A stretch of 64,000 nucleotides of DNA from contig OZ001293.3 in the NCBI GenBank assembly GCA_963921275.4, positions 1,760,001 through 1,824,000 of the forward strand. The letters run 5' to 3'. Source of the stretch: an uncultured Hormoscilla sp. GTDB lineage: Bacteria > Cyanobacteriota > Cyanobacteriia > Cyanobacteriales > Desertifilaceae. The translations under genes were made by a program, and so were the position numbers. Positions 1-64,000 of the stretch are shown piece by piece; position 1 is the stretch's first letter, and each line of letters begins with the position of its first letter. The notes under the pieces are model-generated. The model made no database searches and was not told the origin of the DNA. It saw nothing but the letters and a program-made list of their open reading frames with translations.

Positions 1-11
1 TGGAGTATTCC

Positions 12-476
12 TTGGAGGCAAATGACACTCAATACGTTGTACTCCTACCCGTTGACTCACCTGTGGAGATTTTTGTTTGGCCATTAGATGAAGATGCTGA
101 CGAACCGATCCCCGTAGACTCGTCGGTGGAAATTGCCTCCGAAATGTTTGACCTAGCTAAAGCTGTGCTGGCAGAGAAAAACCTCACCCTCCAGCAGACA
201 GCTGTGATGTTGACAGTTGCAGGTGAACTGCCCGAGTTGAACCAGGTGGAAGAGGAACCAGACCCAGACTCGGAAGCACTTATTCACTTGGCTAGCTTCT
301 ACTATAAACAACAGGAATACGATGTATATGCGCTCTTAGACCCCCTATTGCTCCTAGCGAGGATGAATGATGCTGGGAGTCTGGAATTGCTATCACCAGA
401 AGAGTTATCCCGCATAGAGCCTCTGCTGCCAGAGATAGAAGAACAGCTATCTAAGGCTCTGTCTGGAACCCAATAG
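12..476 (+). CDS. DUF3727-like cyanobacterial protein (probably 5'-partial)
   Basis: Acidic ORF resembling the conserved gene found upstream of mltG in cyanobacteria. Confidence 0.6.
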   Translation: MEANDTQYVVLLPVDSPVEIFVWPLDEDADEPIPVDSSVEIASEMFDLAKAVLAEKNLTLQQTAVMLTVAGELPELNQVEEEPDPDSEALIHLASFYYKQQEYDVYALLDPLLLLARMNDAGSLELLSPEELSRIEPLLPEIEEQLSKALSGTQ

Positions 477-480
477 CAAG

Positions 481-630
481 TATAATCGGGATCGTCTCAA
501 TGCATGTATTTGCGATTGAGGCTAATTGCAAAGGGGGAATGGCGAAGGTCAAAAGGGGCAATTGTAAATGAACCATTACTCAATTTACAATTGACAATTT
601 ATAAATCTGAGATGCACTCATTATAATCGG
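481..630. mobile_element. Degenerate MITE-like element
   Basis: TATAATCGG direct repeat at 481 and 622 flanks imperfect terminal repeats (GATCGTCTCA ... TGAGATGCACTC). Confidence 0.35.
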
Positions 631-687
631 CAAAGATTCGCAGGCCAGGTGCCTCCTTTGTAATAGTTGACAAGATTAAGGATAAAA

Positions 688-1761
688 ATGGAAGTTGTTT
701 CACGCATCTCCAAATGGTCGTTCTATCTGCTACTGTTCCCAGTAGTACTGGGAATCTGCGGCTGGCAAGGTTGGGCTTGGTGGAGTTGGGCGGCCTCCTC
801 TCCAGTCTCGTCCGCGAAGTCGGAAACTACAGCCACCGGGGTGCAAGTAGAAATTCCCCTGGGAACTACCAGTCAGGAGATTGGCGAAAATTTAGAGGCG
901 GTAGGATTGATACGTTCGGCTAAAGCTTGGGACCTGTGGTCCCGTTGGTTGAGGCTGCAAACGGATGAGGGTGATTTTCAAGCAGGGGTCTACCAATTGT
1001 CGCCGACTCAGTCCATGGCAGAAATTGCGGAGCAAATTTGGCTCGGAAAGGTGGTCCAGACGAGCTACAGGATTCCCGAAGGATGGAATATTAAACAGAT
1101 GGCGTCCTACTTTGAAGCCCAGGGCTTTTTTAGCGCGGCGGCCTTTGTAGTAGCAACTCGTCAGAACTACGAGCGTGAATATCCTTGGCTCCCCCGTGAC
1201 TTGCCTCACCTGGAAGGCTTTCTCTATCCCGACAGTTACCAGATGCCGAAAGATGCCATTACTCCGGACTCGGTCGTCCGACAGATGCTCGGAGAGTTTG
1301 AGCGGGTGGCACTGCCAGTTTATCAACAAGCTCAACAAAATACTTCTATGAGTTTGTCCGAGTGGGTGACTTTAGCTAGCATTGTGGAAAAAGAAGCCGT
1401 AGTCAGTTCGGAACGCGCTATAATTGCTGGGGTGTTTACCCAGCGACTGCAGCTGGGCATGAGACTGGAAGCAGATCCGACTGTAGAATACGGGTTGGGC
1501 ATCAAGCAGACTCGCGATCGACCTTTAACTTACCAGCAGGTAAGCACCGCTTCCCCTTATAATACTTATCTCAATCGCGGCTTGCCCCCGACCCCGATCG
1601 CTAGTCCGGGAATAGCTAGCTTAAAAGCGACTCTATACCCAGAAGAGACGGATTATCTGTTTTTTGTCGCCCGCTATGATGGTACCCATATCTTCAGCCA
1701 CACCCTGGCAGAACATAACGCGGCGATCTCTACCGTAGAGAACTCACTATTCTCTCGCTAA
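688..1761 (+). CDS. mltG: Endolytic transglycosylase MltG (YceG family)
   Basis: N-terminal TM segment; motifs LEGFLYPDSY, LASIVEKEA, LEADPTV, SPYNTY..GLPPTPIASPG. Confidence 0.92.
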   Translation: MEVVSRISKWSFYLLLFPVVLGICGWQGWAWWSWAASSPVSSAKSETTATGVQVEIPLGTTSQEIGENLEAVGLIRSAKAWDLWSRWLRLQTDEGDFQAGVYQLSPTQSMAEIAEQIWLGKVVQTSYRIPEGWNIKQMASYFEAQGFFSAAAFVVATRQNYEREYPWLPRDLPHLEGFLYPDSYQMPKDAITPDSVVRQMLGEFERVALPVYQQAQQNTSMSLSEWVTLASIVEKEAVVSSERAIIAGVFTQRLQLGMRLEADPTVEYGLGIKQTRDRPLTYQQVSTASPYNTYLNRGLPPTPIASPGIASLKATLYPEETDYLFFVARYDGTHIFSHTLAEHNAAISTVENSLFSR

Positions 1762-1889
1762 TGCCTCACAGTTTTTGTCAAGTTGGCACTCAAGCCCCTT
1801 CCAGAAAGAGATCATCTTTTGACATTTCTTTGACATAATTGGTTTATTTGTGCCTACCTGCTTACCATGTCAACAGTCGTAAACAGACA

Positions 1890-2411
1890 ATGACTGCCAT
1901 GTCCTGGAATCAACTCTTACAGCCAGACCTAGTTCTGGGCAGGTCAATTATACATCTGACACCAGAAATTCTGCAAAAATACAGCCTCAAAGGGTTGGTG
2001 TTGGACGTGGATGAAACCCTTGTTCCCCTGCAGATACCTCAGGCTTCGGCAGAACTACGTCAGTGGGTGGAACAGATTAAACAGGTAGTGCCGCTGTGGA
2101 TGGTCAGCAATAATCTGAATCGATATCGTATTCAGAGAATTGCTACGGACCTGAATTTGCCTTACCTCATCGGGGCTGGTAAACCGTCCCGGCGGAAGTT
2201 AAGACGCGCTGTCTCAGCTATGGAACTGCCGGTGAAAAAAGTAGCAATGGTGGGCGATCGCCTGTTTACTGATGTTCTGGCTGGCAATCGCCTGGGCATG
2301 TTTACCATTCTGGTAGAACCGATGGTTCACCCCGGTGACGCAGCGCGGATTTACCCGATCCGTGCTTTTGAAACCTGGCTGCTGTATAACTTGACAAGCA
2401 TGAGACTATAG
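1890..2411 (+). CDS. yqeG: YqeG family HAD IIIA phosphatase, C-terminus truncated by a palindromic insert
   Basis: LDVDETL, KP and MVGDRLFTDVLAGNRLG motifs. Confidence 0.88.
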   Translation: MTAMSWNQLLQPDLVLGRSIIHLTPEILQKYSLKGLVLDVDETLVPLQIPQASAELRQWVEQIKQVVPLWMVSNNLNRYRIQRIATDLNLPYLIGAGKPSRRKLRRAVSAMELPVKKVAMVGDRLFTDVLAGNRLGMFTILVEPMVHPGDAARIYPIRAFETWLLYNLTSMRL

Positions 2412-2437
2412 TATCTCATGCTTGTCAAGTTATACAG
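2382..2437. repeat. Palindromic insert with 24-bp arms
   Basis: CTGTATAACTTGACAAGCATGAGA ... TCTCATGCTTGTCAAGTTATACAG. Confidence 0.85.
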
Positions 2438-2842
2438 GGGCCAAGTTTTGGGGGCCAGCTTGGCAACACAAAACTTAACAAATCTTGAGCGATCGTCAAA
2501 AACTGAAATATAAAGAAAAGATTATGAAGAATGGCATGTGGGTGGATGGCTGGGAGGATAGAAATAGTTCAAATGGGGTCAGCCGAATAAAGACCCTAAA
2601 TAAGTACATAGGCAAAATTATTTTAATATTTTTCCCAGCCGTCAATTCCAGAGAAGTTCAATCCATGAAAGCCTTATGGGATAGGGATTTCAGCCATAAT
2701 TTTCCTGCAAGATCGCCTAAACCACAAATATAAAAATAATTTTGCACAACTACTTATAATACCCTGTAAATATTTATGTAGAGCGTCAGCCTTCCACACC
2801 AGAAGCGCTGGCGCTCTGCAATTATAACTCTTTTTGTTCGCG

Positions 2843-3946
2843 ATGTCAGAAACGATCGTTGTCAAAATTGGCACTTCCAGCCTCACCCATCCAGAAAGGG
2901 GAACCTTGGCACTGTCCACCATTGTAACTCTGGTGGAGGTGCTGACTGATTTGCGCCAGCGGGAAAATCGGGTAATTCTGGTATCCTCAGGTGCGGTGGG
3001 AGTGGGCTGCGCTCGACTGGGGTTAACCAATAGACCCCGTAGTATAGCACAAAAACAAGCAGTTGCCGCTGTGGGTCAAGGACGCCTGATGCGGGTATAC
3101 GATGACTGGTTTACTCAACTGCAACAGCCCATAGCCCAAGTGTTGCTGACGCGAGGAGATCTAGAGGATCGCGAACGCTACCTGAATGCCTACAATACAT
3201 TTGGCGAACTGCTGGATCTAGGGGTTATCCCGATAGTGAATGAAAATGATACGGTGGCGACAGAGGAACTTAAGTTTGGCGACAATGATAGCCTCAGTGC
3301 TTTGGTAGCTAGCTTAGTAGAAGCTTCCTGGCTGTTTATACTCACAGACGTTGACCGGCTTTATTCAGCCGACCCCCGCCTGGTACCAAACGCCCAACCC
3401 ATTATTCTGGTAAAGGATCTAGATCAACTAGCAGAGGTAGAAACGGAGACCAAGGGTTCTCAATGGGGTACGGGGGGGATGAAGACTAAAATTGCTGCTG
3501 CTCGTATTGCGACAATGGCTGGCGTCCGCACCGTGATTACCCAAGGACGAAACCCAGGCAACATCGAAAAAATATTGCAAGGAGTTCCCCTGGGCACCCA
3601 GTTTGCACCCCACCCAGAACCAATCAATGCCCGCAAGCGATGGATTGCTCACGGTTTAATTCCCAGTGGAACGCTTTACTTAGATGATGGGGCAGTAGCA
3701 GCGATTTGCCAACGGGGTAAGTCCCTGCTGCCTGCTGGTATTACCCAGGTGTCCGGAGAGTTTAACAGTTTAAATGCTGTATTACTGTGCGATGCCGAAG
3801 GAAAGGAAATTGCTAGAGGGATTGTTAACTACAGTAGCGCAAAATTGCAGCAGATTAAAGGAAGACAATCAGATGAAATCACGATGATATTGGGCTATAT
3901 GGATGCTGAAACTGTCGTTCACAGGGATAACCTGGTTTTGAGCTAA
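2843..3946 (+). CDS. proB: Glutamate 5-kinase with PUA domain
   Basis: [33 protein letters not shown]. Confidence 0.97.
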
Positions 3947-3989
3947 TTGAACAATTGCAAATTGATAGTGGTTAGCAGTTAGTAGTTAT

Positions 3990-4036
3990 TGGACAACTAT
4001 CAACTGACAACTGACAACTGACAACTATCAACTGAC
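3990..4036. repeat. Heptamer short tandem repeats (STRR-like)
   Basis: (TGACAAC/TATCAAC)n after proB. Confidence 0.7.
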
Positions 4037-4134
4037 TAAAAAGTAGATAGGGATTCTGGAGGTGCGAGATATCGACCAGCTACGACACCGTTCTGGCTTG
4101 ATTTTAAGCCCGGGAGGCTACTGTGGTCGGCTAT

Positions 4135-4190
4135 ATAGCCCGCGCAGGCGGGCTATGTTCATGTAGCCGGACTATTTAGGGTTCGGGCGG
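4135..4190. repeat. 56-bp dispersed REP-like element; inverted copy at 8752-8807, partial copy near 26325
   Basis: ATAGCCCGCGCAGGCGGGCTAT...TAGCCGGACT..TAGGGTTCGGGCGG. Confidence 0.75.
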
Positions 4191-4264
4191 GGAGGCCTAC
4201 AGCTAATATTTGCGATCGCATTCTGTTGGGACATCGCAGGGGCGATCGCGATCGCCCCTCATCA

Positions 4265-4395
4265 CAGTCTACAATAAGCTATTGTAAACTTACGCTAGCT
4301 TATTGTAAGCCAGCAATAGCTTATTGTAAGTCTACAATAGTTTGTTGTAAGCCAGCAATAGCTTATTGTAAGCCAGCAATGGCTTATTGTCAAGC
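4265..4395. repeat. 21-bp tandem repeat, about 6 imperfect copies
   Basis: CAATAGCTTATTGTAAGCCAG units. Confidence 0.85.
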
Positions 4396-4525
4396 TGCGT
4401 CGTGCTGTTGAAATAGCTAATGGGACAAGAAAAACTTCTCCCGAGTAGGATCCTGGTCAGGTCACGACTAGAGGCGGAGCCTTTAGAACTCGTTCCCAGG
4501 CTCCGCCTGGGAACGAGAGGAAATT

Positions 4526-4690
4526 TTTCAGCGGCGGTATGGTCTACACTGGCAGTGGCAATGTACTTGCCATCGGGACTGAAAGCCACTGCTGTTACCT
4601 AGCGATCGTGGGTAATGGTGGCAATTTGTGCTCCTATGGCGGCAAACCACACCTCGGCGGTATAGTATGCACTAATCGTAATTCAAAAAA
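4526..4690 (-). pseudogene. WD40-repeat protein fragment
   Basis: AVAFSPDGKYIATASVDHTA WD40 motif, cut off by a repeat element near 4520. Confidence 0.6.
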
Positions 4691-4751
4691 ATGTACCATA
4701 ATTCCCCAAAATGATGTAACATGATTATATTCGACAAACGGACAATTTTTC

Positions 4752-7700
4752 ATGAACATTCTCGAACTAGGTGACAACCAACTGCCTCCCTTAGACTATA
4801 GCAGTTTGCTGGAAAAGATATTGTCGGTGCTGGAAAAGGAGGAAAATCCGTTCAAGTTCTCGAAAGATGGCAAGAGATTGCAAATAGATGTCGATCGCAT
4901 CGCTTTTGCGGTGGCGACGGCACGAGTAGAGAATCCTTTGGCCCTCAGCAGCGGCGTCAAGATGGCTACTGTTAATTTTAGCTCAAAAGAGAATTTTGCC
5001 AATCGCATCCGCAAAATCCGCGATCGCCTGGGCCAACTGCTGCGGGATGCTGCCCCCAAGGGAAATGTAGAGGAGGCGATCGCGGATTTGTTGACTGATT
5101 TATCAACATTTAAGGGTTCCAGTCCTGCTTTAGGATTTACCTATCCCTTCTCAAGAGAGTATACAGGCTTGCAAAAACATCGCCTCAGTATCCAGTTTGA
5201 TCGCCGGGGAAGCGATTCCCTGCTAAAATTTCACAAGTTGACTATTACTGTGGGGGGGATAAATAGCTTTAGAGAACAGCTGCAAGCAAGTCTGTCCAAC
5301 TATATCCAGAGTCAATTTGCTGATGTGGAAGAGGATGATTTAGAGGATTTAAATGAGACGCTAACGGACTCGATCGAGGATAAAAAGTCTGACTTGTATG
5401 AACTCCGGCGCATCATGGATACAGAATCTCTGGGGAAGCTGAAACGAGAGGCAAAAATCCGTTATCTAGAATTTATCCTGGCAAATATCGACAGTAATGT
5501 GGAGGACAGGGTTTATTTGGAAAATTTGATTCGGCGACTGCGGTTGCTAGAAGATTACATCAACGATAGGGACAAAGATGACGAATATTACCGAGTCAGC
5601 TATGAGGGTACATTTGTTAATTTACGAGATATGTTTGCTCGCGCGGAAGTGTTTGATAGTCTGCCCATTATTCCCTTGATAGCTGGACACTTGGGAGAAA
5701 CTACGGATGAAGAACGGGGCGAAAGGCAGTTTACTTTCGGGATGAAACTCAAGTTTAACGGTGAGGTTCACACAGAAGAGAGATCCCCCACAGTGTTGGA
5801 TTATCATCTGAGTCAGATATCGCCTCAAAGCCCAAAACATCGGGAGGAACTGTCAGATACTAGCAGCAGCGAAATTTTCAAAAGAAGAGTATTGAAACTT
5901 GCCTTTCTCTATGATTTTGTATTATATTCTGAGTTGGATCCTTTAGCAGATGACTATTACCCCAACTTGGAATTAACGCACGATCCGGTGAAATATGTGA
6001 ATGGGAATTGTTTACCTATCTTGAAAAGTGATAGAGAAGATTTCAAGCGCGAACGAGTATTTCAAACTATCATCAAAAGATTTGAGAAGAAAAAAATCGG
6101 ATTGAAAATCAAAAAATTGCAAAAGCTGCTGAAAAACTTTATGAAACGCGATCGCATATTACCGAAGCATTCATTGCAGTTGCAAGTTGGGGTAAAAAAG
6201 GGTATACTAGAGCGCAGCCAAGATCGTATTCTAGAGGAGAGGAGGTTTTTCAAATCTGTTTGGGATGGAAAAAAAGCTCTCAAATATCTTGCGGTCGAAG
6301 AAGGCCATGTCGATAGCAGCTATCTCTGTCATCTGCCAGTGAAGATCGCCTTTGAGGATCTGCGGTATTTTAGGACGGACGATCTGCAAACCTTTAGCAT
6401 GGGTTATGATATAGAGGATCGGAAAACCCTGCCAGTTCTGCTCACTCCTTCTTTGCAGGAAAAACGCTGTAAAGACACCTACGATCAATCATTTATGAAT
6501 AAGAAGACTGAGGTCATAGAAGGCAATTTAATATTAGTCACATATGACCATCAGCGGTTACAAAGCCAGATTTTCCAGGAGATCAAATCTCACAAAGCCT
6601 TCTTGTATCGGGTAACATTCTCCCTGTTACTATATATATGCTTGTGGATGTTGCTAAATTTGGTTGAGTCGAGAATATTCGTCCCGATAATGCGGTGGCA
6701 TTTGCGATCTGACCAAGACAGTTCTCAAGGGGAAGAGTTGATGCGATCGCTCTCGAATATATTATCCCACTTACTCAGCGACAAGCATCAGTCTAACGCC
6801 CAAGGGATTAATATTGGAGATAAAAGCGGGGAAAGATTCAGAGTTAATAAGGCCCTCAGTTCTCTGTATTCTGTACTCCCGAAAGTCTTTCAATTCTCTG
6901 ACTATCAGCCCCAGTTGGAGAAACTAGCTATTATTGTAGTCAGTAGCAAGGAAAGTGATGCCAGTTGGCGGGGCGATCGCAAGTTGTCTACCTTGCTGGG
7001 GGAGGCGATCGGCATTGAGAAGTTAGGAAATAGCATTCGCCTGGAACCTCTGTACAGCTTTTGTGCTAACGACGAACACGCACAGATGTTTCAAAGACCG
7101 GTGGCGATCATGGATGCAGTGACCAAACTCTACCGTCAGGGTTTCCGACATTTCCTGTATATTGCCAAAACCCCCTATTCCAGTACCCTGAACCTGACAC
7201 AGAAGGACGAAGACGACTCGCTGTTTTTCATGTCCCGACAGGGGATGCAGGCATTAAAGGAAGGGAAAAGCGATATCAAAATCTACCCGGTATTCTATGA
7301 TAAATACTATGTGGTGCCATTGAAAAAGACAGAGATATCGATGTACGTGCAAGATACCAGGGAGTTGACCAACTTAGTGGCGGACTCCAGCAAGCAGGTG
7401 GTAGTCTTCTATAACCTCTACAATGGGATTAAAGTAGGAAATAAAAAAGACGATAAGGTTTACAACGGCGTGATTTCCTACGCTACCCTGCTGGGAGATT
7501 TTTATGAGGGGGTTCTGGATGACCAAGACATCAACATGGGTTTGATATATGATAGCAATGGCAATAGCCTGAAAACGGATATCTTGCAATATCTCACCCT
7601 GTTTCACTTTTCCCGCTACGAAGCTATGCCCAGAAGAGATCGTAATATTAGTCTGAAGCTGGATGGGGTCGAGCCGGGAATCGCTTCCCGACCCTCCCTT

Positions 7701-8676
7701 TCGGAACCGGACTTGCGATTTTCACCGCATCCGGCTACTGGGTACTAGGCCCTTTTCATAGGTAGACTTAATAGGAATTACTTCCGTTAGCCCTTGCCGC
7801 CTGTCTTTTCTTCCCTTTCCTGGTTTAGCGAGTGGTTGTTCTGATAACCGTTAGTATCACCATTTTCAAGTCAGTTTTACCAGTTATCCATACCTTATCC
7901 TCCACTTGCGTTTCGGATTAGTTCCGTGGCTTTTTAGGATTACTCATTCCAGCAGCTTCCTAGTATCACCGACCCACGTCAGCGCTGGCTACCCAGCATC
8001 ATCTACATTACTGTAGATGTTATCCCAGGAATTACCCCGGGCATTCGCTTCTTGGGCCATCCCTCCCCCCGTGGCTTGCGCTTAACATCTAACTTGTCCT
8101 GATGGACAGCACACGAGAGGTTACTTCGTTCCCTAACAACATTTCGCGATACCTTTAGGTCCACACTATACCCCGGGAGCTATTTGAGTACTATATTAGC
8201 CAGAGTCTAAAACTAATACTAGCTACCATTTCCTTTTTAGGCCAGCGCATATAGCCTTATTTCGCTGGTTCCTTATAACGAGGCTTGCACATGTTTGCCT
8301 GCTCTAACCTTGGATATCTTTCCTAGCGGCGTCACCGGCTTAGGCTGCCAGTTATCCTACATTTGAGTCCTCGCTTAGCACCACGATGATGTCGCTTCGT
8401 AGCACCGAGGACCGGTGTCACCCCCGTACCTGGGGGGAGGGGAATTTAACCCCCATGCGGTCAGAGTTCCCGGCTAATGAAACCGGGCTAGCGTTCCGTG
8501 TTTGACCACGTTAGGCTAGAACGAATCGCACAGACCCCTACAAGAATATAATTGGGGATGATGCGGTAGGGGCCCTGTCAATTGTTCCTCACAGCACCCA
8601 AAAAGTGGAATTTAACCTTCTCGCCTTCTTGACAGAAGCGAGGCGGGCCTTGAATGTACAAAAAGGAGGCCGATAG
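4752..8676 (+). pseudogene. Large hypothetical protein (~1017 aa when the insertion is removed) with a putative inactive MID-PIWI C-terminal half; interrupted at 7661-8531
   Basis: Joining 7660 to 8532 restores an open frame (..ISLKL|DPYKNIIGDDAVGALS..ALNVQKGGR*). The PIWI-like call rests on motif order seen by eye only. Confidence 0.6.
7661..8531 (-). mobile_element. ORF-less group II intron (871 nt), antisense to its host gene
   Basis: Minus-strand 5' end GTGCGATTCGTTC; domain V AGTAGCCGGATGCGGTGAAAATCGCAAGTCCGGTTC; DVI hairpin; near-identical to 32176-33045. Confidence 0.93.
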
Positions 8677-8902
8677 GTAGGATCAATAGGGCCACAGGAG
8701 CCAGAGCCTCTGGGCGACGTTATAGCGAATCTCGGCATTGATGTGATACAGCCGCCCGAACCCTAAAGAGTCCGGCTACTCGAACCAAGCCCGCCTGCGC
8801 GGGCTATTCGTGAGATTCATCCATCTCCGACAGCAGATAACACAAAGGATGAGAACTGCTATACCAGCGAATAGAAAATGAGGAGAAACTTAACTATCTA
8901 TT

Positions 8903-9331
8903 ATGGCTGAACTAACAATTAAAGTGCCAGATGAACTGGCTAAACGCTTACAACCTCTCGAAAATCGTCTGCCCGACTTGCTGAGTTGGCTAGTAGACAA
9001 TATTTACCCTAGAGAGTCTGCGCCGGCGCATCCCGAAGCATGCGCGCCTCAGCGCATGCGGAGAGGAGAGCAGTTACTTCTAGCAGTTGCTAGTCCGACT
9101 GACCTGCCGCCAGTTTATGGGGAAGTAATTGATTTTTTAATCAATGCTCCTAGTCCTCAAGAAATTGCCAGGTTCAAAGTTTCTTCAGCAGCGCAGGCGC
9201 GTTTGCGATCGCTCTTAGAGAAAAACAGAGAAGCAACTCTGAGCGAAACAGAAATAGCTGAACTATATCTGTACGAACAGCTAGATCGACTGATGATTTT
9301 ACTAAAGGCTCGCTCTTATAGTTGGAAATAA
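8903..9331 (+). CDS. Small antitoxin-like hypothetical protein with an in-frame repeat insert
   Basis: MAELTIKVPDELAKRL RHH-like start; LLEKNREATLSETE C-terminus. Confidence 0.55.
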   Translation: MAELTIKVPDELAKRLQPLENRLPDLLSWLVDNIYPRESAPAHPEACAPQRMRRGEQLLLAVASPTDLPPVYGEVIDFLINAPSPQEIARFKVSSAAQARLRSLLEKNREATLSETEIAELYLYEQLDRLMILLKARSYSWK

Positions 9332-9484
9332 AAATGAGTTTTCCTTTAATTCCTTATGCTATAATTAGTTGAAGATGTTATTAGTCGGTTTCAACCGAAT
9401 TCAGCTATTAGCAGGGGGTTTGAACCCCCTGCGGGCTAACAGCGAAGTGAACAGCAAAGTGAAGAGTTAAGGAGGTAGATAAGT

Positions 9485-12400
9485 ATGATCGCAGAAGATT
9501 TAGGACGCTTGTTCGAGGTGGGGTTCAATATTGGGATCCTCGCCTATATTCGCGAAAATAATCTGAAGAACAACTTCGATACATTATTTGAACGAGACCT
9601 GCAAGAGTTGCGCTTCCCCCAGATGCATCGGCGGATAGTCGATCGGGCAAAAATGGTGGATGCGTCCCATCGCCAGACGATATGCAAATGGAGTTTATTT
9701 TTCCTGCAAAAAGGGTTTCTTTGCGGTCTCAACTTCTTCCGGGAATACCTGGAAGCTGCGAAATGGGAATTAAAAAAGCTGGAGATTCTCTATTTCCAGT
9801 GCAATTTTCGCGGTGAAAACAGTCTGGGTACTTATCCCCAAAGTGAGGAAGAAGGATTTCACTCGCTTTTGTCTCAGTTGGGGAATGTCAAGGTGGATAT
9901 TGGTCGCTACCAGCAAAAAGGAGAATTTCTCAAAGCTGATACCCTGATGCTACTGCGTTGCCGCAAAAAGTTCCGCATCCTCTCGGTAGATTTGTCGGTG
10001 TTCTCGGTTAAGTCCGCAGAAGATATTCAGGATCTGGATAATGTGGAGATTTTACGGCGATACCTGCTGCGGGAGATCAAATATTTGCGATCGAAAAGCG
10101 TTTTCTCTCAACTGAGTATCGATACGGAAGACCTGGACTTCAAGTTTTCCCCGGACTTGGTCCGATATTTCACCGCTTTCAAAACTAAGGATAAAGAAAG
10201 TGCTAAATTGATTCAGGCGGGGAGTTATGCTTATAGCTTCTATCAGTTTTTGCTGTCTGCTAAGATTCTGCAAGCAACGGACCCCCTCACTTTGAACGTG
10301 TTCGGTTACAGCGATCGGGGAGTCAGCGCCATGTCCTTGCATCCCGATCAAATCGATATTTTACAAACCTGCGCCCACATCTACAAGCAGGAGAACAAGA
10401 AACAGGAGATCGACGACGCGCGGGATATTGTTTGGAGAAAGATTTCTCGGAATGCGACCAAGAGTTTTATCAATGGCCGGAAATTCATGCAGGACTTGTC
10501 TTCGGCATCAGGGAACGGAGTGACTCACATCACTCACCAGGAAAAGATTACCGATTTTTTCAATTCCATTGCCAACGTTCCGCCAGAGTTAATGGCCCAA
10601 GTGGGACTAACGGGAACGATGAATTTGCGAGATGCCCACGCTGCTTCGATCGGAAAAGCTTTGACTGCTAAGGAAAACTATCTGTTTTTAACGGGAAATC
10701 CCGGTATTGGCAAGACCACGGCCATTGTGGAATTTCTCAAGCAGCATATGGATGAAGGATTTTTGTTCTTATATATCAGTCCCCGCATCCAAGTTAACCG
10801 AGATATCATCGAGAAGTTCAAGCAGGGAGACCGGTTGTGTGACGATCGCCTGTTTTGCGTCAACAGCAATTCTGACATCATCAAGTCTAACATGGGACAT
10901 TGCACGGTCCAATACCAGACTAATTTAATTCAGGGAGAATTTACCGAAAAAGGAGTCCATTTTTTAGATAGCGATATGATTGGTCGGGAAAAATACAAGC
11001 TGCGACTCAAGCAGACAATGGAGGACTTAATTCAAGATGGCGGTCAGAGAACTCGGGGAGTCTTATCTAGTGTTTGTGATGCGATCGGGACAATGGTGGA
11101 ACGTGGCCTTTCCAATAACATTATCGCCACAGTTTCCGTACAGTCTTTTAAGAAAACCAGAAATGGCGATACTCTGAAACATTTCAATAAAATCTTCAGG
11201 AGTGTCTATAACGAGAGAGAAGGATCAGTTAATCCCGCCAAGATGCAAGCAATATCTCAGCGGATAAAGCACATGTTCGTTATGATTGATGAAATTACCG
11301 GAGACGACAGTGGGGTCGAGTTCTTCAGCGGCATTAGTCAACTGGCGGGAGACTATGAGTTAATGGATGGTACACATGGGTTTAATACTAAGATTATAGT
11401 TGCCGATGCCTCCATCGTCAACTCAGAGGTGATCCGTCAGCATATGGGCGATCGGGATGTAGCACCGGACAAAATCTTTTTCCGACCGGCATCAGGTCCA
11501 GGTTCCCCCCTCTCCGTGGAACCTTTTGATTATGGGGCGATCGCCCGCAATTTTGATTAATGCCAACTCCTATCCGGCCCAAAGTTTGGATATTACATAT
11601 AAAGTCTTCATCGAGTCCAGTAAATTTAAGGACTCGGAATTATATGACAAATCTGATGTGGTCGATCGGGTGCAAACAGAGATTATCGCAGACTTGAATG
11701 AGTTGCTGAATAGACCGAACGCGGGACAGATAATTGTCTACATCCAGGACAAGCAGCGGTTAAAGAACCTGACAGAGAAACTGAAAGAGGATCGCGGCCA
11801 ATTCGAGCAATTTGTAGATTACCTAGAAATTCACTCGAACATTTCCGAGTCCTATAAACAGGAACTGCAAAGGCACAAGAATGACGTGAAAGTAATCTTC
11901 ATGACTTCCTCAGCGAGTCGAGGACTATCCTTTCCCAAGACCAAGCATATCCTGGTAGACATTCCTCGGTTTCAAATTGAAAGGAACCTAATGGAAGTCA
12001 TCCAGGTAATTTATCGCGGTCGGGGAGAATACATTGAAAATGAGGAGAGGAAAACCCTGGATGGAGAAGATAAATACCTGACCTTTTACCTTTACGAACA
12101 AGCAATTTACTACGGGGAAGAACCCGAAAAAGAATTACGGGAGAGCAAATTAAGTTTAGCGAACATCCTGCTGATCTTGAAAACAGCAGTGATGACCCGG
12201 ATCGCAGGTGCAGGACAGATCGGCAAAAAACATTTTACGATCATCCCGATCGGGGGGAAGTCAGTATTTGCAGCGGGGGACACATTTTCCGGGAGTATGG
12301 CGGCGCTAATAGGGGAATTAAAGAGAGAACATATCCGCCGCCGCACTGATAAACTTTTGAATGAAGTGCATGGGAGTTTAAGGCAACTGCTGGCCCGGGC

Positions 12401-13106
12401 AAGATTTGTCTTGACTGATGCCGAAAAATCTGGTAATCCTAAAACGGTTGACTATCTATCGGTGCGGGAGTCATTGGGGAAAAGTTTTGAGAAATTGGCA
12501 AATAAAGGGTTTGATGGACTGCTGAAATTTGGTAATCTAGAAGCAGGACATATTAGTGGCAGTCTGTTGCTGGTCTCCCTGAAGGATAAAAATCTCCAAG
12601 AGAACTATGAGATCCGTCTAGAGCAAATATTCAAGCATGACGCCGATGATGAATTTTTAGACAAACTCCGTAAGGTCAGTAAAAGTCGTCATTATCCAGA
12701 GAGTCTGCGATCGGCCACCCGAGGGGCGATCGAGCTAGTCGAAAAACTTTTGGAAGGAAAGGAAAACAGGACACAGCGATACGAGCAGAACTCCGTGCGT
12801 ACCGATCAATATTATGCCTTACCGCTACTGACATTTATTAGCAGCGAGGCGATGGAGGATTATTTTGCCAACGGGATAGAGGAACCAGAAGGAAAGACAT
12901 TTCGAGAACTGCTATCTCTGTACGTGCGATCGCTGTACCCAGCGGACAACATGTTGCCGATCGGGTATAATTATGAAAAATTTCCCTTTGTGGTGTTCAG
13001 GAGCTATAGTTTAACTGAAATCAGGAATAAGTTGTTTACAGATAAACAGTTGCTGAATTCCCATGAGTTGAACGTGCTAAACTTGATTCTAGCTCAAGAT
13101 GAATAA
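9485..13106 (+). pseudogene. Nuclease-like/SF2 helicase fusion (~1200 aa) split by a single frameshift near 11535
   Basis: Walker A GNPGIGKTT and motif II DEITGD lie in ORF 9485-11560; motifs V (TSSASRGLSFP) and VI (QVIYRGRG) lie in ORF 11526-13106; removing one G from GGGG fuses them. Confidence 0.75.
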
Positions 13107-13147
13107 TAGGTGGGATCGTCGGTGTCCCCGGTCAAAGGAGGTAAACA

Positions 13148-13462
13148 ATGGAATGGAAAAGATATTACTTCAAGCTGGAGATGGAACAGTTACCAGAGCG
13201 AATTTGGACGCAGTTCAAATCTAGCGAGATTGTGCAGGAGATGAAGATGCAGTCAAAATCGGAAATAATTGAGTCGATCGACCAATTGCCAGAAGCAATT
13301 TTGGATAAAATGCGACATACTGTTGAAATGGTTTGGCGGGAATTTGACAAACAGTTAATGGTAACAAATCCAGGAAAGTTTGCCAATGCCATTCTCAGCG
13401 AGTCGTCTTTGGCAAAAGATTGGTTGTCGCCAGAAGAGGATGAAGCGTGGAAGGACTTGTAA
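13148..13462 (+). CDS. DUF2281-like antitoxin; no intact cognate toxin follows
   Basis: C-terminal LSESSLAKDWLSPEEDEAWKDL is typical of antitoxins preceding MazF/PemK toxins. Confidence 0.6.
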   Translation: MEWKRYYFKLEMEQLPERIWTQFKSSEIVQEMKMQSKSEIIESIDQLPEAILDKMRHTVEMVWREFDKQLMVTNPGKFANAILSESSLAKDWLSPEEDEAWKDL

Positions 13463-13559
13463 AGGAAGATCGCGATCGCACCTCTGCCGATCCGACCATT
13501 ATCAGAGAGGGGGCGATCGGGGCTATAATAAGATTAAAGTATATTGGGGAGGGTTAGCT

Positions 13560-13700
13560 ATGACTCAACTGGTGCTGCCAGACTTGAATCCGATCGCGAT
13601 CGCTGCGCGAAAAATCGAGAAATTGAAAGCACGAGCGAGGCGACATGGATGTTCTCTGATCGTTAATATATTATATCAAGTCCAGTTAATTAATTATTAA
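13560..13700 (+). pseudogene. FitA/Arc-like antitoxin fragment
   Basis: MTQLVLPDLNP..IEKLKARARRHGCSL with a short insert at a HIP1 site. Confidence 0.45.
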
Positions 13701-13753
13701 TAGTATGTTGGGTTACGCTGCGCTTAACCCAACATAAATCTTAGAAGCGGTTA

Positions 13754-14083
13754 CTATGGATCTGGAGTAAGTTTTGGAGGCTCTGGAGCAGGAGGTTGAG
13801 GATGTTTTCCGGCATAGTATATAACCACCTTGCGCTGTTCTGCGTCAGGCACATAAAAAACTCTGTCTCCTTTTGTTACCTTATATTCCCAGGCTCCCTT
13901 GTAATTTTTCCCCTTCATTGGAAAAATCTTCTTCGGCTTTCTTTGCATCGGAGTATTACACAAATACTCATAGCACTCACGAGCATTTTCTGGTTCCCGT
14001 GACTGTAATTCTTCCCAGTCTTTATTTACCCGTTTGTTCTTTGCGACCACTAGCCAAGGCGATTCAGTGTCTTGTACTTCCAT
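13754..14083 (-). CDS. RelE/ParE superfamily toxin
   Basis: Basic 109-aa protein with MKGKNYKGAWEYKVTKGDRVFY..VVIYYAGKH, downstream of acidic partners. Confidence 0.65.
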   Translation of the reverse strand: MEVQDTESPWLVVAKNKRVNKDWEELQSREPENARECYEYLCNTPMQRKPKKIFPMKGKNYKGAWEYKVTKGDRVFYVPDAEQRKVVIYYAGKHPQPPAPEPPKLTPDP

Positions 14084-14214
14084 TCCATTTCTTTTTCTGG
14101 CGGGGCAACCTGCGAGGATGGCTATAAAGTTGTTTCATTTTCTTCAGCAGGTTTATATTGTGAAGGATTTTGTGATGCCGCCAGTTTTTTTCTGACGGCA
14201 CTACACTCTCAGAA

Positions 14215-14658
14215 TCATACGTCTTCAGCCTCTTTAGCCGCCGGTTTAGTTAGCATCACTTCTTCTTCAAACTCATTACTCAAGAAAGCCTCAGCTAGTT
14301 CTGGACTTTCAATTGCGATCGCACTTTCGTGCCACTCATATATGACTGCATCCAGCTCATCCAAAGCATCTGGTTGGGATAGCGCCTCTTGGGTCTCTTC
14401 GAGCAGATCTGCTAATTCTTCAGAGTCAAATACCCTCAACCATCCGTAGGGATGATCGGCACTAATCTCCTCTCCTGAACGCAATTGCTCTACAATGCCG
14501 ATCGGGCTGCTCAGATCATTCGCTTTATTCGCTTTATTCGCTTTTCTTGTCTCTTGGCTCTTGACTGACCAATTTGCTGTTGCTGGAGAGCCAGGCACCA
14601 AGGTAGCGCAGTTAGGGGACATCAGCATATAATTCACTTCCTCCCGGTATCGACTCAT
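14215..14658 (-). CDS. Putative antitoxin, paralog 2
   Basis: Acidic protein, HPYGWLRVFDSEELA..EWHESAIAIESPEL. Confidence 0.6.
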   Translation of the reverse strand: MSRYREEVNYMLMSPNCATLVPGSPATANWSVKSQETRKANKANKANDLSSPIGIVEQLRSGEEISADHPYGWLRVFDSEELADLLEETQEALSQPDALDELDAVIYEWHESAIAIESPELAEAFLSNEFEEEVMLTKPAAKEAEDV

Positions 14659-14689
14659 CTATTACAACTCTTTACCTATATACTTCTTG

Positions 14690-15079
14690 CTAAAATCCAG
14701 CACTCCCGTTATTTTCCGGTTTCGTTAGCACCACTTCTTCTTCAAATTCATTGGTAAAGAAAGCCTCAGTCAATTCTGGACTTTCAATTGCGATCGCACT
14801 TTCGTGCCACTCATATATTACTGCGTCCAACTCATCCACATTCGCTTCCGAAATCGCCTCTTTCGTCTCTGCAATCAGTTCGGCTAATTCTTCAGAATCA
14901 AATCCTCTCAGCCATCCGAAGGGATGGTCGGAACTAATCTTCTCTCCTGAACCCAATTGATTAGCAATTGCGATCAGTTCCTTCGCTTTTCTTGTCTCTT
15001 CCTCTTTTACTGGCCATTTTCCCAGATTTCTACGTTGCAAAATCTGGCTATTAGAAGGGGACATTACCATATAGTTCAC
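14690..15079 (-). CDS. Putative antitoxin, paralog 1
   Basis: Clear paralog of 14215-14658. Confidence 0.6.
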   Translation of the reverse strand: MNYMVMSPSNSQILQRRNLGKWPVKEEETRKAKELIAIANQLGSGEKISSDHPFGWLRGFDSEELAELIAETKEAISEANVDELDAVIYEWHESAIAIESPELTEAFFTNEFEEEVVLTKPENNGSAGF

Positions 15080-15396
15080 TCCATTAGCTGGGGGAACAGC
15101 TAGGGGTATTTGACATCGAACTCAATTAAGTGGAGCTGGGCAGAATCGAACTGCCGTCCGCATCAGTTATTGACTTTCCGATCGTTCACAGGCTTAGCCC
15201 TTCTAACCCTCGGGGCGGGAACCATCCATTATCCCGGATGACAGGATGCTCTGGTGAGTTCTTTGCTAGTTAGTCTACCAGAGACAACCGACTAGCGCAT
15301 CCGTTGGGGTTTTGTCCGCAGCCCTTAACGGAGTCAGACTACAGACGCTCGAACCTATATGAGGTGTTTAGGCAACCGCAGCTGCTTTACGAGCAA

Positions 15397-17698
15397 GTTA
15401 GCTAGATAGGCGCATTACTGCACGTACCCGCCTCCAGAACCGGACTTGAAACTTTCGCCTCATCCGGCTCCTCGTTCTGGATGGTGCTTCCACCTCGGCT
15501 ATGGTGGTCTTGATGACAGTACCTATGTACCATCGCCAGGTTACTGCGCTTGTTATTCCGGTGGTTCCCGTCGATGTGGTGTAGTTCCAGGTCTTGTCCC
15601 GTGAAAATTACCTCTCCACAGAGCGAGCAACATCCCTTCTGAAAACCTACAAGCTTTTGCCTCAGATCTTCATGGGAGGGGTCATGTTTGCCCCTTTTGC
15701 TCCAGTAAACCCAGTCTCCATCGAACGGGGATTTTTCCCCTCTTACTTTCTCGTGTACTCGACTAGAAAAGTCGGTGTACTTGGGGAGAGTCACCAGATT
15801 GCCATTTTGGTCGTATCCGCCGTACCTCCAACCTTGTTCCGTCTTATGCCAATAACGCTTCCATTGGGTATCGAGTGATTGCTTACCACAGTCCCGTTTA
15901 GTTAGTGATAGCAGCCGATAGTATAGGGTTTCATCCAGTGAATTGAATGCTTCATAGCTACCATTTCCCCATCGGAAGTATTGCGCCCATTCCCGCATTA
16001 TTGGCTTGAGTCTGGATACAATGCTCAAGGTTCTCTTATCCTTGACCATCCTAGAGGCAATTGTTAACTCATGCTTGAGCTTGGTCTTTTGCTTTTTGAC
16101 GGCATCTTCACTCGGACCGGTTATCAGTCGGTGTCCCAGATGTTTTCCGTCCGGTTTTCTGGCCCCTCTATGTTTACCTCTCTCCTTTTGGATGAAGTTG
16201 TATCCCAGAAAGTCAAACCCCGGTTCTTCTCCATCTGTTTGGACTTTGGTATTACATATGCGGGTTTTCTCCTCGGAGAGCTTGAGACCAATAGCTTCTA
16301 GGAATTGCTCGACCACCGTCTTGGCCTGTTGGACTTTCTCCAGTTCGTCATGAATCACGACAAAGCCGTCTGCATACTGGATTAACACAATCCCAGCTGT
16401 TTTGCTTCCGTCTTTGTTGCTTTTCGACTGCGGCTGGATGCGGTTTACTTCTGTTTCCAGGCCCTGTAGGGCAATGTTTGCTAGCAGCGGACCTATGACT
16501 CCCGATTCTGGGGTGTCTTTGTCCCTTTGCGGAAAGACATTGCCTTTCATTACCCCCGCCTTCAGCCAGGCTTTTATCTGTCTCCTCATGATGCTGAACG
16601 TATTCAGCTTATTCAGGAGTTGTTCGTGGTCGAGCCGGTCAAAACCAGCGATTTCGGCGTCCAGGACATATTTAGGTTTGTACCTCAGTCGGATTCTAAT
16701 CCCTTCTATAGCATCTATAGCGCTCTTCCCGGGTCTGAATCCATAGCTGTTAGGTTCAAAGAAGGCTTCCCATTCTGGTTCTAGGGCAATTTTGGCTAGC
16801 GCCTGTTTGGCCCTGTCCTCAATTGTGGGGATGCCTAACGGTAGCCCTTTCTCGGAATCTGGTTTGGGTATGCAGACTCTTTTTAATGGAGAGGCTTTAC
16901 CGTCTATCTCTAGCCTTTCTGCTAGGGCTAACCTTTCAGAGGGCTTCAGGCAAATAATTCCATCCACTCCCAGAGTTTTGGCTCCCGTATTGTCCTGGGT
17001 GACCATTCTGGTGGCCAGCAGTTTGGCGCTTCTAGACCTGATGACTAACTTTTGCAGGTTTTTCACCCTGTCGAAGTCGCCCTCTTTAGCCGCTTTGTAG
17101 ATTCGCTTTTGGATGCGGAAGACTTCTGTCCGAACTTTCGTCCAGTCTAGATACCCCCAGGTTACCTTTGCGGTTTTAACCTCTGACATCTTTCTGGGCT
17201 GTCTCTACTCTTCCAGACCGACGGCCTTTCAGCGTATCCCCAGAGTTACCCGAGGCATTTGCTTGGTGACCGTATCCTTCACTGTCCTACCGCAGGTTTG
17301 GAACTCTGCCCGTTTCCGGTTGAGGTACTTCAGCTTCCCTAGCTTCATCGTTCTCCATTGGCTGTGGGTTTAGGTCTCCAGTTTGCGCCGGTGGATGAGG
17401 TGCCTCCGCTCGGTACCATATCCTCACGGTCTTACCACACGTCCCTGTTTTGGACTCCGGGGTATCAACCCTGTTTTCCCCGTTAACATTTGACGACGCT
17501 TCTCGATACTGGATTCACTGTCCGTTAACCATGCCCACTTGCGCATGTATCTTGATTCTGGGTGGGTTCCCGTCCTCTTGTTTCTTTTCCCTGCTTCGCT
17601 CCCTGGTTTACCATCCCAGGATGCGGGGATGCGCTGTCCCTCCGGCACTGAGAGGAGTAGGACTCTAACCTACATGGAGTACGACTATCTAGTCGCAC
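15397..17698 (-). mobile_element. Group II intron (2302 nt) inserted in the tmRNA tag frame
   Basis: Starts GTGCGAC; DV GAGCCGGATGAGGCGAAAGTTTCAAGTCCGGTTCTG; ends ...CTAGCTAAC; encodes an RT/maturase. Confidence 0.95.
15402..17189 (-). CDS. ltrA: Group II intron-encoded protein (RVT_N, degenerate RT, X/maturase, HNH)
   Basis: PLGIPTIEDRAKQAL, FEPNSYGFRPGKS, YADG in place of YADD, C-terminal CSLC..HHIDG..N..H..CH. Confidence 0.92.
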   Translation of the reverse strand: MSEVKTAKVTWGYLDWTKVRTEVFRIQKRIYKAAKEGDFDRVKNLQKLVIRSRSAKLLATRMVTQDNTGAKTLGVDGIICLKPSERLALAERLEIDGKASPLKRVCIPKPDSEKGLPLGIPTIEDRAKQALAKIALEPEWEAFFEPNSYGFRPGKSAIDAIEGIRIRLRYKPKYVLDAEIAGFDRLDHEQLLNKLNTFSIMRRQIKAWLKAGVMKGNVFPQRDKDTPESGVIGPLLANIALQGLETEVNRIQPQSKSNKDGSKTAGIVLIQYADGFVVIHDELEKVQQAKTVVEQFLEAIGLKLSEEKTRICNTKVQTDGEEPGFDFLGYNFIQKERGKHRGARKPDGKHLGHRLITGPSEDAVKKQKTKLKHELTIASRMVKDKRTLSIVSRLKPIMREWAQYFRWGNGSYEAFNSLDETLYYRLLSLTKRDCGKQSLDTQWKRYWHKTEQGWRYGGYDQNGNLVTLPKYTDFSSRVHEKVRGEKSPFDGDWVYWSKRGKHDPSHEDLRQKLVGFQKGCCSLCGEVIFTGQDLELHHIDGNHRNNKRSNLAMVHRYCHQDHHSRGGSTIQNEEPDEAKVSSPVLEAGTCSNAPI

Positions 17699-18138
17699 AA
17701 GGAACAATGTTGTTCGCAGTTACATTTTTATTTGAGCCGATATTTACGAGAGGAGACTCACTCTCGACCTGAATCACGGAGCAGTTTTCGCTAACACGTC
17801 GAAACCATTGCAGCCCCATGTCTTACATCTCCCATTCTGGCTTATATCTTTGCAACTGTCAAGGGGTAATTACGTAAATTTTGCGATTTCTGCCATTTTT
17901 TTTGCATTGAGGAACTGCAACTGCTGGTACAGCATGGCGATCCGGGGCCAATCAGCACCGGCACTGGTGGCCGCCCGTAAGGGGTTGCCAAAGATTGCCT
18001 CGACTTCCAGTGGCTTGCCTCGGTTGGGGAAAGGGAACAGGGAACAGGGAACAGGGGGGGATCGTTTAGAGCCGAACAACATCTCCAGATGCCTTATTTT
18101 TGGTGCTCCCCCAAAGCTTGGATGCGTCCTGAGTTCAC

Positions 18139-19137
18139 TTACTTACCGCTACCCATAAGATAAAGCAAAGCCATTCTGATCGCAACACCGCTAGTAACCT
18201 GTTGAGAAATTAGGCTAAATTGGGGGTCGTCCATCAGATAGGAGCTAATTTCTACCCCCCGGTTGACAGGACCTGGGTGCAAAACTTTCACATCAGGTTT
18301 GCAAAGTTTCAGCCGCTCGCGGGTAATGCCAAACAACTGATGATATTCTCGCCCGCTGGGAAGTAAATGCTGAGTCATTCGTTCCTTTTGCAAGCGCAAA
18401 GTCATGACAAAATCAGCATCTTGTAACGCTGGTTCAACCTGCCAATGCAGATATAACTGTCTATTTTGTGCAGAATCATCGGATATGGCAGTATATTCAG
18501 CAAGCAGTTTCGGTGCCAGAGTCGGCGGCGCAGCCAGATGGACTTGGGCTCCAGTTGTTGTTAGACTCCAGATATTCGATCGGGCAACCCGGGAATGGAC
18601 AATATCCCCCACGATCGCGATCTTTTTGTCTGCCAGGAGTGAAATACGCGGATGCTTGGCATCTAACTGTGAGGTAATAGTAAATAAATCCAGCAATGCC
18701 TGAGAAGGATGTTCGTGCTGGCCATCACCCGCATTCAGCACCCGGACTTTTGCCTCCAGACAATCCATTAATGAGGCGATCGCATTCGGCACCCCGGCCT
18801 GTTGATGGCGAATCACCATCATATCAGTTCCCATCGCCAAGTAAGTCTTCGCCGTATCCAAAATCGTCTCTCCCTTAGAAAGAGAAGAAGTTCCCGGGGC
18901 AAAACTCAGGGTATCAGCAGAAAGCCGCTTTGCCGCCAGTTCAAAACTATTGCGAGTGCGGGTAGAAGGTTCAAAAAACAGATTAGCCACCACCAGTCCG
19001 AGCAAAGTCGGCACCTTTTTCGTCCGTCTGGAGAGCACCTCAGCAAAGCTAGTAGCAGTCTGTAGAACAGTATCATATTCATCTGGCACAAAATCAGCCA
19101 GAGAAAGAATATGTCGCCGATTCCAAGTATTGGTCAT
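18139..19137 (-). CDS. pyrB: Aspartate carbamoyltransferase catalytic subunit
   Basis: [32 protein letters not shown]. Confidence 0.97.
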
Positions 19138-19249
19138 TGGTTAGTAGTTGGTGGCCGTCGGACAGGCGGGAGGCCCGGACTACGTAAAAAAATAAAGCTG
19201 ATTATATCCTAGAGACATTGAATCACATAAATAGCAATATCGATCTATT

Positions 19250-19783
19250 TTGGTGATGAACATAAAGATTTTAGCATTTCTGCTGTTCGGCACTATGCTA
19301 GTCAGCGGCTGCACTTGGATGCGCCGTTACCCCCTAGCGGGTGAGAACACCTTGAGTAGCAACCCCATAGCTGACCAAGTCACCACAACTAGCAGCCTAT
19401 CACCCACCTCCGGCACCGATCCTGCTAATAATACTGTAACGGTGACTATTTACAAAGCAGACAGCCAGTGCGAAACCCTGATTGCCGAAAAAGAAGTCCT
19501 TCCCCAGCATCGCTTACTTGTGAGGGTTGTAGGTAAAGTCATAGAACAAGCGACTTCCACTGACTTTGACATCGCTGGTTATCGGGTGAACCTAGATCGA
19601 CAGCGTCAAGTCGCCACAGTCGATCTGCGACTAAATCCTAACACGAGGCGGCAGTTTGTCTCTCTTTCTTTTTGCGAACAGTTTGCCCTATTTGGCAGTC
19701 TCCGCCAAACCCTGACTGATAACCCCAACTGGCATATCGAAGAGGTTCGCTTCACCCAACTAGGTAAAGAAATTATCTTCTAA
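19250..19783 (+). CDS. GerMN-domain lipoprotein
   Basis: Lipobox LVSGC; ATVDLRL..SLS.CEQFALFGSLRQTL. Confidence 0.6.
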   Translation: MVMNIKILAFLLFGTMLVSGCTWMRRYPLAGENTLSSNPIADQVTTTSSLSPTSGTDPANNTVTVTIYKADSQCETLIAEKEVLPQHRLLVRVVGKVIEQATSTDFDIAGYRVNLDRQRQVATVDLRLNPNTRRQFVSLSFCEQFALFGSLRQTLTDNPNWHIEEVRFTQLGKEIIF

Positions 19784-19884
19784 TACATCATCCCTATCCA
19801 CTACCAAGGACATAAGAAAGGGACATAAGAAACCCGGTTTTTACAGACAACCGGGTTTCTGGGCTAGTCATGGAAAATCAACAA

Positions 19885-20040
19885 TTATGCTAGAGATGGA
19901 ACTTGATTTAATTTCAACCAATACAGTGCCAGTTGCCGGGCTACTGTTTGAAACTGGCTAAAGTCCACGGGTTTGGGAATGTAGCTGTTACAGCCCAAAG
20001 TATAGCAATTTATCAAGTCTTGCTTTTCTCTGGATGTAAG
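19885..20040 (-). pseudogene. Response regulator receiver (Rcp1-like) C-terminal fragment
   Basis: DLINCYTLGCNSYIPKPVDF..YWLKLN; N-terminal half absent. Confidence 0.7.
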
Positions 20041-20598
20041 ATGCGATCGCAACTGGAATGGTTCTGGTACTATCGGACGCACGCAGACAGCGCAGCACTT
20101 CTAAACCATCGATTCTGGGCAGTTTCAAATCTAGTAATATTAATGCTAGCATTTTTTTCAGATCGCGGTTAGCAAATACACCCCTGCAAAATAGATAATC
20201 TAATGCTTAAACTCCCGATCCTACTATTACCATTTACCGGAAAATACAGCTGCGATAGAATGCTAGTCGAGCCAATTTCCGATCGTCAGGATGATCTTCC
20301 ACTAACAGAATTTTGGCTCATCATAATTTGTTTACTTTTGGGCTTATTATCAGAAATTAACGAAGATTATTCTGCAAATTTGCTGATATTAATATCCTGT
20401 TTTTTATCGTATATATCAGTTATTTTATTTATAGAAAAGAGGTGATATTCCAGAATTTATCTGGTGATCCTACCCTGTTCAACTTGGTGATGCTTGTCAT
20501 TAATTCATGGTGTTTCCACTACAATCGGACCCCATGAGCCCATTACCCGGCTGACGAGGAGATCCCCAGTGCTGGGAGGATTGGGCTGTATTCTCTGA

Positions 20599-20742
20599 GT
20601 AGTGCGAGTTCGGTGTCCCCGGGGTAGTGCGAATACGATGTTTCCTGGGTAGTGCGATTACGATGTCCCCGGGGTAGTGCAGCGCTGGGGACATCGAACT
20701 CCCAGGAAACATCGAGCTCCCCCGGGACACCGAAAGCTCCCA
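20599..20742. repeat. Three 25-bp direct repeats followed by their mirror-ordered complements (long interrupted hairpin)
   Basis: GTAGTGCG-N4-CGRTGTYYCCnGG x3, then GGGGACATCG, CCCAGGAAACATCG, CCCCCGGGACACCG. Confidence 0.75.
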
Positions 20743-20951
20743 GAGGATACAGCAGCTTGCGCCTCTCTTCGGACAGCGGTCCCGTAACGCACAAACAAAA
20801 AAAGTCAATAGCAGACCAGAGGAAGAAAAATGCGATACTAGGGGAGAAGTGATCGCGATTCATTAATAATTGGTAAAATATTATGGCTGTTAGCCGTTAC
20901 TAGATATATAATTCGTCTAAAATATGCAATAATTAGGAGAGCAGACAGGTT

Positions 20952-21074
20952 ATGGATGTCAAGTTGATTTTAGTCTTGTTAACCGTGGCCTTTACAGTGT
21001 CATGCTTGTTCTTTGGCACGAAGAATGGCTTCTACGACTCGGACAACTATCACGGTAACGGTTCTGCTCACTAA
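20952..21074 (+). CDS. ndhP: NDH-1 small subunit NdhP (40 aa; not in the ORF track)
   Basis: MDVKLILVLLTVAFTVSCLFFGTKNGFYDSDNYHGNGSAH, preceded by an AGGAG RBS. Confidence 0.9.
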   Translation: MDVKLILVLLTVAFTVSCLFFGTKNGFYDSDNYHGNGSAH

Positions 21075-21114
21075 GTCTGGTGGGCGGTGCCCCCCCTACG
21101 CAGAGATATTGCCA

Positions 21115-22752
21115 GTGCCTCAAGGGAACGATCGCGAGCTAGAATGTATACCCTACGGAGTCGAGCAGACCGCCGAAGGAGTCTGCTTGTTAATGCGCAT
21201 GGGTAGCTACCGCCTGCTGCTGGACTGCGGTTTGAGAGACATCTCACCCCTGCGGGAGGTAGGGACTCAGTGGGGGGGGCTACCGGCTGACTTGGCGATC
21301 TGTACTCACGCCCATTCAGACCACGCTAGGGGTTTGCTGTCACTGCATCAGGCTTTTCCGCAACTGCCCATCTATGCCTCGGAAGCCACAACTCAGCTGT
21401 TACCCCTGAATTGGCCAGAGTACAGAGGCGATCGCATACCATTATTTTGTCAGGCTTTGCCCTGGCGGACGCCAGTAGAGTTACGTCCGGGGTTAACTGC
21501 TCAATTGTTCCCGGCGGGACATCTGCCCGGGGCCGCTGCTTTCCTGCTGACTTACAGAACCGGACAGCGTACTTACAGTATTTTTTATACTGGGGATTTT
21601 TTCTTATCTAACTCCCGCCTAGTAGAGGGCTTGCGGTTAGAAGAGGTGCGGGGATTGAAACCTGATGTACTGATTATCGAGGGGAGTTATGGCACGGCCC
21701 GTCATCCCCGTCGGCGCACCCAAGAAAATAAACTGGCCCAACGGATTAGTAATGCGATCGCCAATGACTGTTCTGTGTTGCTGCCAGTACCGACACTGGG
21801 ATTGGGTCAAGAACTGCTGGTGCTGCTGCGCAGTCATCACCAGTTTACCGGACGTGACCTGGATATCTGGGTAGATGAGAGGGTAGCAGCTAGTTGTGAT
21901 GCCTATTTGGAACTCCTACCCCACTTGCCCGCCGCCGTACAGAATTTTGCCCAGCATCAACCCCTATTTTGGGATGAACGAGTGCGGCCTCGGGTGCGCC
22001 GGTTATCTGGCCAACAGTCTGTAACTTCTGAGTCTCCCTATATCCTCTTGGTCGATGGCAATATCGATCTGAGCGAGTGGCTTCTTCCTGATACCCGACC
22101 AAGACTGGTTCTGCTACCTGAAGATGTTCGCGGACCCCAGAACTTTCCACCAGATTTGGCTATTAGAGTCGAAACCTATTTGCTATCTCAGCATTCTGAT
22201 GGACCTGGCACTACTCGGCTGATTCATAATCTCCGTCCCCAGCACGTAGTTTTTATCCACGGTTCCCCCTCCTATCTGGCTGACCTCACCGGTTTAGAGG
22301 AACTCTACAATCGCTGCCATTTGCACTCCCCCGCCCCTGGCACCCTGGTGGAACTGCCGATCGGCGAGACTTTTATCCAGCCAGCACCACCGGAAACTAC
22401 CTATGAAGGGGAGTTGCTGGAGTTGGAAACTATGGTCACGATTACTTTGCCAGAGGCGATCGCGCGAGATCGGCGCTGGCAAAATTTTGCCGATACTGGT
22501 TTAGTCTCTGCTCGCTGGCAGGGAGACGAACTGGTATTGCGGGGGGTGTCCCAACGGGAGTTACTCTCTGGTGGCACCGATCCTAGAGTGAGTTTGGATC
22601 TGGATTCCTGCGGCAATTGTCGCTACTACCGGGGACAGAAATGTCGTAATCGCGCCAGTCCTTTGTATGAATTTAAGGTCACCCCAGATGGTTTTTGTCC
22701 CGTTTTTGAAAGGATGCCCATCTCTGAAAAGTCAGAATTCGACCTTTCGTAG
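21115..22752 (+). CDS. MBL-fold/beta-CASP metallo-hydrolase with C-terminal Cys cluster (start approximate)
   Basis: LLDCG, THAHSDH, AGHLPGA, YTGDF, IEGSYG, LSQHSD, FIHG. Confidence 0.85.
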   Translation: MPQGNDRELECIPYGVEQTAEGVCLLMRMGSYRLLLDCGLRDISPLREVGTQWGGLPADLAICTHAHSDHARGLLSLHQAFPQLPIYASEATTQLLPLNWPEYRGDRIPLFCQALPWRTPVELRPGLTAQLFPAGHLPGAAAFLLTYRTGQRTYSIFYTGDFFLSNSRLVEGLRLEEVRGLKPDVLIIEGSYGTARHPRRRTQENKLAQRISNAIANDCSVLLPVPTLGLGQELLVLLRSHHQFTGRDLDIWVDERVAASCDAYLELLPHLPAAVQNFAQHQPLFWDERVRPRVRRLSGQQSVTSESPYILLVDGNIDLSEWLLPDTRPRLVLLPEDVRGPQNFPPDLAIRVETYLLSQHSDGPGTTRLIHNLRPQHVVFIHGSPSYLADLTGLEELYNRCHLHSPAPGTLVELPIGETFIQPAPPETTYEGELLELETMVTITLPEAIARDRRWQNFADTGLVSARWQGDELVLRGVSQRELLSGGTDPRVSLDLDSCGNCRYYRGQKCRNRASPLYEFKVTPDGFCPVFERMPISEKSEFDLS

Positions 22753-22781
22753 TAAGCACGAAGCACTTTACGGCTTCCAGC

Positions 22782-23090
22782 TTATTCTGGATTTGATTCC
22801 GGATGCCGGCGTAGTCGTTCTGCTTCTGGGCATTCTTCGGAAACCATGATTTTTATGTTTCCTTTGGGGACCGTCGATAGTTTCTGGGTGACTGCACCTA
22901 TGCTCTCTAATCGCACTATTTCTTCCCACGAACAGATTTCATCTTCTTCTTCGCTTTCATAACGAATCGTTACCAAATCTCCTTCTATATCCAGGATCGT
23001 CGCGCGTTCTATCCAGCGTTGCTGGTCCCGCAAGAAAATCCAGACTTCACGATTTTCACAACAGAGTTGATAAATCTTGCGGTGTAGCAT
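22782..23090 (-). CDS. Conserved cyanobacterial small protein (DUF6679-like)
   Basis: MLHRKIYQLCCENREVWIFLRDQQRWIE. Confidence 0.65.
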   Translation of the reverse strand: MLHRKIYQLCCENREVWIFLRDQQRWIERATILDIEGDLVTIRYESEEEDEICSWEEIVRLESIGAVTQKLSTVPKGNIKIMVSEECPEAERLRRHPESNPE

Positions 23091-23358
23091 GGTTGACTCC
23101 TGCTCCAAAAAACTTGTACATTTTTGGTCATTCCCTGACTTTGAAGAGTTACACTCGAGCAACTCTGTCCGGCTCAATGTTAATTAATTTAAAAAATTCT
23201 TGACTAAATTGCTGTTTTTACATTACTATAGCATATATTTGCAGTTGGTTTGGCATTTTCCGAAAGTAGTCCGGACAAGAGCTCTGGGCTGATCGCGCTG
23301 CGCGCGATCGGATCTCGCCATCCCGTCCACAGAAAGATGTATGAGGTATTAACCGGAA

Positions 23359-24129
23359 ATGTTGCTACATTTAAGTACTTGGCCGGAAGTAGAAGCTTAT
23401 CTGGGCCGATCGCGTAGCGTGCGCGCAGCGCAATCGTCCGGTCTGATTCTACCAATTGGTTCGACAGAACAACATGGCCCCACGGGTTTGATCGGTACGG
23501 ATGCCATTACCGCTGAGGCGATCGCCCGTGGGGTGGGCGAAAGCGTCAAGGCGATGGTGGCCCCGACGATTAATGTGGGCATGGCCTTGCACCACACGGC
23601 TTTTCCCGGTACCATCAGTCTGAGACCCAGCACCATGATCCGGCTAGTAGTGGATTATATCACATGTTTGGCCAGGGCGGGATTTACTAAGTTTTTCTTT
23701 ATCAATGGCCACGGGGGCAATATCGCAACCCTGAAGGCGGCTTTTGCGGAAACCTATACTCATCTGGTAAACTTAAACATAGCTAATGCCGATCGGGTAG
23801 AATGTACCCTGGCCAACTGGTTCACGTGCAGCAGTGTTTACAAGCTGGCAAAAGAGTTATATGGGGACCAGGAAGGTTCCCATGCTACCCCCAGTGAGGT
23901 GGCGGTAACTCAGTATCTCTATCCAGAAGCTATTAAAACTGCCCCCTTGTCTGAAGAGGTTGGTAAAGGACATGGTTTCTATGGACCGGCTGATTTTCGT
24001 CGCCGCTACCCCGATGGCCGTATGGGGTCTAACCCGGCATTGGCAACCCCGGAACATGGGAAGCAGTTTTATGAGTTGGCGGTTAAGGAACTTAGCAATA
24101 GCTATCTGGAATTTTTGGCCCCAGAGTGA
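23359..24129 (+). CDS. Creatininase family amidohydrolase with an 8-aa in-frame repeat insert
   Basis: PIGSTEQHGP, NGHGGN, GSHATPSE. Confidence 0.9.
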   Translation: MLLHLSTWPEVEAYLGRSRSVRAAQSSGLILPIGSTEQHGPTGLIGTDAITAEAIARGVGESVKAMVAPTINVGMALHHTAFPGTISLRPSTMIRLVVDYITCLARAGFTKFFFINGHGGNIATLKAAFAETYTHLVNLNIANADRVECTLANWFTCSSVYKLAKELYGDQEGSHATPSEVAVTQYLYPEAIKTAPLSEEVGKGHGFYGPADFRRRYPDGRMGSNPALATPEHGKQFYELAVKELSNSYLEFLAPE

Positions 24130-24260
24130 GGGCGATCGCGCGTCGCCGACATGAGAAAATGTGCTCATCGCAGAAGTACGATCGCCCCTCCCTGTGCTAA
24201 GGCACTCAGATAATTCCAGCCCGAATACCTTACTCTCCAGCTAGCACATGCCTCTCGCAT

Positions 24261-24881
24261 TTAGTAACAACCTGTGTCTTGACTCGTGCGCATTTTTCCC
24301 AGAATGGTGGAAACAAACACGCAACGTCTAGCTGAGCCACCATTTTTACTTTTTACCGTTATTCGTCCAAAAGGAGGTCTATACACATTACCATAATGAT
24401 CGAACCACATTCGCCACAAATCTTTACCTAACTCACTATATATATCTCGCCCAAGTAAGGTTGTCTCTTCCCTATCTATTTCGACGTTTTCATCCAGGTC
24501 TTCCCAATTCACTGCATAGCGATCAGAGTCAGATGGACCCGGGTCAGGATCTTTAAGGGGTATATTGAAAGCATTGTCCTCGCTTGTAGCAGGGTGTACC
24601 GCCCACTGTGCCAGTGATTCGCCATCTATTTCTACTTGTCGAAAACTGGCTTGCCAGGTACGTTTGTCTCGTTTGGCATTGCTTTGGGCTTCCTTCATGG
24701 CCAGGTATACTTGTTCTCTGGCAGTATTGAGGCGTTGACCTTCTGTGAAGGCTAGCCAACTGGGAACCCCGATCGCATTTAAAATCCCAATCATGGCCAC
24801 AACCACTGATACTTCAATCAGGGTAAAACCGGCAGAAGTTCGCTTTCTATAGTTTAAGTTGTATTTATGATGTTTTTTCAT
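24261..24881 (-). CDS. Type IV minor pilin/pseudopilin of the hps locus
   Basis: Prepilin motif GFTLIEVSVVVAMIGIL. Confidence 0.85.
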   Translation of the reverse strand: MKKHHKYNLNYRKRTSAGFTLIEVSVVVAMIGILNAIGVPSWLAFTEGQRLNTAREQVYLAMKEAQSNAKRDKRTWQASFRQVEIDGESLAQWAVHPATSEDNAFNIPLKDPDPGPSDSDRYAVNWEDLDENVEIDREETTLLGRDIYSELGKDLWRMWFDHYGNVYRPPFGRITVKSKNGGSARRCVFVSTILGKMRTSQDTGCY

Positions 24882-25054
24882 CTGCACCCCATCTCCAATA
24901 GATCGCGGTTTCAACACTAGCTGGGATCCCCGATCGCACTCAGCACCCTACGAGCGCTATTACCACCAGCAACTCGATTGTGGTAAAACCCAGATATAAG
25001 TCTTTTCCTAATCCTTTTAATCTTTGCCTTTTTTTCATCATTGGTACCATCTTA

Positions 25055-26155
25055 CTAAAAGTTTATCAGTCCCCGTCCTTTTACCTGAATTCTTGTAGTT
25101 GGGAAGAATGTATCTTGGCGATCGCTGTAATCCTTTGTCTCCCCGCGAGCTAATGTCCGTGCCAGAGCATTTTCCCTAATGTATACTTGCGCCACATTTC
25201 TTTCTGAGTCTACACAGGCATAGAAACTACCTGTCTTCAAGCCAGCGGGAAATTTGCTGTTATCGTAGTCTGGTATCTGTTGATAAGCAGTCGTGCAATT
25301 TACCGTCTCTAGATCCGTATCTACTGTCATTAGGGTTTGGTCAATGTAATCTACCAAAACTTTCACGTTGTTCGTATACGAATCTTTATGTTTTTGCCAC
25401 CTATTCATCTTTTCTCTCAGATTATCCCCCTCCACACCCAGATTGAATAGCATAAACCCTTTGCTGGGCTGCAAATCATATGATACTGTTCTGGTTCCCC
25501 CATTTACCGGATCTACTTCAGTTCTCGTTCCATCTAATGCTGTTCCATCTTTATCTTCAATCCCATCCCGAATCTCAAACCGACCAATCCTTGCTGCACC
25601 AGACCACTTATTGTTGTCGTCTTTTATCAGGTAGTAAGCTACTAAAGAATATACTTGATAATCCTGCTTGTTACATTTATCATCCGGCAGCTTTACTAGA
25701 CAACCTATCTCGACTCCATTGAATCTTTTATCTTCGGGTAAAATTTTCCGCCTCCAGAACGCCAGCACTGGCACTCGATCGTCACTAGCAGGTGGGATTT
25801 GACTACAGCTTCCTGGAGGATTGTATGATGATGATGGATCGCTCGTACATTCAGTCTCATTGTAGTTCCCAGTGATTGCCGCCAATCCATCCCCATCGTA
25901 TATATAAACTGCCTGTTCCAAATCCCTGCGGATGTAGTCTATGGCCCCTTGGATTTCTTGTTCAGTGCTTGACCGCGCCTGTTCCTTACGGTCTGTTGTC
26001 AGGATATCAACCATAAAACCCAGTAAGGCTGAGATCATGATCTCAGCTATCGCTGAGGCTACTAGAAGTTCTATCAGAGTGAAGCCACTGGCTTTTTTGG
26101 CCTGATCTTGCCGTTGACTTTGATTTTTTAGCAATAATCTGATTATATATCTCAT
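25055..26155 (-). CDS. hpsC: Hormogonium polysaccharide secretion pseudopilin HpsC
   Basis: GFTLIELLVA prepilin motif; DYIRRDLEQAVYIYD, PVLAFWRR, YSLVAYYL; position in the hps operon. Confidence 0.75.
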   Translation of the reverse strand: MRYIIRLLLKNQSQRQDQAKKASGFTLIELLVASAIAEIMISALLGFMVDILTTDRKEQARSSTEQEIQGAIDYIRRDLEQAVYIYDGDGLAAITGNYNETECTSDPSSSYNPPGSCSQIPPASDDRVPVLAFWRRKILPEDKRFNGVEIGCLVKLPDDKCNKQDYQVYSLVAYYLIKDDNNKWSGAARIGRFEIRDGIEDKDGTALDGTRTEVDPVNGGTRTVSYDLQPSKGFMLFNLGVEGDNLREKMNRWQKHKDSYTNNVKVLVDYIDQTLMTVDTDLETVNCTTAYQQIPDYDNSKFPAGLKTGSFYACVDSERNVAQVYIRENALARTLARGETKDYSDRQDTFFPTTRIQVKGRGLINF

Positions 26156-26373
26156 TTTCTTTTTCCTCCCCTGACCTAGCAATTAAATCTCTTTTGTAGC
26201 GCTATCAAGCTTCTGTCTTGCTGATTCATGTTATGATTGATACCAATATCTGTTCGCGTAGCGTGCGCGCAGCGCAATCGGCTTGCTATGCCTCTACTAT
26301 CGCCAGCATTTCTGTTTGGCAATCTCGCGCAGGCGGGCTTTGTTCCTGTAGCCGGACCATGCACGGGTTCGGA

Positions 26374-27099
26374 TTAATTGCAACCACCATAGCAATCGCA
26401 GAAATCCTCATAATTTGTGCCATTTCTGATTATTTCCGTTGTCATTTCCACCATAGGTGCTTGGCGGTCAATTGTAGCCGACGAAGCACTCTGTCTGGCA
26501 CCGTCATTACGCATTGTCTTCAGAGGATCTCCACCACCATCAAAAGCCTCTGCCCTGTATACCCGTACCCCTAGCAAATAGCCTTCCTCTGGGTCTCCTT
26601 GCGTATCGGTCACGCTACGATAAGCCTGAATTATCATATCCTTAGGACTATCACTGCTACAATTTTCATCACCATCATAATCCACGCAGTACAAACTTAC
26701 ATCGCTTGTTGATGGTGTACTCGGGTTTGGACAGTAGGGATAGCCATCTGTACTGGAGGTGCAGGTGGTCAAGGCATCTCCCGTGGGAGCATTCACGTTG
26801 GAGAATGTAGCAAGTCTCTGCGGTTCAAAGTCTCCATTATTATCAATCTCATCCAGTAGCACTATAGCATTGGGATCGTCGATCGCCCCCGATCGCACCC
26901 CATCAATATAGGACCCTGCCGCTTGCGTCGCCAGTTCCACCCGCCTGGCCTGCACTCTGATCGCAGTTGACAAGACAATCATCGGGGCTATTCCCACTAG
27001 CATGATTGTTAACACTATTATTGCCACCAAGGACTCCATTAGAGTAAATCCTGACTGACTGGACTGGGGCAAAATTGGTTTTTGGGTTTTCATCTTCAT
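26374..27099 (-). CDS. hpsB: Pseudopilin HpsB
   Basis: GFTLMESLVA..RVQARRVELATQAA..GYLLGVRVYRA; directly downstream of hpsA. Confidence 0.75.
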   Translation of the reverse strand: MKMKTQKPILPQSSQSGFTLMESLVAIIVLTIMLVGIAPMIVLSTAIRVQARRVELATQAAGSYIDGVRSGAIDDPNAIVLLDEIDNNGDFEPQRLATFSNVNAPTGDALTTCTSSTDGYPYCPNPSTPSTSDVSLYCVDYDGDENCSSDSPKDMIIQAYRSVTDTQGDPEEGYLLGVRVYRAEAFDGGGDPLKTMRNDGARQSASSATIDRQAPMVEMTTEIIRNGTNYEDFCDCYGGCN

Positions 27100-27109
27100 T
27101 CACCTCCTA

Positions 27110-30100
27110 CTACCATTTTACCGCTTCCCCGCAATCAGGACGCTGATCCTTACTCACTGCATACTCATAGCCTATGCCTGGTTTGTCGTAGTATGCCTTA
27201 TTATTCTCTTCAATACTGTTCCCACCAGGCCCCCCATCTGCTTGGCCAGCACACAAAAGCACTTCCACCCATTTATCGTCTCGACTCACTTCCTGGAAGA
27301 ATTCATTCGGCGGACTGATAGATGGTACAGTGAATTGTTCGGCAAACAAGTCCGGCTGCTGCGTCAGCAACCCCACATCAAAACCCCACGGACGATCGGG
27401 TTGGTTGTAGTAGGGCAGCTTACCCTCTGAGTTGTCATGTTCGTATAGCTGTTTTCGTCCAAAAATCCCTGCATCCTCCCCCATAGTTCCCTCCAGAGTA
27501 TCTGGCAGCAAAGTCTCGAAGGGAGCCGTCGCATACTCGCTACGCTTCGTCTGGATAAACCCACCGCTGATCTTCGCTGGTCTTGCCTTTGACCCCGCAT
27601 TCCAGGACTCTAGGAAGCGAGGCAAGTTTTCTAAACCTCCATTACCTTCATTCGGACGTCCTGGCGTATCCCCACTAGCTAACACTAGATTAAATGTATT
27701 GCCTGCATCCGTTGCCTGCTGCTGCCAGTAGGTGCGGTTGCCTTTGTCTCCGTCTGCAATCGTCAGCGTCTTTGTGCTCCCAGAAGTTGTATTTCTCGGT
27801 GCCTGCAGTTGCAATACTGGTTCTAACAGGGGTTGCCATTTCCGCCCATCACTTTCTGGAGCGTGGCTGCTTATTCGCTGACCATCCAGCGTCCTGTAAA
27901 ACAGAGGATGGTCATATCCATAATTGCGATCGTCATCAGAGGGTGGATCCGCCGTTCCTGGTATTTGATCGACTGTTACGAACCACAGGGCTTCTTTGTT
28001 ACTATCCATGTAAGGTTTTCCATCTGCACCTGGAGAGTCCTCAAGGCAGCCATTGGTTTCCCCCCAGCCACAATATACTACATTTTCTCCGGTATCGTCT
28101 GTATCTCCGTCATTGTTAAAATCAATCCTAATCCTCGACGTATTGTACGGGAACGGTCGGATCTTACCACGAGAACCATTACGATTTTCTATCCCTATAG
28201 GAATTGGTTGCCCATTTCCGTCCAGTATCAGGTCACCACACCCTGGTCCGTCATTCAAAACCGGGTGAACATATTGTCCTCTACGCTCTACTCCTTTACA
28301 ATCTGTATAGTTTCGCAAAAATGCCACTCGGCGAGGATAGCGCGAATATTCTCCAGATGGTGTTATTATCGTTGTGCCTGCTGGGATTAGGTTTAATATC
28401 TCATCTGTCATCTTACCTGCCAAGTCCTCTCTTATGAAATGTGTAGAGCGATTGTTCGTCGTTCCCTTATATGTCTCCGAGATAGGCCTCCCCTGATTCC
28501 CATTTAAATTTATGTACCAGTTTTCTGGACTGCACTCTGAAACTGGCAGCCTCTGACAAACCTCCATCAAATACTCTCGGTTTCCTTTCGCCCGGCGTTG
28601 AATTGGGGTAACAAAGTTATTGAAGTAGGAACTGTTGGTAGGAGGAGTCGAGCCACATTTTGCGAATACTCGGCATCTTCAAATTGATGACTCGTCACAA
28701 AATTATTTGTATAGAAGCCATTTTCTCGGCGTTTGCGAATTGACCTCGCATCCCCCAAATTATTATTCAGATCGTAGTCTCCCTCATTGCGGAAGCCTTC
28801 CTGGAAATCATTAGACAACAGCGTCACCGAATCAGCGATCACTGTTGCTGGCCGCCACTTGTCCCCAGGGCTGCAAGTCCCTGACCCAAACTGGTCCTTC
28901 CTACAGGCAAACTGATCGTTCATAGTTTTGCGCGTGTAGAAGTTATTCCAGTCGTCTGCCAACTCTTCCGTAAACTCTTCTTTATTCTGATCGGGACTGT
29001 GCAGGTTAAAGTCTCCCTTGATGTACACTGGCAAATCACTTACCAAGGTTAGCCCTTTCTCATTTACTCGGTAATCGTTGCTGTCACCACGGTTGAGTTG
29101 GGCGCCATTTATTAGCATGATGGCATTAGGGCGGCGCGTTGGATCCAGCAAGAAGTCCGTCGCACTCAGTTCCAAGCTAGCTTCATCGTCATCACCCTTT
29201 GTTGTTTCATCTCGCCATGCATCTTCCCGGGTTGCGTAGACAATGCCACTGTTGGGAAGCATGTATTCTGTTGGTGTTCCACTGTCAAAAGTTTTCTTCC
29301 GCAATTTGTCCAAATCTATCACCGTGGCCCGAATTTCCAGAGGCTGCCGTTCTTCTATACTCAGGTCATACCTGCCACTCAGCGTTTCTGTCAGCCAGCC
29401 CATTTCACCAGGTGTACCGCTAGCGCCTGTAATTGTGGTGAAATTCCCGTTTTTTCCCTCCACAATAGGCTCTCTTGAAAAGTTTAGAGTTGCACTGTTG
29501 AATCCCTCTAGCGTCACTAGATCGCCAGTTTCCAGGCTTGGAGTTCCCAGACTATCAGCAAATTCGTAATCATTCCCGTTCCATTGCACTCGCAGACTAT
29601 GGGCATCGATCGCCTTCACTTCCCTTGCATCCAGAAACGTCGTTTCCTCGATTGTTCCCTGCTCTATACGTGCTGATTTATGTTGTCCACCATAATAAAT
29701 ATTTATCGCACAGATTGCCGTATCGATCGCTGTCCTTTCTGCCAGACTTAGCTTTTCACCTGCATCCATAGCTTCCAATGCTTCTTTCAATAACGTATTC
29801 ACCTCCCGTCCGTTGGGGTATCTTAACCTCGTTTGGTAATCGAGGAATTCACGATTACTAATATTTGATAAGACAGTATCCTGCAAGGTATCCTTCCATT
29901 TGTATACTACACCGTTCTTTGAGATCCTGCTATTTTCGTATGAGGGGTCGTAGTAGCTGCTCACACAGGCGATCGGTTCTTGATATTGCACGGAATTTGC
30001 CGTACCTTCGTAGTCACTATGCTTATAGTGATATACTGCTGTTGCCCGCATTTGCAAGTAGGGGCGCTTACTCACTGTATTAGAAATATCATTATTATCT

Positions 30101-33100
30101 TCGTCCAATACATCATAGCGAGTAGCTGGATTTGGCATATAATCTGGCCAGATGATCAACCCTACGTCAATGTCGTTAATTTCGTTAATCGACTCAGGCA
30201 AATATAATCCCGTGCCCGTGACTATTCGCAAACCGCCAACATTATCCAGCACATTAGCTGGTGCTTTTGCTGCCGACAGTTCCCAGAAATTATCTCGATC
30301 TGTTAATCTTCCGTCTGGTAACTCTTGTACCTGAGACTTCCGGATCCGGTCTTTATCCGAGTTCGAACCATCCGGTTCAACCATTTTTTCGTTCCTCCGC
30401 CATCTCTGACTACCTGCTCGTAGCTCGCCGCGTCAACAAACTCGTTACTATCCGGGTCATATATCTTCCTTGGCAGGTTATTTCCCACCAGAACCCGATC
30501 TCCCACTCGTTCTTCTCTGTCTTGCAGCCGATCGGGGTCTGTCGCTGGCGGTCGATCTAGTTTTTGTGTCAAATTTGTATATGATGTAGTATTGTCGTTC
30601 CGTTCAAAAGGATACATCCAATAATACGGCGGGCGCAGGGGGTTTTGCCCCGTGCCATCATCCCCTTCCGTATACGCTGCAAAAAAACTATTCGCCTCTG
30701 TTTCATTCATGATGGTGATTGCGTCATCCGCACTGGTAGCAGGTAACGACCCCCCGCTAGTTGACAATGCCGACTCTCCATTGGGCACTTCCGCAAACGG
30801 CACCTGACGAGTGCGATCTCTAAAATAGTTTTCCAACTCTTCCTTGCGCACCTTGTAGCCATCCATCCCCGGGTTTTCTTTCAGCCTTTCTGCCACCGGA
30901 TTTCAAACTTCCTCGGGGTCTTTCTCCGTATCTGTTCTCTCGATCTTGTCCACCGAGTCGTTTCCTCTCCAGAGAGCAGCATTTACCATATAGTCGATCC
31001 GCTCGTTGAAAGCGAAGGTATTGTAGGACAGGTCCGCACCTCCTTCTTTGTCTACTGTCTTATTCGCTGCACCAAAGTCCTGCTCTGTTGCCGATGGATC
31101 CACTAGTCCAAATAGGTCTATATCTGCATTATTTGCATCAGTACTAGTATTGACTGCACCTGCGCCTATATTTCCGCCCACAATCACCTTACTCAGTCCC
31201 TCCTCGTAATAGCAAGAATCTCGACTGCTGACCAAAAACAGGCGCACGTCAGAATTGCTATTAACGTTCCCTATCAGCAAGTTACTGTTGGTCATCACCC
31301 CTCCATTCATATTTAACCCCGTATCTGAGAAGATAGCTAGGTCATCTCTGTAGACCAACGGGTTGTTGTTCAGGGGGATTCTACTCCGGTCTTGCTGATA
31401 CTCTAGAGCCGAAAAGCCCTTTCCGCCAGAGAACTTTTCATAATAGTTGTTATCGTCGTCGTTCAAGTCCGTTATATCTGTTATTGGCACGTTGGCCGCA
31501 TATACAAATATCGCCTTTTTAATCTGATTCCCCGATCTATACCAATCCGAGTTTCCTACAAATCTAGCGCTCTTCGCGACCGAACTCTCGCATCTTCTAC
31601 CACCCAGCTTAGAGTCATCACTTGGTAGCGTTCTCGCTTCCAGGGGGTTTCTTCGTCTTGTAAATTCGCCCTCGCCCTCCTCGCCTCTGAGCGGGCTGCG
31701 GAATAAGATCCCGTAGAGAGTAAATGTATCGAACTTTCCGTTATTATCTGTATCTACCGGAAACTTCCAGGCCGTGGTCACCGTTTCTCGATCTTCCAGA
31801 GCGCTTTGATCCGTATCTGCCTCTCCGATACCTTCTTTACCATCAACATCAAAAACCAGCTTCAGGGGCGTCTCATCTCCGAAGATATACCTTTTATTTT
31901 CCATTGCTTTGAGCAGATCTTCATCCGTGGGAGTTCCCCGTGGCAGGGTGGAGTCCTTGAACAACTCCTCTATTTTTGCCCTGGCCCTGTCTAGCGCTGG
32001 TGCCGCCGCATTCAATGTCGCCTCATTCACTCTAAAATTATGTGCGTTCTTAGAGCGGTCAAAAGAGCGTAGCACCATTGCCGTCGTCAGTAGCACCACC
32101 ACCAATGACACCATTGTCATTGTCGGCAATACAAAGCCTCTCGTTGCCTGGCCCCGCCTACCTCTCCTTTTCAGTGGATGGGGTCGAGCCGGGAATCGCT
32201 TCCCGACCCTCCCTTGAGGAACCGGACTTGCGATTTTCACCGCATCCGGCTACTGGGTACTAGGCCCTTTTCATAGGTAGACTTAATAGGAATTACTTCC
32301 GTTAGCCCTTGCCGCCTGTCTTTTCTTCCTTTCCTGGTTTAGCAAGTGGTTGTTCTGATAACCGTTAGTATCACCATTTTCAAGTCAGTTTTACCAGTTA
32401 TCCATACCTTATCCTCCACTTGCGTTTCGGATTAGTTCCGTGGCTTTTTAGGATTACTCATTCCAGCAGCTTCCTAGTATCACCGACCCACGTCAGCGCT
32501 GGCTACCCAGCATCATCTACATTACTGTAGATGTTATCCCAGGAATTACCCCGGGCATTCGCTTCTTGGGCCATCCCTCCCCCCGTGGCTTGCGCTTAAC
32601 ATCTAACTTGTCCTGATGGACAGCACACGAGAGGTTACTTCGTTCCCTAACAACATTTCGCGATACCTTTAGGTCCACACTATACCCCGGGAGCTATTTG
32701 AGTACTATATTAGCCAGAGTCTAAAACTAATACTAGCTACCATTTCCTTTTTAGGCCAGCGCATATAGCCTTATTTCGCTGGTTCCTTATAACGAGGCTT
32801 GCACATGTTTGCCTGCTCTAACCTTGGATATCTTTCCTAGCGGCGTCACCGGCTTAGGCTGCCAGTTATCCTACATTTGAGTCCTCGCTTAGCACCACGA
32901 TGATGTCGCTTCGTAGCACCGAGGACCGGTGTCACCCCCGTACCTGGGGGGAGGGGAATTTAACCCCTATGCGGTCAGAGTTCCCGGCTAATGAAACCGG
33001 GCTAGCGTTCCGTGTTTGACCACGTTAGGCTAGAACGAATCGCACAGACTCCGCCGCAGGTTACCCGCCAACTTTTTGGTCATTTTTTTAGTCAACCTAC

Positions 33101-33239
33101 TCAACCGCCGCCACAGCCGAGACAATATGACTTGGACTTTCCCGATTTTTCCGGAACGGTGCATCTTGCCCATGTACCTAGTAGCTTTCCCGAGCGCGTA
33201 GCGTGCGCGCAGCGCAATCTTCCGCTGGATATATGCCAT
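27110..33239 (-). pseudogene. hpsA: Hormogonium polysaccharide biosynthesis protein HpsA, disrupted
   Basis: GFVLPTMTMVSLVVVLLTTAMVLRSFDRSKNA signature; intron at 32176-33045, in-frame TGA at 30903-30905, frameshifts near 30385 and 28600. Confidence 0.8.
32176..33045 (-). mobile_element. ORF-less group II intron (870 nt), sense within hpsA
   Basis: GTGCGATTCGTTC start, DV and DVI present; removal restores ..NLRRSL|LKRRGRRGQATRGFVLPT. Confidence 0.93.
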
Positions 33240-33491
33240 AATTCCTTATCCTTGCCACTGCCGCAATTATGATTCCCTAAGAAAAGACATAAGCCGCTTG
33301 TCGGTAGATTTTTCCCATCTTTCTACCGGCCAATGTACCACTCCCCTGCTGTATCAACAAGGTTCTGTCTCTTCTATTTTACCCTGGGAGGGCGGAAAAC
33401 CGATTGTCAGCCCATCGATTTTCCCGATTTTTCCGGAACGGTGTTCGCACCACGCAGGTCTCTTTCCACGAGGCAAGCCCTGCCCGAGAGC

Positions 33492-33728
33492 TTAATATTG
33501 ATTCAGATTAATTCCTGCTTCGGAAGCCATCGCCTGCAAGCCTTTGCGTTCCAAGGTTTTAATTGTCTTAGTAGAAAGCCGCAGCCTCACCCAGCGATTT
33601 CCTTCGGGCCACCAAACCCGCTTCCATTGCAAATTAGGCTGCTGTCGCTTTTTTGTGCGCTGGTGAGAGTGGGAAATAGCATAGGCATTATTTGCCTTCT
33701 TACCCGTCAGCTGACATCTGCGCGACAT
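33492..33728 (-). CDS. rpmB: 50S ribosomal protein L28
   Basis: [34 protein letters not shown]. Confidence 0.97.
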
Positions 33729-33943
33729 AAAACACCTCCAGTAGGCTGATACCACCTGTAATAATTTTACTAACCTCCATTATAGACCAATTTTTTTCAT
33801 GGGTCTGTTCTGCTGATAACCGATTTTTCCGGAACGGTTCGCTGATACTAGAGCATCGGTCAAGTAGAAGCTAGAAACCGGGTTTCTGCTGTAGTTATCA
33901 ATGACTGCGAGAAACCCGGTTTCTTGACCGACGTTCTAGGAGC

Positions 33944-35941
33944 TTATTTAGTCGCTTGCTCTGTCAAGCGCGTCAGCACTTGATTCGATCGTTCCACGAA
34001 AGCCTTCATCCCATCAGCGTCGAAGCCTTTTTGGGCCATCAGGGCCAGGTCATAGACATGATGGCAAATTAAATTAGCCAGTTCCGCAGAGGGAGATGTG
34101 CCTTCGCCGCCAATGATGCTACCTTGAGATAGAGTGGCCAAATTCTGGATCAGGGGATGAGCTGTATTTACCAGTAAGGTATGGTCTTCGGGGAATTTAG
34201 CAGTTTGTTGCTGCATCAAGGCATTCATCTCCTGCATCCGCCGCAGAAACTCGGGCAAGAGTACCATTGCTGGGGGAGAATCTTGGGGGTTGTCCGATTT
34301 CAGCGCTTCGGTGCGGATGGTGAGTTTCGACTTATTCAGGGCTTTTTTGAACAGTTCTTGGATCTGTTCGCTGCGGGTTTGATTGGTTTTCGGATCGACT
34401 ATTTCCGAAGCCTTCTCTTTGTCCAGCAGGTTTTCGTCGATCTCGGCGTCTACCCGGGAGAACTTCACGTCTGTGTGTTCCCGTTCTAGGAAGCTGATAA
34501 AGTGGGAGTCGATGAAGGAGTCCATATACAGGACTTCCAAGCCCTGATTCTTATGCAGTTGGATGTAGGTCGTCTGGGTAATTTCGTCGGTGCAGTAGAA
34601 GACGCGGTTCTCGTGATGTTCTTTGTTGCGCTCCAGGTATTCCTTCAGGGTAGTGTAAGTATTACCCTTGTCATCGGTGTTGGCCGGACCGACTTCTTGC
34701 CAAGCATCTCCCTCTTCTGCTTGCACTTGCACTTCAGTTGGTGGCTGTTGCACCGTTCCGGAAAAATCGGCTTTGCCATCCCAGGTGGTACGATAGATGA
34801 CGATCTCTTCCACTTGCTGTTTGAACTTCTCGTCGTTCAGGCAGCCAAACTTGACAAAGGTACCCAAGTCCTTCCAGCTTTTGATGTATTCAGCACGCTT
34901 GTCCCGGTATTGCTCTTTCAGGCGATCGCCCACTTTTTTAGCAATGAAGTCAGAGATGCGGCGGACGGTGCGGTCCATCTGCAAGGCGCTGCGGGAGACA
35001 TTCAGGGGGATATCCGGGCTATCGATCGCTCCGCGCATGGGTAGCAGGAATTTAGGAATCACCTCCTCGCAATGTTCCGTGACGAACACCTGATTGCAGA
35101 ATAGCTTAATCTGTCCCTTGGTGACATCCACATCTGGTCGCAGCTTAGGAAAATAAAGAATCCCATTCAGCAGGAAAGGATAGTCTGTATTCAGATGGAT
35201 CCACAGCAGGGGTTCTTCGGTGAAGGGGTACAGATAGCGGTAAAATTCCAGATATTCTTCATCTTTCAGGTCCCTGGGGGACGTCCGCCACAGGGCCTGT
35301 TGCTTGTTAACCTGCTCGCCATCCATCATAATCTGCACGGGCATAAAATCGCAGTAGGTCTTAACTAACTGCTTGATGCGTGCCAGTTCCAGATATTCTT
35401 TTTCTTCCTCGGGAAGAGTGAGGGTAACGGTGGTGCCGCGAGTGGTGCGGGATGACTCTTCTAGCTTAAACTCTGGCGAACCATCACAGCTCCAGTGGAC
35501 CGCCTGGGCCCCTTCTTGGTAAGATAGGGTATCAATTTCCACCTGTTTGGCTACCATGAAAGAGGAGTAAAAGCCCAGTCCAAAGTGACCGATAATGGCA
35601 TCATCGGCATTGCCCTGGTATTTCTCGATGAACTCTTCAGCGCTAGAGAAGGCAACTTGGTTGATGTATTTTTTCACCTCCTCTGCTGTCATGCCAATGC
35701 CATTATCGGAGATGGAGAGGGTCTTGTTGTCCTTATCAATGCTAATCTGGATTTCGGGAGTCCCAATATCGCCAGTGAAGTCATCGCTATGGGAGACCAT
35801 TTTCAGCTTGGCGATCGCATCTACTCCGTTGGAAATCAGTTCTCTGAGGAATATTTCATGATCCGAGTAAAGAGACTTCTTGATGATCGGGAATATATTC
35901 TCGGTGTGAATGCTGATTGTGCCTTGTTCTAGTACCGTCAT
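33944..35941 (-). CDS. htpG: Chaperone HtpG (Hsp90)
   Basis: FLRELISNGVDA, DNGIGM, IGHFGLGFYS, DIPLNVSRS. Confidence 0.97.
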   Translation of the reverse strand: MTVLEQGTISIHTENIFPIIKKSLYSDHEIFLRELISNGVDAIAKLKMVSHSDDFTGDIGTPEIQISIDKDNKTLSISDNGIGMTAEEVKKYINQVAFSSAEEFIEKYQGNADDAIIGHFGLGFYSSFMVAKQVEIDTLSYQEGAQAVHWSCDGSPEFKLEESSRTTRGTTVTLTLPEEEKEYLELARIKQLVKTYCDFMPVQIMMDGEQVNKQQALWRTSPRDLKDEEYLEFYRYLYPFTEEPLLWIHLNTDYPFLLNGILYFPKLRPDVDVTKGQIKLFCNQVFVTEHCEEVIPKFLLPMRGAIDSPDIPLNVSRSALQMDRTVRRISDFIAKKVGDRLKEQYRDKRAEYIKSWKDLGTFVKFGCLNDEKFKQQVEEIVIYRTTWDGKADFSGTVQQPPTEVQVQAEEGDAWQEVGPANTDDKGNTYTTLKEYLERNKEHHENRVFYCTDEITQTTYIQLHKNQGLEVLYMDSFIDSHFISFLEREHTDVKFSRVDAEIDENLLDKEKASEIVDPKTNQTRSEQIQELFKKALNKSKLTIRTEALKSDNPQDSPPAMVLLPEFLRRMQEMNALMQQQTAKFPEDHTLLVNTAHPLIQNLATLSQGSIIGGEGTSPSAELANLICHHVYDLALMAQKGFDADGMKAFVERSNQVLTRLTEQATK

Positions 35942-36186
35942 AGGTCTGTGTTATTTTTTTGGAGCTTCAAAGAGCGATTGTGAAATATGGACTGCCTTTT
36001 GGCATCAGGGATTGCCGTCTGAGCTGTATTCGGCTTTCCCCACTTCTCTGTATCTGTTATCTGCGAGTGGTCCCCTGATGCTACCTTCTTTGATTTCGTT
36101 AGATAATGGCTCCATGCTATTATATCAGGTTAGGTGGCTTGTGTTGTGGGAGTGGGTCGTGTCCAGAGACACCACCCATTGCATCT

Positions 36187-38865
36187 TCATTCTTTTGATG
36201 CAATGGGGTGGTGCTCTCGGACAACACGACGGTGCGCCTCGTGTCGAGATTCTAAAACCTTGACTGGCTGTTTTTTACTGAAGCTCAAAGAGTTATCTAC
36301 AGAATCTATGATAATCCGATCGCCCTCGACAAAGGTATTTTCCAGTATCAAGGCGGCGATCGCATTTTCCAGTTCCCGCTGAATTGCCCGTTTCAGGGGG
36401 CGGGCCCCATATACTGGATCGTAACCCGCCTCTACCAAATGGTCAATAGCAGCATCGGTCAGTTCCAGAGTTATTTTTTGTTCTGCTAGCAGCCTTTCCA
36501 GCCGCCTGATTTGTATGCCCACGATTTGCCGTAACTCAGCTTTATCCAGGGCATGGAAGAGAATTATATCATCAACGCGGTTGAGAAACTCTGGGCGGAA
36601 CTGCTTGCGCAGGGCCTGTAACACCCGTTTGCGCATCTCCTCGTATTGGGTGTCGTCCCCCGCCACATCCAGTATGTGGTCGCTGCCGATATTACTGGTC
36701 ATGACTATCACTGTATTCCGGAAATCTACCGTGCGTCCTTGGGAATCGGTAATCCGTCCGTCATCCAACACTTGCAGCAAGATATTGAACACATCTGGGT
36801 GGGCTTTTTCCACCTCATCCAGCAGCACTACGGCATAGGGTCGCCTGCGCACCGTCTCGCTTAGCTGTCCTCCCTCTTCATAACCTACATATCCTGGAGG
36901 CGCACCCACCAGCCGCGCCACGGAATGCTTCTCCATATACTCGGACATGTCGATCCGTACTATAGCATCATCGCTATCAAACAAGCATTCTGCTAAGGTC
37001 TGGGCCAGTTCCGTTTTCCCTACTCCCGTCGGTCCCATAAACAAAAATGAACCGATCGGGCGTTGGGGGTCTTTCATCCCAGCCCGGGCCCGACGAATTG
37101 CTGCTGATACCGCTGCTACTGCTTCATTTTGCCCTACCACCCGCTTGTGCAGATAGGTTTCCAACTGCAACAACTTTTGCCGTTCTGATTCTAGCAGCCT
37201 GTTGACCGGTATCCCCGTCCATTTCGCCACCAATTCTGCCACATCTGCTTCCGTCACCTGTTCCCGCAGTAGGGCCGAACCGCCGGACTGCATGTCCAAT
37301 AATTGGGCTTCCTTCGCCTCCCGATCGCCCTCTATCTTTTGCAGGCGTCCGTACTTCAACTGGGCCGCCTTATTCAGATCGTAGGCCCGTTCTGCCTGTT
37401 CTATTTGCACCCGCAGCTTATCTTCCTCTTCCTTGAGGGTCTTGATCGCCTCCAACAGTTGCTTCTCTCCTTGCCACTGGTCGTTCAACTGTTGCTGGCG
37501 GGACTGCAAACTGCTAATTTCTTGCTCGATCCGGCGCGATCGTTCCTGGGCCTCCCGCTGCACTTCTGCTTCCAGGGACAACTTTTCCATTTCCAACTGC
37601 ATGATCCGGCGATCGATGGTTTCCAGTTCCTCTGGTTTGGAAGTGATCTCCATCTTCAGCTTCGCCGCTGCTTCATCTACCAGGTCGATCGCCTTATCGG
37701 GCAAAAATCTGTCTGTGATGTAACGACTGGACAGCATCGCTGCCGCTACCAGGGCTGAGTCAGTAATTTTCACCCCGTGATGGACTTCATAGCGTTCCTT
37801 CAGTCCCCGCAAGATAGAAATAGTATCCTCTACCCCGGGCTGATTGACAAACACCTGTTGAAACCGGCGTTCCAGGGCCGCATCTTTTTCGATATATTTG
37901 CGGTACTCGTCCAGGGTTGTGGCCCCGATGCAGCGCAGTTCCCCCCGTGCCAGCATCGGTTTCAGCAGGTTACTGGCGTCCATGGCACTGGACTGTCCCG
38001 CACCGGTTCCTACCACCGTATGCAGTTCGTCGATAAACAGCACGATCTGACCGTCCGAGTGGGTGACTTCCCGCAATACTGCTTTCAGCCTGTCTTCAAA
38101 CTCTCCCCGGTATTTAGCACCAGCAATTAGAGACCCCATATCTAGGCCAATTAACTGGCGGTTTTTCAGAGATTCCGGTACTTCGTTATTAATTATCCGC
38201 TGGGCCAGGGCTTCCGCGATCGCCGTTTTGCCCACCCCCGGTTCTCCGATCAGGACCGGGTTATTTTTCGATCGGCGGGACAATACCTGAATCAGGCGGC
38301 GAATTTCTTCATCTCGGCCAATCACCGGATCCAGCTTACCGGTGCGAGCCTGTTCTGTCAAGTCCCGTCCGTACTTTTCCAGGGCGGCATAGCGATTTTC
38401 TGGACTTTGGTCCGTTACCTTCTGACTGCCCCGCAGGTCCTTGATCGCCCCTTCCAACTGGGTGCGGGTACACTGAAAACCTCTGATTAACCGGCGACCT
38501 ACGCGCTCATCTTCAGCAAAGGCTAGCAGCAGGTGTTCGACCGAAATATACTCGTCTTGCCATGACATCCGCGCCTTTTCTGCCTGGTCCAGCATCACGT
38601 CCAAGCCCCGTCCCAGGTATAATTGCTCTACATCTGGGGATTTTTTTTGCCGGGAGTCAAACAGTTCTAGCTGTTGAAATAGCTTCACTGGGTCTACGCC
38701 AGCTTTGGACAGGATCGTCTTGGCAATGCCGTCCTGTTCTAACATGGCGATCGCCACATGTTCCACCTCCAACTGCTGATGTTTTCCGCGACGGGCCACA
38801 TCCTGGGAGTTGACGATCGCTTCCCAAGCTTTATCTGTAAATTTACTGGAGTCTGTCGGCTGCAT
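36187..38865 (-). CDS. clpB: ATP-dependent disaggregase ClpB
   Basis: Two AAA+ modules ([16 protein letters not shown]) and a coiled-coil middle domain. Confidence 0.97.
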
Positions 38866-38922
38866 GGCTGGAACTGTGATGCTATTAGCTATATCTTATG
38901 CTTCCCAGGGAAGGGGGGTACT

Positions 38923-39354
38923 TCAGCTAGAAGCCATTGCTGGAGTTGCTTGCTGCTGAGATGAACCTTGAGTACCCAACTGAATGAGTTCGATCTTATA
39001 TCCATTCGGGTCTTGGACGAAAGCAATCACCGTCGAACCATGCTTCATGGGACCCGGTTCCCGTACCACCTTACCACCACGAGCTTTAATCGTCTCGCAA
39101 GTGCCATAAATATCATCCACGCCAATGGCGATATGACCGTAACCATCCCCCAGGTCATACTTATCAGTATCCCAGTTATAGGTTAGCTCCAGCACCGTAT
39201 GGTCGGACTCGTCGCCATAACCAAGAAAGGCCAGAGTAAACTTGCCACCGGGATAGTCCTTCTGGCGTAGCAGCTTCATCCCCAGCACCTCGCAGTAGAA
39301 CTTGAGAGACTCTTCCAAGTTGCCCACCCGCAGCATCGTATGTAATAGTCGCAT
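38923..39354 (-). CDS. gloA: Lactoylglutathione lyase (glyoxalase I)
   Basis: [41 protein letters not shown]; true start is 39354, not 39843. Confidence 0.95.
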
Positions 39355-39445
39355 GCTCAATCCCAAATAAATTCCAAACATCAGCCAAGAGTTGTCCTGA
39401 TGACGTATTCTAACAAGCGACGGTCGGTCTGATGAGATAAGATAA

Positions 39446-41634
<2,189 letters not shown>

Positions 41635-41719
41635 TAATTGTAGGGTGGGCATTGCCCACCTTCTGCGACCAGTAGTTGGCATTAACTTGAATTCACAGTA
41701 CAATAGTATTGTATTGATT

Positions 41720-42363
41720 ATGAGCAACTTCCCCGATCCCAATTTAATTAGCGCCATGTCACTGGACTTGCACCTGATAAAGGCGACTTAACGAAAGCTG
41801 GACGGGCTTTTGAGAAACACGCACAACGCGCTTCTCAAATTTGGGGCAGTTTGCAGGGAGATGTTCAGATGAAAAATCAAACAGGTCAGGGTATTCTTGA
41901 GGAAATTATTAACTCACCAGATACTGAGTGGTCTCAGAGGCATCACGCTATGTTGAAGAAAAAAATCATTGAAGGCAAGCTGCCAGATGGACGAGGGGCT
42001 AGATGGTCAGCAAACGGGAATAAATTTATCGGTTTTCTCTCACCAGAAATTTATAGGAGTAATAGGAAAATGCTGAGTGATATCCAATTAGCTGTGAATG
42101 ATAAAGCAGCTAGTAAACATAAGGAAACTAGATTAGAGTTTGTGGTAACAAATGACCCAGAACTAGATTTCGATCTTGTTCAAGAAGTATGGCTTGCCGA
42201 TCGGCTAATTGCTGTTCTTCGGCAAGTGGAGGGAGATTGGCAAGTCACGTTTATTCCCGATGGTGATTTTTGTCAACTTTATTGGCAAGATTTGATGGAA
42301 ATAAGACAAGCTTTCTCAATATTTATCAGCGAAAGTAAGCAGGCGGGGGTTTTTACCCCATAA
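41720..42363 (+). pseudogene. Polymorphic-toxin C-terminal domain read through into a probable immunity gene
   Basis: PDKGDLTKAGRAFEKH...PDGRGARWSANGNKFIGFLSP resembles CdiA/Rhs toxin tips; frameshift near 41755; internal RBS+ATG near 42070. Confidence 0.5.
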
Positions 42364-42509
42364 TTTCATCATTGAGATGAGGAGTTAGAAGTTCATTTGC
42401 ACCCAGACAAGGCACTATTGCAAAAGTTTCCCCCTATTGTCTCTTGGTCAGTCCTACTATAAATGTCAATATCCGTTTGCTCGCATTATAAATATCGACT
42501 AATGATGCA

Positions 42510-42848
42510 TTATTCCTGTTCATATATAGTTTGAGCTGTTAATAATATTTCCCGCCGTCGGATCCAATTTTCACTAGCTTCGATAGAATCTTTAAGTGCA
42601 ATATCAATAGGGCGATTTAGCAGTGATTCTAGTTCGTGCTTGATTTTAGCAAAGGTTAATAAACCCTGCCGCACATTGGGGGCGAAGGTAATCAAGAAAT
42701 CAATATCACTATCTATCCGAAAATCAGATCGTAAAACTGACCCAAACAATGCCATATAAGTAATTCCCCACCGCTGGCAAAAAGTGGAAAAATAATTGAT
42801 GTCTATTCCCAGACGTTCTGGGATTTCGGGGTCTACCTTGGTCAACAT
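42510..42848 (-). CDS. Minimal nucleotidyltransferase (MntA-type antitoxin); downstream HEPN partner is truncated
   Basis: LFGSVLRSDFRIDSDIDFL. Confidence 0.85.
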   Translation of the reverse strand: MLTKVDPEIPERLGIDINYFSTFCQRWGITYMALFGSVLRSDFRIDSDIDFLITFAPNVRQGLLTFAKIKHELESLLNRPIDIALKDSIEASENWIRRREILLTAQTIYEQE

Positions 42849-42956
42849 GGTGAATTGGAAATAATTTTTGCACCGGTGGGCGGTGCCCACCCTACCGATG
42901 ATAACATTCCCTTAGATGTACCGGTGGGAGGTGCCCACCCGACACAAGTTAGAAGA

Positions 42957-43958
42957 TTAGAACTGCTGCAGGAAACGCAAGTCGCTGCTGTAAAAGCGGC
43001 GAATATCATCGATCTGATGCAGGATCATGGCGAAACGTTCGATGCCAAAGCCAGCAGCAAAGCCGGTGTAAACTTCCGGGTCGTATCCGACAGCTTTCAA
43101 GACATTGGGGTCAACCATGCCACAGCCCAGCACCTCCAACCAACGACCTTTCCATTCTACGTCTACTTCGGCACTGGGTTCGGTGAAGGGAAAGTAACTG
43201 GCACGGAAACGAATCTTGACTTCGCCAAACATCTGGTGAATAAATTCTGCGATCGTCCCTTTCAGGTCAGTAAAAGTCAGCCCTTCATCCACGGCCAACA
43301 GTTCCATTTGATGGAAGACCGCCGCATGGGTAGCGTCTACGGTATCTCGACGGTAGCAGCGACCGGGGGCCACGATCCGCACCGGTGGTTCGTTATCTTC
43401 CATGTAGCGAATTTGCACCGAGGAGGTATGGGTGCGCAGGAGATTCCCATCCGGTAGATAGAAGGTATCCTGCATGTCCCGGGCTGGGTGGTCCGGTGGG
43501 GTATTCAGGGCTTCAAAATTGTAGTAGTCCGTTTCCATTTCTGGTCCCACGGCGACGGTGTAACCCAACCCCACGAAGATATCGATCACTTGGTTGAAGG
43601 TGCTGTTGAGGGGGTGAATTCGACCTTGCCGGTGATATACTCCTGGCATAGTTACATCCAGAGTTTCCGCTTCCAACTGGGCTTGGATCTGTGCTTGTTG
43701 CAGGGCTTCCCGCTTACTGTCCAGTTGGCTTTGCAGGGCGGTTTTGACCTCGTTGGCCGCAGCACCAAGGCGGGGGCGATCGGCTGGGTCAAGTTTGCCC
43801 ATGCCACCCAGGATTTTCGATATCTGACCCTTTTTGCCCAGATAGCTGACTCTCAGTTCTTCTAGGCCCTCTAGGCTGTCAACAGAGGCGATCGCATCCG
43901 TTGCTGCTTGTCGGAGGCTTGCCAATTTTGTCTCAATCTCGCTCAGCTCAGTAGTCAT
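42957..43958 (-). CDS. pheS: Phenylalanine-tRNA ligase alpha subunit
   Basis: [38 protein letters not shown]. Confidence 0.98.
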
Positions 43959-44093
43959 GCTGGGGGTGGAATAAGCTACGTTATGATTTATGCTGAGTTT
44001 AGCGCGATTTGCTCACCTTAGGGCCGATCGCCTATCCGATAGAATGAGAATGGTTGCCCAGCCCAATAGCTTTCCCATCGCTATAATCTGACC

Positions 44094-44498
44094 ATGACTA
44101 TAATTTCATCGCCAGAAATTGCCCGATATCGGTCTGCCTTGGCAGAATATCCCGAAGCCCTGGTAGCACTTGACGCGATCGAGGACTGTGAAGGACACTT
44201 AGAAGACGCAGTTATCTCCCTGGGAATTCAAGCCGAACTTCAACCAGACAGACTTGATTGGTTAGACGGGTTAGCCAAGAGATATCGCGTTACAATTTGT
44301 CAAGAGGAGGTGAAAGCAGATTTGTTAAATGGGAGGTTAGCCCAGGCAGTAGGACATTTAATCGAGACAGAAGTTTGTCCAGTCCTTTTGGCGACTCCTG
44401 TCCTGATCTATGTAGTGCAAACAGTTGACTTTTGTGCGCCTTTAGATTTGAAGCTATCAAGATTTAGCCCCACTCTCTGGAGCGGCAATCGTCGCTGA
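44094..44498 (+). CDS. Conserved cyanobacterial hypothetical protein
   Basis: ATG-started ORF, ALDAIEDCEGHLEDA. Confidence 0.55.
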   Translation: MTIISSPEIARYRSALAEYPEALVALDAIEDCEGHLEDAVISLGIQAELQPDRLDWLDGLAKRYRVTICQEEVKADLLNGRLAQAVGHLIETEVCPVLLATPVLIYVVQTVDFCAPLDLKLSRFSPTLWSGNRR

Positions 44499-44723
44499 TG
44501 GTGTTAACATTTTTTTATGTGGCATATTCAGCTGACCCATTGCCCTTGACAACCTGTAACGGTATAGAGGTTGTTTGCGAATATCTGCCTCTAATTCAGC
44601 AATTATGTAGTCAGCCACTACAATTAGAGCATCCCAGCGTTGGTTTATTTCGTCCATTTTGGCTGCTCTTTGCTTAACTTTTTCTAAGCTAGGTGGTGGT
44701 TGATGAGTCATGATAGAGTCCAA
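44457..44723 (-). CDS. Hypothetical protein, coupled to the upstream ORF
   Basis: Start overlaps the end of 44708-45010. Confidence 0.5.
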   Translation of the reverse strand: MDSIMTHQPPPSLEKVKQRAAKMDEINQRWDALIVVADYIIAELEADIRKQPLYRYRLSRAMGQLNMPHKKMLTPSATIAAPESGAKS

Positions 44724-45010
44724 TCTCTTTTAGCTTCTTCGATAGTAGCAACTGAAGCAGGAACAACAGCTTGTGCTTCTACTATAGATTGTTCTAGTAA
44801 TTCTAGCATGGCAGGTGAAGCACTGGGATAGGATTCGGCAATCCGTAGTAGGAGTCTCGAAAAACGAGAGTAATAAGTTTGGGCCCGATCTCTAGTATTC
44901 TGGAGGAGATCGAAGTCAGTAATTGCCTCAGGGGTCTCACCATACTGTTCGAGTATAGTATATCCAGTCGAATTGGCTTCATTGATAATTGCCAGCAGCA
45001 GCGGCTGCAA
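44708..45010 (-). CDS. Hypothetical protein (5' end uncertain, repeat at 45036)
   Basis: Helical ORF ..SRLLLRIAESYPSASPAML.. Confidence 0.5.
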   Translation of the reverse strand: MQPLLLAIINEANSTGYTILEQYGETPEAITDFDLLQNTRDRAQTYYSRFSRLLLRIAESYPSASPAMLELLEQSIVEAQAVVPASVATIEEAKRDWTLS

Positions 45011-45260
45011 GCTTCAAAAACCTGTGGTGATTTCTACCGTTCCGGAAAAATCGGGTAGCTGGGCTATTTAAGCTGATTTGTCGGAAATGAACATATAAGA
45101 GCTTATAACTGTAGCTGGGAGCGATCGCTCATCAAGTCGATATCGCCAGTTATGGTAGAGCCTGGAAGGCCGGGCAGGGATATTCTAGAACAGGCACGCT
45201 GCCAGTCCGAAGCTACGGACAACTAACCACTGACAATGGATAACTGACAACGGACAGTAG

Positions 45261-46124
45261 ATGAAACTGTTAATTAGTAATGATGATGGTATATTGGCAC
45301 TAGGGGTGCGCAGTCTGGCTAATACACTGGTAGCAGCCGGTTATGAGGTGACTGTGGTTTGCCCCGATCGGGAAAGATCGGGGACTGGTCACAGTCTGAC
45401 ACTAGACCAACCCATACGCGCGGAACGAGTAGATGATATTTTTCACCCCGCAATCGTTGCTTGGGCTTGTACGGGCACTCCCTGTGATAGCGTTAAACTA
45501 GGACTAGAAGTATTGATTTCGGAACCGCCGGATTATGTGATCGCAGGAATTAACCAGGGAGCAAATTTAGGCACAGATATATTGTACTCCGGTACGGTAT
45601 CAGCGGCAATGGAGGGCAGTCTTTTGGGGATAGACAGCATCGCCTTGAGTCTGACAAGTTTCTCCTCGGCAGATTTTGCACCCGCAGCCAGTTTTGCCTC
45701 GGGAATGCTAGGTATATTAGAGCAGCAAGGTAAAAAATCAAAAATGCTGCTGAATGTAAATGTGCCAGCAGTTAGGTCTTCAGAAATAGCAGGGGTGGCA
45801 ATTACTCGTCAAGGGATACGTCGCTATGATGAGGTGTTTAAAAAACGAGTGGACCCTAGGGGGAAAACATATTATTGGTTAGCAGGTGAATTATTGTCCG
45901 ATTCGCTTCCAGATAGTATAGAATCAGAGGAACTCCCAACAGATGTACAGGCAATTAGTGCAAATTACATCAGCGTGACTCCTTTGCAGTATAATCTAAC
46001 TAGCTTTGGGGACATCGAGTGCTTGGAATTTATGGCAGCATTGTTTGAGGCAGGCGAGCCAAGGGTGAAAAATCAGGGATGGATCGCTGGTGATCGCCAG
46101 GGGGAGACGAGCAAGGGTGGGTAA
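45261..46124 (+). CDS. surE: 5'/3'-nucleotidase SurE
   Basis: [34 protein letters not shown]. Confidence 0.95.
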
Positions 46125-46300
46125 GGGGGTGGCGCGATGCTACGGTTAAGATGTTAAAAAAATATAAAGAGAGGCCCCTGAAGTAGCATTTGGTGGGAGA
46201 ACCATTGCCAAAAGCGAACAGCTCAGGTTAGGCTAGAAAAACAATAGGCAGTTCGCCTCGTTCACTGGGTAGAGTTAGTGAAATCCGGGAAAAAACACCC

Positions 46301-47212
46301 ATGTCTGACACGCCAAACGAATTCACAGTACAGTTTTGGGGCGTTCGAGGAAGTATCGCCTGTCCGGGCTCGGAAACAGTCCGCTATGGCGGAAATACTT
46401 CCTGTGTAGAAATGCGCGTGGGAGGCGATCGCCTAATATTCGATGGCGGTACGGGCCTGCGAGTTTTGGGACAAACCCTGTTGTCGCAAATGCCAGTAGA
46501 AGCCTATCTGTTTTTTACCCACTCCCACTGGGACCATATCCAGGGCTTCCCGTTCTTTGTCCCGGCCTTCATTCCGGGAAACCGCTTCCATATATACGGC
46601 TCAGTGGCTCCCAATGGCTCGACGCTCAAGCAACGGCTGAACGACCAAATGCTCCACCCTAATTTTCCGGTGCCCTTGCAGGTCATGGGCGCGGACCTGA
46701 AATTTTACAATCTCAAGATAGGGAAACCGGTGAAAATTGGAGAGATAAAGGTGGAAAATGCTCTGCTGAACCATCCAGGGGAAGCAGTGGGCTATCGGGT
46801 AAACTGGCGAGGTCATGCAGCTGCCTATATCACTGATACAGAACATTTCCCAGACCGGATGGATGAAAATGTATTGTGGCTGGCTCGGAATGCGGATGTG
46901 ATGATCTATGATGCCACTTACGCGGATGAAGAATACTACTCGCCAACATCGAGCAAGGTGGGCTGGGGACACTCGACTTGGAAAGAAGCTGTGAAGGTGG
47001 CAAAGGCAGCCAAGGTGAAAAAACTGGTCATATTCCACCACGATCCCCTGCATAATGATGATTTTCTAGATCGGGTTGGGGAACAAGTGGCTCAAGAGTT
47101 TCCTGGCAGTATAATGGCCAGAGAAGGGCTATCAATACCTCTGATGACACAGTCTGCACCCAGTCCAGAACCCATAGAAACAGAAAAAATTTCCACAAAA
47201 GAAAGGTTATAG
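46301..47212 (+). CDS. MBL-fold metallo-hydrolase (RNase Z/phosphodiesterase-like)
   Basis: FWGVRGS, YGGNTSC, THSHWDHIQG, WGHST, FHHDP. Confidence 0.88.
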   Translation: MSDTPNEFTVQFWGVRGSIACPGSETVRYGGNTSCVEMRVGGDRLIFDGGTGLRVLGQTLLSQMPVEAYLFFTHSHWDHIQGFPFFVPAFIPGNRFHIYGSVAPNGSTLKQRLNDQMLHPNFPVPLQVMGADLKFYNLKIGKPVKIGEIKVENALLNHPGEAVGYRVNWRGHAAAYITDTEHFPDRMDENVLWLARNADVMIYDATYADEEYYSPTSSKVGWGHSTWKEAVKVAKAAKVKKLVIFHHDPLHNDDFLDRVGEQVAQEFPGSIMAREGLSIPLMTQSAPSPEPIETEKISTKERL

Positions 47213-47261
47213 TTGCTAGTTAGGTGGTAAGTGCCAGTTTGCGTAAGAATAACGTAAGCGT

Positions 47262-48170
47262 GTGTGGTTGACAAAATCGCTAAAGAATGCTCTTAAGCCA
47301 ACGGCGATCGCCCTGGGAAATTTTGATGGCGTCCATAGAGGGCATCGGCAGGTAATTAACCCTATTTTTCAGGTGGCAGACTCGGTATGGGCAACGGTGG
47401 TCACCTTCAATCCTCATCCTCAAGAGTTCTTTACGGGCCAACCCCGTCTGTTGCTGACTCCCACTCTGGAAAAGGTGCAGCAGCTAGAAGCCCTCGGGGT
47501 GGCACAGGTGGTACTGTTGCCTTTCGATCGCGATCTGGCCCAGTTGAGTGCCTCGGAGTTCGTGGCCAAAATTCTGGTGCAGCAGCTGCAAGCAAAGCTG
47601 GTGACGGTGGGGGCAGATTTTCGCTTTGGCTCTCAGCGTGGAGGAACGGCAGGTGATTTGCTCTCGATCGCCTCTGGTTTTGGCGTCCGGGTGGCGATCG
47701 CGCCTTTACAAACCTGTGTGGAAGGTAGGATCAGTTCCTCACTGATCCGCAAGGCATTAGAGTATGGGGAACTCCAGCAAGCAAACAGACTTTTGGGACG
47801 CCCCTATAGTCTGGTGGGAGTTGTCCAGAAAGGGAAACAGCTAGGCAGAACGATCGGGTTTCCTACGGCTAACCTGCAGTTACCTCCCGAAAAGTTTTTG
47901 CCCAGACAAGGTGTTTACAGGGTACGGGTTGACTGTGAGGCGATCGCCAGTCCGGTCTTAGGCGTGATGAATCTGGGAAAACGCCCCACGGTAGATGGCA
48001 CCCGTCAAACTGTAGAGGTACATCTGTTAGATTGGTCCGGGGATTTGTACGGACAGACTTTGACGGTGAGTCTGGAAGCATATATTCGACCGGAACAAAA
48101 ATTTGCTTCTCTGGAGGATCTCAAGGCTCAGATTCTCGCAGACTGCGAGGCGGCGAGAAAATCTAAGTAA
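47262..48170 (+). CDS. ribF: Bifunctional riboflavin kinase/FAD synthetase
   Basis: LGNFDGVHRGH, ISSSLIR, GRTIGFPTAN, VEVHLLD. Confidence 0.96.
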   Translation: MWLTKSLKNALKPTAIALGNFDGVHRGHRQVINPIFQVADSVWATVVTFNPHPQEFFTGQPRLLLTPTLEKVQQLEALGVAQVVLLPFDRDLAQLSASEFVAKILVQQLQAKLVTVGADFRFGSQRGGTAGDLLSIASGFGVRVAIAPLQTCVEGRISSSLIRKALEYGELQQANRLLGRPYSLVGVVQKGKQLGRTIGFPTANLQLPPEKFLPRQGVYRVRVDCEAIASPVLGVMNLGKRPTVDGTRQTVEVHLLDWSGDLYGQTLTVSLEAYIRPEQKFASLEDLKAQILADCEAARKSK

Positions 48171-48315
48171 CTGGCATATATTTATAAGGTAAAATCACCC
48201 TCACCCAATCATGAATGTTTTAAGTTACTCCCATCCCAAAATTGAGAATGCAGTCACGATTGTTATAACTGAAGTGATTGGAGATCATCTCTCGATCTGA
48301 TCCAGTTTCCACAAC

Positions 48316-48828
48316 TCATTTTTCGCTGATTCTCGCAGGGGAAGAATAATTAGTCTGCTGGAGATTTACTTCTGGGGGAATTTCCTCGATCCAGTAAGGG
48401 GCGACAAACTGGAACCCGTTAGAGAATATCTGAGGTTTATCGCTGATCCGGAACACGGACTTGAAACCTATACCTTTTTCCCCAATATACCCGATCGCGT
48501 GACTTTTGGTGCTATTGCCCACATCACAGATTGCTCTAACATTGGCTTGAGTAAAACCGCTCTCATTATTTACCACTATAATCTTTTCTGGTGCTATGGT
48601 AATGGTTAGGGTCACTCCCGATCGATAATGATTATCGTCTGCATTTTGGATCAGTTCGAGAATGAAATGGGTTTCCTTAGAGTAAAGGTCTACAGAGAGT
48701 CGTTCCAGGGCGCTATTGAGACTTTTCTTCAAGCTATCAATCACGCTTTTAGCTGCTGCATCAGTTGACAAGCCAATTCCGTAAGTATTCTTTCTGATAT
48801 CTTCGATAATCTCTCGTGGTGAAGCCAT
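48316..48828 (-). pseudogene. Sacsin/NOV-like GHKL ATPase N-terminal fragment
   Basis: ELIQNADD, NNESGF, IGEKGIGFKSVF; truncated. Confidence 0.75.
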
Positions 48829-48845
48829 TTTATTTTTCCCCGTTT

Positions 48846-48960
48846 GTAGTAAACACTTTAGTGTTTCCGCGCAAGCAAGCACTTTAGTGCTTACTACGAA
48901 CGAAGTGCTTACTGTTTGTAGTAAACACTTTAGTGTTTCCCTGAAGTGCTTGCTACGAAC
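48846..48960. repeat. GTAG-type REP palindrome cluster
   Basis: GTAGTAAACACTTTAGTGTTT and inverted CACTTTAGTGCTTACTAC. Confidence 0.7.
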
Positions 48961-48990
48961 GCTGTCTTTGATTCTCTTGACTTTTTATAG

Positions 48991-49270
48991 GTGCGATTCG
49001 TTCTGGCGTAACTGGGCACCACGTCCAGGATAGTCAGGTGGGGTTTTACCCACAACTCAGGCGTTATGAGGATTAGATTTCCGTGCGATTCGTTCCGACG
49101 TAACTGAGTAATCAGGATAGTCGGGTGGGGTCCAAACCCACAACTCAGACGTTATGGGGGTCAAATTCCCCCCCCATGTACAGGGGTGACACCGGTGCTC
49201 TCCTCTCCGCGTGCGCTGAAGCGCGTACGCTCCGGGATGCGCTTCGGTGCTGTGGAGCATCATCGATGCA
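48991..49270 (+). mobile_element. Two nested/tandem group II intron 5' fragments (starts at 48991 and 49083)
   Basis: Two GTGCGATTCGTTC starts with homologous domain I sequence; no DV or DVI follows. Confidence 0.8.
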
Positions 49271-49507
49271 CCCGGCTATCAACTATTTGTGACCGCACCC
49301 TTCTGAGGGCCCAAAACGTCACCGGTTACTACTTATCACCTGTGGCGAGCTTGCTGTTCCCAATGAGGAACCAAAAAATGAAGTCTAATTCCTTCCCTAA
49401 CAAAGCAGGAAATGCTACTATAGATAGCTAAAAGCTAGCTTCCCTCAAGGTCGCCAGTGACCAACCTGTTGGACCAACCTCTAAAAAAGTTCATCTCAGG
49501 AGATATT

Positions 49508-50112
49508 ATGGCTGTATTTAACGTCGCACACCAGAACAACTATCCCAAGCCATTACCACTTCCAGTGATAACGGTGAGGCAGATACCATTAACATCACGG
49601 GAGATATTACCCTGGCAGGGTTGCTACCCCTTATTGAAATTCAAGAAGACTTCGAACTCACGATAGATGGGAACAACAACACCATTAATGGCAACAACCA
49701 ATACCGGCTGTTCTTTGTCAGAAGCGGTACAGTCAATTTCGATAACCTGACCTTTAGCAACTGCCGGGCCCAGGGAGGCAATGGCGGCGGCGGGGCGGCA
49801 GGCATGGGCGGTGCCCTGTTTGTCTTTGACGGGACGGTCACGGTGACCGATAGCACTTTCCAGAATAATAGCGCCATTGGTGGCAATGGCGGCGGCCGTG
49901 CAGCGGGTGGTAATGCTAATTTCACTCCTTTTCCTCGTAATAACGGCAGCAACGGCAGCTTCGGCGGCGACGGCGGCTTCGGCGGCAACGGCGGCTTCGG
50001 CGGCGACGGCGGCTTCGGCGGCGGCGGCTTCGGCGGCGACGGCGAAAGCGGAAGCCGCGCTATGTGCAAATATTTTTGTCCGCCTACTTATCCGGCATTG
50101 CTCTCAATTTGA
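49508..50112 (+). pseudogene. Glycine-rich secreted/outer-membrane protein N-terminal remnant
   Basis: TIDGNNNTINGNNQYRLFFV, GGGAAGMGGALFV, GGDGGF repeats; frameshifted and truncated. Confidence 0.6.
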
Positions 50113-50151
50113 GCTAGAATATAAGGTAAGTGAAAGTAATGTTTAATTTCC

Positions 50152-51570
50152 ATGAGCATTCGCCAGTCAACGAATGAAAAAGAACAACAGGATTTATCCT
50201 CTGATGTAAATGCCTCTGATGAAAGAGTTCAGAGGATGGATCCATTTTTAAAAAATAGAGGGAACTGGTGGGCGATCGCAGCAGCAGTAACGGCTTTAAC
50301 AGTTATGACTGCTGCGGTCACAAGCTTGGCTATTCTCTACAGTTTCGGAATGTCTCGCACGGAAGAAAATCTCCCATCAGACAGGCCATCAGACAGGCGA
50401 GACGCCCATTCCACGGCTGGTACAGATCCAGTGGTTGAGGCGGTAGCGGCTTCGGATTACATCGAACCAGAAGGAGAAGTAATTAGTATATCAGCACCGG
50501 CATTTGTGGAAGGGGCGCGAGTCGAGCAATTGTTAGTTAAAAGAGGAGATAAAGTAGAAATTGGAGACCTGGTGGCAATTCTCGATAGCCGCGATCGCCT
50601 GGAAGCGGCCCTGAAACTGGCCCAAGAGCAAGTGAAAGTTGCCGAAGCGAGTTTAGCGAGGGTAAAAGCGGGAGCCAAACAAGGTGCGATCGAGGCACAG
50701 GAGGCGACTATTGAAAGATTAAAAGCCGAACTCCAAGGGCAAAAGGTGGCTCGAGAGGCCACAGTGGCAAGTTTAGAGTCCCGTTTGCAAGGAGAAAAGG
50801 AAGCACAAGCAGCAACGATTGAGCGTTTGAGAGCCCAGTTAAAAAATGCGGCAACGGAATGTCGGCGCTATCAGAACCTCTATGAAGGGGGTGCGGTATC
50901 GGCCTATCTATATGAAAGTACCTGTTTAGAAGAGGAAACTATTAGAGAACAACTTCAAGAGGCGTCCGCAATTTTATTCAGAATTGTCAATACTCTCCCC
51001 AAGGATATTAACGAGGCGAAAGCAAATTTAAGCCGCACGGTGACCACCCTGGAAAAGCAGATCCTGGAAGCAGAAGCAAGGTTAGCGGAAATTGCCGAAG
51101 TGAGAACCGTAGATGTAGCCCTGGCAGAAGCAGAACTGTCTCGGGCGATCGCGGCTGTCTCCCAGGCCCAGGCCAACCTCGATTTAGCTTACGTGAAAAC
51201 CCCCCGATCGGGTCAAATTCTGAAGATTCACAGTTGGCCAGGAGAACTGGTGGGCGATCTGGGAATAGTGGAACTAGGTCAAACGGACCAGATGTATGCG
51301 GTAGCGGAGGTGTATGAAACAGATATAGGTAAAATTCGTTTGGGTAATCAAGCTATTGTCACTAGCGATGGATTTAGCGGTCAAATCAAAGGCACAGTTG
51401 AAGAAATTGCCCTGCAAATCGGCAAAAAAGACGTTCTGGGAACCGATCCAGTGGCTGATGCCGATGCTAGAGTAGTAGAAGTAAAAATTCGCCTGGAAGA
51501 TAGCGAGAAAGTGGCAGGTTTAACTAACTTGCAAATTAACGCCATCATTGATGTATCGAGTACAAAATAA
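50152..51570 (+). CDS. devB: DevB family ABC-exporter membrane fusion protein
   Basis: EPEGEVISIS, long coiled coil, AVAEVYETDI, DARVVEVKIRL. Confidence 0.88.
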   Translation: MSIRQSTNEKEQQDLSSDVNASDERVQRMDPFLKNRGNWWAIAAAVTALTVMTAAVTSLAILYSFGMSRTEENLPSDRPSDRRDAHSTAGTDPVVEAVAASDYIEPEGEVISISAPAFVEGARVEQLLVKRGDKVEIGDLVAILDSRDRLEAALKLAQEQVKVAEASLARVKAGAKQGAIEAQEATIERLKAELQGQKVAREATVASLESRLQGEKEAQAATIERLRAQLKNAATECRRYQNLYEGGAVSAYLYESTCLEEETIREQLQEASAILFRIVNTLPKDINEAKANLSRTVTTLEKQILEAEARLAEIAEVRTVDVALAEAELSRAIAAVSQAQANLDLAYVKTPRSGQILKIHSWPGELVGDLGIVELGQTDQMYAVAEVYETDIGKIRLGNQAIVTSDGFSGQIKGTVEEIALQIGKKDVLGTDPVADADARVVEVKIRLEDSEKVAGLTNLQINAIIDVSSTK

Positions 51571-52742
51571 TGATTCTTAAAATCCTCACAGCTTGGTTAC
51601 AACTGAAACATGACTATAGCCGGACAATAGTAGCCCTATCGGGAATTGTATTTGCTGTAGTGATGATCTTCATGCAAATAGGTTTCCGCGAAGCCTTATT
51701 TGATAGCGCAGTCCATCTGCATAAAAGTTTGGAGGGGGACGTTTTTTTGATCAGTCCCAGATCCACTTCTCTAACGGGGATGGAAAATTTTTCGGAAAGA
51801 CGCTTAGAACAAACTTTAGCTTTTAAGGAAGTTGAATTCGTTACGCCTATATATTTAGGGTTTGGTCAGTGGAAAAATCCGGAAACTAAAAATTCTTGGC
51901 GTCCCATATATGTTATTGGATTTGAAATTAGAGAAGGAGTCTTTAACTTGCCAGGAGTTCGGGAAAATCTAGAGAAACTGAAAATGCCAGATGTAGTATT
52001 ATTTGACGAGGCTTCTCGGTCTGAGTTTGGTCCGGTAGTTGCGGAATTAAAGCAGGGAGTCACGGTGACGACAGAGGTGGGAAACCGAGGACGGGGAAAT
52101 CGCCGAGTTCAGGTAGTCGGATTATTTAAGTTAGGAACATCATTTGGAGCGGATGGTAATTTAATTACCAGCCATTTGAACTTTCTGCGGATTTTCAGTC
52201 AACGGCCAAAAGGATTGATTGAGGTAGGATTAATTAAGTTAAAACCGGGAACCAATATCAATAGTTTAGTTGCCAAGATTAAGCAATTATTACCTGAAGA
52301 TGTGAAAGTGCTATCTAAGAAAGAATTTATTCAATTCGATCAAGCATATTGGCAAAGCAGTACGGAGATCGGGTTTGTCTTCAACTTGAGTGTAGGGATG
52401 GCAATTATTGTAGGTATTGTGGTAGTGTATCAAATACTTTATACCAACGTGACAGACTATCTGCCAGAATACGCAACCCTAAAAGCGATGGGTTACACTC
52501 AAAATTATCTGCTATCCTTAGTTTTCCAAGAGGCGATTATCTTAGCAGTTTTAGGTTACGTCCAGGGATTGATTATGGCTTTGTTTGCATATAAAATGTC
52601 TCGGGATGCGACATCTTTGCCAATAGAAATGAATTATATTCGAGCTATAACTGTCCTGGTCTTGACAGGATTGATGTGTTGCATTGCGGGCGCGATCGCG
52701 GTACGTAAACTCCGAGATGCAGACCCAGCAGATATTTTTTAA
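51570..52742 (+). CDS. devC: DevC family ABC-exporter permease
   Basis: AWLQL, FMQIGFREALFDS, EYATLKAMGY, KLRDADPADIF. Confidence 0.9.
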   Translation: MILKILTAWLQLKHDYSRTIVALSGIVFAVVMIFMQIGFREALFDSAVHLHKSLEGDVFLISPRSTSLTGMENFSERRLEQTLAFKEVEFVTPIYLGFGQWKNPETKNSWRPIYVIGFEIREGVFNLPGVRENLEKLKMPDVVLFDEASRSEFGPVVAELKQGVTVTTEVGNRGRGNRRVQVVGLFKLGTSFGADGNLITSHLNFLRIFSQRPKGLIEVGLIKLKPGTNINSLVAKIKQLLPEDVKVLSKKEFIQFDQAYWQSSTEIGFVFNLSVGMAIIVGIVVVYQILYTNVTDYLPEYATLKAMGYTQNYLLSLVFQEAIILAVLGYVQGLIMALFAYKMSRDATSLPIEMNYIRAITVLVLTGLMCCIAGAIAVRKLRDADPADIF

Positions 52743-53143
52743 TGGAGAATGGAAAATTGACTGTAGGTTGGGTTGAGGCACGAAACCCAACGGGAGCAAA
52801 CTAGATCGACTGTTTAGTAATTAACAATTAAAAATAAAAAATTAGCAATTATACGAATTGTAAAATTTCTGTGATATTGTCAAATCGCTCCAACCCTTAT
52901 GGTGTTTGCAATTTCCCGTATCACATCTATCTGATATCGTATCACATCTATCTGAGAAACGCTATATACCATTTTATTAAACATATTACAGACTTGACTC
53001 TGCATGGATGCATAGATAGGATAGGAGGCGGGAGCCTCAGAAGATCGTTCCCAGGTAGAACCTGGGAACGAGAGACGAGAGAGTAGCAGTTTTTTCTCTA
53101 TCACAACTTTAGACGGTTTCCAGGTAATTAACAATTAACAATT

Positions 53144-53893
53144 ATGGAATCGATAGTTGAAATTCGGAACCTCAATCACTATTATGGCAGAAAATTACTC
53201 CGCAAACAGGTTTTATTTAATATAGATTTAACCATCAATCGAGGAGAGATTGTGATTCTCACTGGTCCATCAGGATCGGGAAAAACGACCTTGTTATCCT
53301 TGATCGGAGGTTTGCGTTCAGTGCAAGGAGGAAGTCTGATAGCATTAGGAAAAGAATTAAATGGGGCTTCTGAGCAGCAACTGGTCCGGGTACGTCGGCA
53401 GATTGGCTATATTTTTCAAGGTCATAATTTATTACCATTTATGACAGCCAGACAAAATGTCCAAATGTCAGTGGAATTACATGAAAAGATTTCTGACCGT
53501 CAAGCTCGTGCTAAATCTGATGCTATACTCAAGGCAGTTGGTCTCGGCCAGTACGCGAACTACTATCCTCAGAACCTCTCAGGGGGACAAAAACAGCGGG
53601 TGGCGATCGCCCGTGCCTTGGTAAGTTATCCCCAATTAATATTAGCAGACGAACCCACAGCGGCCTTAGACAGTAAAACAGGTCGAGAGGTAGTGGATCT
53701 GATGCATAATTTAGCCAAAGAAGAGGGGGCGGCGATCTTGATGGTAACCCACGACCATCGGATATTGGATCTGGCCGATCGGATCCTGAAGATGGAGGAT
53801 GGTAGCTTGCTGGGAGAAGAAGAAATAGCCATAGAAAAATCACAACAAATAAATGCCTACCTACAAAACATTGCCAATTATCCGCGAACATAA
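53144..53893 (+). CDS. devA: DevA family ABC-exporter ATPase
   Basis: GPSGSGKTT, LSGGQKQRVAIARAL, LADEPTAALD. Confidence 0.9.
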   Translation: MESIVEIRNLNHYYGRKLLRKQVLFNIDLTINRGEIVILTGPSGSGKTTLLSLIGGLRSVQGGSLIALGKELNGASEQQLVRVRRQIGYIFQGHNLLPFMTARQNVQMSVELHEKISDRQARAKSDAILKAVGLGQYANYYPQNLSGGQKQRVAIARALVSYPQLILADEPTAALDSKTGREVVDLMHNLAKEEGAAILMVTHDHRILDLADRILKMEDGSLLGEEEIAIEKSQQINAYLQNIANYPRT

Positions 53894-53950
53894 CCCTCCA
53901 CTCTCAACTTTAGAAGAAATTGCCAAAACATTGCGCGATCACACTCCTTC

Positions 53951-54229
53951 GTAGTGAGGACTAAAGTCCTCCGTCGCCGTTTGTAGTGAGGACTAAAGTC
54001 CTCCGTCGCCAACGCGCTGTTGAAGACTAAAGTCTTCACTACGAACCTGTTGAAGACTAAAGTCTTCACTACAAACCTGTTGAAGACTAAAGTCTTCACT
54101 ACAAACCTGTTGAAGACTAAAGTCTTCACTACAAACCTGTTGAAGACTAAAGTCTTCACTACAAACCTGTTGAAGACTAAAGTCTTCACTACAAACCTGT
54201 TGAAGACTAAAGTCTTCACTACAAACCTG
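53951..54229. repeat. REP array: two GTAG palindromes, then 7 tandem 30-bp inverted units
   Basis: (CTGTTGAAGACTAAAGTCTTCACTACAAAC)x7 with no variable spacers. Confidence 0.9.
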
Positions 54230-54890
54230 GCCCGATCGCGTGCAACTCTGCTTCCAGGCTTTGAGCGCGTCGTTCTGCGGCCTGTAGCAGTTCTTCTGGA
54301 GTCAGAAATCTTTTTCCTTGTTCGTCATACCAGTAAATCCATTCCCGAGTTATTCCTTGATAGGTTCCCATTTCGCTACCAATGCCCAAACCAATTTCTG
54401 GCAACCAAACAGGATTTGTCAACTGTCGCTGATACCTGCCATCCACCAAGCGATAAACTTCCAGAGGTGGTTTGCCGCGACGCATCGTATTATAAATTAC
54501 GTAGTACAGCACTTCCAATTCAGTATAGATGTCCTTCCTAAAGAAATATTCTCCTCCACCTTCACGGCAAATCACCTCTAGGGTCAAAATCGGCGGGATC
54601 TGCTTTTCTTCCCACATGACATAACTCAAGCGGAGTTCTTCTTCCAAAACTCGATCAACTCCCAAACTCAGAAACCCATCTGGGACGATCGCGGTTTCAT
54701 CGGGGTGATAATAAATCCCCAATGCAGCACCAAAAAACCAATCCCACCGTTCTCCCCAGATTATCGCCAGAGTCGCCTCCAGCAAACTGGGCATCAAATG
54801 TTGTAGTTGATTTTGATTATTCGCCGCCTGTTTGTCAGTGTCCCGTAACTCTTCAGCATCAGGTACATTGCGATCGGAATACTCGAACAT
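54219..54890 (-). CDS. Uma2 family endonuclease-like protein
   Basis: IVPDGFLSLGV, PILTLEVI, LYYVIYN. Confidence 0.85.
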   Translation of the reverse strand: MFEYSDRNVPDAEELRDTDKQAANNQNQLQHLMPSLLEATLAIIWGERWDWFFGAALGIYYHPDETAIVPDGFLSLGVDRVLEEELRLSYVMWEEKQIPPILTLEVICREGGGEYFFRKDIYTELEVLYYVIYNTMRRGKPPLEVYRLVDGRYQRQLTNPVWLPEIGLGIGSEMGTYQGITREWIYWYDEQGKRFLTPEELLQAAERRAQSLEAELHAIGPGL

Positions 54891-54997
54891 AGTTTTTCTC
54901 TATCTCATCATTTGTAACCCAGAAACCCGGTTTTTTGTCAAAACCGGGTTTCTTAATTATAGCAGATCGAGACCACCCGATCGCCCGTCACCTCTTT

Positions 54998-55711
54998 TCA
55001 ATTAAGAGAGTCTGGATCTATGCCGAGCGATCGCAACTGTTCCGCCAGATATAAAGCGCGTTGTTCAGCTGCTTGGCGGAGTTGTCGCTCTTGCTGGGTC
55101 AATTCTTCGGGAGTCAGAAATCGTTCTCCTCGCTCATTATACCAGTAAAGCCATTCCCGCGTTATCCCCTGATATGTGCCTTTCTCTGTACCAATTCCCA
55201 AATCTATCTCTGGTAACCAAACCGGATTTCCTTCCTGCAACTGGTACGTTCCCTTCACCAATTTATAAACTTCTAGACGTTGTTTACGGCGGCGAAATGG
55301 ATTGTAAATTACATAATACAATATTCCCATTTCTGCATAGATATCCTTCTTTGATTTATATTCCCCACCCCTGTTCTTTGAAACCACCTCTATGGTCAAA
55401 ATCGGCATCACATTATTTTCTTCCCAGAGGACGTAGCTTAAGCGGAGTCCCTCATCAACCACTCGATCGACTCCCAAGCTGAGAAATCCATCCGGGCTGA
55501 TCGCCGGTTCTTCTGGGTGATGATAAATCCCCATGTCAACCCCGAAAAACCAGTCCCACCGTTCTGCCCAGATCGTCGCCAGTATTGCCTCCAGCATACC
55601 GGGAATTAAATGTTGTAATTGATTGTCCACAGGTTTTTCGTCAGAGTCAGGTAGATCTTCAGCCCCAGGTAAGCAGTCTAACAGATTGTACTTTAACATA
55701 AGCAGCTTCAC
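54998..55711 (-). CDS. Uma2 family endonuclease-like protein
   Basis: LPDSDEKPVDNQLQ, PDGFLSLGV, IEVVS. Confidence 0.88.
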   Translation of the reverse strand: MKLLMLKYNLLDCLPGAEDLPDSDEKPVDNQLQHLIPGMLEAILATIWAERWDWFFGVDMGIYHHPEEPAISPDGFLSLGVDRVVDEGLRLSYVLWEENNVMPILTIEVVSKNRGGEYKSKKDIYAEMGILYYVIYNPFRRRKQRLEVYKLVKGTYQLQEGNPVWLPEIDLGIGTEKGTYQGITREWLYWYNERGERFLTPEELTQQERQLRQAAEQRALYLAEQLRSLGIDPDSLN

Positions 55712-55941
55712 CAGAACGATAATATAATTATACTCTATCTGCCAATTTTAAAACAACAGCATGATAATATATGAAATCAGTCAAGCGATCAGTTAAGTGT
55801 GGGAATAATGGACGCTACCATCGGACTGTAGCGAAAAAAAATTACACCCAAGGGCTTTTGCTGAATGCCGATCGCAGGGCAATATTGCTATACTAAAGAG
55901 ACGATTCTGCTTTAACAATGCCTTGCGGAGCAACTATCCTG

Positions 55942-56586
55942 ATGAGAGAGCGTATTCAGCAGCTAATTGAGAACCTAAACCGCACCATTGTGGGTAAAAA
56001 TGATGCCATCCGTTTAGTGCTGGTGTCTATACAAACTCAGTCGGAAATATCAGAAGAAGATCGGACTGAAGAAGATGAGACTGAGTCTTACGAAAAAGCG
56101 AAAGCACGTCAAGCTCAGTTACAACTCGAACTTTGGCACCTGACTGTCGCTCATGCTGTGCAAGGTATTTTGGATTTTGTCAAGATGGCCAAGGTCGCAG
56201 CTGAGGGTCAAGGAATTCCTACAGGAGTGGTATTTTTTCCCTCTGCTAACAAAATGATCGGTCAGGGGTTTGACTCTCGCTTGCAGCCTTGGGATCGGTT
56301 CCCTAGCTCGATGGAATGGCATCCTATGTCTTACGGTGTCTGCGGTAATGCTAGCTGCATTCTATCTGAGGTAAAGCGGGTACTAACTTTGGCTCCCGAT
56401 AACGCCCAGATCCAACCGGTCTTAGCAGGAACTTGGGGGCGATCGCGCAGCAATCGTCCTTCCCTAGAAGCACAAATGCAAAGGATTCGTCAAGTGGCTC
56501 CCCACATCCGCACTGTCAGCCATTTGGCCTATTCTTGGCAAGAACCAGAAATTGACCGCGATCGCATGCTTTGCCAATCGAGGTAA
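55942..56586 (+). pseudogene. Chimeric ORF: MoxR AAA N-terminus fused to a glycoside-hydrolase-like C-terminus
   Basis: MRERIQQLIENLNRTIVGKNDAIRLVLV, then unrelated ..QPWDRFP..EWHPMSYGVCG.. Confidence 0.6.
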
Positions 56587-56848
56587 TGACCAATTGCTGC
56601 GGGATGCTGATGTAGGTTGGGTTTCGTGCCTCAACCCAAAATCAACAGAGTGCTTACGGTGGGTTAGAATAAGCTAACCCACCCGACAATTAGTAATCTT
56701 ATCTTTCTATGACCAATACCCAACTTCGCCAACAACTCAACGAGGAAATCGATCGACTCTCTCCCGGAGACCTCACTCAACTCCTCGAACTCGCCCGCCA
56801 ACTCCGCCAAACTAGGGAACTCAAACCCGATATAGAGTACGCTATGGC

Positions 56849-57082
56849 TTGGTCGCAGGGGAACATTATCAGGTGATTCGGACAGGTTGGCACAAGGATC
56901 GGCGGATTTATGGATGTTCGATTCATATCGATCTCAAGGGTGACAAGATTTGGATTCAATATGATGGCACTGAGATTGGCATTGCTAATGAGTTGCTCGA
57001 TTGCAATATATCCAAACAGGATATTGTGCTAGCATTTCACGAGCCTTTTGCACGTCAGTTTACAGAGTTTGCTGTAGGCTGA
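56849..57082 (+). pseudogene. XisI family protein fragment
   Basis: GW..RRIYGCSIHIDLKGDKIWIQYDGTEIGIANELL..DIVLAF. Confidence 0.75.
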
Positions 57083-57168
57083 TACTATTTTTATTTAAAG
57101 ATCAATTATTCCAAAAACTGGACGATCCCAATTCGCGGGCGATCGCCTGCGAATTGGGATCGGTAATT

Positions 57169-57957
57169 TTAATCGATGTCGTCCGGGTTAATTCCCATTT
57201 CGAGTAAACGCTGGACTAATTGTTCAGCCCGTTGGCGTTCATTTTCAGCCCGTTGGCATTCATTTTCAGCCCGTGTTCCGTTTGGGCCTGTTTTTCCAGG
57301 GTTTTGATTTTGGTTTGTTCTTCTTTAATTAATTCCTCCACTAACGGCGGATCGAGCAGTTCTTTTACTGATAAAAATAGCTGCTCAAACTGACCGGAAA
57401 CAATTGACGTATCTTCTGGAAAATCATCAAAACTATATCCTTCTTCCTTGCGAAGATTAGCACAGACTCGAACAACTTTATTTTTCGGGTCTACTATCCA
57501 ATATTCGGGAATTTTCTTCGTATTTATTGCGTTTAATCACATAATATTCCTGGCGATTGCTGCTGACAATTTCTACCAGCATAATTGGCTTTTCATCAAA
57601 ATCAAAAACCCCAGCCCCTGAGCGATCGCTGATTTGCTCCCAAAGACTTTGATGGCAAACGATCGCATCAGGAATTCGGGATGAATTTTCCTCGGTTCTA
57701 ACTCCTACAGTGGTTTTGGCCACCAAAGATAAATTTTGGGCAGCAAAGTAGCGCTGTAACTTGTAGACTAAAAATTCACATATTTTTGTGTGTTCTAGAG
57801 TTGGTGTGGACATCGGTATTAGTTTACCCCTGACTAATTCATAGATAACATCCGGTTCTCCTTCATAGGAGAGATATTCTTGGAAGGTTAACAGATGTTC
57901 CTTTTCTTGAGGTTCATTGATGGCCACCTCCGTTGCTGGGGCGACAGCTTGTGTCAT
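57169..57957 (-). pseudogene. Uma2 family duplicate, frameshifted near 57515
   Basis: Near-identical 5' half and upstream DNA to 58194-59078. Confidence 0.85.
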
Positions 57958-58193
57958 ATTCGACCTCCCTTGCGCTCGCGTTCATTGACTATCTTATCTT
58001 AGCTTATTGGACCTCTTGACCGTCAGCACAGTTGGGACGACCAGGTACAGACCTCATTTGCTGCAACACCCTCAACTACCTACAGTTGCGAGGGGTAGTG
58101 CTCCTGATGTAATGATAGCAAATCCACTAACCGTTGTTTCAGTGGGATATAATCATTACTTGTGGAGCGCTACCCTTTGGGAGGAAGGTAATT

Positions 58194-59078
58194 TTAATCG
58201 ATGTCGTCCGGGTTTACTCCCATTTTTAGTAACCGCTGGACTAATTGTTCAGCCCGTTGGCGTTCATTTTCAGCCCGTTGGCGTTCATTTTCAGCCCGTT
58301 GGCGTTCATTTTCAGCCCGTTGGCGTTCATTTTCAGCCCGTTGGCGTTCATTTTCAGCCCGTTGGTGTTCGGTGTCCGCCCGTTGGCGTTCTGAAAGAGC
58401 TTGTTCTTTCAGGGTTTTGATTGTGCTTTGTTCTTCTTTAATTAATTTATCCACCAAGGGCGGTGCGAGCAGTTCTTTCACAGATAAAATTAGCTGCTCA
58501 AACTGACGGGAAACAATTGACTGTTCTGAGGTAAAATCGGCAAGAAAACGATATCCTTCTTCATTGCTAGGATTAGCACAGACCCGAACGAGTTTATTTT
58601 TCGGGTCTACTATCCAATACTCGGCAATTCCAGCCGATTCGTATTCGTTGCGCTTAATCACATAATCTTCCCGGCGATTGCTGCTGACAATTTCCACCAC
58701 CAGAATCGGCTTTTCATCAAAATCAAAAACTCCTGCCCCTGGACGATCGCTTATTTGCTCCCAAAGACTTTGATGGCAAACGATCGCATCAGGAATTCGG
58801 GATGAATTTTCCTCGGTTCTAACTCCTACAGTGGTTTTGGCCACCAAAGATAAATTTTGGGCAGCAAAGTAGCGCTGTAACTTGTAGACTAAAAATTCAC
58901 ATATTTTTGTGTGTTCTAGAGTTGGTGCGGACATCGGTATTAGTTGACCCCTGACTAATTCATAGATAACATCCGGTTCTCCTTCATAGAAGAGATATTC
59001 TTGGAAGGTTAACAGATGTTCCTTTTCTTGAGGTTCATTGATGGCCACCTCCGTTGCTGGGGCGACAGCTTGTGTCAT
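58194..59078 (-). CDS. Uma2 family protein with C-terminal (AENERQR)n coiled-coil repeats
   Basis: YELVRG, RIPDAIV, VVEIVS, GIAEYWIVDP. Confidence 0.88.
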   Translation of the reverse strand: MTQAVAPATEVAINEPQEKEHLLTFQEYLFYEGEPDVIYELVRGQLIPMSAPTLEHTKICEFLVYKLQRYFAAQNLSLVAKTTVGVRTEENSSRIPDAIVCHQSLWEQISDRPGAGVFDFDEKPILVVEIVSSNRREDYVIKRNEYESAGIAEYWIVDPKNKLVRVCANPSNEEGYRFLADFTSEQSIVSRQFEQLILSVKELLAPPLVDKLIKEEQSTIKTLKEQALSERQRADTEHQRAENERQRAENERQRAENERQRAENERQRAENERQRAEQLVQRLLKMGVNPDDID

Positions 59079-60622
59079 ATTCGACCTCCCTTGCGCTCGC
59101 GTTCATTGACTATTATATCTTATCTTAGCTTATTGGACATTTTTCCAGGAAGCCCCAAATACTGTAAACTTCGATCGATGATTTAGGATTGCTAGATGAG
59201 CGGTATTGTCGGTATTCTCAACGGCGACGGTCAACCCATTGACCCCGCCCTGTTACAGCAAATGATGGAGTTGATGGCATTTCGCGGCCCCGATGGCTGG
59301 GATACCTGGAATGACGGTTATGTCGGTTTCGGTCACGCCCTCTTGCGGACTACCTGGGAATCAGCAAAAGAACGGCAACCTCACAGTCTCGATGGGAAAG
59401 TTTGGATTACTGGGGATATCCGCCTGGACTGGCGCGAAGATTTGATTGACCAATTGCGTGCGTCCCGACGGAATCTAGAGAAGGACGTGACGGATGTTGA
59501 CCTGGTTTTGCACGCCTACTAGCTTTGGAAAGATGCTTGTTTGGAACGACTGAGTGGAGATTTTGCCTTTGCTATTTGGGATGGCCCCCAGCAGCGATTG
59601 TTCTGCGCCCGGGACCAGTTTGGGGTCGTACCTTTTTTCTATGCAACAATCGGAAAAAGCCTGATTTTTAGCAATACTCTCAACTGTCTGCGCCTGCACC
59701 CAGAGGTATCGGATAGACTTAATGAAGGGGCGATCGCCGATTTCCTGCTATTTAGCATGAATATGGATATGGCCACGACCACCTTCTTTGCCGATATCCA
59801 AAAGTTGCCCCCCGCCCACACCCTGATTTGGTCAGAGGGCGAGGTGCGCGTCCGGCGTTACTGGCAGTTGCCCGAAGCAGTAGAATACCTGCGTTACCAG
59901 CGCCCAGAAGAATATGTCGAGCAGTTTCGGGAGTTGTTCGAGCGCTCAGTTGCTTCCAGACTGCGAACCAACAGTGCGGGCACTATTTAAGCGGGGGAAT
60001 GGACTCCACCAGTATCGCTGCCACTGCCTATAAATTAATGACAGCAACGGGTTCCCCTGTTGATTTTCGGGCCTACGCGAGTTTCTATAAACAAGTCATT
60101 GCTGACGAGGAAGGGGACTACGCCGCACTGGTCGCTGAGGCGGCGGGTTTTCCTATTGAGTACCTAGTTGTGGAAGACTATTGGCAGCAGCCACCGATCG
60201 AACAACCGGAGTACATCGAATCAGAACCGCTGCTGATTCGCAACCAAAGCGTTGAGATGGAATTGAATCGGCGAGTCGCTGGGCACAGTCGGGTGCTGCT
60301 AGCTGGGTTTGGTGGCGATCCGGCACTTTATCCAGCGCCGTATTCCCAGAATAAGTCGCTTATGCTCAATCCTTTGGGTTACATTCGCTCTCTTCGTGCC
60401 AGGGTGAGGTTACGTACCCGGTTGCGCCAGTGGCTGCGCATAGAGCAGCAAGGGCGGTTCGGCTCCGCTCACCGCGAGCAACAAAAGATTTATTTTCCTG
60501 ACTGGTTTAACCAGATTTCGCAGAACGAGCGAACTTGAAAGCGCGACTGCAAGAAATATTGACTGCGCCACCGCAAAAAGACCGCTACGGAATGGCGACT
60601 GCTCCCTTGTGGTCCAATATTA

Positions 60623-61634
60623 ACTCAAGTTGCGACCTATAAAAATTGGATACAAAAAGCTATGATAAAGAGAATTATTTTCAACTCTAATCCCTTAGAT
60701 GTAACAGCATGAATTGACTTGGGAAACAAATTGGTGATTCGACTAAAACAGGTTTCAACTTGTTTTCTTGTTACTTTTTGTATATATTCAAAACAAGAAT
60801 ATTCTTTTCTTTTTGAGTTCTTTTTTCGCAAAGGTTTTAACATTATACTTGACGACTCTTTTAGTAAATCCTCTAATTGATAATCATTATAAGCTTTATC
60901 TCCATAAACTATTGAATTTGATGGTAAGTCAAAGCCAAAAGATTGCAAAACTTTAAAATCATTATAACTACCAGGATCTAGATAAAATTCTATTGGCTTT
61001 CCATTTTTGTTTACCAACATATGAACTCTTAATCCATAAAAATAACGTTTTTTACTGGCAATATACCCTCGATATTCTTCCTTGTTATAAATTTGGCATC
61101 TATCAATCCTAATATTATCACATACTGGCACCGGGAAACTATCAAGAATATATTCTTGACCCGGATTGAGCTCTTTAAATGTTTGAGCTATAACTTGGAA
61201 GAAAAACATCCAAATTGGTTCCTCAATATTGTGTAATCGACGATTGAACCTACTTTTACTTAACAGATTTTTTATATACTTGTGTTGGACCATAAATTGA
61301 CAAGAGCGATCGTGATGTCCTCCGAAAAAATATGCAGCAACTAATCCGACTGTCATCACTTCGGCATTGTTCATTTTTACTTGTGGATCTTCTTTTATAT
61401 TTAACGCTTTTAGTAGCTCGTCACAAAGAACAAAAATTGTTGTAATCATATCTTCCATCATCTACATCCCCCAGCAATTAACTATTATTTTAGTACATTA
61501 TAACCTATAAACAGCCAACCCGCCGTCTAGCACAAAAAAAATATAATTTTGTATCAAAAGCTACGAAATATCCCAAATATCTGTAAAGTATAAGTGGGTA
61601 ATTCATATTTTTTTTAATAGGTCGCAACTTAGGT
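60623..61634 (-). mobile_element. IS982 family insertion sequence
   Basis: Terminal IRs ACTCAAGTTGCGACCTAT / ATAGGTCGCAACTTAGGT; 7-bp target duplication AATATTA; low GC. Confidence 0.92.
60637..61461 (-). CDS. IS982 DDE transposase
   Basis: SRFNRR, LDSFPVPVC, GYIASKKRYFYGLRVH, GDKAY, RKQVETCFS. Confidence 0.92.
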   Translation of the reverse strand: MMEDMITTIFVLCDELLKALNIKEDPQVKMNNAEVMTVGLVAAYFFGGHHDRSCQFMVQHKYIKNLLSKSRFNRRLHNIEEPIWMFFFQVIAQTFKELNPGQEYILDSFPVPVCDNIRIDRCQIYNKEEYRGYIASKKRYFYGLRVHMLVNKNGKPIEFYLDPGSYNDFKVLQSFGFDLPSNSIVYGDKAYNDYQLEDLLKESSSIMLKPLRKKNSKRKEYSCFEYIQKVTRKQVETCFSRITNLFPKSIHAVTSKGLELKIILFIIAFCIQFL

Positions 61635-62102
61635 AATATTATATTTGCTGGGTCCGATCCGGGCTTCAGTGGCTTTCCTCTTAAAGTTCGCTTTCCGTTT
61701 TTTGATTTGCGTTTGGTGTTATACTTATTGTCAGTGCCGCCAGAACCTTGGTTTGAAAGTAAATTCTTGCTCCGGGAAGCCATGAAAGGCACATTGCCGG
61801 AGTCGGTGCGACGGCGACCCAAAACACCGCTCAGGGGCCGTCCCCGTTATGAATTTGCCAGGCAGCGAGGGGTCGTGCCATGGATGGTAGAACTGGCAAC
61901 TACACCCGCGCTGAGTTATTATGTCAACAGCGATCGCCTGTTGCAAAAAATCAACGCAGTAGAGGAACTCACCCCCGCGAGCTACGATCGAGCGTCATTT
62001 GCTCTGACACTGGCTTACTGGCTGCGCCACCAACGCCGCCCGAAGACCAAGACCAGACCGGTTTGATCGCAAATTTGAAATCAAAAGTAAGGAGAATAAC
62101 CC

Positions 62103-63186
62103 ATGTCTAGAGTAACTAACAACCAAGAGCGTCCATCTAACCAAAAAGATTATCACAGCCCTAAATTGCGGAGTTTCGGCAAGGTTAGCGATCTGACCTT
62201 AACGAATAATCCTGGAGGTGGTTGTGCGATTCGTTCCGGCGTAAACCAGTAATGGTGAAAGTCGGGTCTGGTTCCATTAGCCAGATAACTCTGGTCATCA
62301 TGGGGGTTAAATTCCCCTTCCCCAGGTGCGGGGGTGACACCGGTCCTTAGTGCTGCGGAGCCACATCGCCGTGGTGTGGAGCAAGGACTTAAATGAAGGA
62401 TAAGGTCTCAGCCCAGGGACCGACGCCGCATGGCTGCGCCACGCTGCGCGATCGGAAAGAGGTTCATGGTTAGAACAAGCAAATCCCTGTAAGCATCGTC
62501 ACCACGAACAAGCGAAAAGAGGCTGACACGCTTGGCACAAAATGTGCATGTAGTCCGCGTATCAGTGCTAATCAATCACTGATATCGTACCCGAAACGAC
62601 TGCCGGTGTAGAGGTGAGACCTAAAAGCCTCGTGAAATGATACCAGGGAACGAAGTAACCCCGTGGTGCTGTCCTACCGACGGACAAGTTAGATGTCAAG
62701 CGCAAGCCCACGTGGGAGGGATGTCCTAAGAAGCCAAAGCCTGGGGTAATGCCTAGGATATGCAGACGTAGGACGGATATGGTAAGAAGTTCTGGGAGAT
62801 AGTAGCCCTTAAATGTACTAAACCAGGAGCAATCCTAGGGAGTAATGGTGGATTAAATCCTAACCGGGTAAAAATTCAGAGCCCCAAATATAAGGGACAT
62901 GTAAGTAAAGAGCGGATTTAGTGGTTTACTGGTTTACCCCCGCAAACCTTCCGGAGTTAGGTAGCTAACGGCTCCACGACTGACCATAAGGGGCAAAATT
63001 TCATAGGACAAGGGACAATGGGAGTAATCCAAAAGTTACCTGCCTATGACAAGGGCTTATCAACCAGTAGCCGTGTGCGGTTCCAGTCGCTCTTCAGGTT
63101 TCGCTCTTGGAGGGTTGGTACGTGAGTACCAGTTCGACCCCGACCCCTCTGATGATGGTTTGGGGATCGCGATTTACAATTCCTAA
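62103..63186 (+). CDS. Lasso peptide precursor in two exons (62103-62223 and 63146-63186; 53 aa)
   Basis: AAGGAG RBS; spliced MSRVTNNQERPSNQKDYHSPKLRSFGKVSDLTLTNNPGGG|SSDDGLGIAIYNS*; leader motif YxxPxLxxxGxxxxxT; directly after the cyclase. Confidence 0.8.
62224..63145 (+). mobile_element. ORF-less group II intron (922 nt) with a degenerate domain V
   Basis: GTGCGATTCGTTC start, domain I homologous to the eno intron, AGTAGCCGTGTGCGG DV remnant, ends TTCGACCCCGACC. Confidence 0.88.
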
Positions 63187-63199
63187 CAGCAAAATCTGA

Positions 63200-64000
63200 A
63201 TGCCTTATCAACCAAAAGTCAGCAAGCCCATGCCCAGAAGGATTCTGTTGGCGAATTAGCTGGGGAGCTAACAGCTAGCATCGGTTAGGTTTTGGCAGCA
63301 TGCAATAGAGCCCCAAGCGCAGTTAATTCTGCCAGCAGCTGACGGTACAGGAACCCAAGTCACCCCCAAAGGCAATCAATTAAACATTCACGGAGGTCAG
63401 CTATCCAGAGATGAAGCAAATCTGTTCCACATGAGAAATTTAACCTCAGTGAAGGATAGATAGCCAACTTTCTGGCGAACCCCAATATCCGCAATATTTT
63501 GGGGCGAGTTACAGGGGGCGAAGCATCCATTATTAATGGCTTAATCCAAGTTACAGGCGGTAACTCCAACCTATTTTTACTCAACCCAGCAGGGATTATC
63601 TTCGGTCCCAATGCCAGTCTGAACGTGCCAGCTGCCTTCATCCCCACCACAGCTACAGGAATTCGCTTTGGCAGACAGAACTGGTTCAATGCCGAAGGGG
63701 ACAAGAATTGGTCTGAGTTAGTGGGAAACCCCGACTTCTTGAGGTTTAACAGTAGGAGTATAGAAAGTTTTCTCCAACAAGGGATTCTGAGAGTTAGGCA
63801 AGGAGAGGCTTTAATCGTAGAAACGCCAAGAGGGGCGATCGAATTACAAAAAGTTCCTGGTGAAAACTTAGTCCGCATCACAGCTAAAGGAAGCAGACTG
63901 AGTTTAGAGATTCCACTATCAGACTTTTATGACTCTCAGCTTTCCATAGGACGACCTCAGCAGTCTCTCCCGAAATTGCTGACTGGCGGCAGAGTTAACC
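63200..64000 (+). pseudogene. Filamentous haemagglutinin (TPS) N-terminal domain protein, frameshifted, runs off the window
   Basis: ANFLANPNIRNILGRVTGGEASIINGLIQVTGGNSNLFLLNPAGIIFGPNASLNV on the + strand. Confidence 0.8.

Follow-up and report, generated by a model that had tools for sequence, protein, structure and literature searches.

Repeated rewriting of target-recognition loops in a family of ORF-less group II introns in a cyanobacterial chromosome

Within a single cyanobacterial chromosome, we find a family of recently dispersed, ORF-less group II introns whose target-recognition loops have been rewritten repeatedly to fit new insertion sites. The 64-kb stretch of DNA that was analyzed (hereafter the window) contains four such introns (870-922 nt) together with two 5' fragments and a 2.3-kb intron that carries an ORF, while 301 full-length copies of the scaffold were recovered from the chromosome by iterative BLAST. 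We favor the explanation, with a probability of about 85%, that these are non-autonomous IIB introns, which spread by retrohoming and ectopic retrotransposition, were retargeted through their EBS elements and were mobilized in trans. An earlier note on this DNA had proposed a naturally reprogrammed retrohoming family: its observation is confirmed, and its interpretation as a whole is supported with the corrections given below.

The shared scaffold and its predicted fold

The four introns share one scaffold with a mean column identity of 75% and have the same 5' end, GTGCGATTCGTT; all of them begin GTGCG, in line with the group II consensus GUGYG, and 299 of the 301 genome copies begin GTGCGA. 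Intron A (7661-8531, minus strand, 871 nt) is an ORF-less IIB group II intron of the AGACTC family with domains D4 at 7740-7970, D5 at 7703-7738 and D6 at 7666-7698. Intron B (32176-33045, minus strand, 870 nt; D5 32218-32253, D6 32181-32213) belongs to the same family and is 99.4% identical to A. Intron C (40238-41136, plus strand, 899 nt; D5 41059-41094, D6 41099-41131) represents the GTGGCC family with three copies genome-wide, and intron D (62224-63145, plus strand, 922 nt) the AATCAA family, whose three copies are ~99% identical. Intron D has an intact D6 (63108-63140) and a non-canonical D5 (63067-63102) with 10/13 pairs and the loop UCCA. The remaining elements that had been counted are also present: the fifth intron (15397-17698, minus strand, 2302 nt) contains an ORF, and two adjacent 5' fragments of the A-D scaffold lie on the plus strand at 48991-49081 (HMM positions 1-92) and 49083-49266 (HMM positions 1-146).

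All four are group II introns. The suggested search with the domain V/VI model RF00029 recovered A, B and C above the gathering score (44-46 bits; cut-off 40), with 13/13 pairs in D5 of each, but not D, which has no match to this model even at E<=1. Genome-wide, 150 of 867 first-look candidates were scored with RF00029 and nearly all exceeded the cut-off, whereas the Rfam models for D1-D4 returned a single weak match (RF01999, E 0.053). A consensus fold of 33 representatives obtained with RNAalifold predicts domains I-VI with many compensatory pairs: in A-coordinates, D1 spans 7-407, D2 412-467, the poorly resolved D3 ~476-559, D4 562-792, D5 794-829 and D6 834-866. Most consensus helices are 87-100% canonical and show compensatory pairs; such changes are seen in 8/10 pairs of the D4 closing stem, and in six of the 13 pairs of the predicted D6. 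An unpaired G and A on the 3' strand of D6, 9-10 nt from the 3' end, furnish a candidate branch point. In the same consensus, as opposed to a solved structure, the EBS1 loop caps a 9-bp hairpin with compensatory changes in 8/9 pairs and would lie in Id3, the location on which the earlier interpretation depended.

Covariation of EBS elements with insertion sites

The loops at the EBS1 position and their pairings with the six nucleotides immediately upstream were found exactly as first described. AGACTC occurs at 8203-8208 in A (minus strand; hairpin 8193-8219) and at 32717-32722 in B (minus strand), GTGGCC at 40557-40562 in C and AATCAA at 62570-62575 in D (both plus strand). These match GGGTCT in A (8537-8532, within the 5' exon flank 8532-8546 on the minus strand) at 6/6 positions with one G-U, GAGTCT in B (33051-33046) at 6/6, GGCAAC in C (40232-40237) at 5/6, and GTGGTT in D (62218-62223) at 5/6 with one G-U. 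Across the chromosome the EBS1 position is hypervariable on its conserved, covarying hairpin, with at least 33 different hexamers. When EBS/IBS pairs were tabulated, as had been advised, 247 unique combinations of EBS1 and flank showed 6/6 pairing in 101, 5/6 in 113, 4/6 in 25 and 3/6 or less in eight. The per-class mean of 5.21/6 over the 33 classes compares with 2.78 (sd 0.19) under class permutation and was reached in 0/2000 permutations. The mean fell to 2.5-2.8 when the flank window was slid and to 2.2-2.8 when the loop register was moved by 1-3 nt.

A blind scan of each D1 column against each flank offset gave its top score (3.98/5; mean 1.95, sd 0.40) for A-coordinates 257-261 paired with -13..-9, thereby locating EBS2. 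EBS3 (A-coordinate 364) falls in an internal loop flanked by helices 248-253/357-362 and 239-243/366-370, and is complementary to +1 in 31/33 classes (U:A 22/22, G:C 7/7, A:T 2/3). Pairing of this kind, where one nucleotide of an Id internal loop contacts the start of the 3' exon, is a feature of IIB and IIC introns, as opposed to IIA. In intron C, EBS2 (CATAG, 40492-40496) pairs 5/5 with IBS2 (CTATG, 40225-40229), and EBS3 (G, 40599) faces IBS3 (C, 41137). In intron D, EBS2 (CCACG, 62502-62506) has a 4/5 partner in an IBS2-like CCTGG (62211-62215), with EBS3 being the G at 62611. Intron A has EBS2 at 8271-8275 and EBS3 at 8168, both on the minus strand, with IBS3 being the A at 7660 and an IBS2-like TCTTG in the 5' flank shifted by one position from the family register. 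The corresponding elements of B are at 32785-32789 and 32682 (minus strand). The joint covariation of EBS1, EBS2 and EBS3 with the target is IIB-type recognition, a class assignment that rests on RNA features only, since the introns lack an ORF and the RNA of the ORF-type introns is only distantly similar.

Scaffolds just 1.7-7.7% apart have EBS sites that diverge by 0.44-0.79 per site. For instance, the identity between the ATTTGC and CATCTA scaffolds is 97.7%, although 5/6 EBS1 and 3/5 EBS2 positions have changed. Thus, the loops have indeed been rewritten naturally; the term "individually retargeted" holds for families rather than for copies, as A and B have the same EBS elements. In engineered targetrons (retargeted Ll.LtrB, TeI3c/4c), EBS1, EBS2 and EBS3/delta are changed on a constant scaffold; unlike these, the reprogramming seen here is natural, has been repeated at least 33 times, and has its outcomes recorded in one genome. 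That EBS2 and EBS3 have also been reprogrammed had earlier been overlooked.

On the favored explanation, intron RNA would reverse-splice into DNA and then be reverse-transcribed, with the site chosen by EBS2 pairing with -13..-9, EBS1 with -6..-1 and EBS3 with +1. Through mutation or exchange of the short EBS loops, new lineages with fresh sets of sites might then arise, from which the AGACTC and TGCACT lineages would have burst to ~140 and ~70 near-identical copies. The eight sites of 247 with 3/6 or fewer pairs and the poorly matching IBS2 of intron B count against this account, as do the antisense insertions, the non-canonical D5 copies and the weak similarity to ORF-type intron RNAs described below. 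A very improbable alternative is dispersal in the form of DNA, whether by segmental duplication, by recombination or through a MITE-like transposase, with the matches between loops and flanks being incidental. Such a process could account for 17 recurring upstream 25-nt flanks, which comprise 57 of the 301 copies and indicate that some copies multiplied with, or inside, other repeats. It also fits the way in which D5 loop types and a 22-nt insertion are scattered over the scaffold tree, a mosaic that points to recombination between copies. However, most of the recurring flanks belong to sites within other mobile introns and reflect twintron homing, and register-specific complementarity involving three separate intron elements at 247 unique flanks contradicts incidental matching. 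Moreover, the junctions are exact at GTGCGA and at the D6 tail, with neither terminal inverted repeats nor target-site duplications. The flanks of A and B are alike only at the IBS positions, which rules out segmental duplication for this pair, the test that had been posed for it.

Host genes and insertion context

Genome-wide, insertions in long ORFs are rarer than expected for random positions (132/267 against 1263/2000) and are more often in sense (85) than in antisense (47). The 47 antisense sites among the 267, including that of A, imply that many copies simply disrupt genes. The ORF to which intron A is antisense is on the opposite, plus strand (4752-7748), which as it stands encodes 998 aa with its stop within the intron; without the intron it forms a 1026-codon frame with the junction after codon 978. 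This ORF had been called PIWI-like: a protein language model offers a weak lead to a pPIWI_RE-like protein, whereas searches of Pfam, NCBIfam and PDB sequences yielded no match. Intron B interrupts hpsA in sense; the exons join into a frame of 490 codons, with the insertion following codon 66. The identity of this host, whose 3' exon is at 30903-32175 (minus strand), is borne out by the HpsA equivalog NF038301 (E 8e-155).

Intron C interrupts eno in sense, again in agreement with the original identification; its exons (39446-40237 and 41137-41634, plus strand) join into a frame of 429 codons, and an RNA-library contig of a ~93% identical relative has eno joined exactly at 40237|41137. Intron D splits a short plus-strand ORF of ~40 codons (62103-62223) that resumes at 63146 for ~13 codons; its ends at 62103 and ~63186 were hand-counted from the translation. 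Judging by its leader motif, this ORF resembles a lasso-peptide precursor, and an Asn-synthase-like fragment (61707-62063) adjoins it. As a separate observation, the ORF-containing intron at 15397-17698 interrupts the tmRNA gene (ssrA) within the tag frame.

Recent expansion and proposed mobilization in trans

The genome-wide scaffold search that had been recommended gave, besides the 301 copies from BLAST, 326 elements of 700-1000 nt (288,478 bases altogether) by pairing HMM matches to the ends; the 5', middle and 3' segments had 492, 416 and 442 matches, all on contig C1. The supposedly unusual density of the window, five introns in 64 kb, is extraordinary against other bacteria but ordinary for this genome, which has ~1 per 15-17 kb. 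The recent movement surmised from A and B is evident: the AGACTC lineage (871 nt) comprises 139 copies, which occupy 119 different sites, with a median pairwise identity of 99.77%, 1373 of 7021 pairs being identical. The TGCACT lineage (835 nt) has 72 copies, with a median pairwise identity of 99.76% over 60 sites. A further 17 paired ends are spaced at 1.7-2.0 kb, 11 of which enclose a second set of intron ends; self-invasion of A by A is seen five times. The scaffold is present in all four other genomes of the genus (8-198 first-look candidates against 465 here), whereas among nine other genomes of the same family eight had no match and one only weak D5-sized matches. As the best congener copy is just 92% identical, the burst took place later than speciation.

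The introns are non-autonomous, as had been proposed: A-D have no stop-free stretch longer than 94 aa (in the sense direction of A and B, 58 aa at most), and in a tblastn search with the resident IEP (E<=1) none of the 33 family representatives showed a remnant of an ORF. They also lack the D4-encoded IEP of the CL class. In the absence of an ORF, splicing and mobilization would have to use reverse transcriptases or maturases supplied in trans. The same chromosome has ~80 ORF-type introns and 22 near-full-length IEP matches, seven with stops and 15 stop-free, of which 14 retain YADD. Thus, the predicted reverse transcriptases elsewhere do exist, as do YADD-intact IEPs, but the 41 paired ends of lengths other than 700-1000 nt included no ORF-containing intron with the ORF-less scaffold. 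The scaffold resembles ORF-type intron RNAs only weakly (70-80% over ~125 nt of D1, plus D5). The main IEP family has the RT-X-HNH architecture RVT_N+RVT_1+GIIM+HNH, with the T.el4h maturase/RT (6ME0_C, E 3.9e-114) as its best PDB match. The window IEP (15402-17189, minus strand, 594 aa) has the same domains and a YADG motif, and belongs to another lineage, with ~41% aa identity to this family. Assuming that these IEPs are compatible with the ORF-less RNA, the endonuclease-bearing, T.el4h-like IEPs of the ORF-type introns are the likely drivers, with which the ORF-less RNAs would form RNPs and be mobilized in trans.

It is unlikely that the family is by now a fossil, whose past bursts were real and whose present copies are inert and tolerated by a polyploid cyanobacterium. 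The many copies outside ORFs or in antisense, the damaged D5 of some lineages, the loss of YADD in the window IEP and the stops in seven of the 22 IEP matches are what such inertness would leave behind. Against it stand the identical AGACTC pairs and their 99.77% median, the excess of sense over antisense insertions in ORFs, the 14 intact YADD IEPs, and the post-speciation burst. Further, a perfect 13-bp D5 is retained in 135/139 AGACTC and 72/72 TGCACT copies, and eno, presumably essential, is split in sense with its frame kept. We prefer trans-mobilized introns of which copies probably continue to splice.

D5, whose standard form is a hairpin of 34 nt carrying an AGC triad, a 2-nt bulge and a GNRA loop, is canonical in 250 of the 301 copies; in another 50 (33 of type V2, 17 of type V3) it is unable to form the canonical helix, and on folding the D5 hairpin does not form. 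Intron D and these ~50 relatives have still spread recently. Activity of D5 supplied in trans is known in vitro, and introns of this clade might be catalytically inactive by themselves, splicing and moving only with a canonical D5 or an entire ribozyme core drawn from hundreds of siblings, a possibility that we consider doubtful. It would reconcile the misfolding with a TGCCTC family (V2) whose members, at a median identity of 99.78% (16/91 pairs identical), occupy 14 different sites that match their EBS, with V2/V3 filling a whole clade that spans many EBS classes, and with their sense bias in long ORFs (17 against 7). More simply, help from a maturase may make a 2x2 internal loop at base pairs 5-6 tolerable, or two pairs may be regained in a shifted register with a single bulged G, as judged by inspection. 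V2/V3 preserve the AGC triad, the position of the 2-nt bulge, the upper helix and D6, and we identified no free-standing D5 gene.

The closest parallel is the cyanobacterial CL/IIB1-type TeI3/TeI4 set of Thermosynechococcus elongatus, described as 28 introns in six families with 17 ORF-less copies (Mohr, Ghanem and Lambowitz 2010, PMC2882425). That account demonstrates experimentally EBS divergence, ORF-less copies served in trans, and twintrons. Both sets have more ORF-less than ORF-containing copies, families set by diverged EBS, EBS-matched insertion, twintrons formed by homing, and candidate driver IEPs with RT-X-D-En domains, of the T.el4h type noted above (PMC2882425). The mechanism appears to be one already described there (PMC2882425), and it is the larger scale, ~15 times that of T. 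elongatus, that would set this chromosome apart, with its 301-326 complete copies lacking an ORF, its ~80 ORF-type introns and its 33 or more EBS1 classes. The T. elongatus ORF-less introns are presented as having arisen recently by deletion, with ORF remnants still visible and break-points in common (PMC2882425), unlike those described here, which lack remnants, have low RNA similarity to ORF-type introns, and include mobile lineages with a non-canonical D5. As in Arthrospira platensis and other Phormidiaceae, likewise filamentous cyanobacteria with CL-type and ORF-less expansions, intron copy number differs strongly among close relatives (Miura et al. 2022, PMC8919778). The top per-genome count in that survey, 101 (PMC8919778), is the highest published one that we found; this chromosome exceeds it several-fold by our own counting pipeline, which differs from theirs. 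Trichodesmium erythraeum also has many group II introns, ~two dozen per chromosome (Miura et al., PMC8919778), with an intron nested in an intron (Pfreundt and Hess 2015, PMC4649490), but going by these accounts it is in the present chromosome that nesting is frequent.

A shared ORF-less scaffold and its scale in the genome

The window holds four ORF-less group II introns, namely A (7661-8531, minus strand; 871 nt), B (32176-33045, minus strand; 870 nt), C (40238-41136, plus strand; 899 nt) and D (62224-63145, plus strand; 922 nt). Re-reading the window showed that the coordinates, loop sequences and pairings ascribed to them by the earlier note were all correct. A four-way alignment recovers a single scaffold with a mean column identity of 75%, ending in a common domain 6 (D6) tail, and the 12-mer GTGCGATTCGTT has exactly six exact occurrences in the window, four at the 5' ends of the introns and two at 5' fragments. 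None of the four contains a stop-free stretch longer than 94 aa, and tblastn searches with the resident intron-encoded protein (IEP) against every family representative gave no match at E<=1; the description of the scaffold as shared and ORF-less is thus upheld. Rfam searches of the window detected group II domain V/VI at 7663-7739, 32178-32254 and 15397-15472 on the minus strand and 41058-41136 on the plus strand, with no RF00029 match to intron D even at E<=1. Introns A and B share 99.4% identity but have nothing in common in their flanks apart from the exon-binding positions, which argues against a segmental duplication and for the recent movement proposed earlier. A near-perfect 62-nt palindrome (40729-40790), both strands of which are scored by an Rfam microRNA model, is present in intron C in addition to the features of A, B and D, and appears to be a hairpin inserted into D3/D4.

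Genome-wide, a BLAST search with intron A returned 138 full-length copies at >=95% identity, and an iterative catalogue brought the number of full-length ORF-less elements to 301. They measure 760-994 nt, lie without exception on the 6.88-Mb chromosomal contig and, in 299 cases, begin with GTGCGA. Profile HMMs matched the 5' segment 492 times, the middle 416 times and the 3' segment 442 times. Stack-pairing of complete ends gave 367 pairs, of which 326 span 700-1000 nt (288,478 bases in total); 17 others span 1.7-2.0 kb, and the 11 of these with a second set of intron ends inside are introns nested within introns. An ORF-type intron of ~2.39 kb contributes a further 81 ends of the 5' kind and 79 of the 3' kind. 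Searches of the genome matched the maturase domain PF08388 in 75 places and gave 867 first-look candidates for RF00029, of which 150 were scored. The ORF-less copies alone occupy at least 4% of the chromosome, with ~490 intron ends. Given genome-wide counts this high, the five introns in 64 kb noted earlier stand as a count, but their density is the norm for this genome rather than a local peculiarity. The summed word depth, which is not a copy number, rises up to several hundred-fold in intron bins over their flanks and fits a high copy number. A check for replication-strand bias found patternless plus and minus copy counts per 0.5 Mb, the GC skew being weak. Bacteria normally keep group II introns at few copies; such a genome opens the question of what limits intron proliferation. 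The intron-segment search found no group II match in the small contigs of the assembly. One of these (31,420 bases) has a G+C content of 17.6%, against 47.4% in the chromosome and 42-49% in the other small contigs, which raises the possibility of contamination or of a foreign replicon.

Three-part target recognition and its retargeting

Rfam D1-D4 models, searched at E<=1 for an independent placement of the target-recognition site EBS1, had no match in the whole window; on intron C alone they gave only RF01999 (E 0.053, intron positions 79-195), a match of no use for the placement. In a MAFFT alignment of all 301 copies the EBS1 hexamer is located in a 13-nt loop on a covarying 6-9 bp stem, where it takes loop positions 5-10 (positions 324-329 of intron A), and in the consensus fold from 33 representatives 8 of the 9 pairs of this hairpin display compensatory changes. 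The 294 copies with clean context carry 33 different EBS1 hexamers, by which we name the families. Scored over 247 unique (hexamer, flank) pairs, the hexamer matches exon positions -6..-1 at 6/6 in 101, 5/6 in 113, 4/6 in 25 and <=3/6 in 8. The per-class mean of 5.21 of 6 was reached in 0 of 2000 class permutations (null 2.78, sd 0.19, maximum 3.41), while other flank windows gave 2.5-2.8 and other loop registers 2.2-2.8. The retargeting of EBS1 loops first proposed for the window introns is seen throughout the genome, by family rather than by copy.

A blind search of every D1 column against every upstream offset placed EBS2 at intron A positions 257-261, opposite exon -13..-9, with 3.98 of 5 matches over a background of 1.95 (sd 0.40). 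Its sequence, situated in the junction loop on the 5' side of helix 264-269/285-290, reads UAAGG in A and B, CATAG in C and CCACG in D. Similarly, a column scan identified EBS3 as position 364, in an internal loop of the same arm as EBS2; in 31 of 33 classes this nucleotide complements the base at which the 3' exon begins. Recognition in three parts, EBS3 included, follows the pattern of subgroup IIB. Family logos display it directly: for instance, the targets of the AGACTC family, to which A and B belong, follow AaCcTTA..GaGTCT|A. Among the window introns, A pairs with its exon partner IBS1 at 6/6 with one G-U and with IBS3 as A:U, its IBS2-like match being off by one position; B has IBS1 at 6/6, IBS3 as A:U and a poor IBS2; C (GTGGCC) has IBS1 at 5/6, IBS2 at 5/5 and IBS3 as C:G; and D (AATCAA) has IBS1 at 5/6, IBS2 at 4/5 and IBS3 as C:G. 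Recorded within this one genome are at least 33 retargeting events that occurred naturally, and more than 240 of their outcomes have been scored. From these, target rules in vivo (IBS logos, wobble use, mismatch tolerance, re-invasion of occupied sites) can be addressed, and the natural EBS/IBS table could be put to direct use in improving the rules of targetron design.

The AGACTC family occupies 119 distinct sites, its copies being 99.77% identical in the median and free of any difference in 1373 of 7021 pairs, which extends the evidence for recent movement beyond A and B, and the TGCACT family occupies 60 sites at 99.76% identity. Between families the EBS positions are saturated, at 0.44-0.79 differences per site, even as the scaffolds differ by just 1.7-7.7%. 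This implies either that retargeting far outpaces background change or that copies exchange sequence, and makes the rate of EBS loop evolution relative to the scaffold addressable. The D5 loop types and a 22-nt insertion are scattered as a mosaic over the tree, which points to recombination between copies. No covariation was visible between the D5 loop type (GAAA/UCCA) and the CCUAAG-bearing hairpin at intron A positions 172-206.

Some families home into other introns. The insertion sites of the TGCACG class lie in D1 of ORF-type introns, and the class with GGGAAT in its EBS1 loop inserts after ..AAATTCCC, a motif conserved in the scaffold's own D1. Five loci, including C1:1325800-1327700 on the chromosomal contig C1, display self-invasion, with an AGACTC intron within D4 (position 768) of another AGACTC copy. 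The genome also has three head-to-tail tandem junctions. We infer that these arose by re-invasion of an occupied site, since IBS1 and IBS2 persist in the 5' exon and the first G of the resident intron, serving as IBS3, can wobble with the EBS3 U. Spacer-free head-to-tail arrays of two and three AGACTC introns are seen at C1:5447656-5450268 and 824934-826675.

Interrupted genes, including eno and ssrA

Intron C lies in sense within eno: the joined frame has 429 codons, and Enolase_N and Enolase_C are found across both sides of it. The sequencing runs that matched this locus were one RNA library, with a share of only 0.08, and three others whose kind is unspecified. The RNA-library contig, from a relative ~93% identical, joins eno exactly at 40237|41137; it fixes the boundaries, and a spliced mRNA or an intron-less gene would account for it equally well. 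Contigs from the three other runs break inside the intron, with no empty site seen in them. Intron B lies in sense within hpsA, after codon 66. Intron D lies in sense within a short ORF beside an Asn-synthase-like fragment and a DDE transposase; the transposase gene (60637-61461, minus strand) directly adjoins the fragment, a 119-aa C-terminal piece (61707-62066, plus strand) that is also lasso-cyclase-like. The putative lasso cluster that intron D entered appears already to be broken.

Intron A is antisense to a 1026-codon frame (4752-7748, plus strand, with 8532-8675), whose last 48 codons it cuts off, and cannot be spliced from the host mRNA. Pfam, NCBIfam and PDB-sequence searches with this ORF found no match, and the 'PIWI-like' identity given to it earlier is kept as a lead only, from the ESM-Atlas (pPIWI_RE clusters, score 0.95, rank 6). 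The next ORF (9485-11557) matches an nSTAND3 NTPase, which suggests that the locus may be a disrupted defence locus. Sub-threshold CRISPR-DR28 matches (4136-4159 and 8783-8806; 32-34 bits, cut-off 35) flank the host ORF, and a short 21-nt tandem array lies nearby at 4266-4390. Elsewhere in the window, a 30-nt unit containing the inverted repeat GAAGACTAAAGTCTTC is repeated seven times in tandem at 53987-54259, with 99% identity between units, and 57162-59078 comprises two paralogous segments of ~1.1 kb (81-95% identical), each with 21-nt repeat runs of up to 7 units within minus-strand ORFs.

With respect to open frames of at least 150 codons, the 267 unique sites genome-wide divide into 85 sense, 47 antisense and 135 outside, as compared to 618, 645 and 737, respectively, for 2000 random positions.

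The fifth intron of the window (15397-17698, minus strand) is a 2302-nt ORF-containing group II intron that splits the tmRNA gene ssrA into exons at 17817-17699 and 15396-15130, inside the tag reading frame after ..ANNIVP-F. Upon its exact removal ARAGORN calls a 386-nt tmRNA with the tag ANNIVPFARKAAAVA*, a call that is lost when the 3' boundary is shifted by 1-2 nt. All four congeners have an uninterrupted ssrA with the same tag, and a junction-spanning query matched by its exon part alone in 14 of 14 relatives. The 2025 paper on the tmRNA database names three forms of the gene only: standard, permuted and with a group I intron in the T-psi-C loop (PMC11915505). Literature searches, in main texts mostly outside subscription journals, turned up no tmRNA gene with a group II intron. 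One free-living cyanobacterial genome combines a split, presumably essential glycolytic gene with a split tmRNA gene.

Altered domain 5, candidate drivers and relatives

The D5 hairpin has all 13 of its base pairs in 250 of the 301 copies. In variant V2 (33 copies, including intron D) the D5 3' strand reads ..GCUCUUCAGGUU and the helix retains 10 of 13 pairs, while in variant V3 (17 copies) the 5' strand reads AGCCCCAGCGG, with C.C mismatches at base pairs 5 and 6; neither sequence folds into D5. On the scaffold tree both fall within a single major clade, which includes many different EBS classes. The TGCCTC family, of type V2, occupies 14 sites at 99.78% identity with EBS1 pairing at 5-6 of 6, and V2/V3 copies in long ORFs are 17 sense to 7 antisense. 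EBS-matched sites, near-identity and the sense excess together indicate that these copies moved, and probably splice, with their altered D5. The defect would then be either tolerated with protein help or compensated by a D5 supplied in trans. Whether catalytic domains can degenerate once many siblings inhabit one cell is a further question that the genome raises. Spliceosomal introns are held to descend from group II introns. It is conceivable, if quite unlikely, that the genome offers a present-day bacterial counterpart of the intron invasion proposed for early eukaryotes: a few protein drivers would serve the more than 300 ORF-less introns with their 33 or more specificities, and a ~50-copy clade that includes intron D, lacking a canonical D5 yet still moving and sense-biased, would depend on catalytic RNA provided in trans by its siblings, a natural move away from self-splicing and towards a common, U6-like core acting in trans.

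The ORF-type intron (for example, positions 89-2478 of one chromosomal locus) has the same first 12 nt as the ORF-less introns and encodes a 592-aa IEP with RVT_N, RVT_1, GIIM and HNH domains, whose nearest solved relative is the T.el4h maturase/RT (6ME0_C, E 3.9e-114, residues 6-557 aligned). Of the 22 near-full-length copies detected by tblastn, 15 are stop-free and 14 have YADD; intact reverse transcriptases thus occur elsewhere in the genome, as anticipated by the earlier note, but not in closely related introns, the ORF-less scaffold being only 70-80% identical to the ORF-type RNA, over ~125 nt of D1 and over D5. The IEP of the ssrA intron (15402-17189, minus strand) is of a separate lineage (41% identity) with the active site YADG, and from this change is probably maturase-only. 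In both this IEP and that of the main family (694-2472 of the same chromosomal locus) the frame extends through domains V/VI nearly to the intron end. The scaffold has no ORF remnant, and no ORF-containing parent built on it came to light when one was sought: paired ends >1 kb proved to be nested ORF-less copies or to hold unrelated inserts. Sequences upstream of 70 IEP N-termini had only weak scaffold matches or ones owed to an adjoining ORF-less copy. Judging from these sequences, mobilisation in trans by IEPs of the 592-aa type is the best inference.

For the intron family, the observation is confirmed and the reading put on it by the earlier note is supported. T. elongatus already provides an example of this kind of system, with 28 introns in 6 EBS families (Mohr et al. 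2010, PMC2882425). Its ORF-less introns are there evident deletion derivatives, in contrast to the Hormoscilla scaffold with its weak RNA likeness. A survey of prokaryotic genomes gives 101 as the maximum of group II introns per genome (Miura et al. 2022, PMC8919778), and the literature, searched in main texts mostly outside subscription journals, yielded no report of more than ~100 in a bacterial genome. What stands out here is the size of the family, its number of specificities, the want of a recognisable ORF-bearing parent and the mobile lineages with a degenerate D5. All four congeneric genomes contain the scaffold; they have between 8 and 198 first-look candidates, where the present genome has 465, and their best copy is 92% identical. 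No scaffold match was found in 8 of the 9 genomes searched from the same family and 11 of the 17 from the same order; the remaining ones have D5-sized matches only, except for one with a 31-nt D1 match.

Follow-up and report, generated by a model that had tools for sequence, protein, structure and literature searches.

Can a tmRNA gene still serve its cell when a group II intron has broken it inside the reading frame of its own proteolysis tag? The question is raised by an ssrA locus in the window, by which we mean the whole stretch of 64,000 nucleotides of an uncultured Hormoscilla sp. analysed here. The gene and all the features given below with coordinates lie on the minus strand. Exon 1 (17699..17817, 119 nt) carries the 5' tRNA-like half, the pseudoknot 1 region and the resume codon, together with the initial 19 nt of this tag's frame (17717..17699). 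Exon 2 (15131..15396, 266 nt) holds the final 29 nt of this frame, TAA included (15396..15368), followed by the pseudoknots 2-4 region and the 3' tRNA-like half. Between them sits a group II intron of 2302 nt (15397..17698; GUGCG...AC), which interrupts a Phe codon of the tag frame in phase 1. In minus-strand sequence, exon 1 terminates in ...GCGAACAACATTGTTCCTT at 17699, the intron starts with GTGCGAC at 17698 and ends in ...CTAGCTAAC at 15397, and exon 2 opens with TTGCTCGTAAAGCAGCTGCGGTTGCCTAA at 15396. A promoter-like site, TTGACA-17 nt-CAGAAT (17834..17862), with 10 of 12 matches, lies some 17 nt upstream of where the mature tmRNA begins; the region has no excess of sites of this kind (2, versus 2.4 in shuffles), so that this candidate is supported only by its position.

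When the two exons are joined by coordinates, ARAGORN reports a single tmRNA of 386 nt with the tag ANNIVPFARKAAAVA and places its tRNA domains at 1-27 (5') and 350-386 (3'), and both tRNA-like halves of the split gene are also picked up in RF00023 alignments. We compared the joined 385 nt with ssrA of four same-genus genomes, all of which have the gene without the intron. Identity is 98.4% with G002 and G004, 97.7% with G003, and 95.6% with G001, in every case ungapped over positions 1-385. Because the alignment to these intronless genes has no gap, the insertion point is set independently of intron rules. The tag ANNIVPFARKAAAVA is common to three of the four same-genus genomes, as well as to two of the seven more distant intronless genes that were read, and the intronless gene of G003 scores 123.9 bits with RF00023 (cut-off 47). 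A canonical joined tmRNA, colinear with its congeners and bearing a tag common to three of the four, thus indicates exons without decay. The first-pass annotation had proposed that a group II intron cuts ssrA within the tag frame, and that exact splicing rebuilds the tag. Its reading of the locus is matched base for base, the former point by the RF00029 match described below, the joined-exon ARAGORN call and the intronless alignments, and the latter by the tag that ARAGORN returns from the exons joined in silico. As the two exons, the termini of the intron and the intron-free site in the relatives concur to the base, this anatomy is not due to chance, and the intron-split ssrA is a real observation at this same resolution.

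The 3' end of the intron contains domains V and VI (15397..15472), i.e. the catalytic hairpin and the branch-site hairpin, recognised by RF00029 at 57.4 bits and by RF04357 at 56.7 bits. The RF00029 match (15472..15397; cut-off 40) covers model positions 1-77 of 77, is the top score of four group II matches in the window, and terminates exactly at the proposed 3' splice site. The intron termini fit the GUGYG / AY pattern, with GUGCG at 17698 and AC at 15398-15397. Rfam also holds group-II-D1D4 families for domains I-IV, whose models take in some intron classes only; none of these was among the nine matches obtained over 14900-18100 with E up to 10. EBS-exon matches of five to six pairs are common by chance, and the following candidates are to be read in this light: a candidate EBS2, AAUGUU (17485..17490; intron 209-214), all six bases of which can form Watson-Crick pairs with AACAUU at exon positions -13..-8, and a candidate EBS1, AGGGAA (17335..17340; intron 359-364), which would form five Watson-Crick pairs and a G-U pair with exon -6..-1, and for which AAGGA at intron 420-424 is a rival. 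The position of the former coincides with a stretch in the related L029 intron that is complementary to L029's own 5' exon, which makes intron 209-214 a putative EBS2. An attempt to place EBS1 by comparison with the related introns of L022, L029 and L030 was rejected: the alignment is rough, EBS2 is the one site shared, and with L029 alone, and a 6-nt EBS1 was not found for any of these three introns. The intron is present in a single copy in the genome, which is rich in other group II introns.

The intron encodes a protein of 595 aa (15402..17189) with RVT_N, RT, maturase (GIIM) and HNH regions, whose frame spans domains V and VI and whose stop lies 5 nt short of the 3' splice site. The RVT_N, RVT_1 and GIIM profiles score 97.4, 94.2 and 26.4 bits, each above its cut-off, and the HNH profile 21.1 bits against a cut-off of 21.4. 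Its RT motifs read LDAEIAG-FD, TPESG and QYADG, versus DADISKCFD, TPQGG and RYADD in all five relatives of one set and in most of the 11 of another. The motif A Asp and the motif C YxDD are kept by 5/5 and 9/11 of these relatives, the departures being P0003 (YADN) and P0005 (DAN), and are LDAE-I and YADG in the window protein. Maturase positions that are conserved in relatives are altered too (REWAQY in place of RGWANY), which could represent decay rather than specialisation. The nearest proteins in the protein collection are 55-59% identical; three loci in the genome collection have 38-53% identity and five loci in the metagenome collection 31-59%, and no protein relative exceeding 59% identity was found in any of these three collections. 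As for the possibility that related intron loci are themselves ssrA introns, BLAST of both exons against eight loci gave no match, and the 5' exon of L032 is not ssrA. From its residues, the protein seems to have given up reverse transcription. These degenerate RT residues, the single copy and the lack of a close relative suggest that the intron has probably lost its mobility, and that the protein is probably retained for splicing.

We could not find any second ssrA in the genome assembly (7.03 Mb, seven contigs, 96.7% complete), be it with RF00023, RF04321, ARAGORN on all seven contigs or exon BLAST. The RF00023 scan of the genome gave 33 matches, none above the cut-off, and all of them save the two ssrA halves are at most 91 nt and tRNA-sized or shorter; RF04321, the model of permuted tmRNA, gave two matches, both under the cut-off, with 20.6 bits at the split locus; ARAGORN over the seven contigs and BLAST of both exons gave one copy each. 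The split gene is therefore the only ssrA recognised by these searches, a condition on which the first-pass annotation had made its argument depend. Its prediction that gene finders would fail here holds as well: on the unspliced locus ARAGORN calls a false tmRNA at 15130-15471 with the tag AADKTPTDALVGCLW, and RF00023 scores 32.3 and 25.1 bits, versus the cut-off of 47. The partner gene smpB is intact, with a 178-aa open frame without stops (PF01668, 216.6 bits). A search of the genome with PF00472 found just two long frames, of 405 and 369 aa, which we interpret as RF1 and RF2; a short frame resembling ArfB was not found.

The same intron is found at the same ssrA site in contigs of four RNA libraries from four studies, which are 96-99% identical to the window. 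One of these (X9 record 24, spanning 15372-15894) bridges the junction of exon 2 and intron, and two others (X9 record 27 and X13 record 15), which extend to 17728, bridge that of exon 1 and intron. In these environmental relatives with a filled site, the intron has diverged by 2-4% and the exon pieces differ by 0-1 letters. Within the protein frame, 20 of 35 listed sites are synonymous, versus 22% expected at random, and the inserted letters per run, as listed, sum to 3, 15 or 18 nt, all in frame, these counts resting on 40 listed of 102 differences. The predominance of synonymous variants among the listed differences suggests that the intron protein is under selection. A further contig (X5 record 17) has the exons joined at exactly the predicted junction, with a slightly different exon-1 end, and may derive from an intronless or different strain. 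Contig depths are not attributable to one organism, and exon/intron depth ratios and uncovered parts were left out of the evidence. Three runs of the organism itself contain 98-100% of the sampled words of the stretch.

We consider it likely that this is a working intron-split ssrA, in which a sense-oriented intron coding for an RT-maturase-HNH protein occupies the tag frame of the only tmRNA gene of the genome. A precursor of about 2.7 kb would be driven by the gene's own promoter, and splicing would take place in vivo, the intron folding, excising itself and ligating the exons exactly, with its own protein assisting as a putative maturase. Ligation would restore the Phe codon and give a normal tmRNA of about 385 nt, which would act with SmpB in the release of stalled ribosomes, the known role of tmRNA. 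Since the break lies inside the translated tag, an RNA that is cut and left unligated in two pieces would be unfit, and exact ligation would be required.

Alternatively, the insertion may have inactivated ssrA, splicing being absent or too poor, and the cell would then either lack trans-translation or rely on some rescue factor that has escaped recognition. At least one laboratory cyanobacterium can dispense with tmRNA, and a dead gene could therefore be tolerated; a protein that is degenerate in its RT motifs and at two maturase positions, and an EBS1 that is uncertain between two candidates, would also fit such a loss. However, we regard it as quite unlikely, as both exons are undamaged and share 98.4% identity with intronless orthologues that look functional, smpB is intact in a genome where no ArfB-like gene was found, the 595-codon frame is open, with listed variants that are mostly synonymous and indels that are in frame, and the filled site persists in environmental relatives with hardly any change in the exon pieces. 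An unlikely alternative of a different kind would be that partial or conditional splicing sets the supply of mature tmRNA, and that the unspliced precursor might add a tag of its own, ANNIVPCATR. Consistently with this, the tag frame read from exon 1 into the intron ends after 10 codons at a stop in the intron, the RNA-library contigs with the intron bridge both junctions, and the intron persists in a gene of high expression; however, the pseudoknots and the 3' tRNA half of the precursor sit 2.3 kb from the tag start, and species of the same genus do without the intron. It is also conceivable that the assembler misplaced the intron into ssrA, as the genome has very many group II introns and such repeats break or mis-join assemblies, but this is extremely improbable for an intron in single copy whose surroundings are covered by the three runs of the organism and whose two junctions with the exons are bridged by contigs from independent studies.

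The intron-split gene has one counterpart among the other cyanobacterial genomes that we analyzed. In G028, which belongs to a different family, ssrA is split by an unrelated ORF-less group II intron, 7 nt ahead of the resume codon, and the EBS1 loop of this intron, CAUUUU, matches the ssrA exon end AAAAUG. The G028 genome holds about 40 copies of this 0.8-kb ORF-less intron, with EBS loops that vary and fit the exon of each copy; of five further copies examined, three have a loop fully complementary to the exon end at their own site, which differs from that in ssrA. Families of group II introns without an ORF are reported to proliferate in thermophilic cyanobacteria, according to work on Thermosynechococcus, and the G028 intron fits this pattern, unlike the window intron, which is single-copy and ORF-bearing. 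We know of no report of a copy of such an ORF-less family in ssrA. Genomes lacking a standard tmRNA call were counted neither for nor against the split form. In seven of them (G038, G098, G149, G206, G208, G222 and G227) the ssrA pieces end at contig ends, and no intron signal was found in the available ssrA parts; four others (G194, G198, G209 and G280) have tRNA-sized matches only in the tmRNA search, which gave no match in G043, G111 and G112 (61-87% complete).

We could not find any report of a group II intron in ssrA in a literature search. In the available part of the 2025 paper on the tmRNA database, the gene forms given are standard, group-I-intron and permuted only, and the term 'group II' does not occur (PMC11915505). 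The introns catalogued there, 883 sequences at four subsites, are all group I and all in the T-loop, in line with what the first-pass annotation had stated of known tmRNA introns, i.e. group I introns in the tRNA-like domain; they rarely hold a protein gene, which is then a LAGLIDADG endonuclease (PMC11915505). No group-II-split form appears in the same portion of this source, and the authors of the database state that introns outside the T-loop were possibly missed and count 33,537 bacterial genomes without tmRNA assignment (PMC11915505). The tmRNA website of 2015 is likewise without 'group II' (PMC4383926), and the Arthrospira genome paper lists a tmRNA and 150 group II introns, unlinked (PMC2853384). 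Two candidate precedents were rejected, one being a diatom plastid intron in petB (PMC7707228), the other concerning a group I intron, with tmRNA named in passing (PMC13153191). As far as the available part of the database paper goes, a group II-split ssrA is a form absent from tmRNA catalogues. Beside the three catalogued tmRNA gene forms, the window and G028 loci provide a concrete missed one, and some genomes called tmRNA-less may hold split genes. It is unlikely that a stronger reading applies, according to which this would be a fourth natural tmRNA gene form that arose at least twice in cyanobacteria, here with a fixed and immobile intron and a protein turned dedicated tmRNA maturase. The only recognisable rescue route would then be tied to ribozyme splicing, whose efficiency (Mg2+, temperature, protein supply) would gate the amount of tmRNA, and the precursor would give a different, degron-less tag. 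In any case, the split ssrA offers a testable system for the coupling of ribozyme splicing to ribosome rescue.

Group II introns of bacteria are generally said to avoid housekeeping genes; here, one lies inside an abundant, structured non-coding RNA, where function needs exact ligation. As in tmRNA genes split by group I introns, a self-splicing intron within ssrA has to be removed, and the gene is missed by standard finders, but the window intron is of the group II type, interrupts the tag frame and codes for an RT-maturase-HNH protein. Another likeness is offered by plastids and other organelles, where group II introns are fixed in place in housekeeping RNA genes for tRNA and rRNA, including the trnK intron with matK. 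MatK has lost the RT catalytic motifs and lacks most of the RT and endonuclease regions, and the protein has been kept, presumably as a splicing factor. The window locus similarly combines a group II intron, placed in a gene for a housekeeping non-coding RNA, with a protein whose RT motifs are degenerate. However, trnK/matK is organellar and ancient, whereas the present host is a free-living bacterium, the intron is absent from congeners, and the protein is full-length with an HNH region. By analogy, the state of the locus resembles an early step, as yet polymorphic, of the domestication known from organelles. Some cyanobacteria have a further non-standard arrangement of ssrA, the permuted two-piece tmRNA (RF04321): its gene is circularly permuted, its RNA remains in two pieces kept together by base pairing, and its break lies outside the tag frame. 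The window gene, in contrast, is in standard order with the break within the frame, so that its pieces must be ligated. The permuted form was found in all nine tested genomes of families f39 and f53.

The ssrA gene lies on the minus strand in two pieces. Exon 1 (119 nt, 17817..17699) carries the tmRNA 5' part, with a promoter-like TTGACA-17-CAGAAT upstream at 17862..17834, and its last 19 nt open the tag frame (GCG AAC AAC ATT GTT CCT T), while exon 2 (15396..15131) starts with the remainder of that frame (TT GCT CGT AAA GCA GCT GCG GTT GCC TAA) and ends in the 3' tRNA-like half. Between them is a group II intron of 2302 nt (17698..15397, GTGCGAC...CTAGCTAAC), in which RF00029 (domain V-VI) matches full-length at 15472..15397 with 57.4 bits (cut-off 40), its 3' edge being the last intron base. 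When the exons are joined in silico by their coordinates, ARAGORN finds one tmRNA of 386 nt with both tRNA domains (5' and 3'), a resume codon, and the tag ANNIVPFARKAAAVA*. The first-pass annotation had read a group II intron within the tag frame and proposed this ARAGORN check; sequence reading, RF00029 and the joined exons all uphold it. Its expectation that gene finders would miss the gene is also borne out: ARAGORN's call on the window (15130-15471) is false, beginning within the intron and having a meaningless tag, and RF00023 gives no match at its gathering threshold on the unspliced locus, only two halves of 32.3 and 25.1 bits (cut-off 47).

The joined 385 nt align in one ungapped piece with the intronless ssrA of each of four same-genus genomes, at 98.4% identity (G002 and G004), 97.7% (G003) and 95.6% (G001), and at 82-86% with seven more distant genomes. 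A whole-gene search of 41 genomes places the two exon matches next to each other in these four congeners, and this colinearity sets the insertion point by comparison, beyond intron rules. The alignment is near-identical over 45 nt on each side of the junction, so the congeners carry the empty site. Around ssrA, the four same-genus loci (L010-L013) share with the window only ~205 nt on the upstream side and 45 nt on the downstream side, and neighbourhoods differ farther out (window 13700-15130 and 17818-19300). The upstream neighbour in the window is an aspartate/ornithine carbamoyltransferase gene (18139-19137); directly downstream, two paralogous frames lie in tandem (147 aa, 14215-14658; 129 aa, 14690-15079; both minus), and neither these nor a 109-aa frame (13754-14083) has a Pfam match. 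In G002, the 205 nt upstream and the first 49 nt of ssrA are duplicated in tandem just 5' of the intact gene (L010 883-1136; 98.5% and 100% identity).

The first-pass annotation had made the dependence of ribosome rescue on splicing conditional on this being the only ssrA, which holds in the 96.7% complete assembly (7.03 Mb, 7 contigs). RF00023, run on the whole assembly with E up to 1, gives 33 matches, none above cut-off, and those besides the two ssrA halves are all at most 91 nt, tRNA-sized or shorter. The two matches to the permuted-form tmRNA model score 20.6 and 16.4 bits, far below 47, ARAGORN on all contigs finds nothing beyond its false call, and each exon is single copy by BLAST. 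An smpB homologue is present (216.6 bits, open 178-aa frame). A scan with the RF-1 domain model picks up two long frames in the genome and no others, 405 and 369 aa in length, which we read as the two release factors; it detects no short ArfB-like frame. With a single ssrA, an intact smpB and no ArfB-like frame, tmRNA-SmpB is thus the sole ribosome-rescue system recognised by these searches.

The only long frame in the intron (17189..15402, minus) encodes a protein of 595 aa with RVT_N, RVT_1 and GIIM domains exceeding Pfam cut-offs and an HNH match of 21.1 bits, slightly short of the 21.4 cut-off. Among 5.8 billion proteins searched, the nearest relatives (P0002-P0006) are 55-59% identical, followed by a wide scatter of intron proteins from cyanobacteria at 41-47%. 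The catalytic reverse transcriptase motifs of the window protein depart from those of its relatives (LDAEIAG-FD versus DADISKCFD, TPESG versus TPQGG, QYADG versus RYADD); standard motifs are kept by all five relatives in a first alignment and by most of 11 in a second, the exceptions being P0003 (YADN) and P0005 (DAN). Two conserved maturase positions also differ (REWAQY versus RGWANY). The form HHIDGN..NN of the HNH region is common to the window protein and its relatives, and therefore gives no sign of decay there. The frame traverses domains V and VI (15402-15472) and stops 5 nt short of the 3' splice site; its C-terminal EEPDEAKVS-PVL is translated domain V, and is also found in relatives (41-59% identity). 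A candidate EBS2-IBS2 pairing is a perfect 6 bp (intron 209-214 with exon -13..-8), at a position matching the stretch of a relative (L029) that is complementary to its own exon, and for EBS1 there are two candidates.

The intron is single copy in its genome by BLAST. The very many other group II introns there resemble it at 65-81% identity only, in matches covering 51-389 nt of the RT region or else the ~50-nt domain V; by a BLAST of that domain, introns across the genome probably number many dozens. Three further domain V-VI matches of 44-46 bits in the window (7663-7739 and 32178-32254, minus; 41058-41136, plus) are closely alike mutually and dissimilar to the ssrA intron.

In three runs of one organism and one study, 98-100% of the sampled words of the stretch searched are present. 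We also compared the contigs of four RNA libraries (X5, X9, X11 and X13), each from a different further study: one of sponge, two of sediment and one of marine water. Contig depths there are not attributable to a single organism and were excluded from the evidence. Each library has contigs that span most of the intron, with 96-99% identity. The 3' exon-intron junction is spanned by X9 record 24 (15372-15894) and the 5' junction by X9 record 27 and X13 record 15 (up to 17728), so that related environmental populations carry the same intron at the same ssrA site. The intron is thus near-identical in the RNA libraries of four studies, yet its nearest relative in genome, metagenome and protein collections reaches at most 59% protein identity. 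Of 102 differences, 40 are listed; the protein frame contains 35 of these 40, and 20 of the 35 are synonymous (random expectation 22%); inserted letters listed total 3, 15 or 18 nt per run, all multiples of three. This excess of synonymous changes and these in-frame insertions indicate that the intron protein, degenerate as its RT motifs are, is probably under purifying selection. X5 record 17 (277 nt) runs through exon 2 to 15396, beyond which 12 letters are complementary to an exon-1-like end, and is a ligated or intronless form at exactly the ssrA junction; as the window has other letters at 3 of these 12 positions, the contig is not attributable to an intron-bearing strain.

Taken together, we consider a working split gene quite probable, in which maturase-assisted group II splicing, which we infer for this strain from sequence, would restore the tmRNA, the intron having probably lost its mobility. 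The main rival, that ssrA is a dead gene whose loss is tolerated, appears improbable: such a gene sits poorly with undecayed exons, an intact smpB and the apparent selection on the intron protein, and the filled site persists in nature.

Group II-split ssrA occurs independently once more, in G028, a genome of the same order and another family (single 3.8-Mb contig), whose ssrA exon matches lie ~870 nt apart. They are separated by an ORF-less group II intron of 840 nt (L021 1432..593, minus, within G028:C1:2850800-2852600; GTGCGAC...CTCGAC; RF00029 51.4 bits), unrelated to the window's and inserted 7 nt upstream of the resume codon. ARAGORN finds no tmRNA on the unspliced locus, and one with the same tag once the exons are joined in silico. 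Three other genomes of its genus have a standard ssrA by RF00023. The intron family has 43 matches in G028, 72-86% identical to the ssrA copy, and across six copies examined the EBS1 hairpin loop varies with the 5' exon: CAUUUU pairs with AAAAUG (L041), CUAGAG with CUCUAG (L042) and CUCACC with GGUGAG (L043, L044), with one mismatch each in L045 and L046. This covariation shows that insertion into the G028 ssrA was guided by base-pairing, the copy there suiting its own exon.

Full-text literature on tmRNA/ssrA, group II introns and cyanobacteria gave no account of an ssrA gene carrying a group II intron; since it included few subscription journals and not the database of group II introns, an earlier record is possible. 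The 2025 tmRNA database holds 97,179 sequences in three gene forms (PMC11915505). All 883 of its intron-form sequences have group I introns in the T-loop (PMC11915505), consistent with the earlier statement that known tmRNA introns are group I introns of the tRNA-like domain, and its authors concede that introns at other sites may have been missed. The term 'group II' is absent from that paper and from the 2015 tmRNA website paper (PMC4383926), and the proposed survey for precedent yielded none in either.

An RF00023 survey of 151 genomes each from the order and the class (11 in both, 291 distinct) found a standard ssrA in 143 and 127, respectively. Those without one comprise the two group II cases, 15 genomes from two permuted-form families (all nine tested were confirmed), seven with ssrA pieces ending at contig ends (G038, G098, G149, G206, G208, G222 and G227; L025-L028, L035-L040) and seven further genomes without an assigned form. 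With two confirmed cases in 291 genomes, and up to 14 more possible, group II-split ssrA is rare. In four of the seven draft genomes the contig-end breaks fall near the same place (query ~293-310), and a repeat, an insertion or strain mixture could be behind such breaks. Some class-sample genomes have two tmRNA matches above cut-off: both are standard in G295 (G295:C1:1355624-1356025 and 1035751-1036152) and in G230 (on C39 and C14), and G255 has a second permuted-form match (G255:C1:926965-927111).

Follow-up and report, generated by a model that had tools for sequence, protein, structure and literature searches.

A group II intron inside the sole tmRNA gene of a Hormoscilla cyanobacterium encodes a protein with a damaged reverse transcriptase that is probably retained as a maturase

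In bacteria, group II introns usually behave as selfish retroelements and are kept out of essential genes, and RT-less intron proteins that stay on as splicing factors are a hallmark of organelles. The locus described here, part of a 64,000-nt stretch of DNA from an uncultured Hormoscilla sp. (the window), raises the question of how a group II intron whose protein carries a damaged reverse transcriptase (RT) persists in the only tmRNA gene (ssrA) of its host, and why its reading frame stays open. An initial annotation, made from the letters of the window, proposed that mobility has been lost and that splicing support is still selected. Our analysis largely supports this proposal through the loss of RT motifs, the single copy of the intron and the signature of selection on its frame, but not the organellar-type age, nor the help given in trans to other introns, that came with it. 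We consider it likely that the RT-dead protein has been retained as a maturase, selected for removing the intron from the sole tmRNA gene. The features on which this reading rests are collected in Table 1.

Table 1. Features of the intron-split ssrA locus, in window coordinates and in the order in which the gene is read.
Feature	Position	Strand	Basis or remark
ssrA (tmRNA) gene, intron included	15130..17817	(-)	Rfam RF00023 half-matches; ARAGORN on joined exons; sole copy in genome
tmRNA 5' exon	17699..17817	(-)	Sequence, blastn to congeners, pairing search
IBS2	17711-17706	(-)	In 5' exon; pairing search
IBS1	17704-17699	(-)	In 5' exon; pairing search
Group II intron, 2302 nt	15397..17698	(-)	Sequence; RNA contig joint; breakpoint against congeners' uninterrupted ssrA at the same place
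Candidate EBS2, AAUGUU	17485..17490	(-)	Intron positions 209-214; perfect 6-nt complement of IBS2
Candidate EBS1, AGGGAA	17335..17340	(-)	Intron positions 359-364; pairs with last 6 nt of 5' exon, one G-U
Intron-encoded protein ORF, 595 aa, uninterrupted	15402..17189	(-)	ORF, Pfam, TIGR04416
RT3 motif DAEIAG-FD, residues 177-184	16638..16661	(-)	Relatives DADIxKCFD
RT4 motif DTPESG, residues 225-230	16500..16517	(-)	Replaces GTPQGG
RT5 motif YADG, residues 272-275	16365..16376	(-)	Replaces YADD
X / maturase region, Pfam GIIM (PF08388), residues 380-447	15849..16052	(-)	26.4 bits, cut-off 23
HNH region (PF01844), residues 521-565	15495..15629	(-)	21.1 bits, just below cut-off 21.4
Domain V	15433..15473	(-)	RF04357 56.7 bits (cut-off 53); RF00029 57.4 bits (cut-off 40); translated in frame as ORF tail
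Domain VI	15397..15432	(-)	Rfam alignment; putative branch A
tmRNA 3' exon	15130..15396	(-)	Remaining tag frame, pseudoknots, tRNA-like 3' half

The host gene is recognizable in pieces. Unspliced, it matches the tmRNA model RF00023 as two halves, 17817-17507 (32.3 bits) and 15465-15128 (25.1 bits), both below the cut-off of 47, whereas the uninterrupted ssrA of the congener L032 scores 125.6 bits. Joining the exons in silico yields a standard tmRNA of 386 nt in which ARAGORN reads the tag ANNIVPFARKAAAVA, followed by a stop. The tmRNA that the same program reports on the unspliced window, at 15130-15471 with the tag AADKTPTDALVGCLW and a stop, was rejected as an artefact that uses domain V as the 5' half. 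The 5' exon provides the 5' half of the acceptor, the resume codon at 17717-17715 and the opening 19 nt of the tag frame, and the stop codon of that frame lies in the 3' exon (15370-15368); the intron is thus inserted inside the tag reading frame. The RF00023 search finds a single ssrA in the 7.03-Mb genome, and the SmpB gene is intact. These data bear out the suggestion that the host RNA is needed, and to make tmRNA the cell must excise the intron precisely.

The intron carries the hallmarks of group II. Its termini, GTGCG at 17698-17694 and AC at 15398-15397, match the GUGYG/AY pattern, and a domain V hairpin with the AGC triad and a 2-nt bulge is followed by a domain VI with an unpaired A. 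This domain V is the highest scoring of the four in the window. By the Rfam alignment, the putative branch A lies at 15403, 7 nt from the 3' splice site and within the stop codon of the ORF (15404-15402). That the ORF runs through domain V and stops in domain VI had been noted at the outset; the arrangement is real but not special, as the ORF match overlaps domain V in all six paralogous loci checked and is therefore a family trait. The candidate EBS1 and EBS2 were chosen by complementarity in an intron that has no close relatives for covariation, and several other matches of 5-6 nt exist; the candidate EBS1 sits in a predicted hairpin loop of the minimum-free-energy fold of the first 509 nt. 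The domain V matches plastid ndhA/ndhB models, the close homologues of the protein are all cyanobacterial and its best solved match is the TeI4h protein, which are leads towards a chloroplast-like (IIB-type) intron.

Splicing was sought in assembled RNA runs, whose data are contigs with depths that sum over other organisms and are a poor measure of abundance. One contig of run X3 carries the exact joint of 15396 to 17699, skipping 2302 nt that end in GT..AC; of its 98 exon letters, 7 do not match the window, and it may stem from a relative with an intron-less ssrA. In run X1, a contig of exon 2 (depth 1955, 1 of 241 letters different) departs from the unspliced order at 15396 and continues for 12 letters, nine of which match the end of the 5' exon, and intron contigs of 97-99% identity are present at depths of 8-19. 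The presumed DNA run X15 holds the unspliced form only. Other joints in X5 (15312 to 17702, 15356 to 17707 and 15369 to 17742) and in X3 (15350 to 17741), with sides of 22-28 letters, were rejected as splice forms and are taken to be tmRNAs of other organisms at 90% likeness. Splicing of the ssrA intron in vivo is therefore partly seen, and we infer the remainder.

Within the intron protein, Pfam places RVT_N at residues 11-93 and RVT_1 at residues 107-332, and the HNH residues CxxC, HH, N and C-H of the putative endonuclease align with those of relatives and of the solved TeI4h protein (6ME0 chain C). Alignments of 15 and 24 sequences, together with 6ME0_C, confirm what had been noticed in the letters alone, an intact ORF with altered RT motifs. 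In RT3 the catalytic Asp has become Glu and one residue is deleted; RT4 reads DTPESGVIGP against GTPQGGVISP in relatives, and RT5 reads IQYADG against IRYADD. None of the 14 aligned relatives combines all three changes. With damage in all three motifs of the RT active site, the protein has very probably lost the ability to polymerise DNA. The combination of Glu for Asp with YADG might leave a trace of polymerase activity. Against TIGR04416 (cut-off 300) the protein scores 244 bits and its allele P0268 243.9, compared with 306-340 bits for five relatives with intact motifs and 274 and 298 for two relatives with lesions.

Conservation was then compared over the 159 alignment columns that are at least 90% conserved. 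The ssrA-intron protein departs from 26 of them, the highest number found; the median among 118 homologues is 3. Departures unique to it fall in 12 of 99 RT columns, 3 of 10 in X, 1 of 32 in the N-terminus and 0 of 23 in D/En. The direction of this difference, with losses in X and none in D/En, is the opposite of the simple expectation for a maturase-only protein, and the conservation of D/En (HNH) is left unexplained by that reading. No acceleration is seen in the lineage leading to the ssrA-intron protein: measured from the common ancestor, its path length of 0.41 compares with 0.38-0.52 for the sister clade, and for the RT part alone it is 0.38 against 0.42-0.53. This relative-rate test gives no sign of relaxation across the whole RT domain, a reading that we reject, and leaves changes of the active site only.

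The intron stands alone in its genome and among its relatives. No sibling copy was found, the first 509 nt having no other blastn match in the 7.03 Mb, and the genome's 152 RT matches include no paralogue closer to the protein than 46% identity. All four congeners lack the intron in their ssrA; their exons are 93-98% identical, and three of them have an identical empty insertion site. A pattern search for the same exon-intron junction matched the genome itself once and none of 400 other genomes of the order; ssrA is intact in 143 of 151 genomes of the order, and two genomes that lack a full ssrA match (G149 and G098) were not counted as intron cases, their contigs ending inside ssrA. With P0001 as the query, metagenome contigs gave five loci, none from the sister clade, the best at 59% identity over a fragment; with P0271, genome contigs gave 79 loci, the best at 52%, and the sister clade was absent from the species representatives reached. 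Among the shorter proteins, no near-identical fragment of the protein was present in the 120 listed of 1477 matches. The present state is young, and the intron has a distribution limited to a single species-level lineage. Because the intron is absent from the congeners and from 400 genomes of the order, an old residency of the kind known from organellar maturases, to which the initial annotation had compared it, is not supported. The further suggestion of that annotation, that the protein could help ORF-less introns in trans, finds no support either: the three in the window share just a 36-nt stretch of domain V with the ssrA intron, and their families have hundreds of matches in the genome, many of them 99-100% identical. 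These are unrelated, recently copied families, and such copies need an active RT.

Strain-level variation provides a view of what has happened to the frame since. Five allele forms (the window, X1, X3, X5 and P0268) contain no stop or frameshift, and every indel between alleles (3, 15 and 21 nt long) keeps the frame. Among the allele differences listed, 25 codons are changed, 15 of them synonymously and 10 non-synonymously, where a synonymous share of 22-28% is expected (binomial p 5e-5 to 9e-4); this count rests on the 29 differences listed, beside which 64 more exist, and most of those listed lie in the C-terminal half, placing selection on the RT domain outside the measure. P0268 has the same RT3 and RT5 changes as the window, and its RT4 reads GTPQLG with a 7-aa insertion just upstream. 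Across residues 215-233 the two alleles differ by this insertion and 8 substitutions, against 9-10 substitutions in the other ~576 residues. The shared lesions predate the split of the alleles, and the ORF looks selected, apparently under purifying selection after the loss of RT, in line with what had been supposed at the outset.

The same variation bears on the rival that survives best, in which the ORF is a decaying relic: RT died recently, the frame is becoming a pseudogene, and splicing is self-catalysed or assisted by host factors or other intron proteins. An RT4 region visibly decaying between alleles is what such a relic would show, as are its limitation to one species-level lineage and an overall rate unchanged relative to the sister clade, and the many intact intron proteins among the RT matches of the genome could in principle help. 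The relic would nevertheless have to accommodate the synonymous excess among the differences listed, three independent indels that are all multiples of three, and lesions older than the allele split in forms that all remain open; moreover, no candidate helper exceeds 46% identity, and relatives of the ribozyme are missing from the genome. We regard this explanation as unlikely.

The conservation of D/En gives a second rival its foothold. Homing that does not depend on RT is known from yeast mitochondrial introns, and an RT-dead but endonuclease-alive element, whose HNH nicks or cuts empty ssrA sites and which, with reverse splicing, spreads between copies of the chromosome or into incoming DNA by double-strand-break repair, would explain why 23 of 23 conserved D/En columns are kept and the HNH residues are in place. 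It would also sit well with the codons changed in residues 471-575, of which 8 are synonymous and 4 non-synonymous among the differences listed, and the identical empty site of three congeners is still a potential target. However, the congeners' sites are empty, and the exons show no sign of co-conversion: their few differences from the congeners do not cluster at the insertion site. The conservation of D/En may simply be due to the short time elapsed or to a structural role. We consider homing of this kind quite improbable. Hardly credible is a weak but working RT in an ordinary mobile intron for which ssrA is just a chance location: HNH and D are both intact, and TeI4h with YAGD is described as keeping low mobility in the part of that study drawn on here (PMC2882425), but all three metal- or dNTP-binding motifs are changed at once in the ssrA-intron protein, and no second copy or fragment exists in a 7.03-Mb genome where other families have hundreds of matches, many near-identical.

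Retention as a maturase is therefore the reading that we prefer, and it may work as follows. Because the protein very probably cannot polymerise DNA, the damaged RT motifs would leave the intron unable to retrohome alone, and it would stay at one copy. Acting as a maturase, the protein would use its still well conserved RT fingers/palm scaffold and its X domain to bind the RNA of its own intron, and once bound would promote lariat splicing at the junctions 17699/17698 and 15397/15396. The requirement for splicing would keep the reading frame open and under purifying selection, the RT4 region meanwhile being able to decay freely. Here we infer that splicing of the ssrA intron depends on the protein.

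The nearest relatives of the protein, P0002-P0006, are 55-59% identical to it, and all stem from uncultured marine or metagenomic cyanobacteria. The P0003 cluster has four proteins, three of them with YADN, and P0005 has Asn for the RT3 Asp; these lesion-bearing relatives have open frames and TIGR04416 scores at or below the cut-off. The ssrA-intron protein and P0002-P0006 could tentatively be seen as marking one clade of bacterial introns that are resident and serve splicing only, with repeated loss of the RT active site, a generalization that we find doubtful. If it is true, and if the hosts are essential RNA genes, the transition from retroelement to maturase, known so far from organelles, would here be captured in a bacterial lineage for the first time, and the group II-split ssrA would be a fourth form of tmRNA gene. 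In the ssrA intron itself the transition can be followed at population scale, with a catalytic loss that is shared, one RT motif decaying between alleles and a frame that is open, and its setting is a free-standing bacterial genome. The locus also adds to the known kinds of tmRNA gene one whose role in ribosome rescue relies on group II splicing. The usual programs for finding tmRNA overlook the split gene or call it wrongly, ARAGORN returning a false gene with a bogus tag and Rfam scores falling below the cut-off. For this reason some of the 33,537 genomes listed without a tmRNA assignment, in the portion of the latest tmRNA survey drawn on here (PMC11915505), might hide a split ssrA.

That portion of the survey recognizes three forms of tmRNA gene and only group I introns; it does not record the form described here, and allows that it could have overlooked introns located elsewhere in the gene (PMC11915505). 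The intron-form genes, with group I introns in the T-loop, likewise need self-splicing to mature; unlike them, the intron described here is group II and lies in the mRNA-like part. Among the titles listed in our literature searches, none concerned a group II intron in tmRNA, and a possible mention of one in a Trichodesmium transcriptome paper was not borne out. A parallel is found in our own data: G028, a genome of the same order, has an ssrA with an ORF-less 841-nt group II intron, also in a single-stranded mRNA-like stretch. Its insertion point is 24 nt upstream of the one described here and precedes the resume codon by 5 nt, and the intron is multi-copy in its genome, with five full-length copies at 84-85% and about 35 more matches at 72-77%.

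For the protein, the best match among solved structures is that of TeI4h from Thermosynechococcus elongatus (6ME0 chain C; E 3.4e-75, residues 7-568). In the sections of the TeI4h study that concern it, this intron, with YAGD, sits in the single-copy tRNA-Ile(CAU) gene and has a mobility of 2.5e-5% against 3.4% with YADD restored; the lesion lowers mobility about 100,000-fold at 37 C, yet the intron still moved at 48 C (PMC2882425). TeI4h thus belongs to a 28-copy family and has one active-site lesion and mobility at high temperature, whereas the ssrA intron is a singleton with three motifs changed; the host of the former is a tRNA gene, that of the latter a tmRNA split inside its tag frame. 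A second bacterial precedent is O.i.I2 in radC of Oceanobacillus iheyensis, whose protein lacks YADD and other RT motifs, has no stop codons and is interpreted as a maturase that was retained; the passages on it in a 2015 review call such proteins rare in bacteria and give O.i.I2 as the one case known (PMC4424553). O.i.I2 is of the ML class, from Firmicutes and in a protein-coding host, and those passages cite no population evidence for it; unlike its protein, the ssrA-intron protein largely keeps the RT scaffold and has lost only catalytic positions. The organellar maturases (MatK in trnK, MatR and nMat) are described in the same excerpts as having lost the RT catalytic residues and kept X, serving splicing only (PMC4424553). 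They are ancient and vertically inherited and have lost En, with MatK serving several introns; the ssrA-intron protein differs in being confined to one species-level lineage, in keeping its HNH and in having no related introns to serve. What it shares with MatK, on the account of that review, is an intron lodged in an essential RNA gene, trnK in the one case and ssrA in the other.

The tmRNA gene (ssrA) is present on the minus strand of the window as two pieces, separated by a group II intron that encodes a maturase-like protein with altered reverse transcriptase (RT) motifs. Both half-matches to the Rfam tmRNA model fall below its 47-bit cut-off and extend into intron sequence. When positions 17699 and 15396 are joined in silico by a script, ARAGORN returns a standard 386-nt tmRNA with the tag ANNIVPFARKAAAVA and a stop. 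On the unspliced window, ARAGORN reports a tmRNA at 15130-15471 (-) with the meaningless tag AADKTPTDALVGCLW and a stop; we reject this as a false gene, intron domain V having been taken as its 5' half. This ssrA would be mis-called or missed by automatic annotation. The intron's domain V is the top-scoring of the four in the window. A candidate EBS2 (intron 209-214) may pair with exon positions -13 to -8, and a candidate EBS1 (intron 359-364, in a predicted hairpin loop) with -6 to -1; both assignments are candidates among further short complementary matches.

Features of the window (window coordinates)
Feature	Position	Strand	Evidence
tmRNA half-match	17817-17507	-	RF00023, 32.3 bits
tmRNA half-match	15465-15128	-	RF00023, 25.1 bits
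Spliced tmRNA, predicted	17817..15130	-	ARAGORN on exons joined by script
Tag frame start	17717	-	19 nt in 5' exon; sequence reading
ssrA intron start	17698	-	GTGCG; sequence reading
ssrA intron domains V and VI	15473-15397	-	RF00029, 57.4 bits; RF04357, 56.7 bits
ssrA intron 3' end	15397	-	AC; intron length 2302 nt
Intron ORF	17189..15402	-	595 aa; RVT_N, RVT_1, GIIM and HNH matches
ORF-less group II intron copies, ~875 nt	7663-~8538 and 32178-~33050	-	family of 534-543 blastn matches; copies listed 99.7-100% identical
ORF-less group II intron in enolase gene, ~900 nt	40238-41136	+	GTGCG at 40238; domain V/VI at 41058-41136
Enolase gene, first part	39446-40255		Enolase_N and first part of Enolase_C
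Enolase gene, second part	41020-41631		remaining Enolase_C
Stretch directly downstream of ssrA	13658-15086		paralogous small ORFs 14215-14658 and 14690-15079, plus a 109-aa ORF; no Pfam matches
Long ORF	9479-11557	+	nSTAND3 NTPase match
Long ORF	11526-13106	+	Helicase_C match

The protein was compared with 14 homologues, within a 24-sequence alignment and with the solved TeI4h protein of Thermosynechococcus elongatus (6ME0_C, E 3.4e-75). It reads DAEIAG-FD at RT3, DTPESGVIGP at RT4 and IQYADG at RT5, whereas its relatives read DADIxKCFD, GTPQGGVISP and IRYADD; all three comparisons agree with the motifs as initially annotated. Against the NCBIfam equivalog model TIGR04416 (cut-off 300 bits) it scores 244 bits, and five intact-motif relatives score 306-340. 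At the 159 columns with a conservation of 90% or more among 118 homologues it departs 26 times, the highest count of all (median 3), with departures unique to it at 12/99 positions in the RT domain, 3/10 in X, 1/32 in the N-terminus and 0/23 in D/En. By this distribution, the damage mostly hits catalytic positions, the rest of the RT scaffold being kept and the endonuclease part untouched. Release of the whole RT domain is rejected, as the lineage's path in a maximum-likelihood tree of fixed topology (0.41; RT part 0.38) is no longer than in its sisters (0.38-0.52; RT part 0.42-0.53). The ORF does run through domain V, which is translated in frame as its tail; the same is found in six of six paralogous loci checked, and it is therefore a family trait that is uninformative on domestication.

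Among 5.8 billion proteins searched, the protein's closest matches outside its 90% cluster number five, all of metagenomic or MAG origin and 55-59% identical to it; no other exceeds 47%. Most of the five keep the canonical motifs. YADN is found in one of them, P0003, and in P0270 and P0272, i.e. in three of the four members of the P0003 90% cluster (the fourth, P0271, has YADD), and P0005 carries Asn in place of the RT3 Asp. Reading frames are open in these lesion-bearing relatives, with TIGR04416 scores of 298 for P0003 and 274 for P0005.

Allele variation indicates that the ORF is not only intact but selected, as first proposed. The second member of its cluster, P0268 (602 aa, from environmental contigs), shares DAEIAG-FD and QYADG, reads KGTPQLGVISP at RT4 and carries seven extra residues directly upstream of it; eight substitutions and this 7-aa insertion fall within residues 215-233, and 9-10 substitutions in the other ~576 residues. 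Alleles in public runs carry insertions of 3 nt (X1, X3) and 15 nt (X3, X5); like the one in P0268, these leave the reading frame intact. The 29 listed single-letter ORF differences, mostly in the C-terminal half and with 64 more existing, change 25 codons, 15 synonymously and 10 non-synonymously, whereas random change would be synonymous in 22-28% of cases (binomial p 5e-5 to 9e-4). Synonymous and non-synonymous counts are 2/3 for residues 1-335, 5/2 for 336-470, 8/4 for 471-575 and 0/1 in the tail; with a partial list of this kind, selection is shown for the ORF and its domains are not rankable.

The claim that the host RNA is needed is supported: in the 7.03-Mb genome (7 contigs, 96.7% complete) there is no second ssrA, the remaining RF00023 matches all being tRNA-sized, and SmpB is present and stop-free (216.6 bits). 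For splicing, we mapped contigs of four public runs on the locus. In RNA run X3, one contig (depth 10668) joins 15396 to 17699, skipping 2302 nt with GT..AC ends, exactly the predicted splice. As 7 of its 98 exon letters differ from the window, this contig could be the uninterrupted ssrA of a relative. An exon-2 contig of RNA run X1 (1/241 letters different, depth 1955) ends its match at 15396 and continues for 12 letters, the first nine of which match the 5' exon end; intron contigs of that run are 97-99% identical at depth 8-19. Run X15, presumably DNA although its kind is not on record, has a 2940-nt contig identical to window 15100-17728 across both junctions and no exon-exon joint. Because contig depths add up other organisms and RNA libraries may contain DNA, in vivo splicing of the ssrA intron is supported but not shown.

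The other four Hormoscilla species each have an uninterrupted gene, with exons 93-98% identical and the insertion site identical in three; exon differences are few and do not cluster at that site, and two congeners show 97% identity over a coding stretch in the flank (13000-13509). Across the order, the exact junction occurs in one of 401 genomes, its own. The intron may have entered within the species lineage; alternatively, it may predate that lineage, the congeners having lost it. An ssrA above the Rfam cut-off was found in 143/151 genomes of the order; of the remaining eight, four are 61-87% complete, two have contig breaks in the gene and two have introns, namely this Hormoscilla and G028. 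The G028 intron (L044 1792-2632, minus strand) is 841 nt long, lacks an ORF and is inserted 5 nt ahead of the resume codon; once removed, it leaves a tag identical to that of the window's ssrA. It belongs to a multi-copy family, its own genome holding five full-length relatives (84-85%) and about 35 further matches at 72-77%. The G028 intron is a separate invasion of ssrA.

Three further observations concern the neighborhood. The stretch directly downstream of ssrA does not align to congeners, where the corresponding gap is ~630 nt vs ~1430 nt here; an island or an indel next to the 3' end of ssrA may account for this. The nSTAND3 and Helicase_C ORFs, which are in different frames and share ~30 nt, may be one frameshift-broken gene. 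In the congener G002, a tandem partial duplicate of the ssrA upstream region and first ~50 nt of ssrA (L032 883-1136 and 1182-1504) matches window 18022-17769 in both stretches.

Mobility appears lost, as proposed. The ssrA intron has no second copy: a blastn search of the genome with the ribozyme's first 509 nt found nothing beyond the locus itself, weak matches are confined to domain V and the RT core, and the best paralogue among 152 RT matches elsewhere is 46% identical. In contrast, blastn with the three ORF-less introns of the window gives 534-702 genomic matches, with 99.7-100% identity among the copies listed for two of these introns, so active retromobility exists in the cell, though not for the ssrA intron. 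The ~875-nt family seems to have multiplied massively and very recently, for which the genome must encode an active RT somewhere. The intron splitting the enolase gene has a 99.3% identical copy elsewhere. The suggestion that the protein helps the ORF-less introns in trans finds no support, since only 36 nt of domain V are common to them and the ssrA intron.

In the most likely account, retrohoming would have brought the intron into ssrA, at a site fitting its EBS sequences, within the lineage of the species, and the RT catalytic residues would have been lost before the present alleles diverged. With a single ssrA copy and a retained SmpB, every cell would have to splice the intron out; the open, synonymously evolving frame suggests that the protein serves as a splicing helper, and the RT4 loop would have been free to vary after RT death. 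The kept HNH region is the single feature left unexplained on this view; it may have a structural role, the nuclease may still work, or too little time may have passed. The initial interpretation is thus partly supported, and the altered motifs in an intact ORF are confirmed.

RT-degenerate bacterial intron proteins are already known; the one described here lies in tmRNA and comes with allele-level evidence. According to Zimmerly and Semper, bacteria rarely have degenerate intron proteins, the sole known example being O.i.I2 in radC (PMC4424553). A 2025 tmRNA database paper lists three forms, namely standard, permuted and with a group I intron, and allows that it may have overlooked introns located elsewhere than in the T-loop (PMC11915505); none of the titles in our literature search concerned a tmRNA interrupted by a group II intron. 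The nearest precedent is TeI4h, which likewise combines a single-copy RNA gene host, tRNA-Ile(CAU) of T. elongatus, with a YADD-box lesion, YAGD, and whose mobility rises from 2.5e-5% to 3.4% on restoring YADD (PMC2882425).
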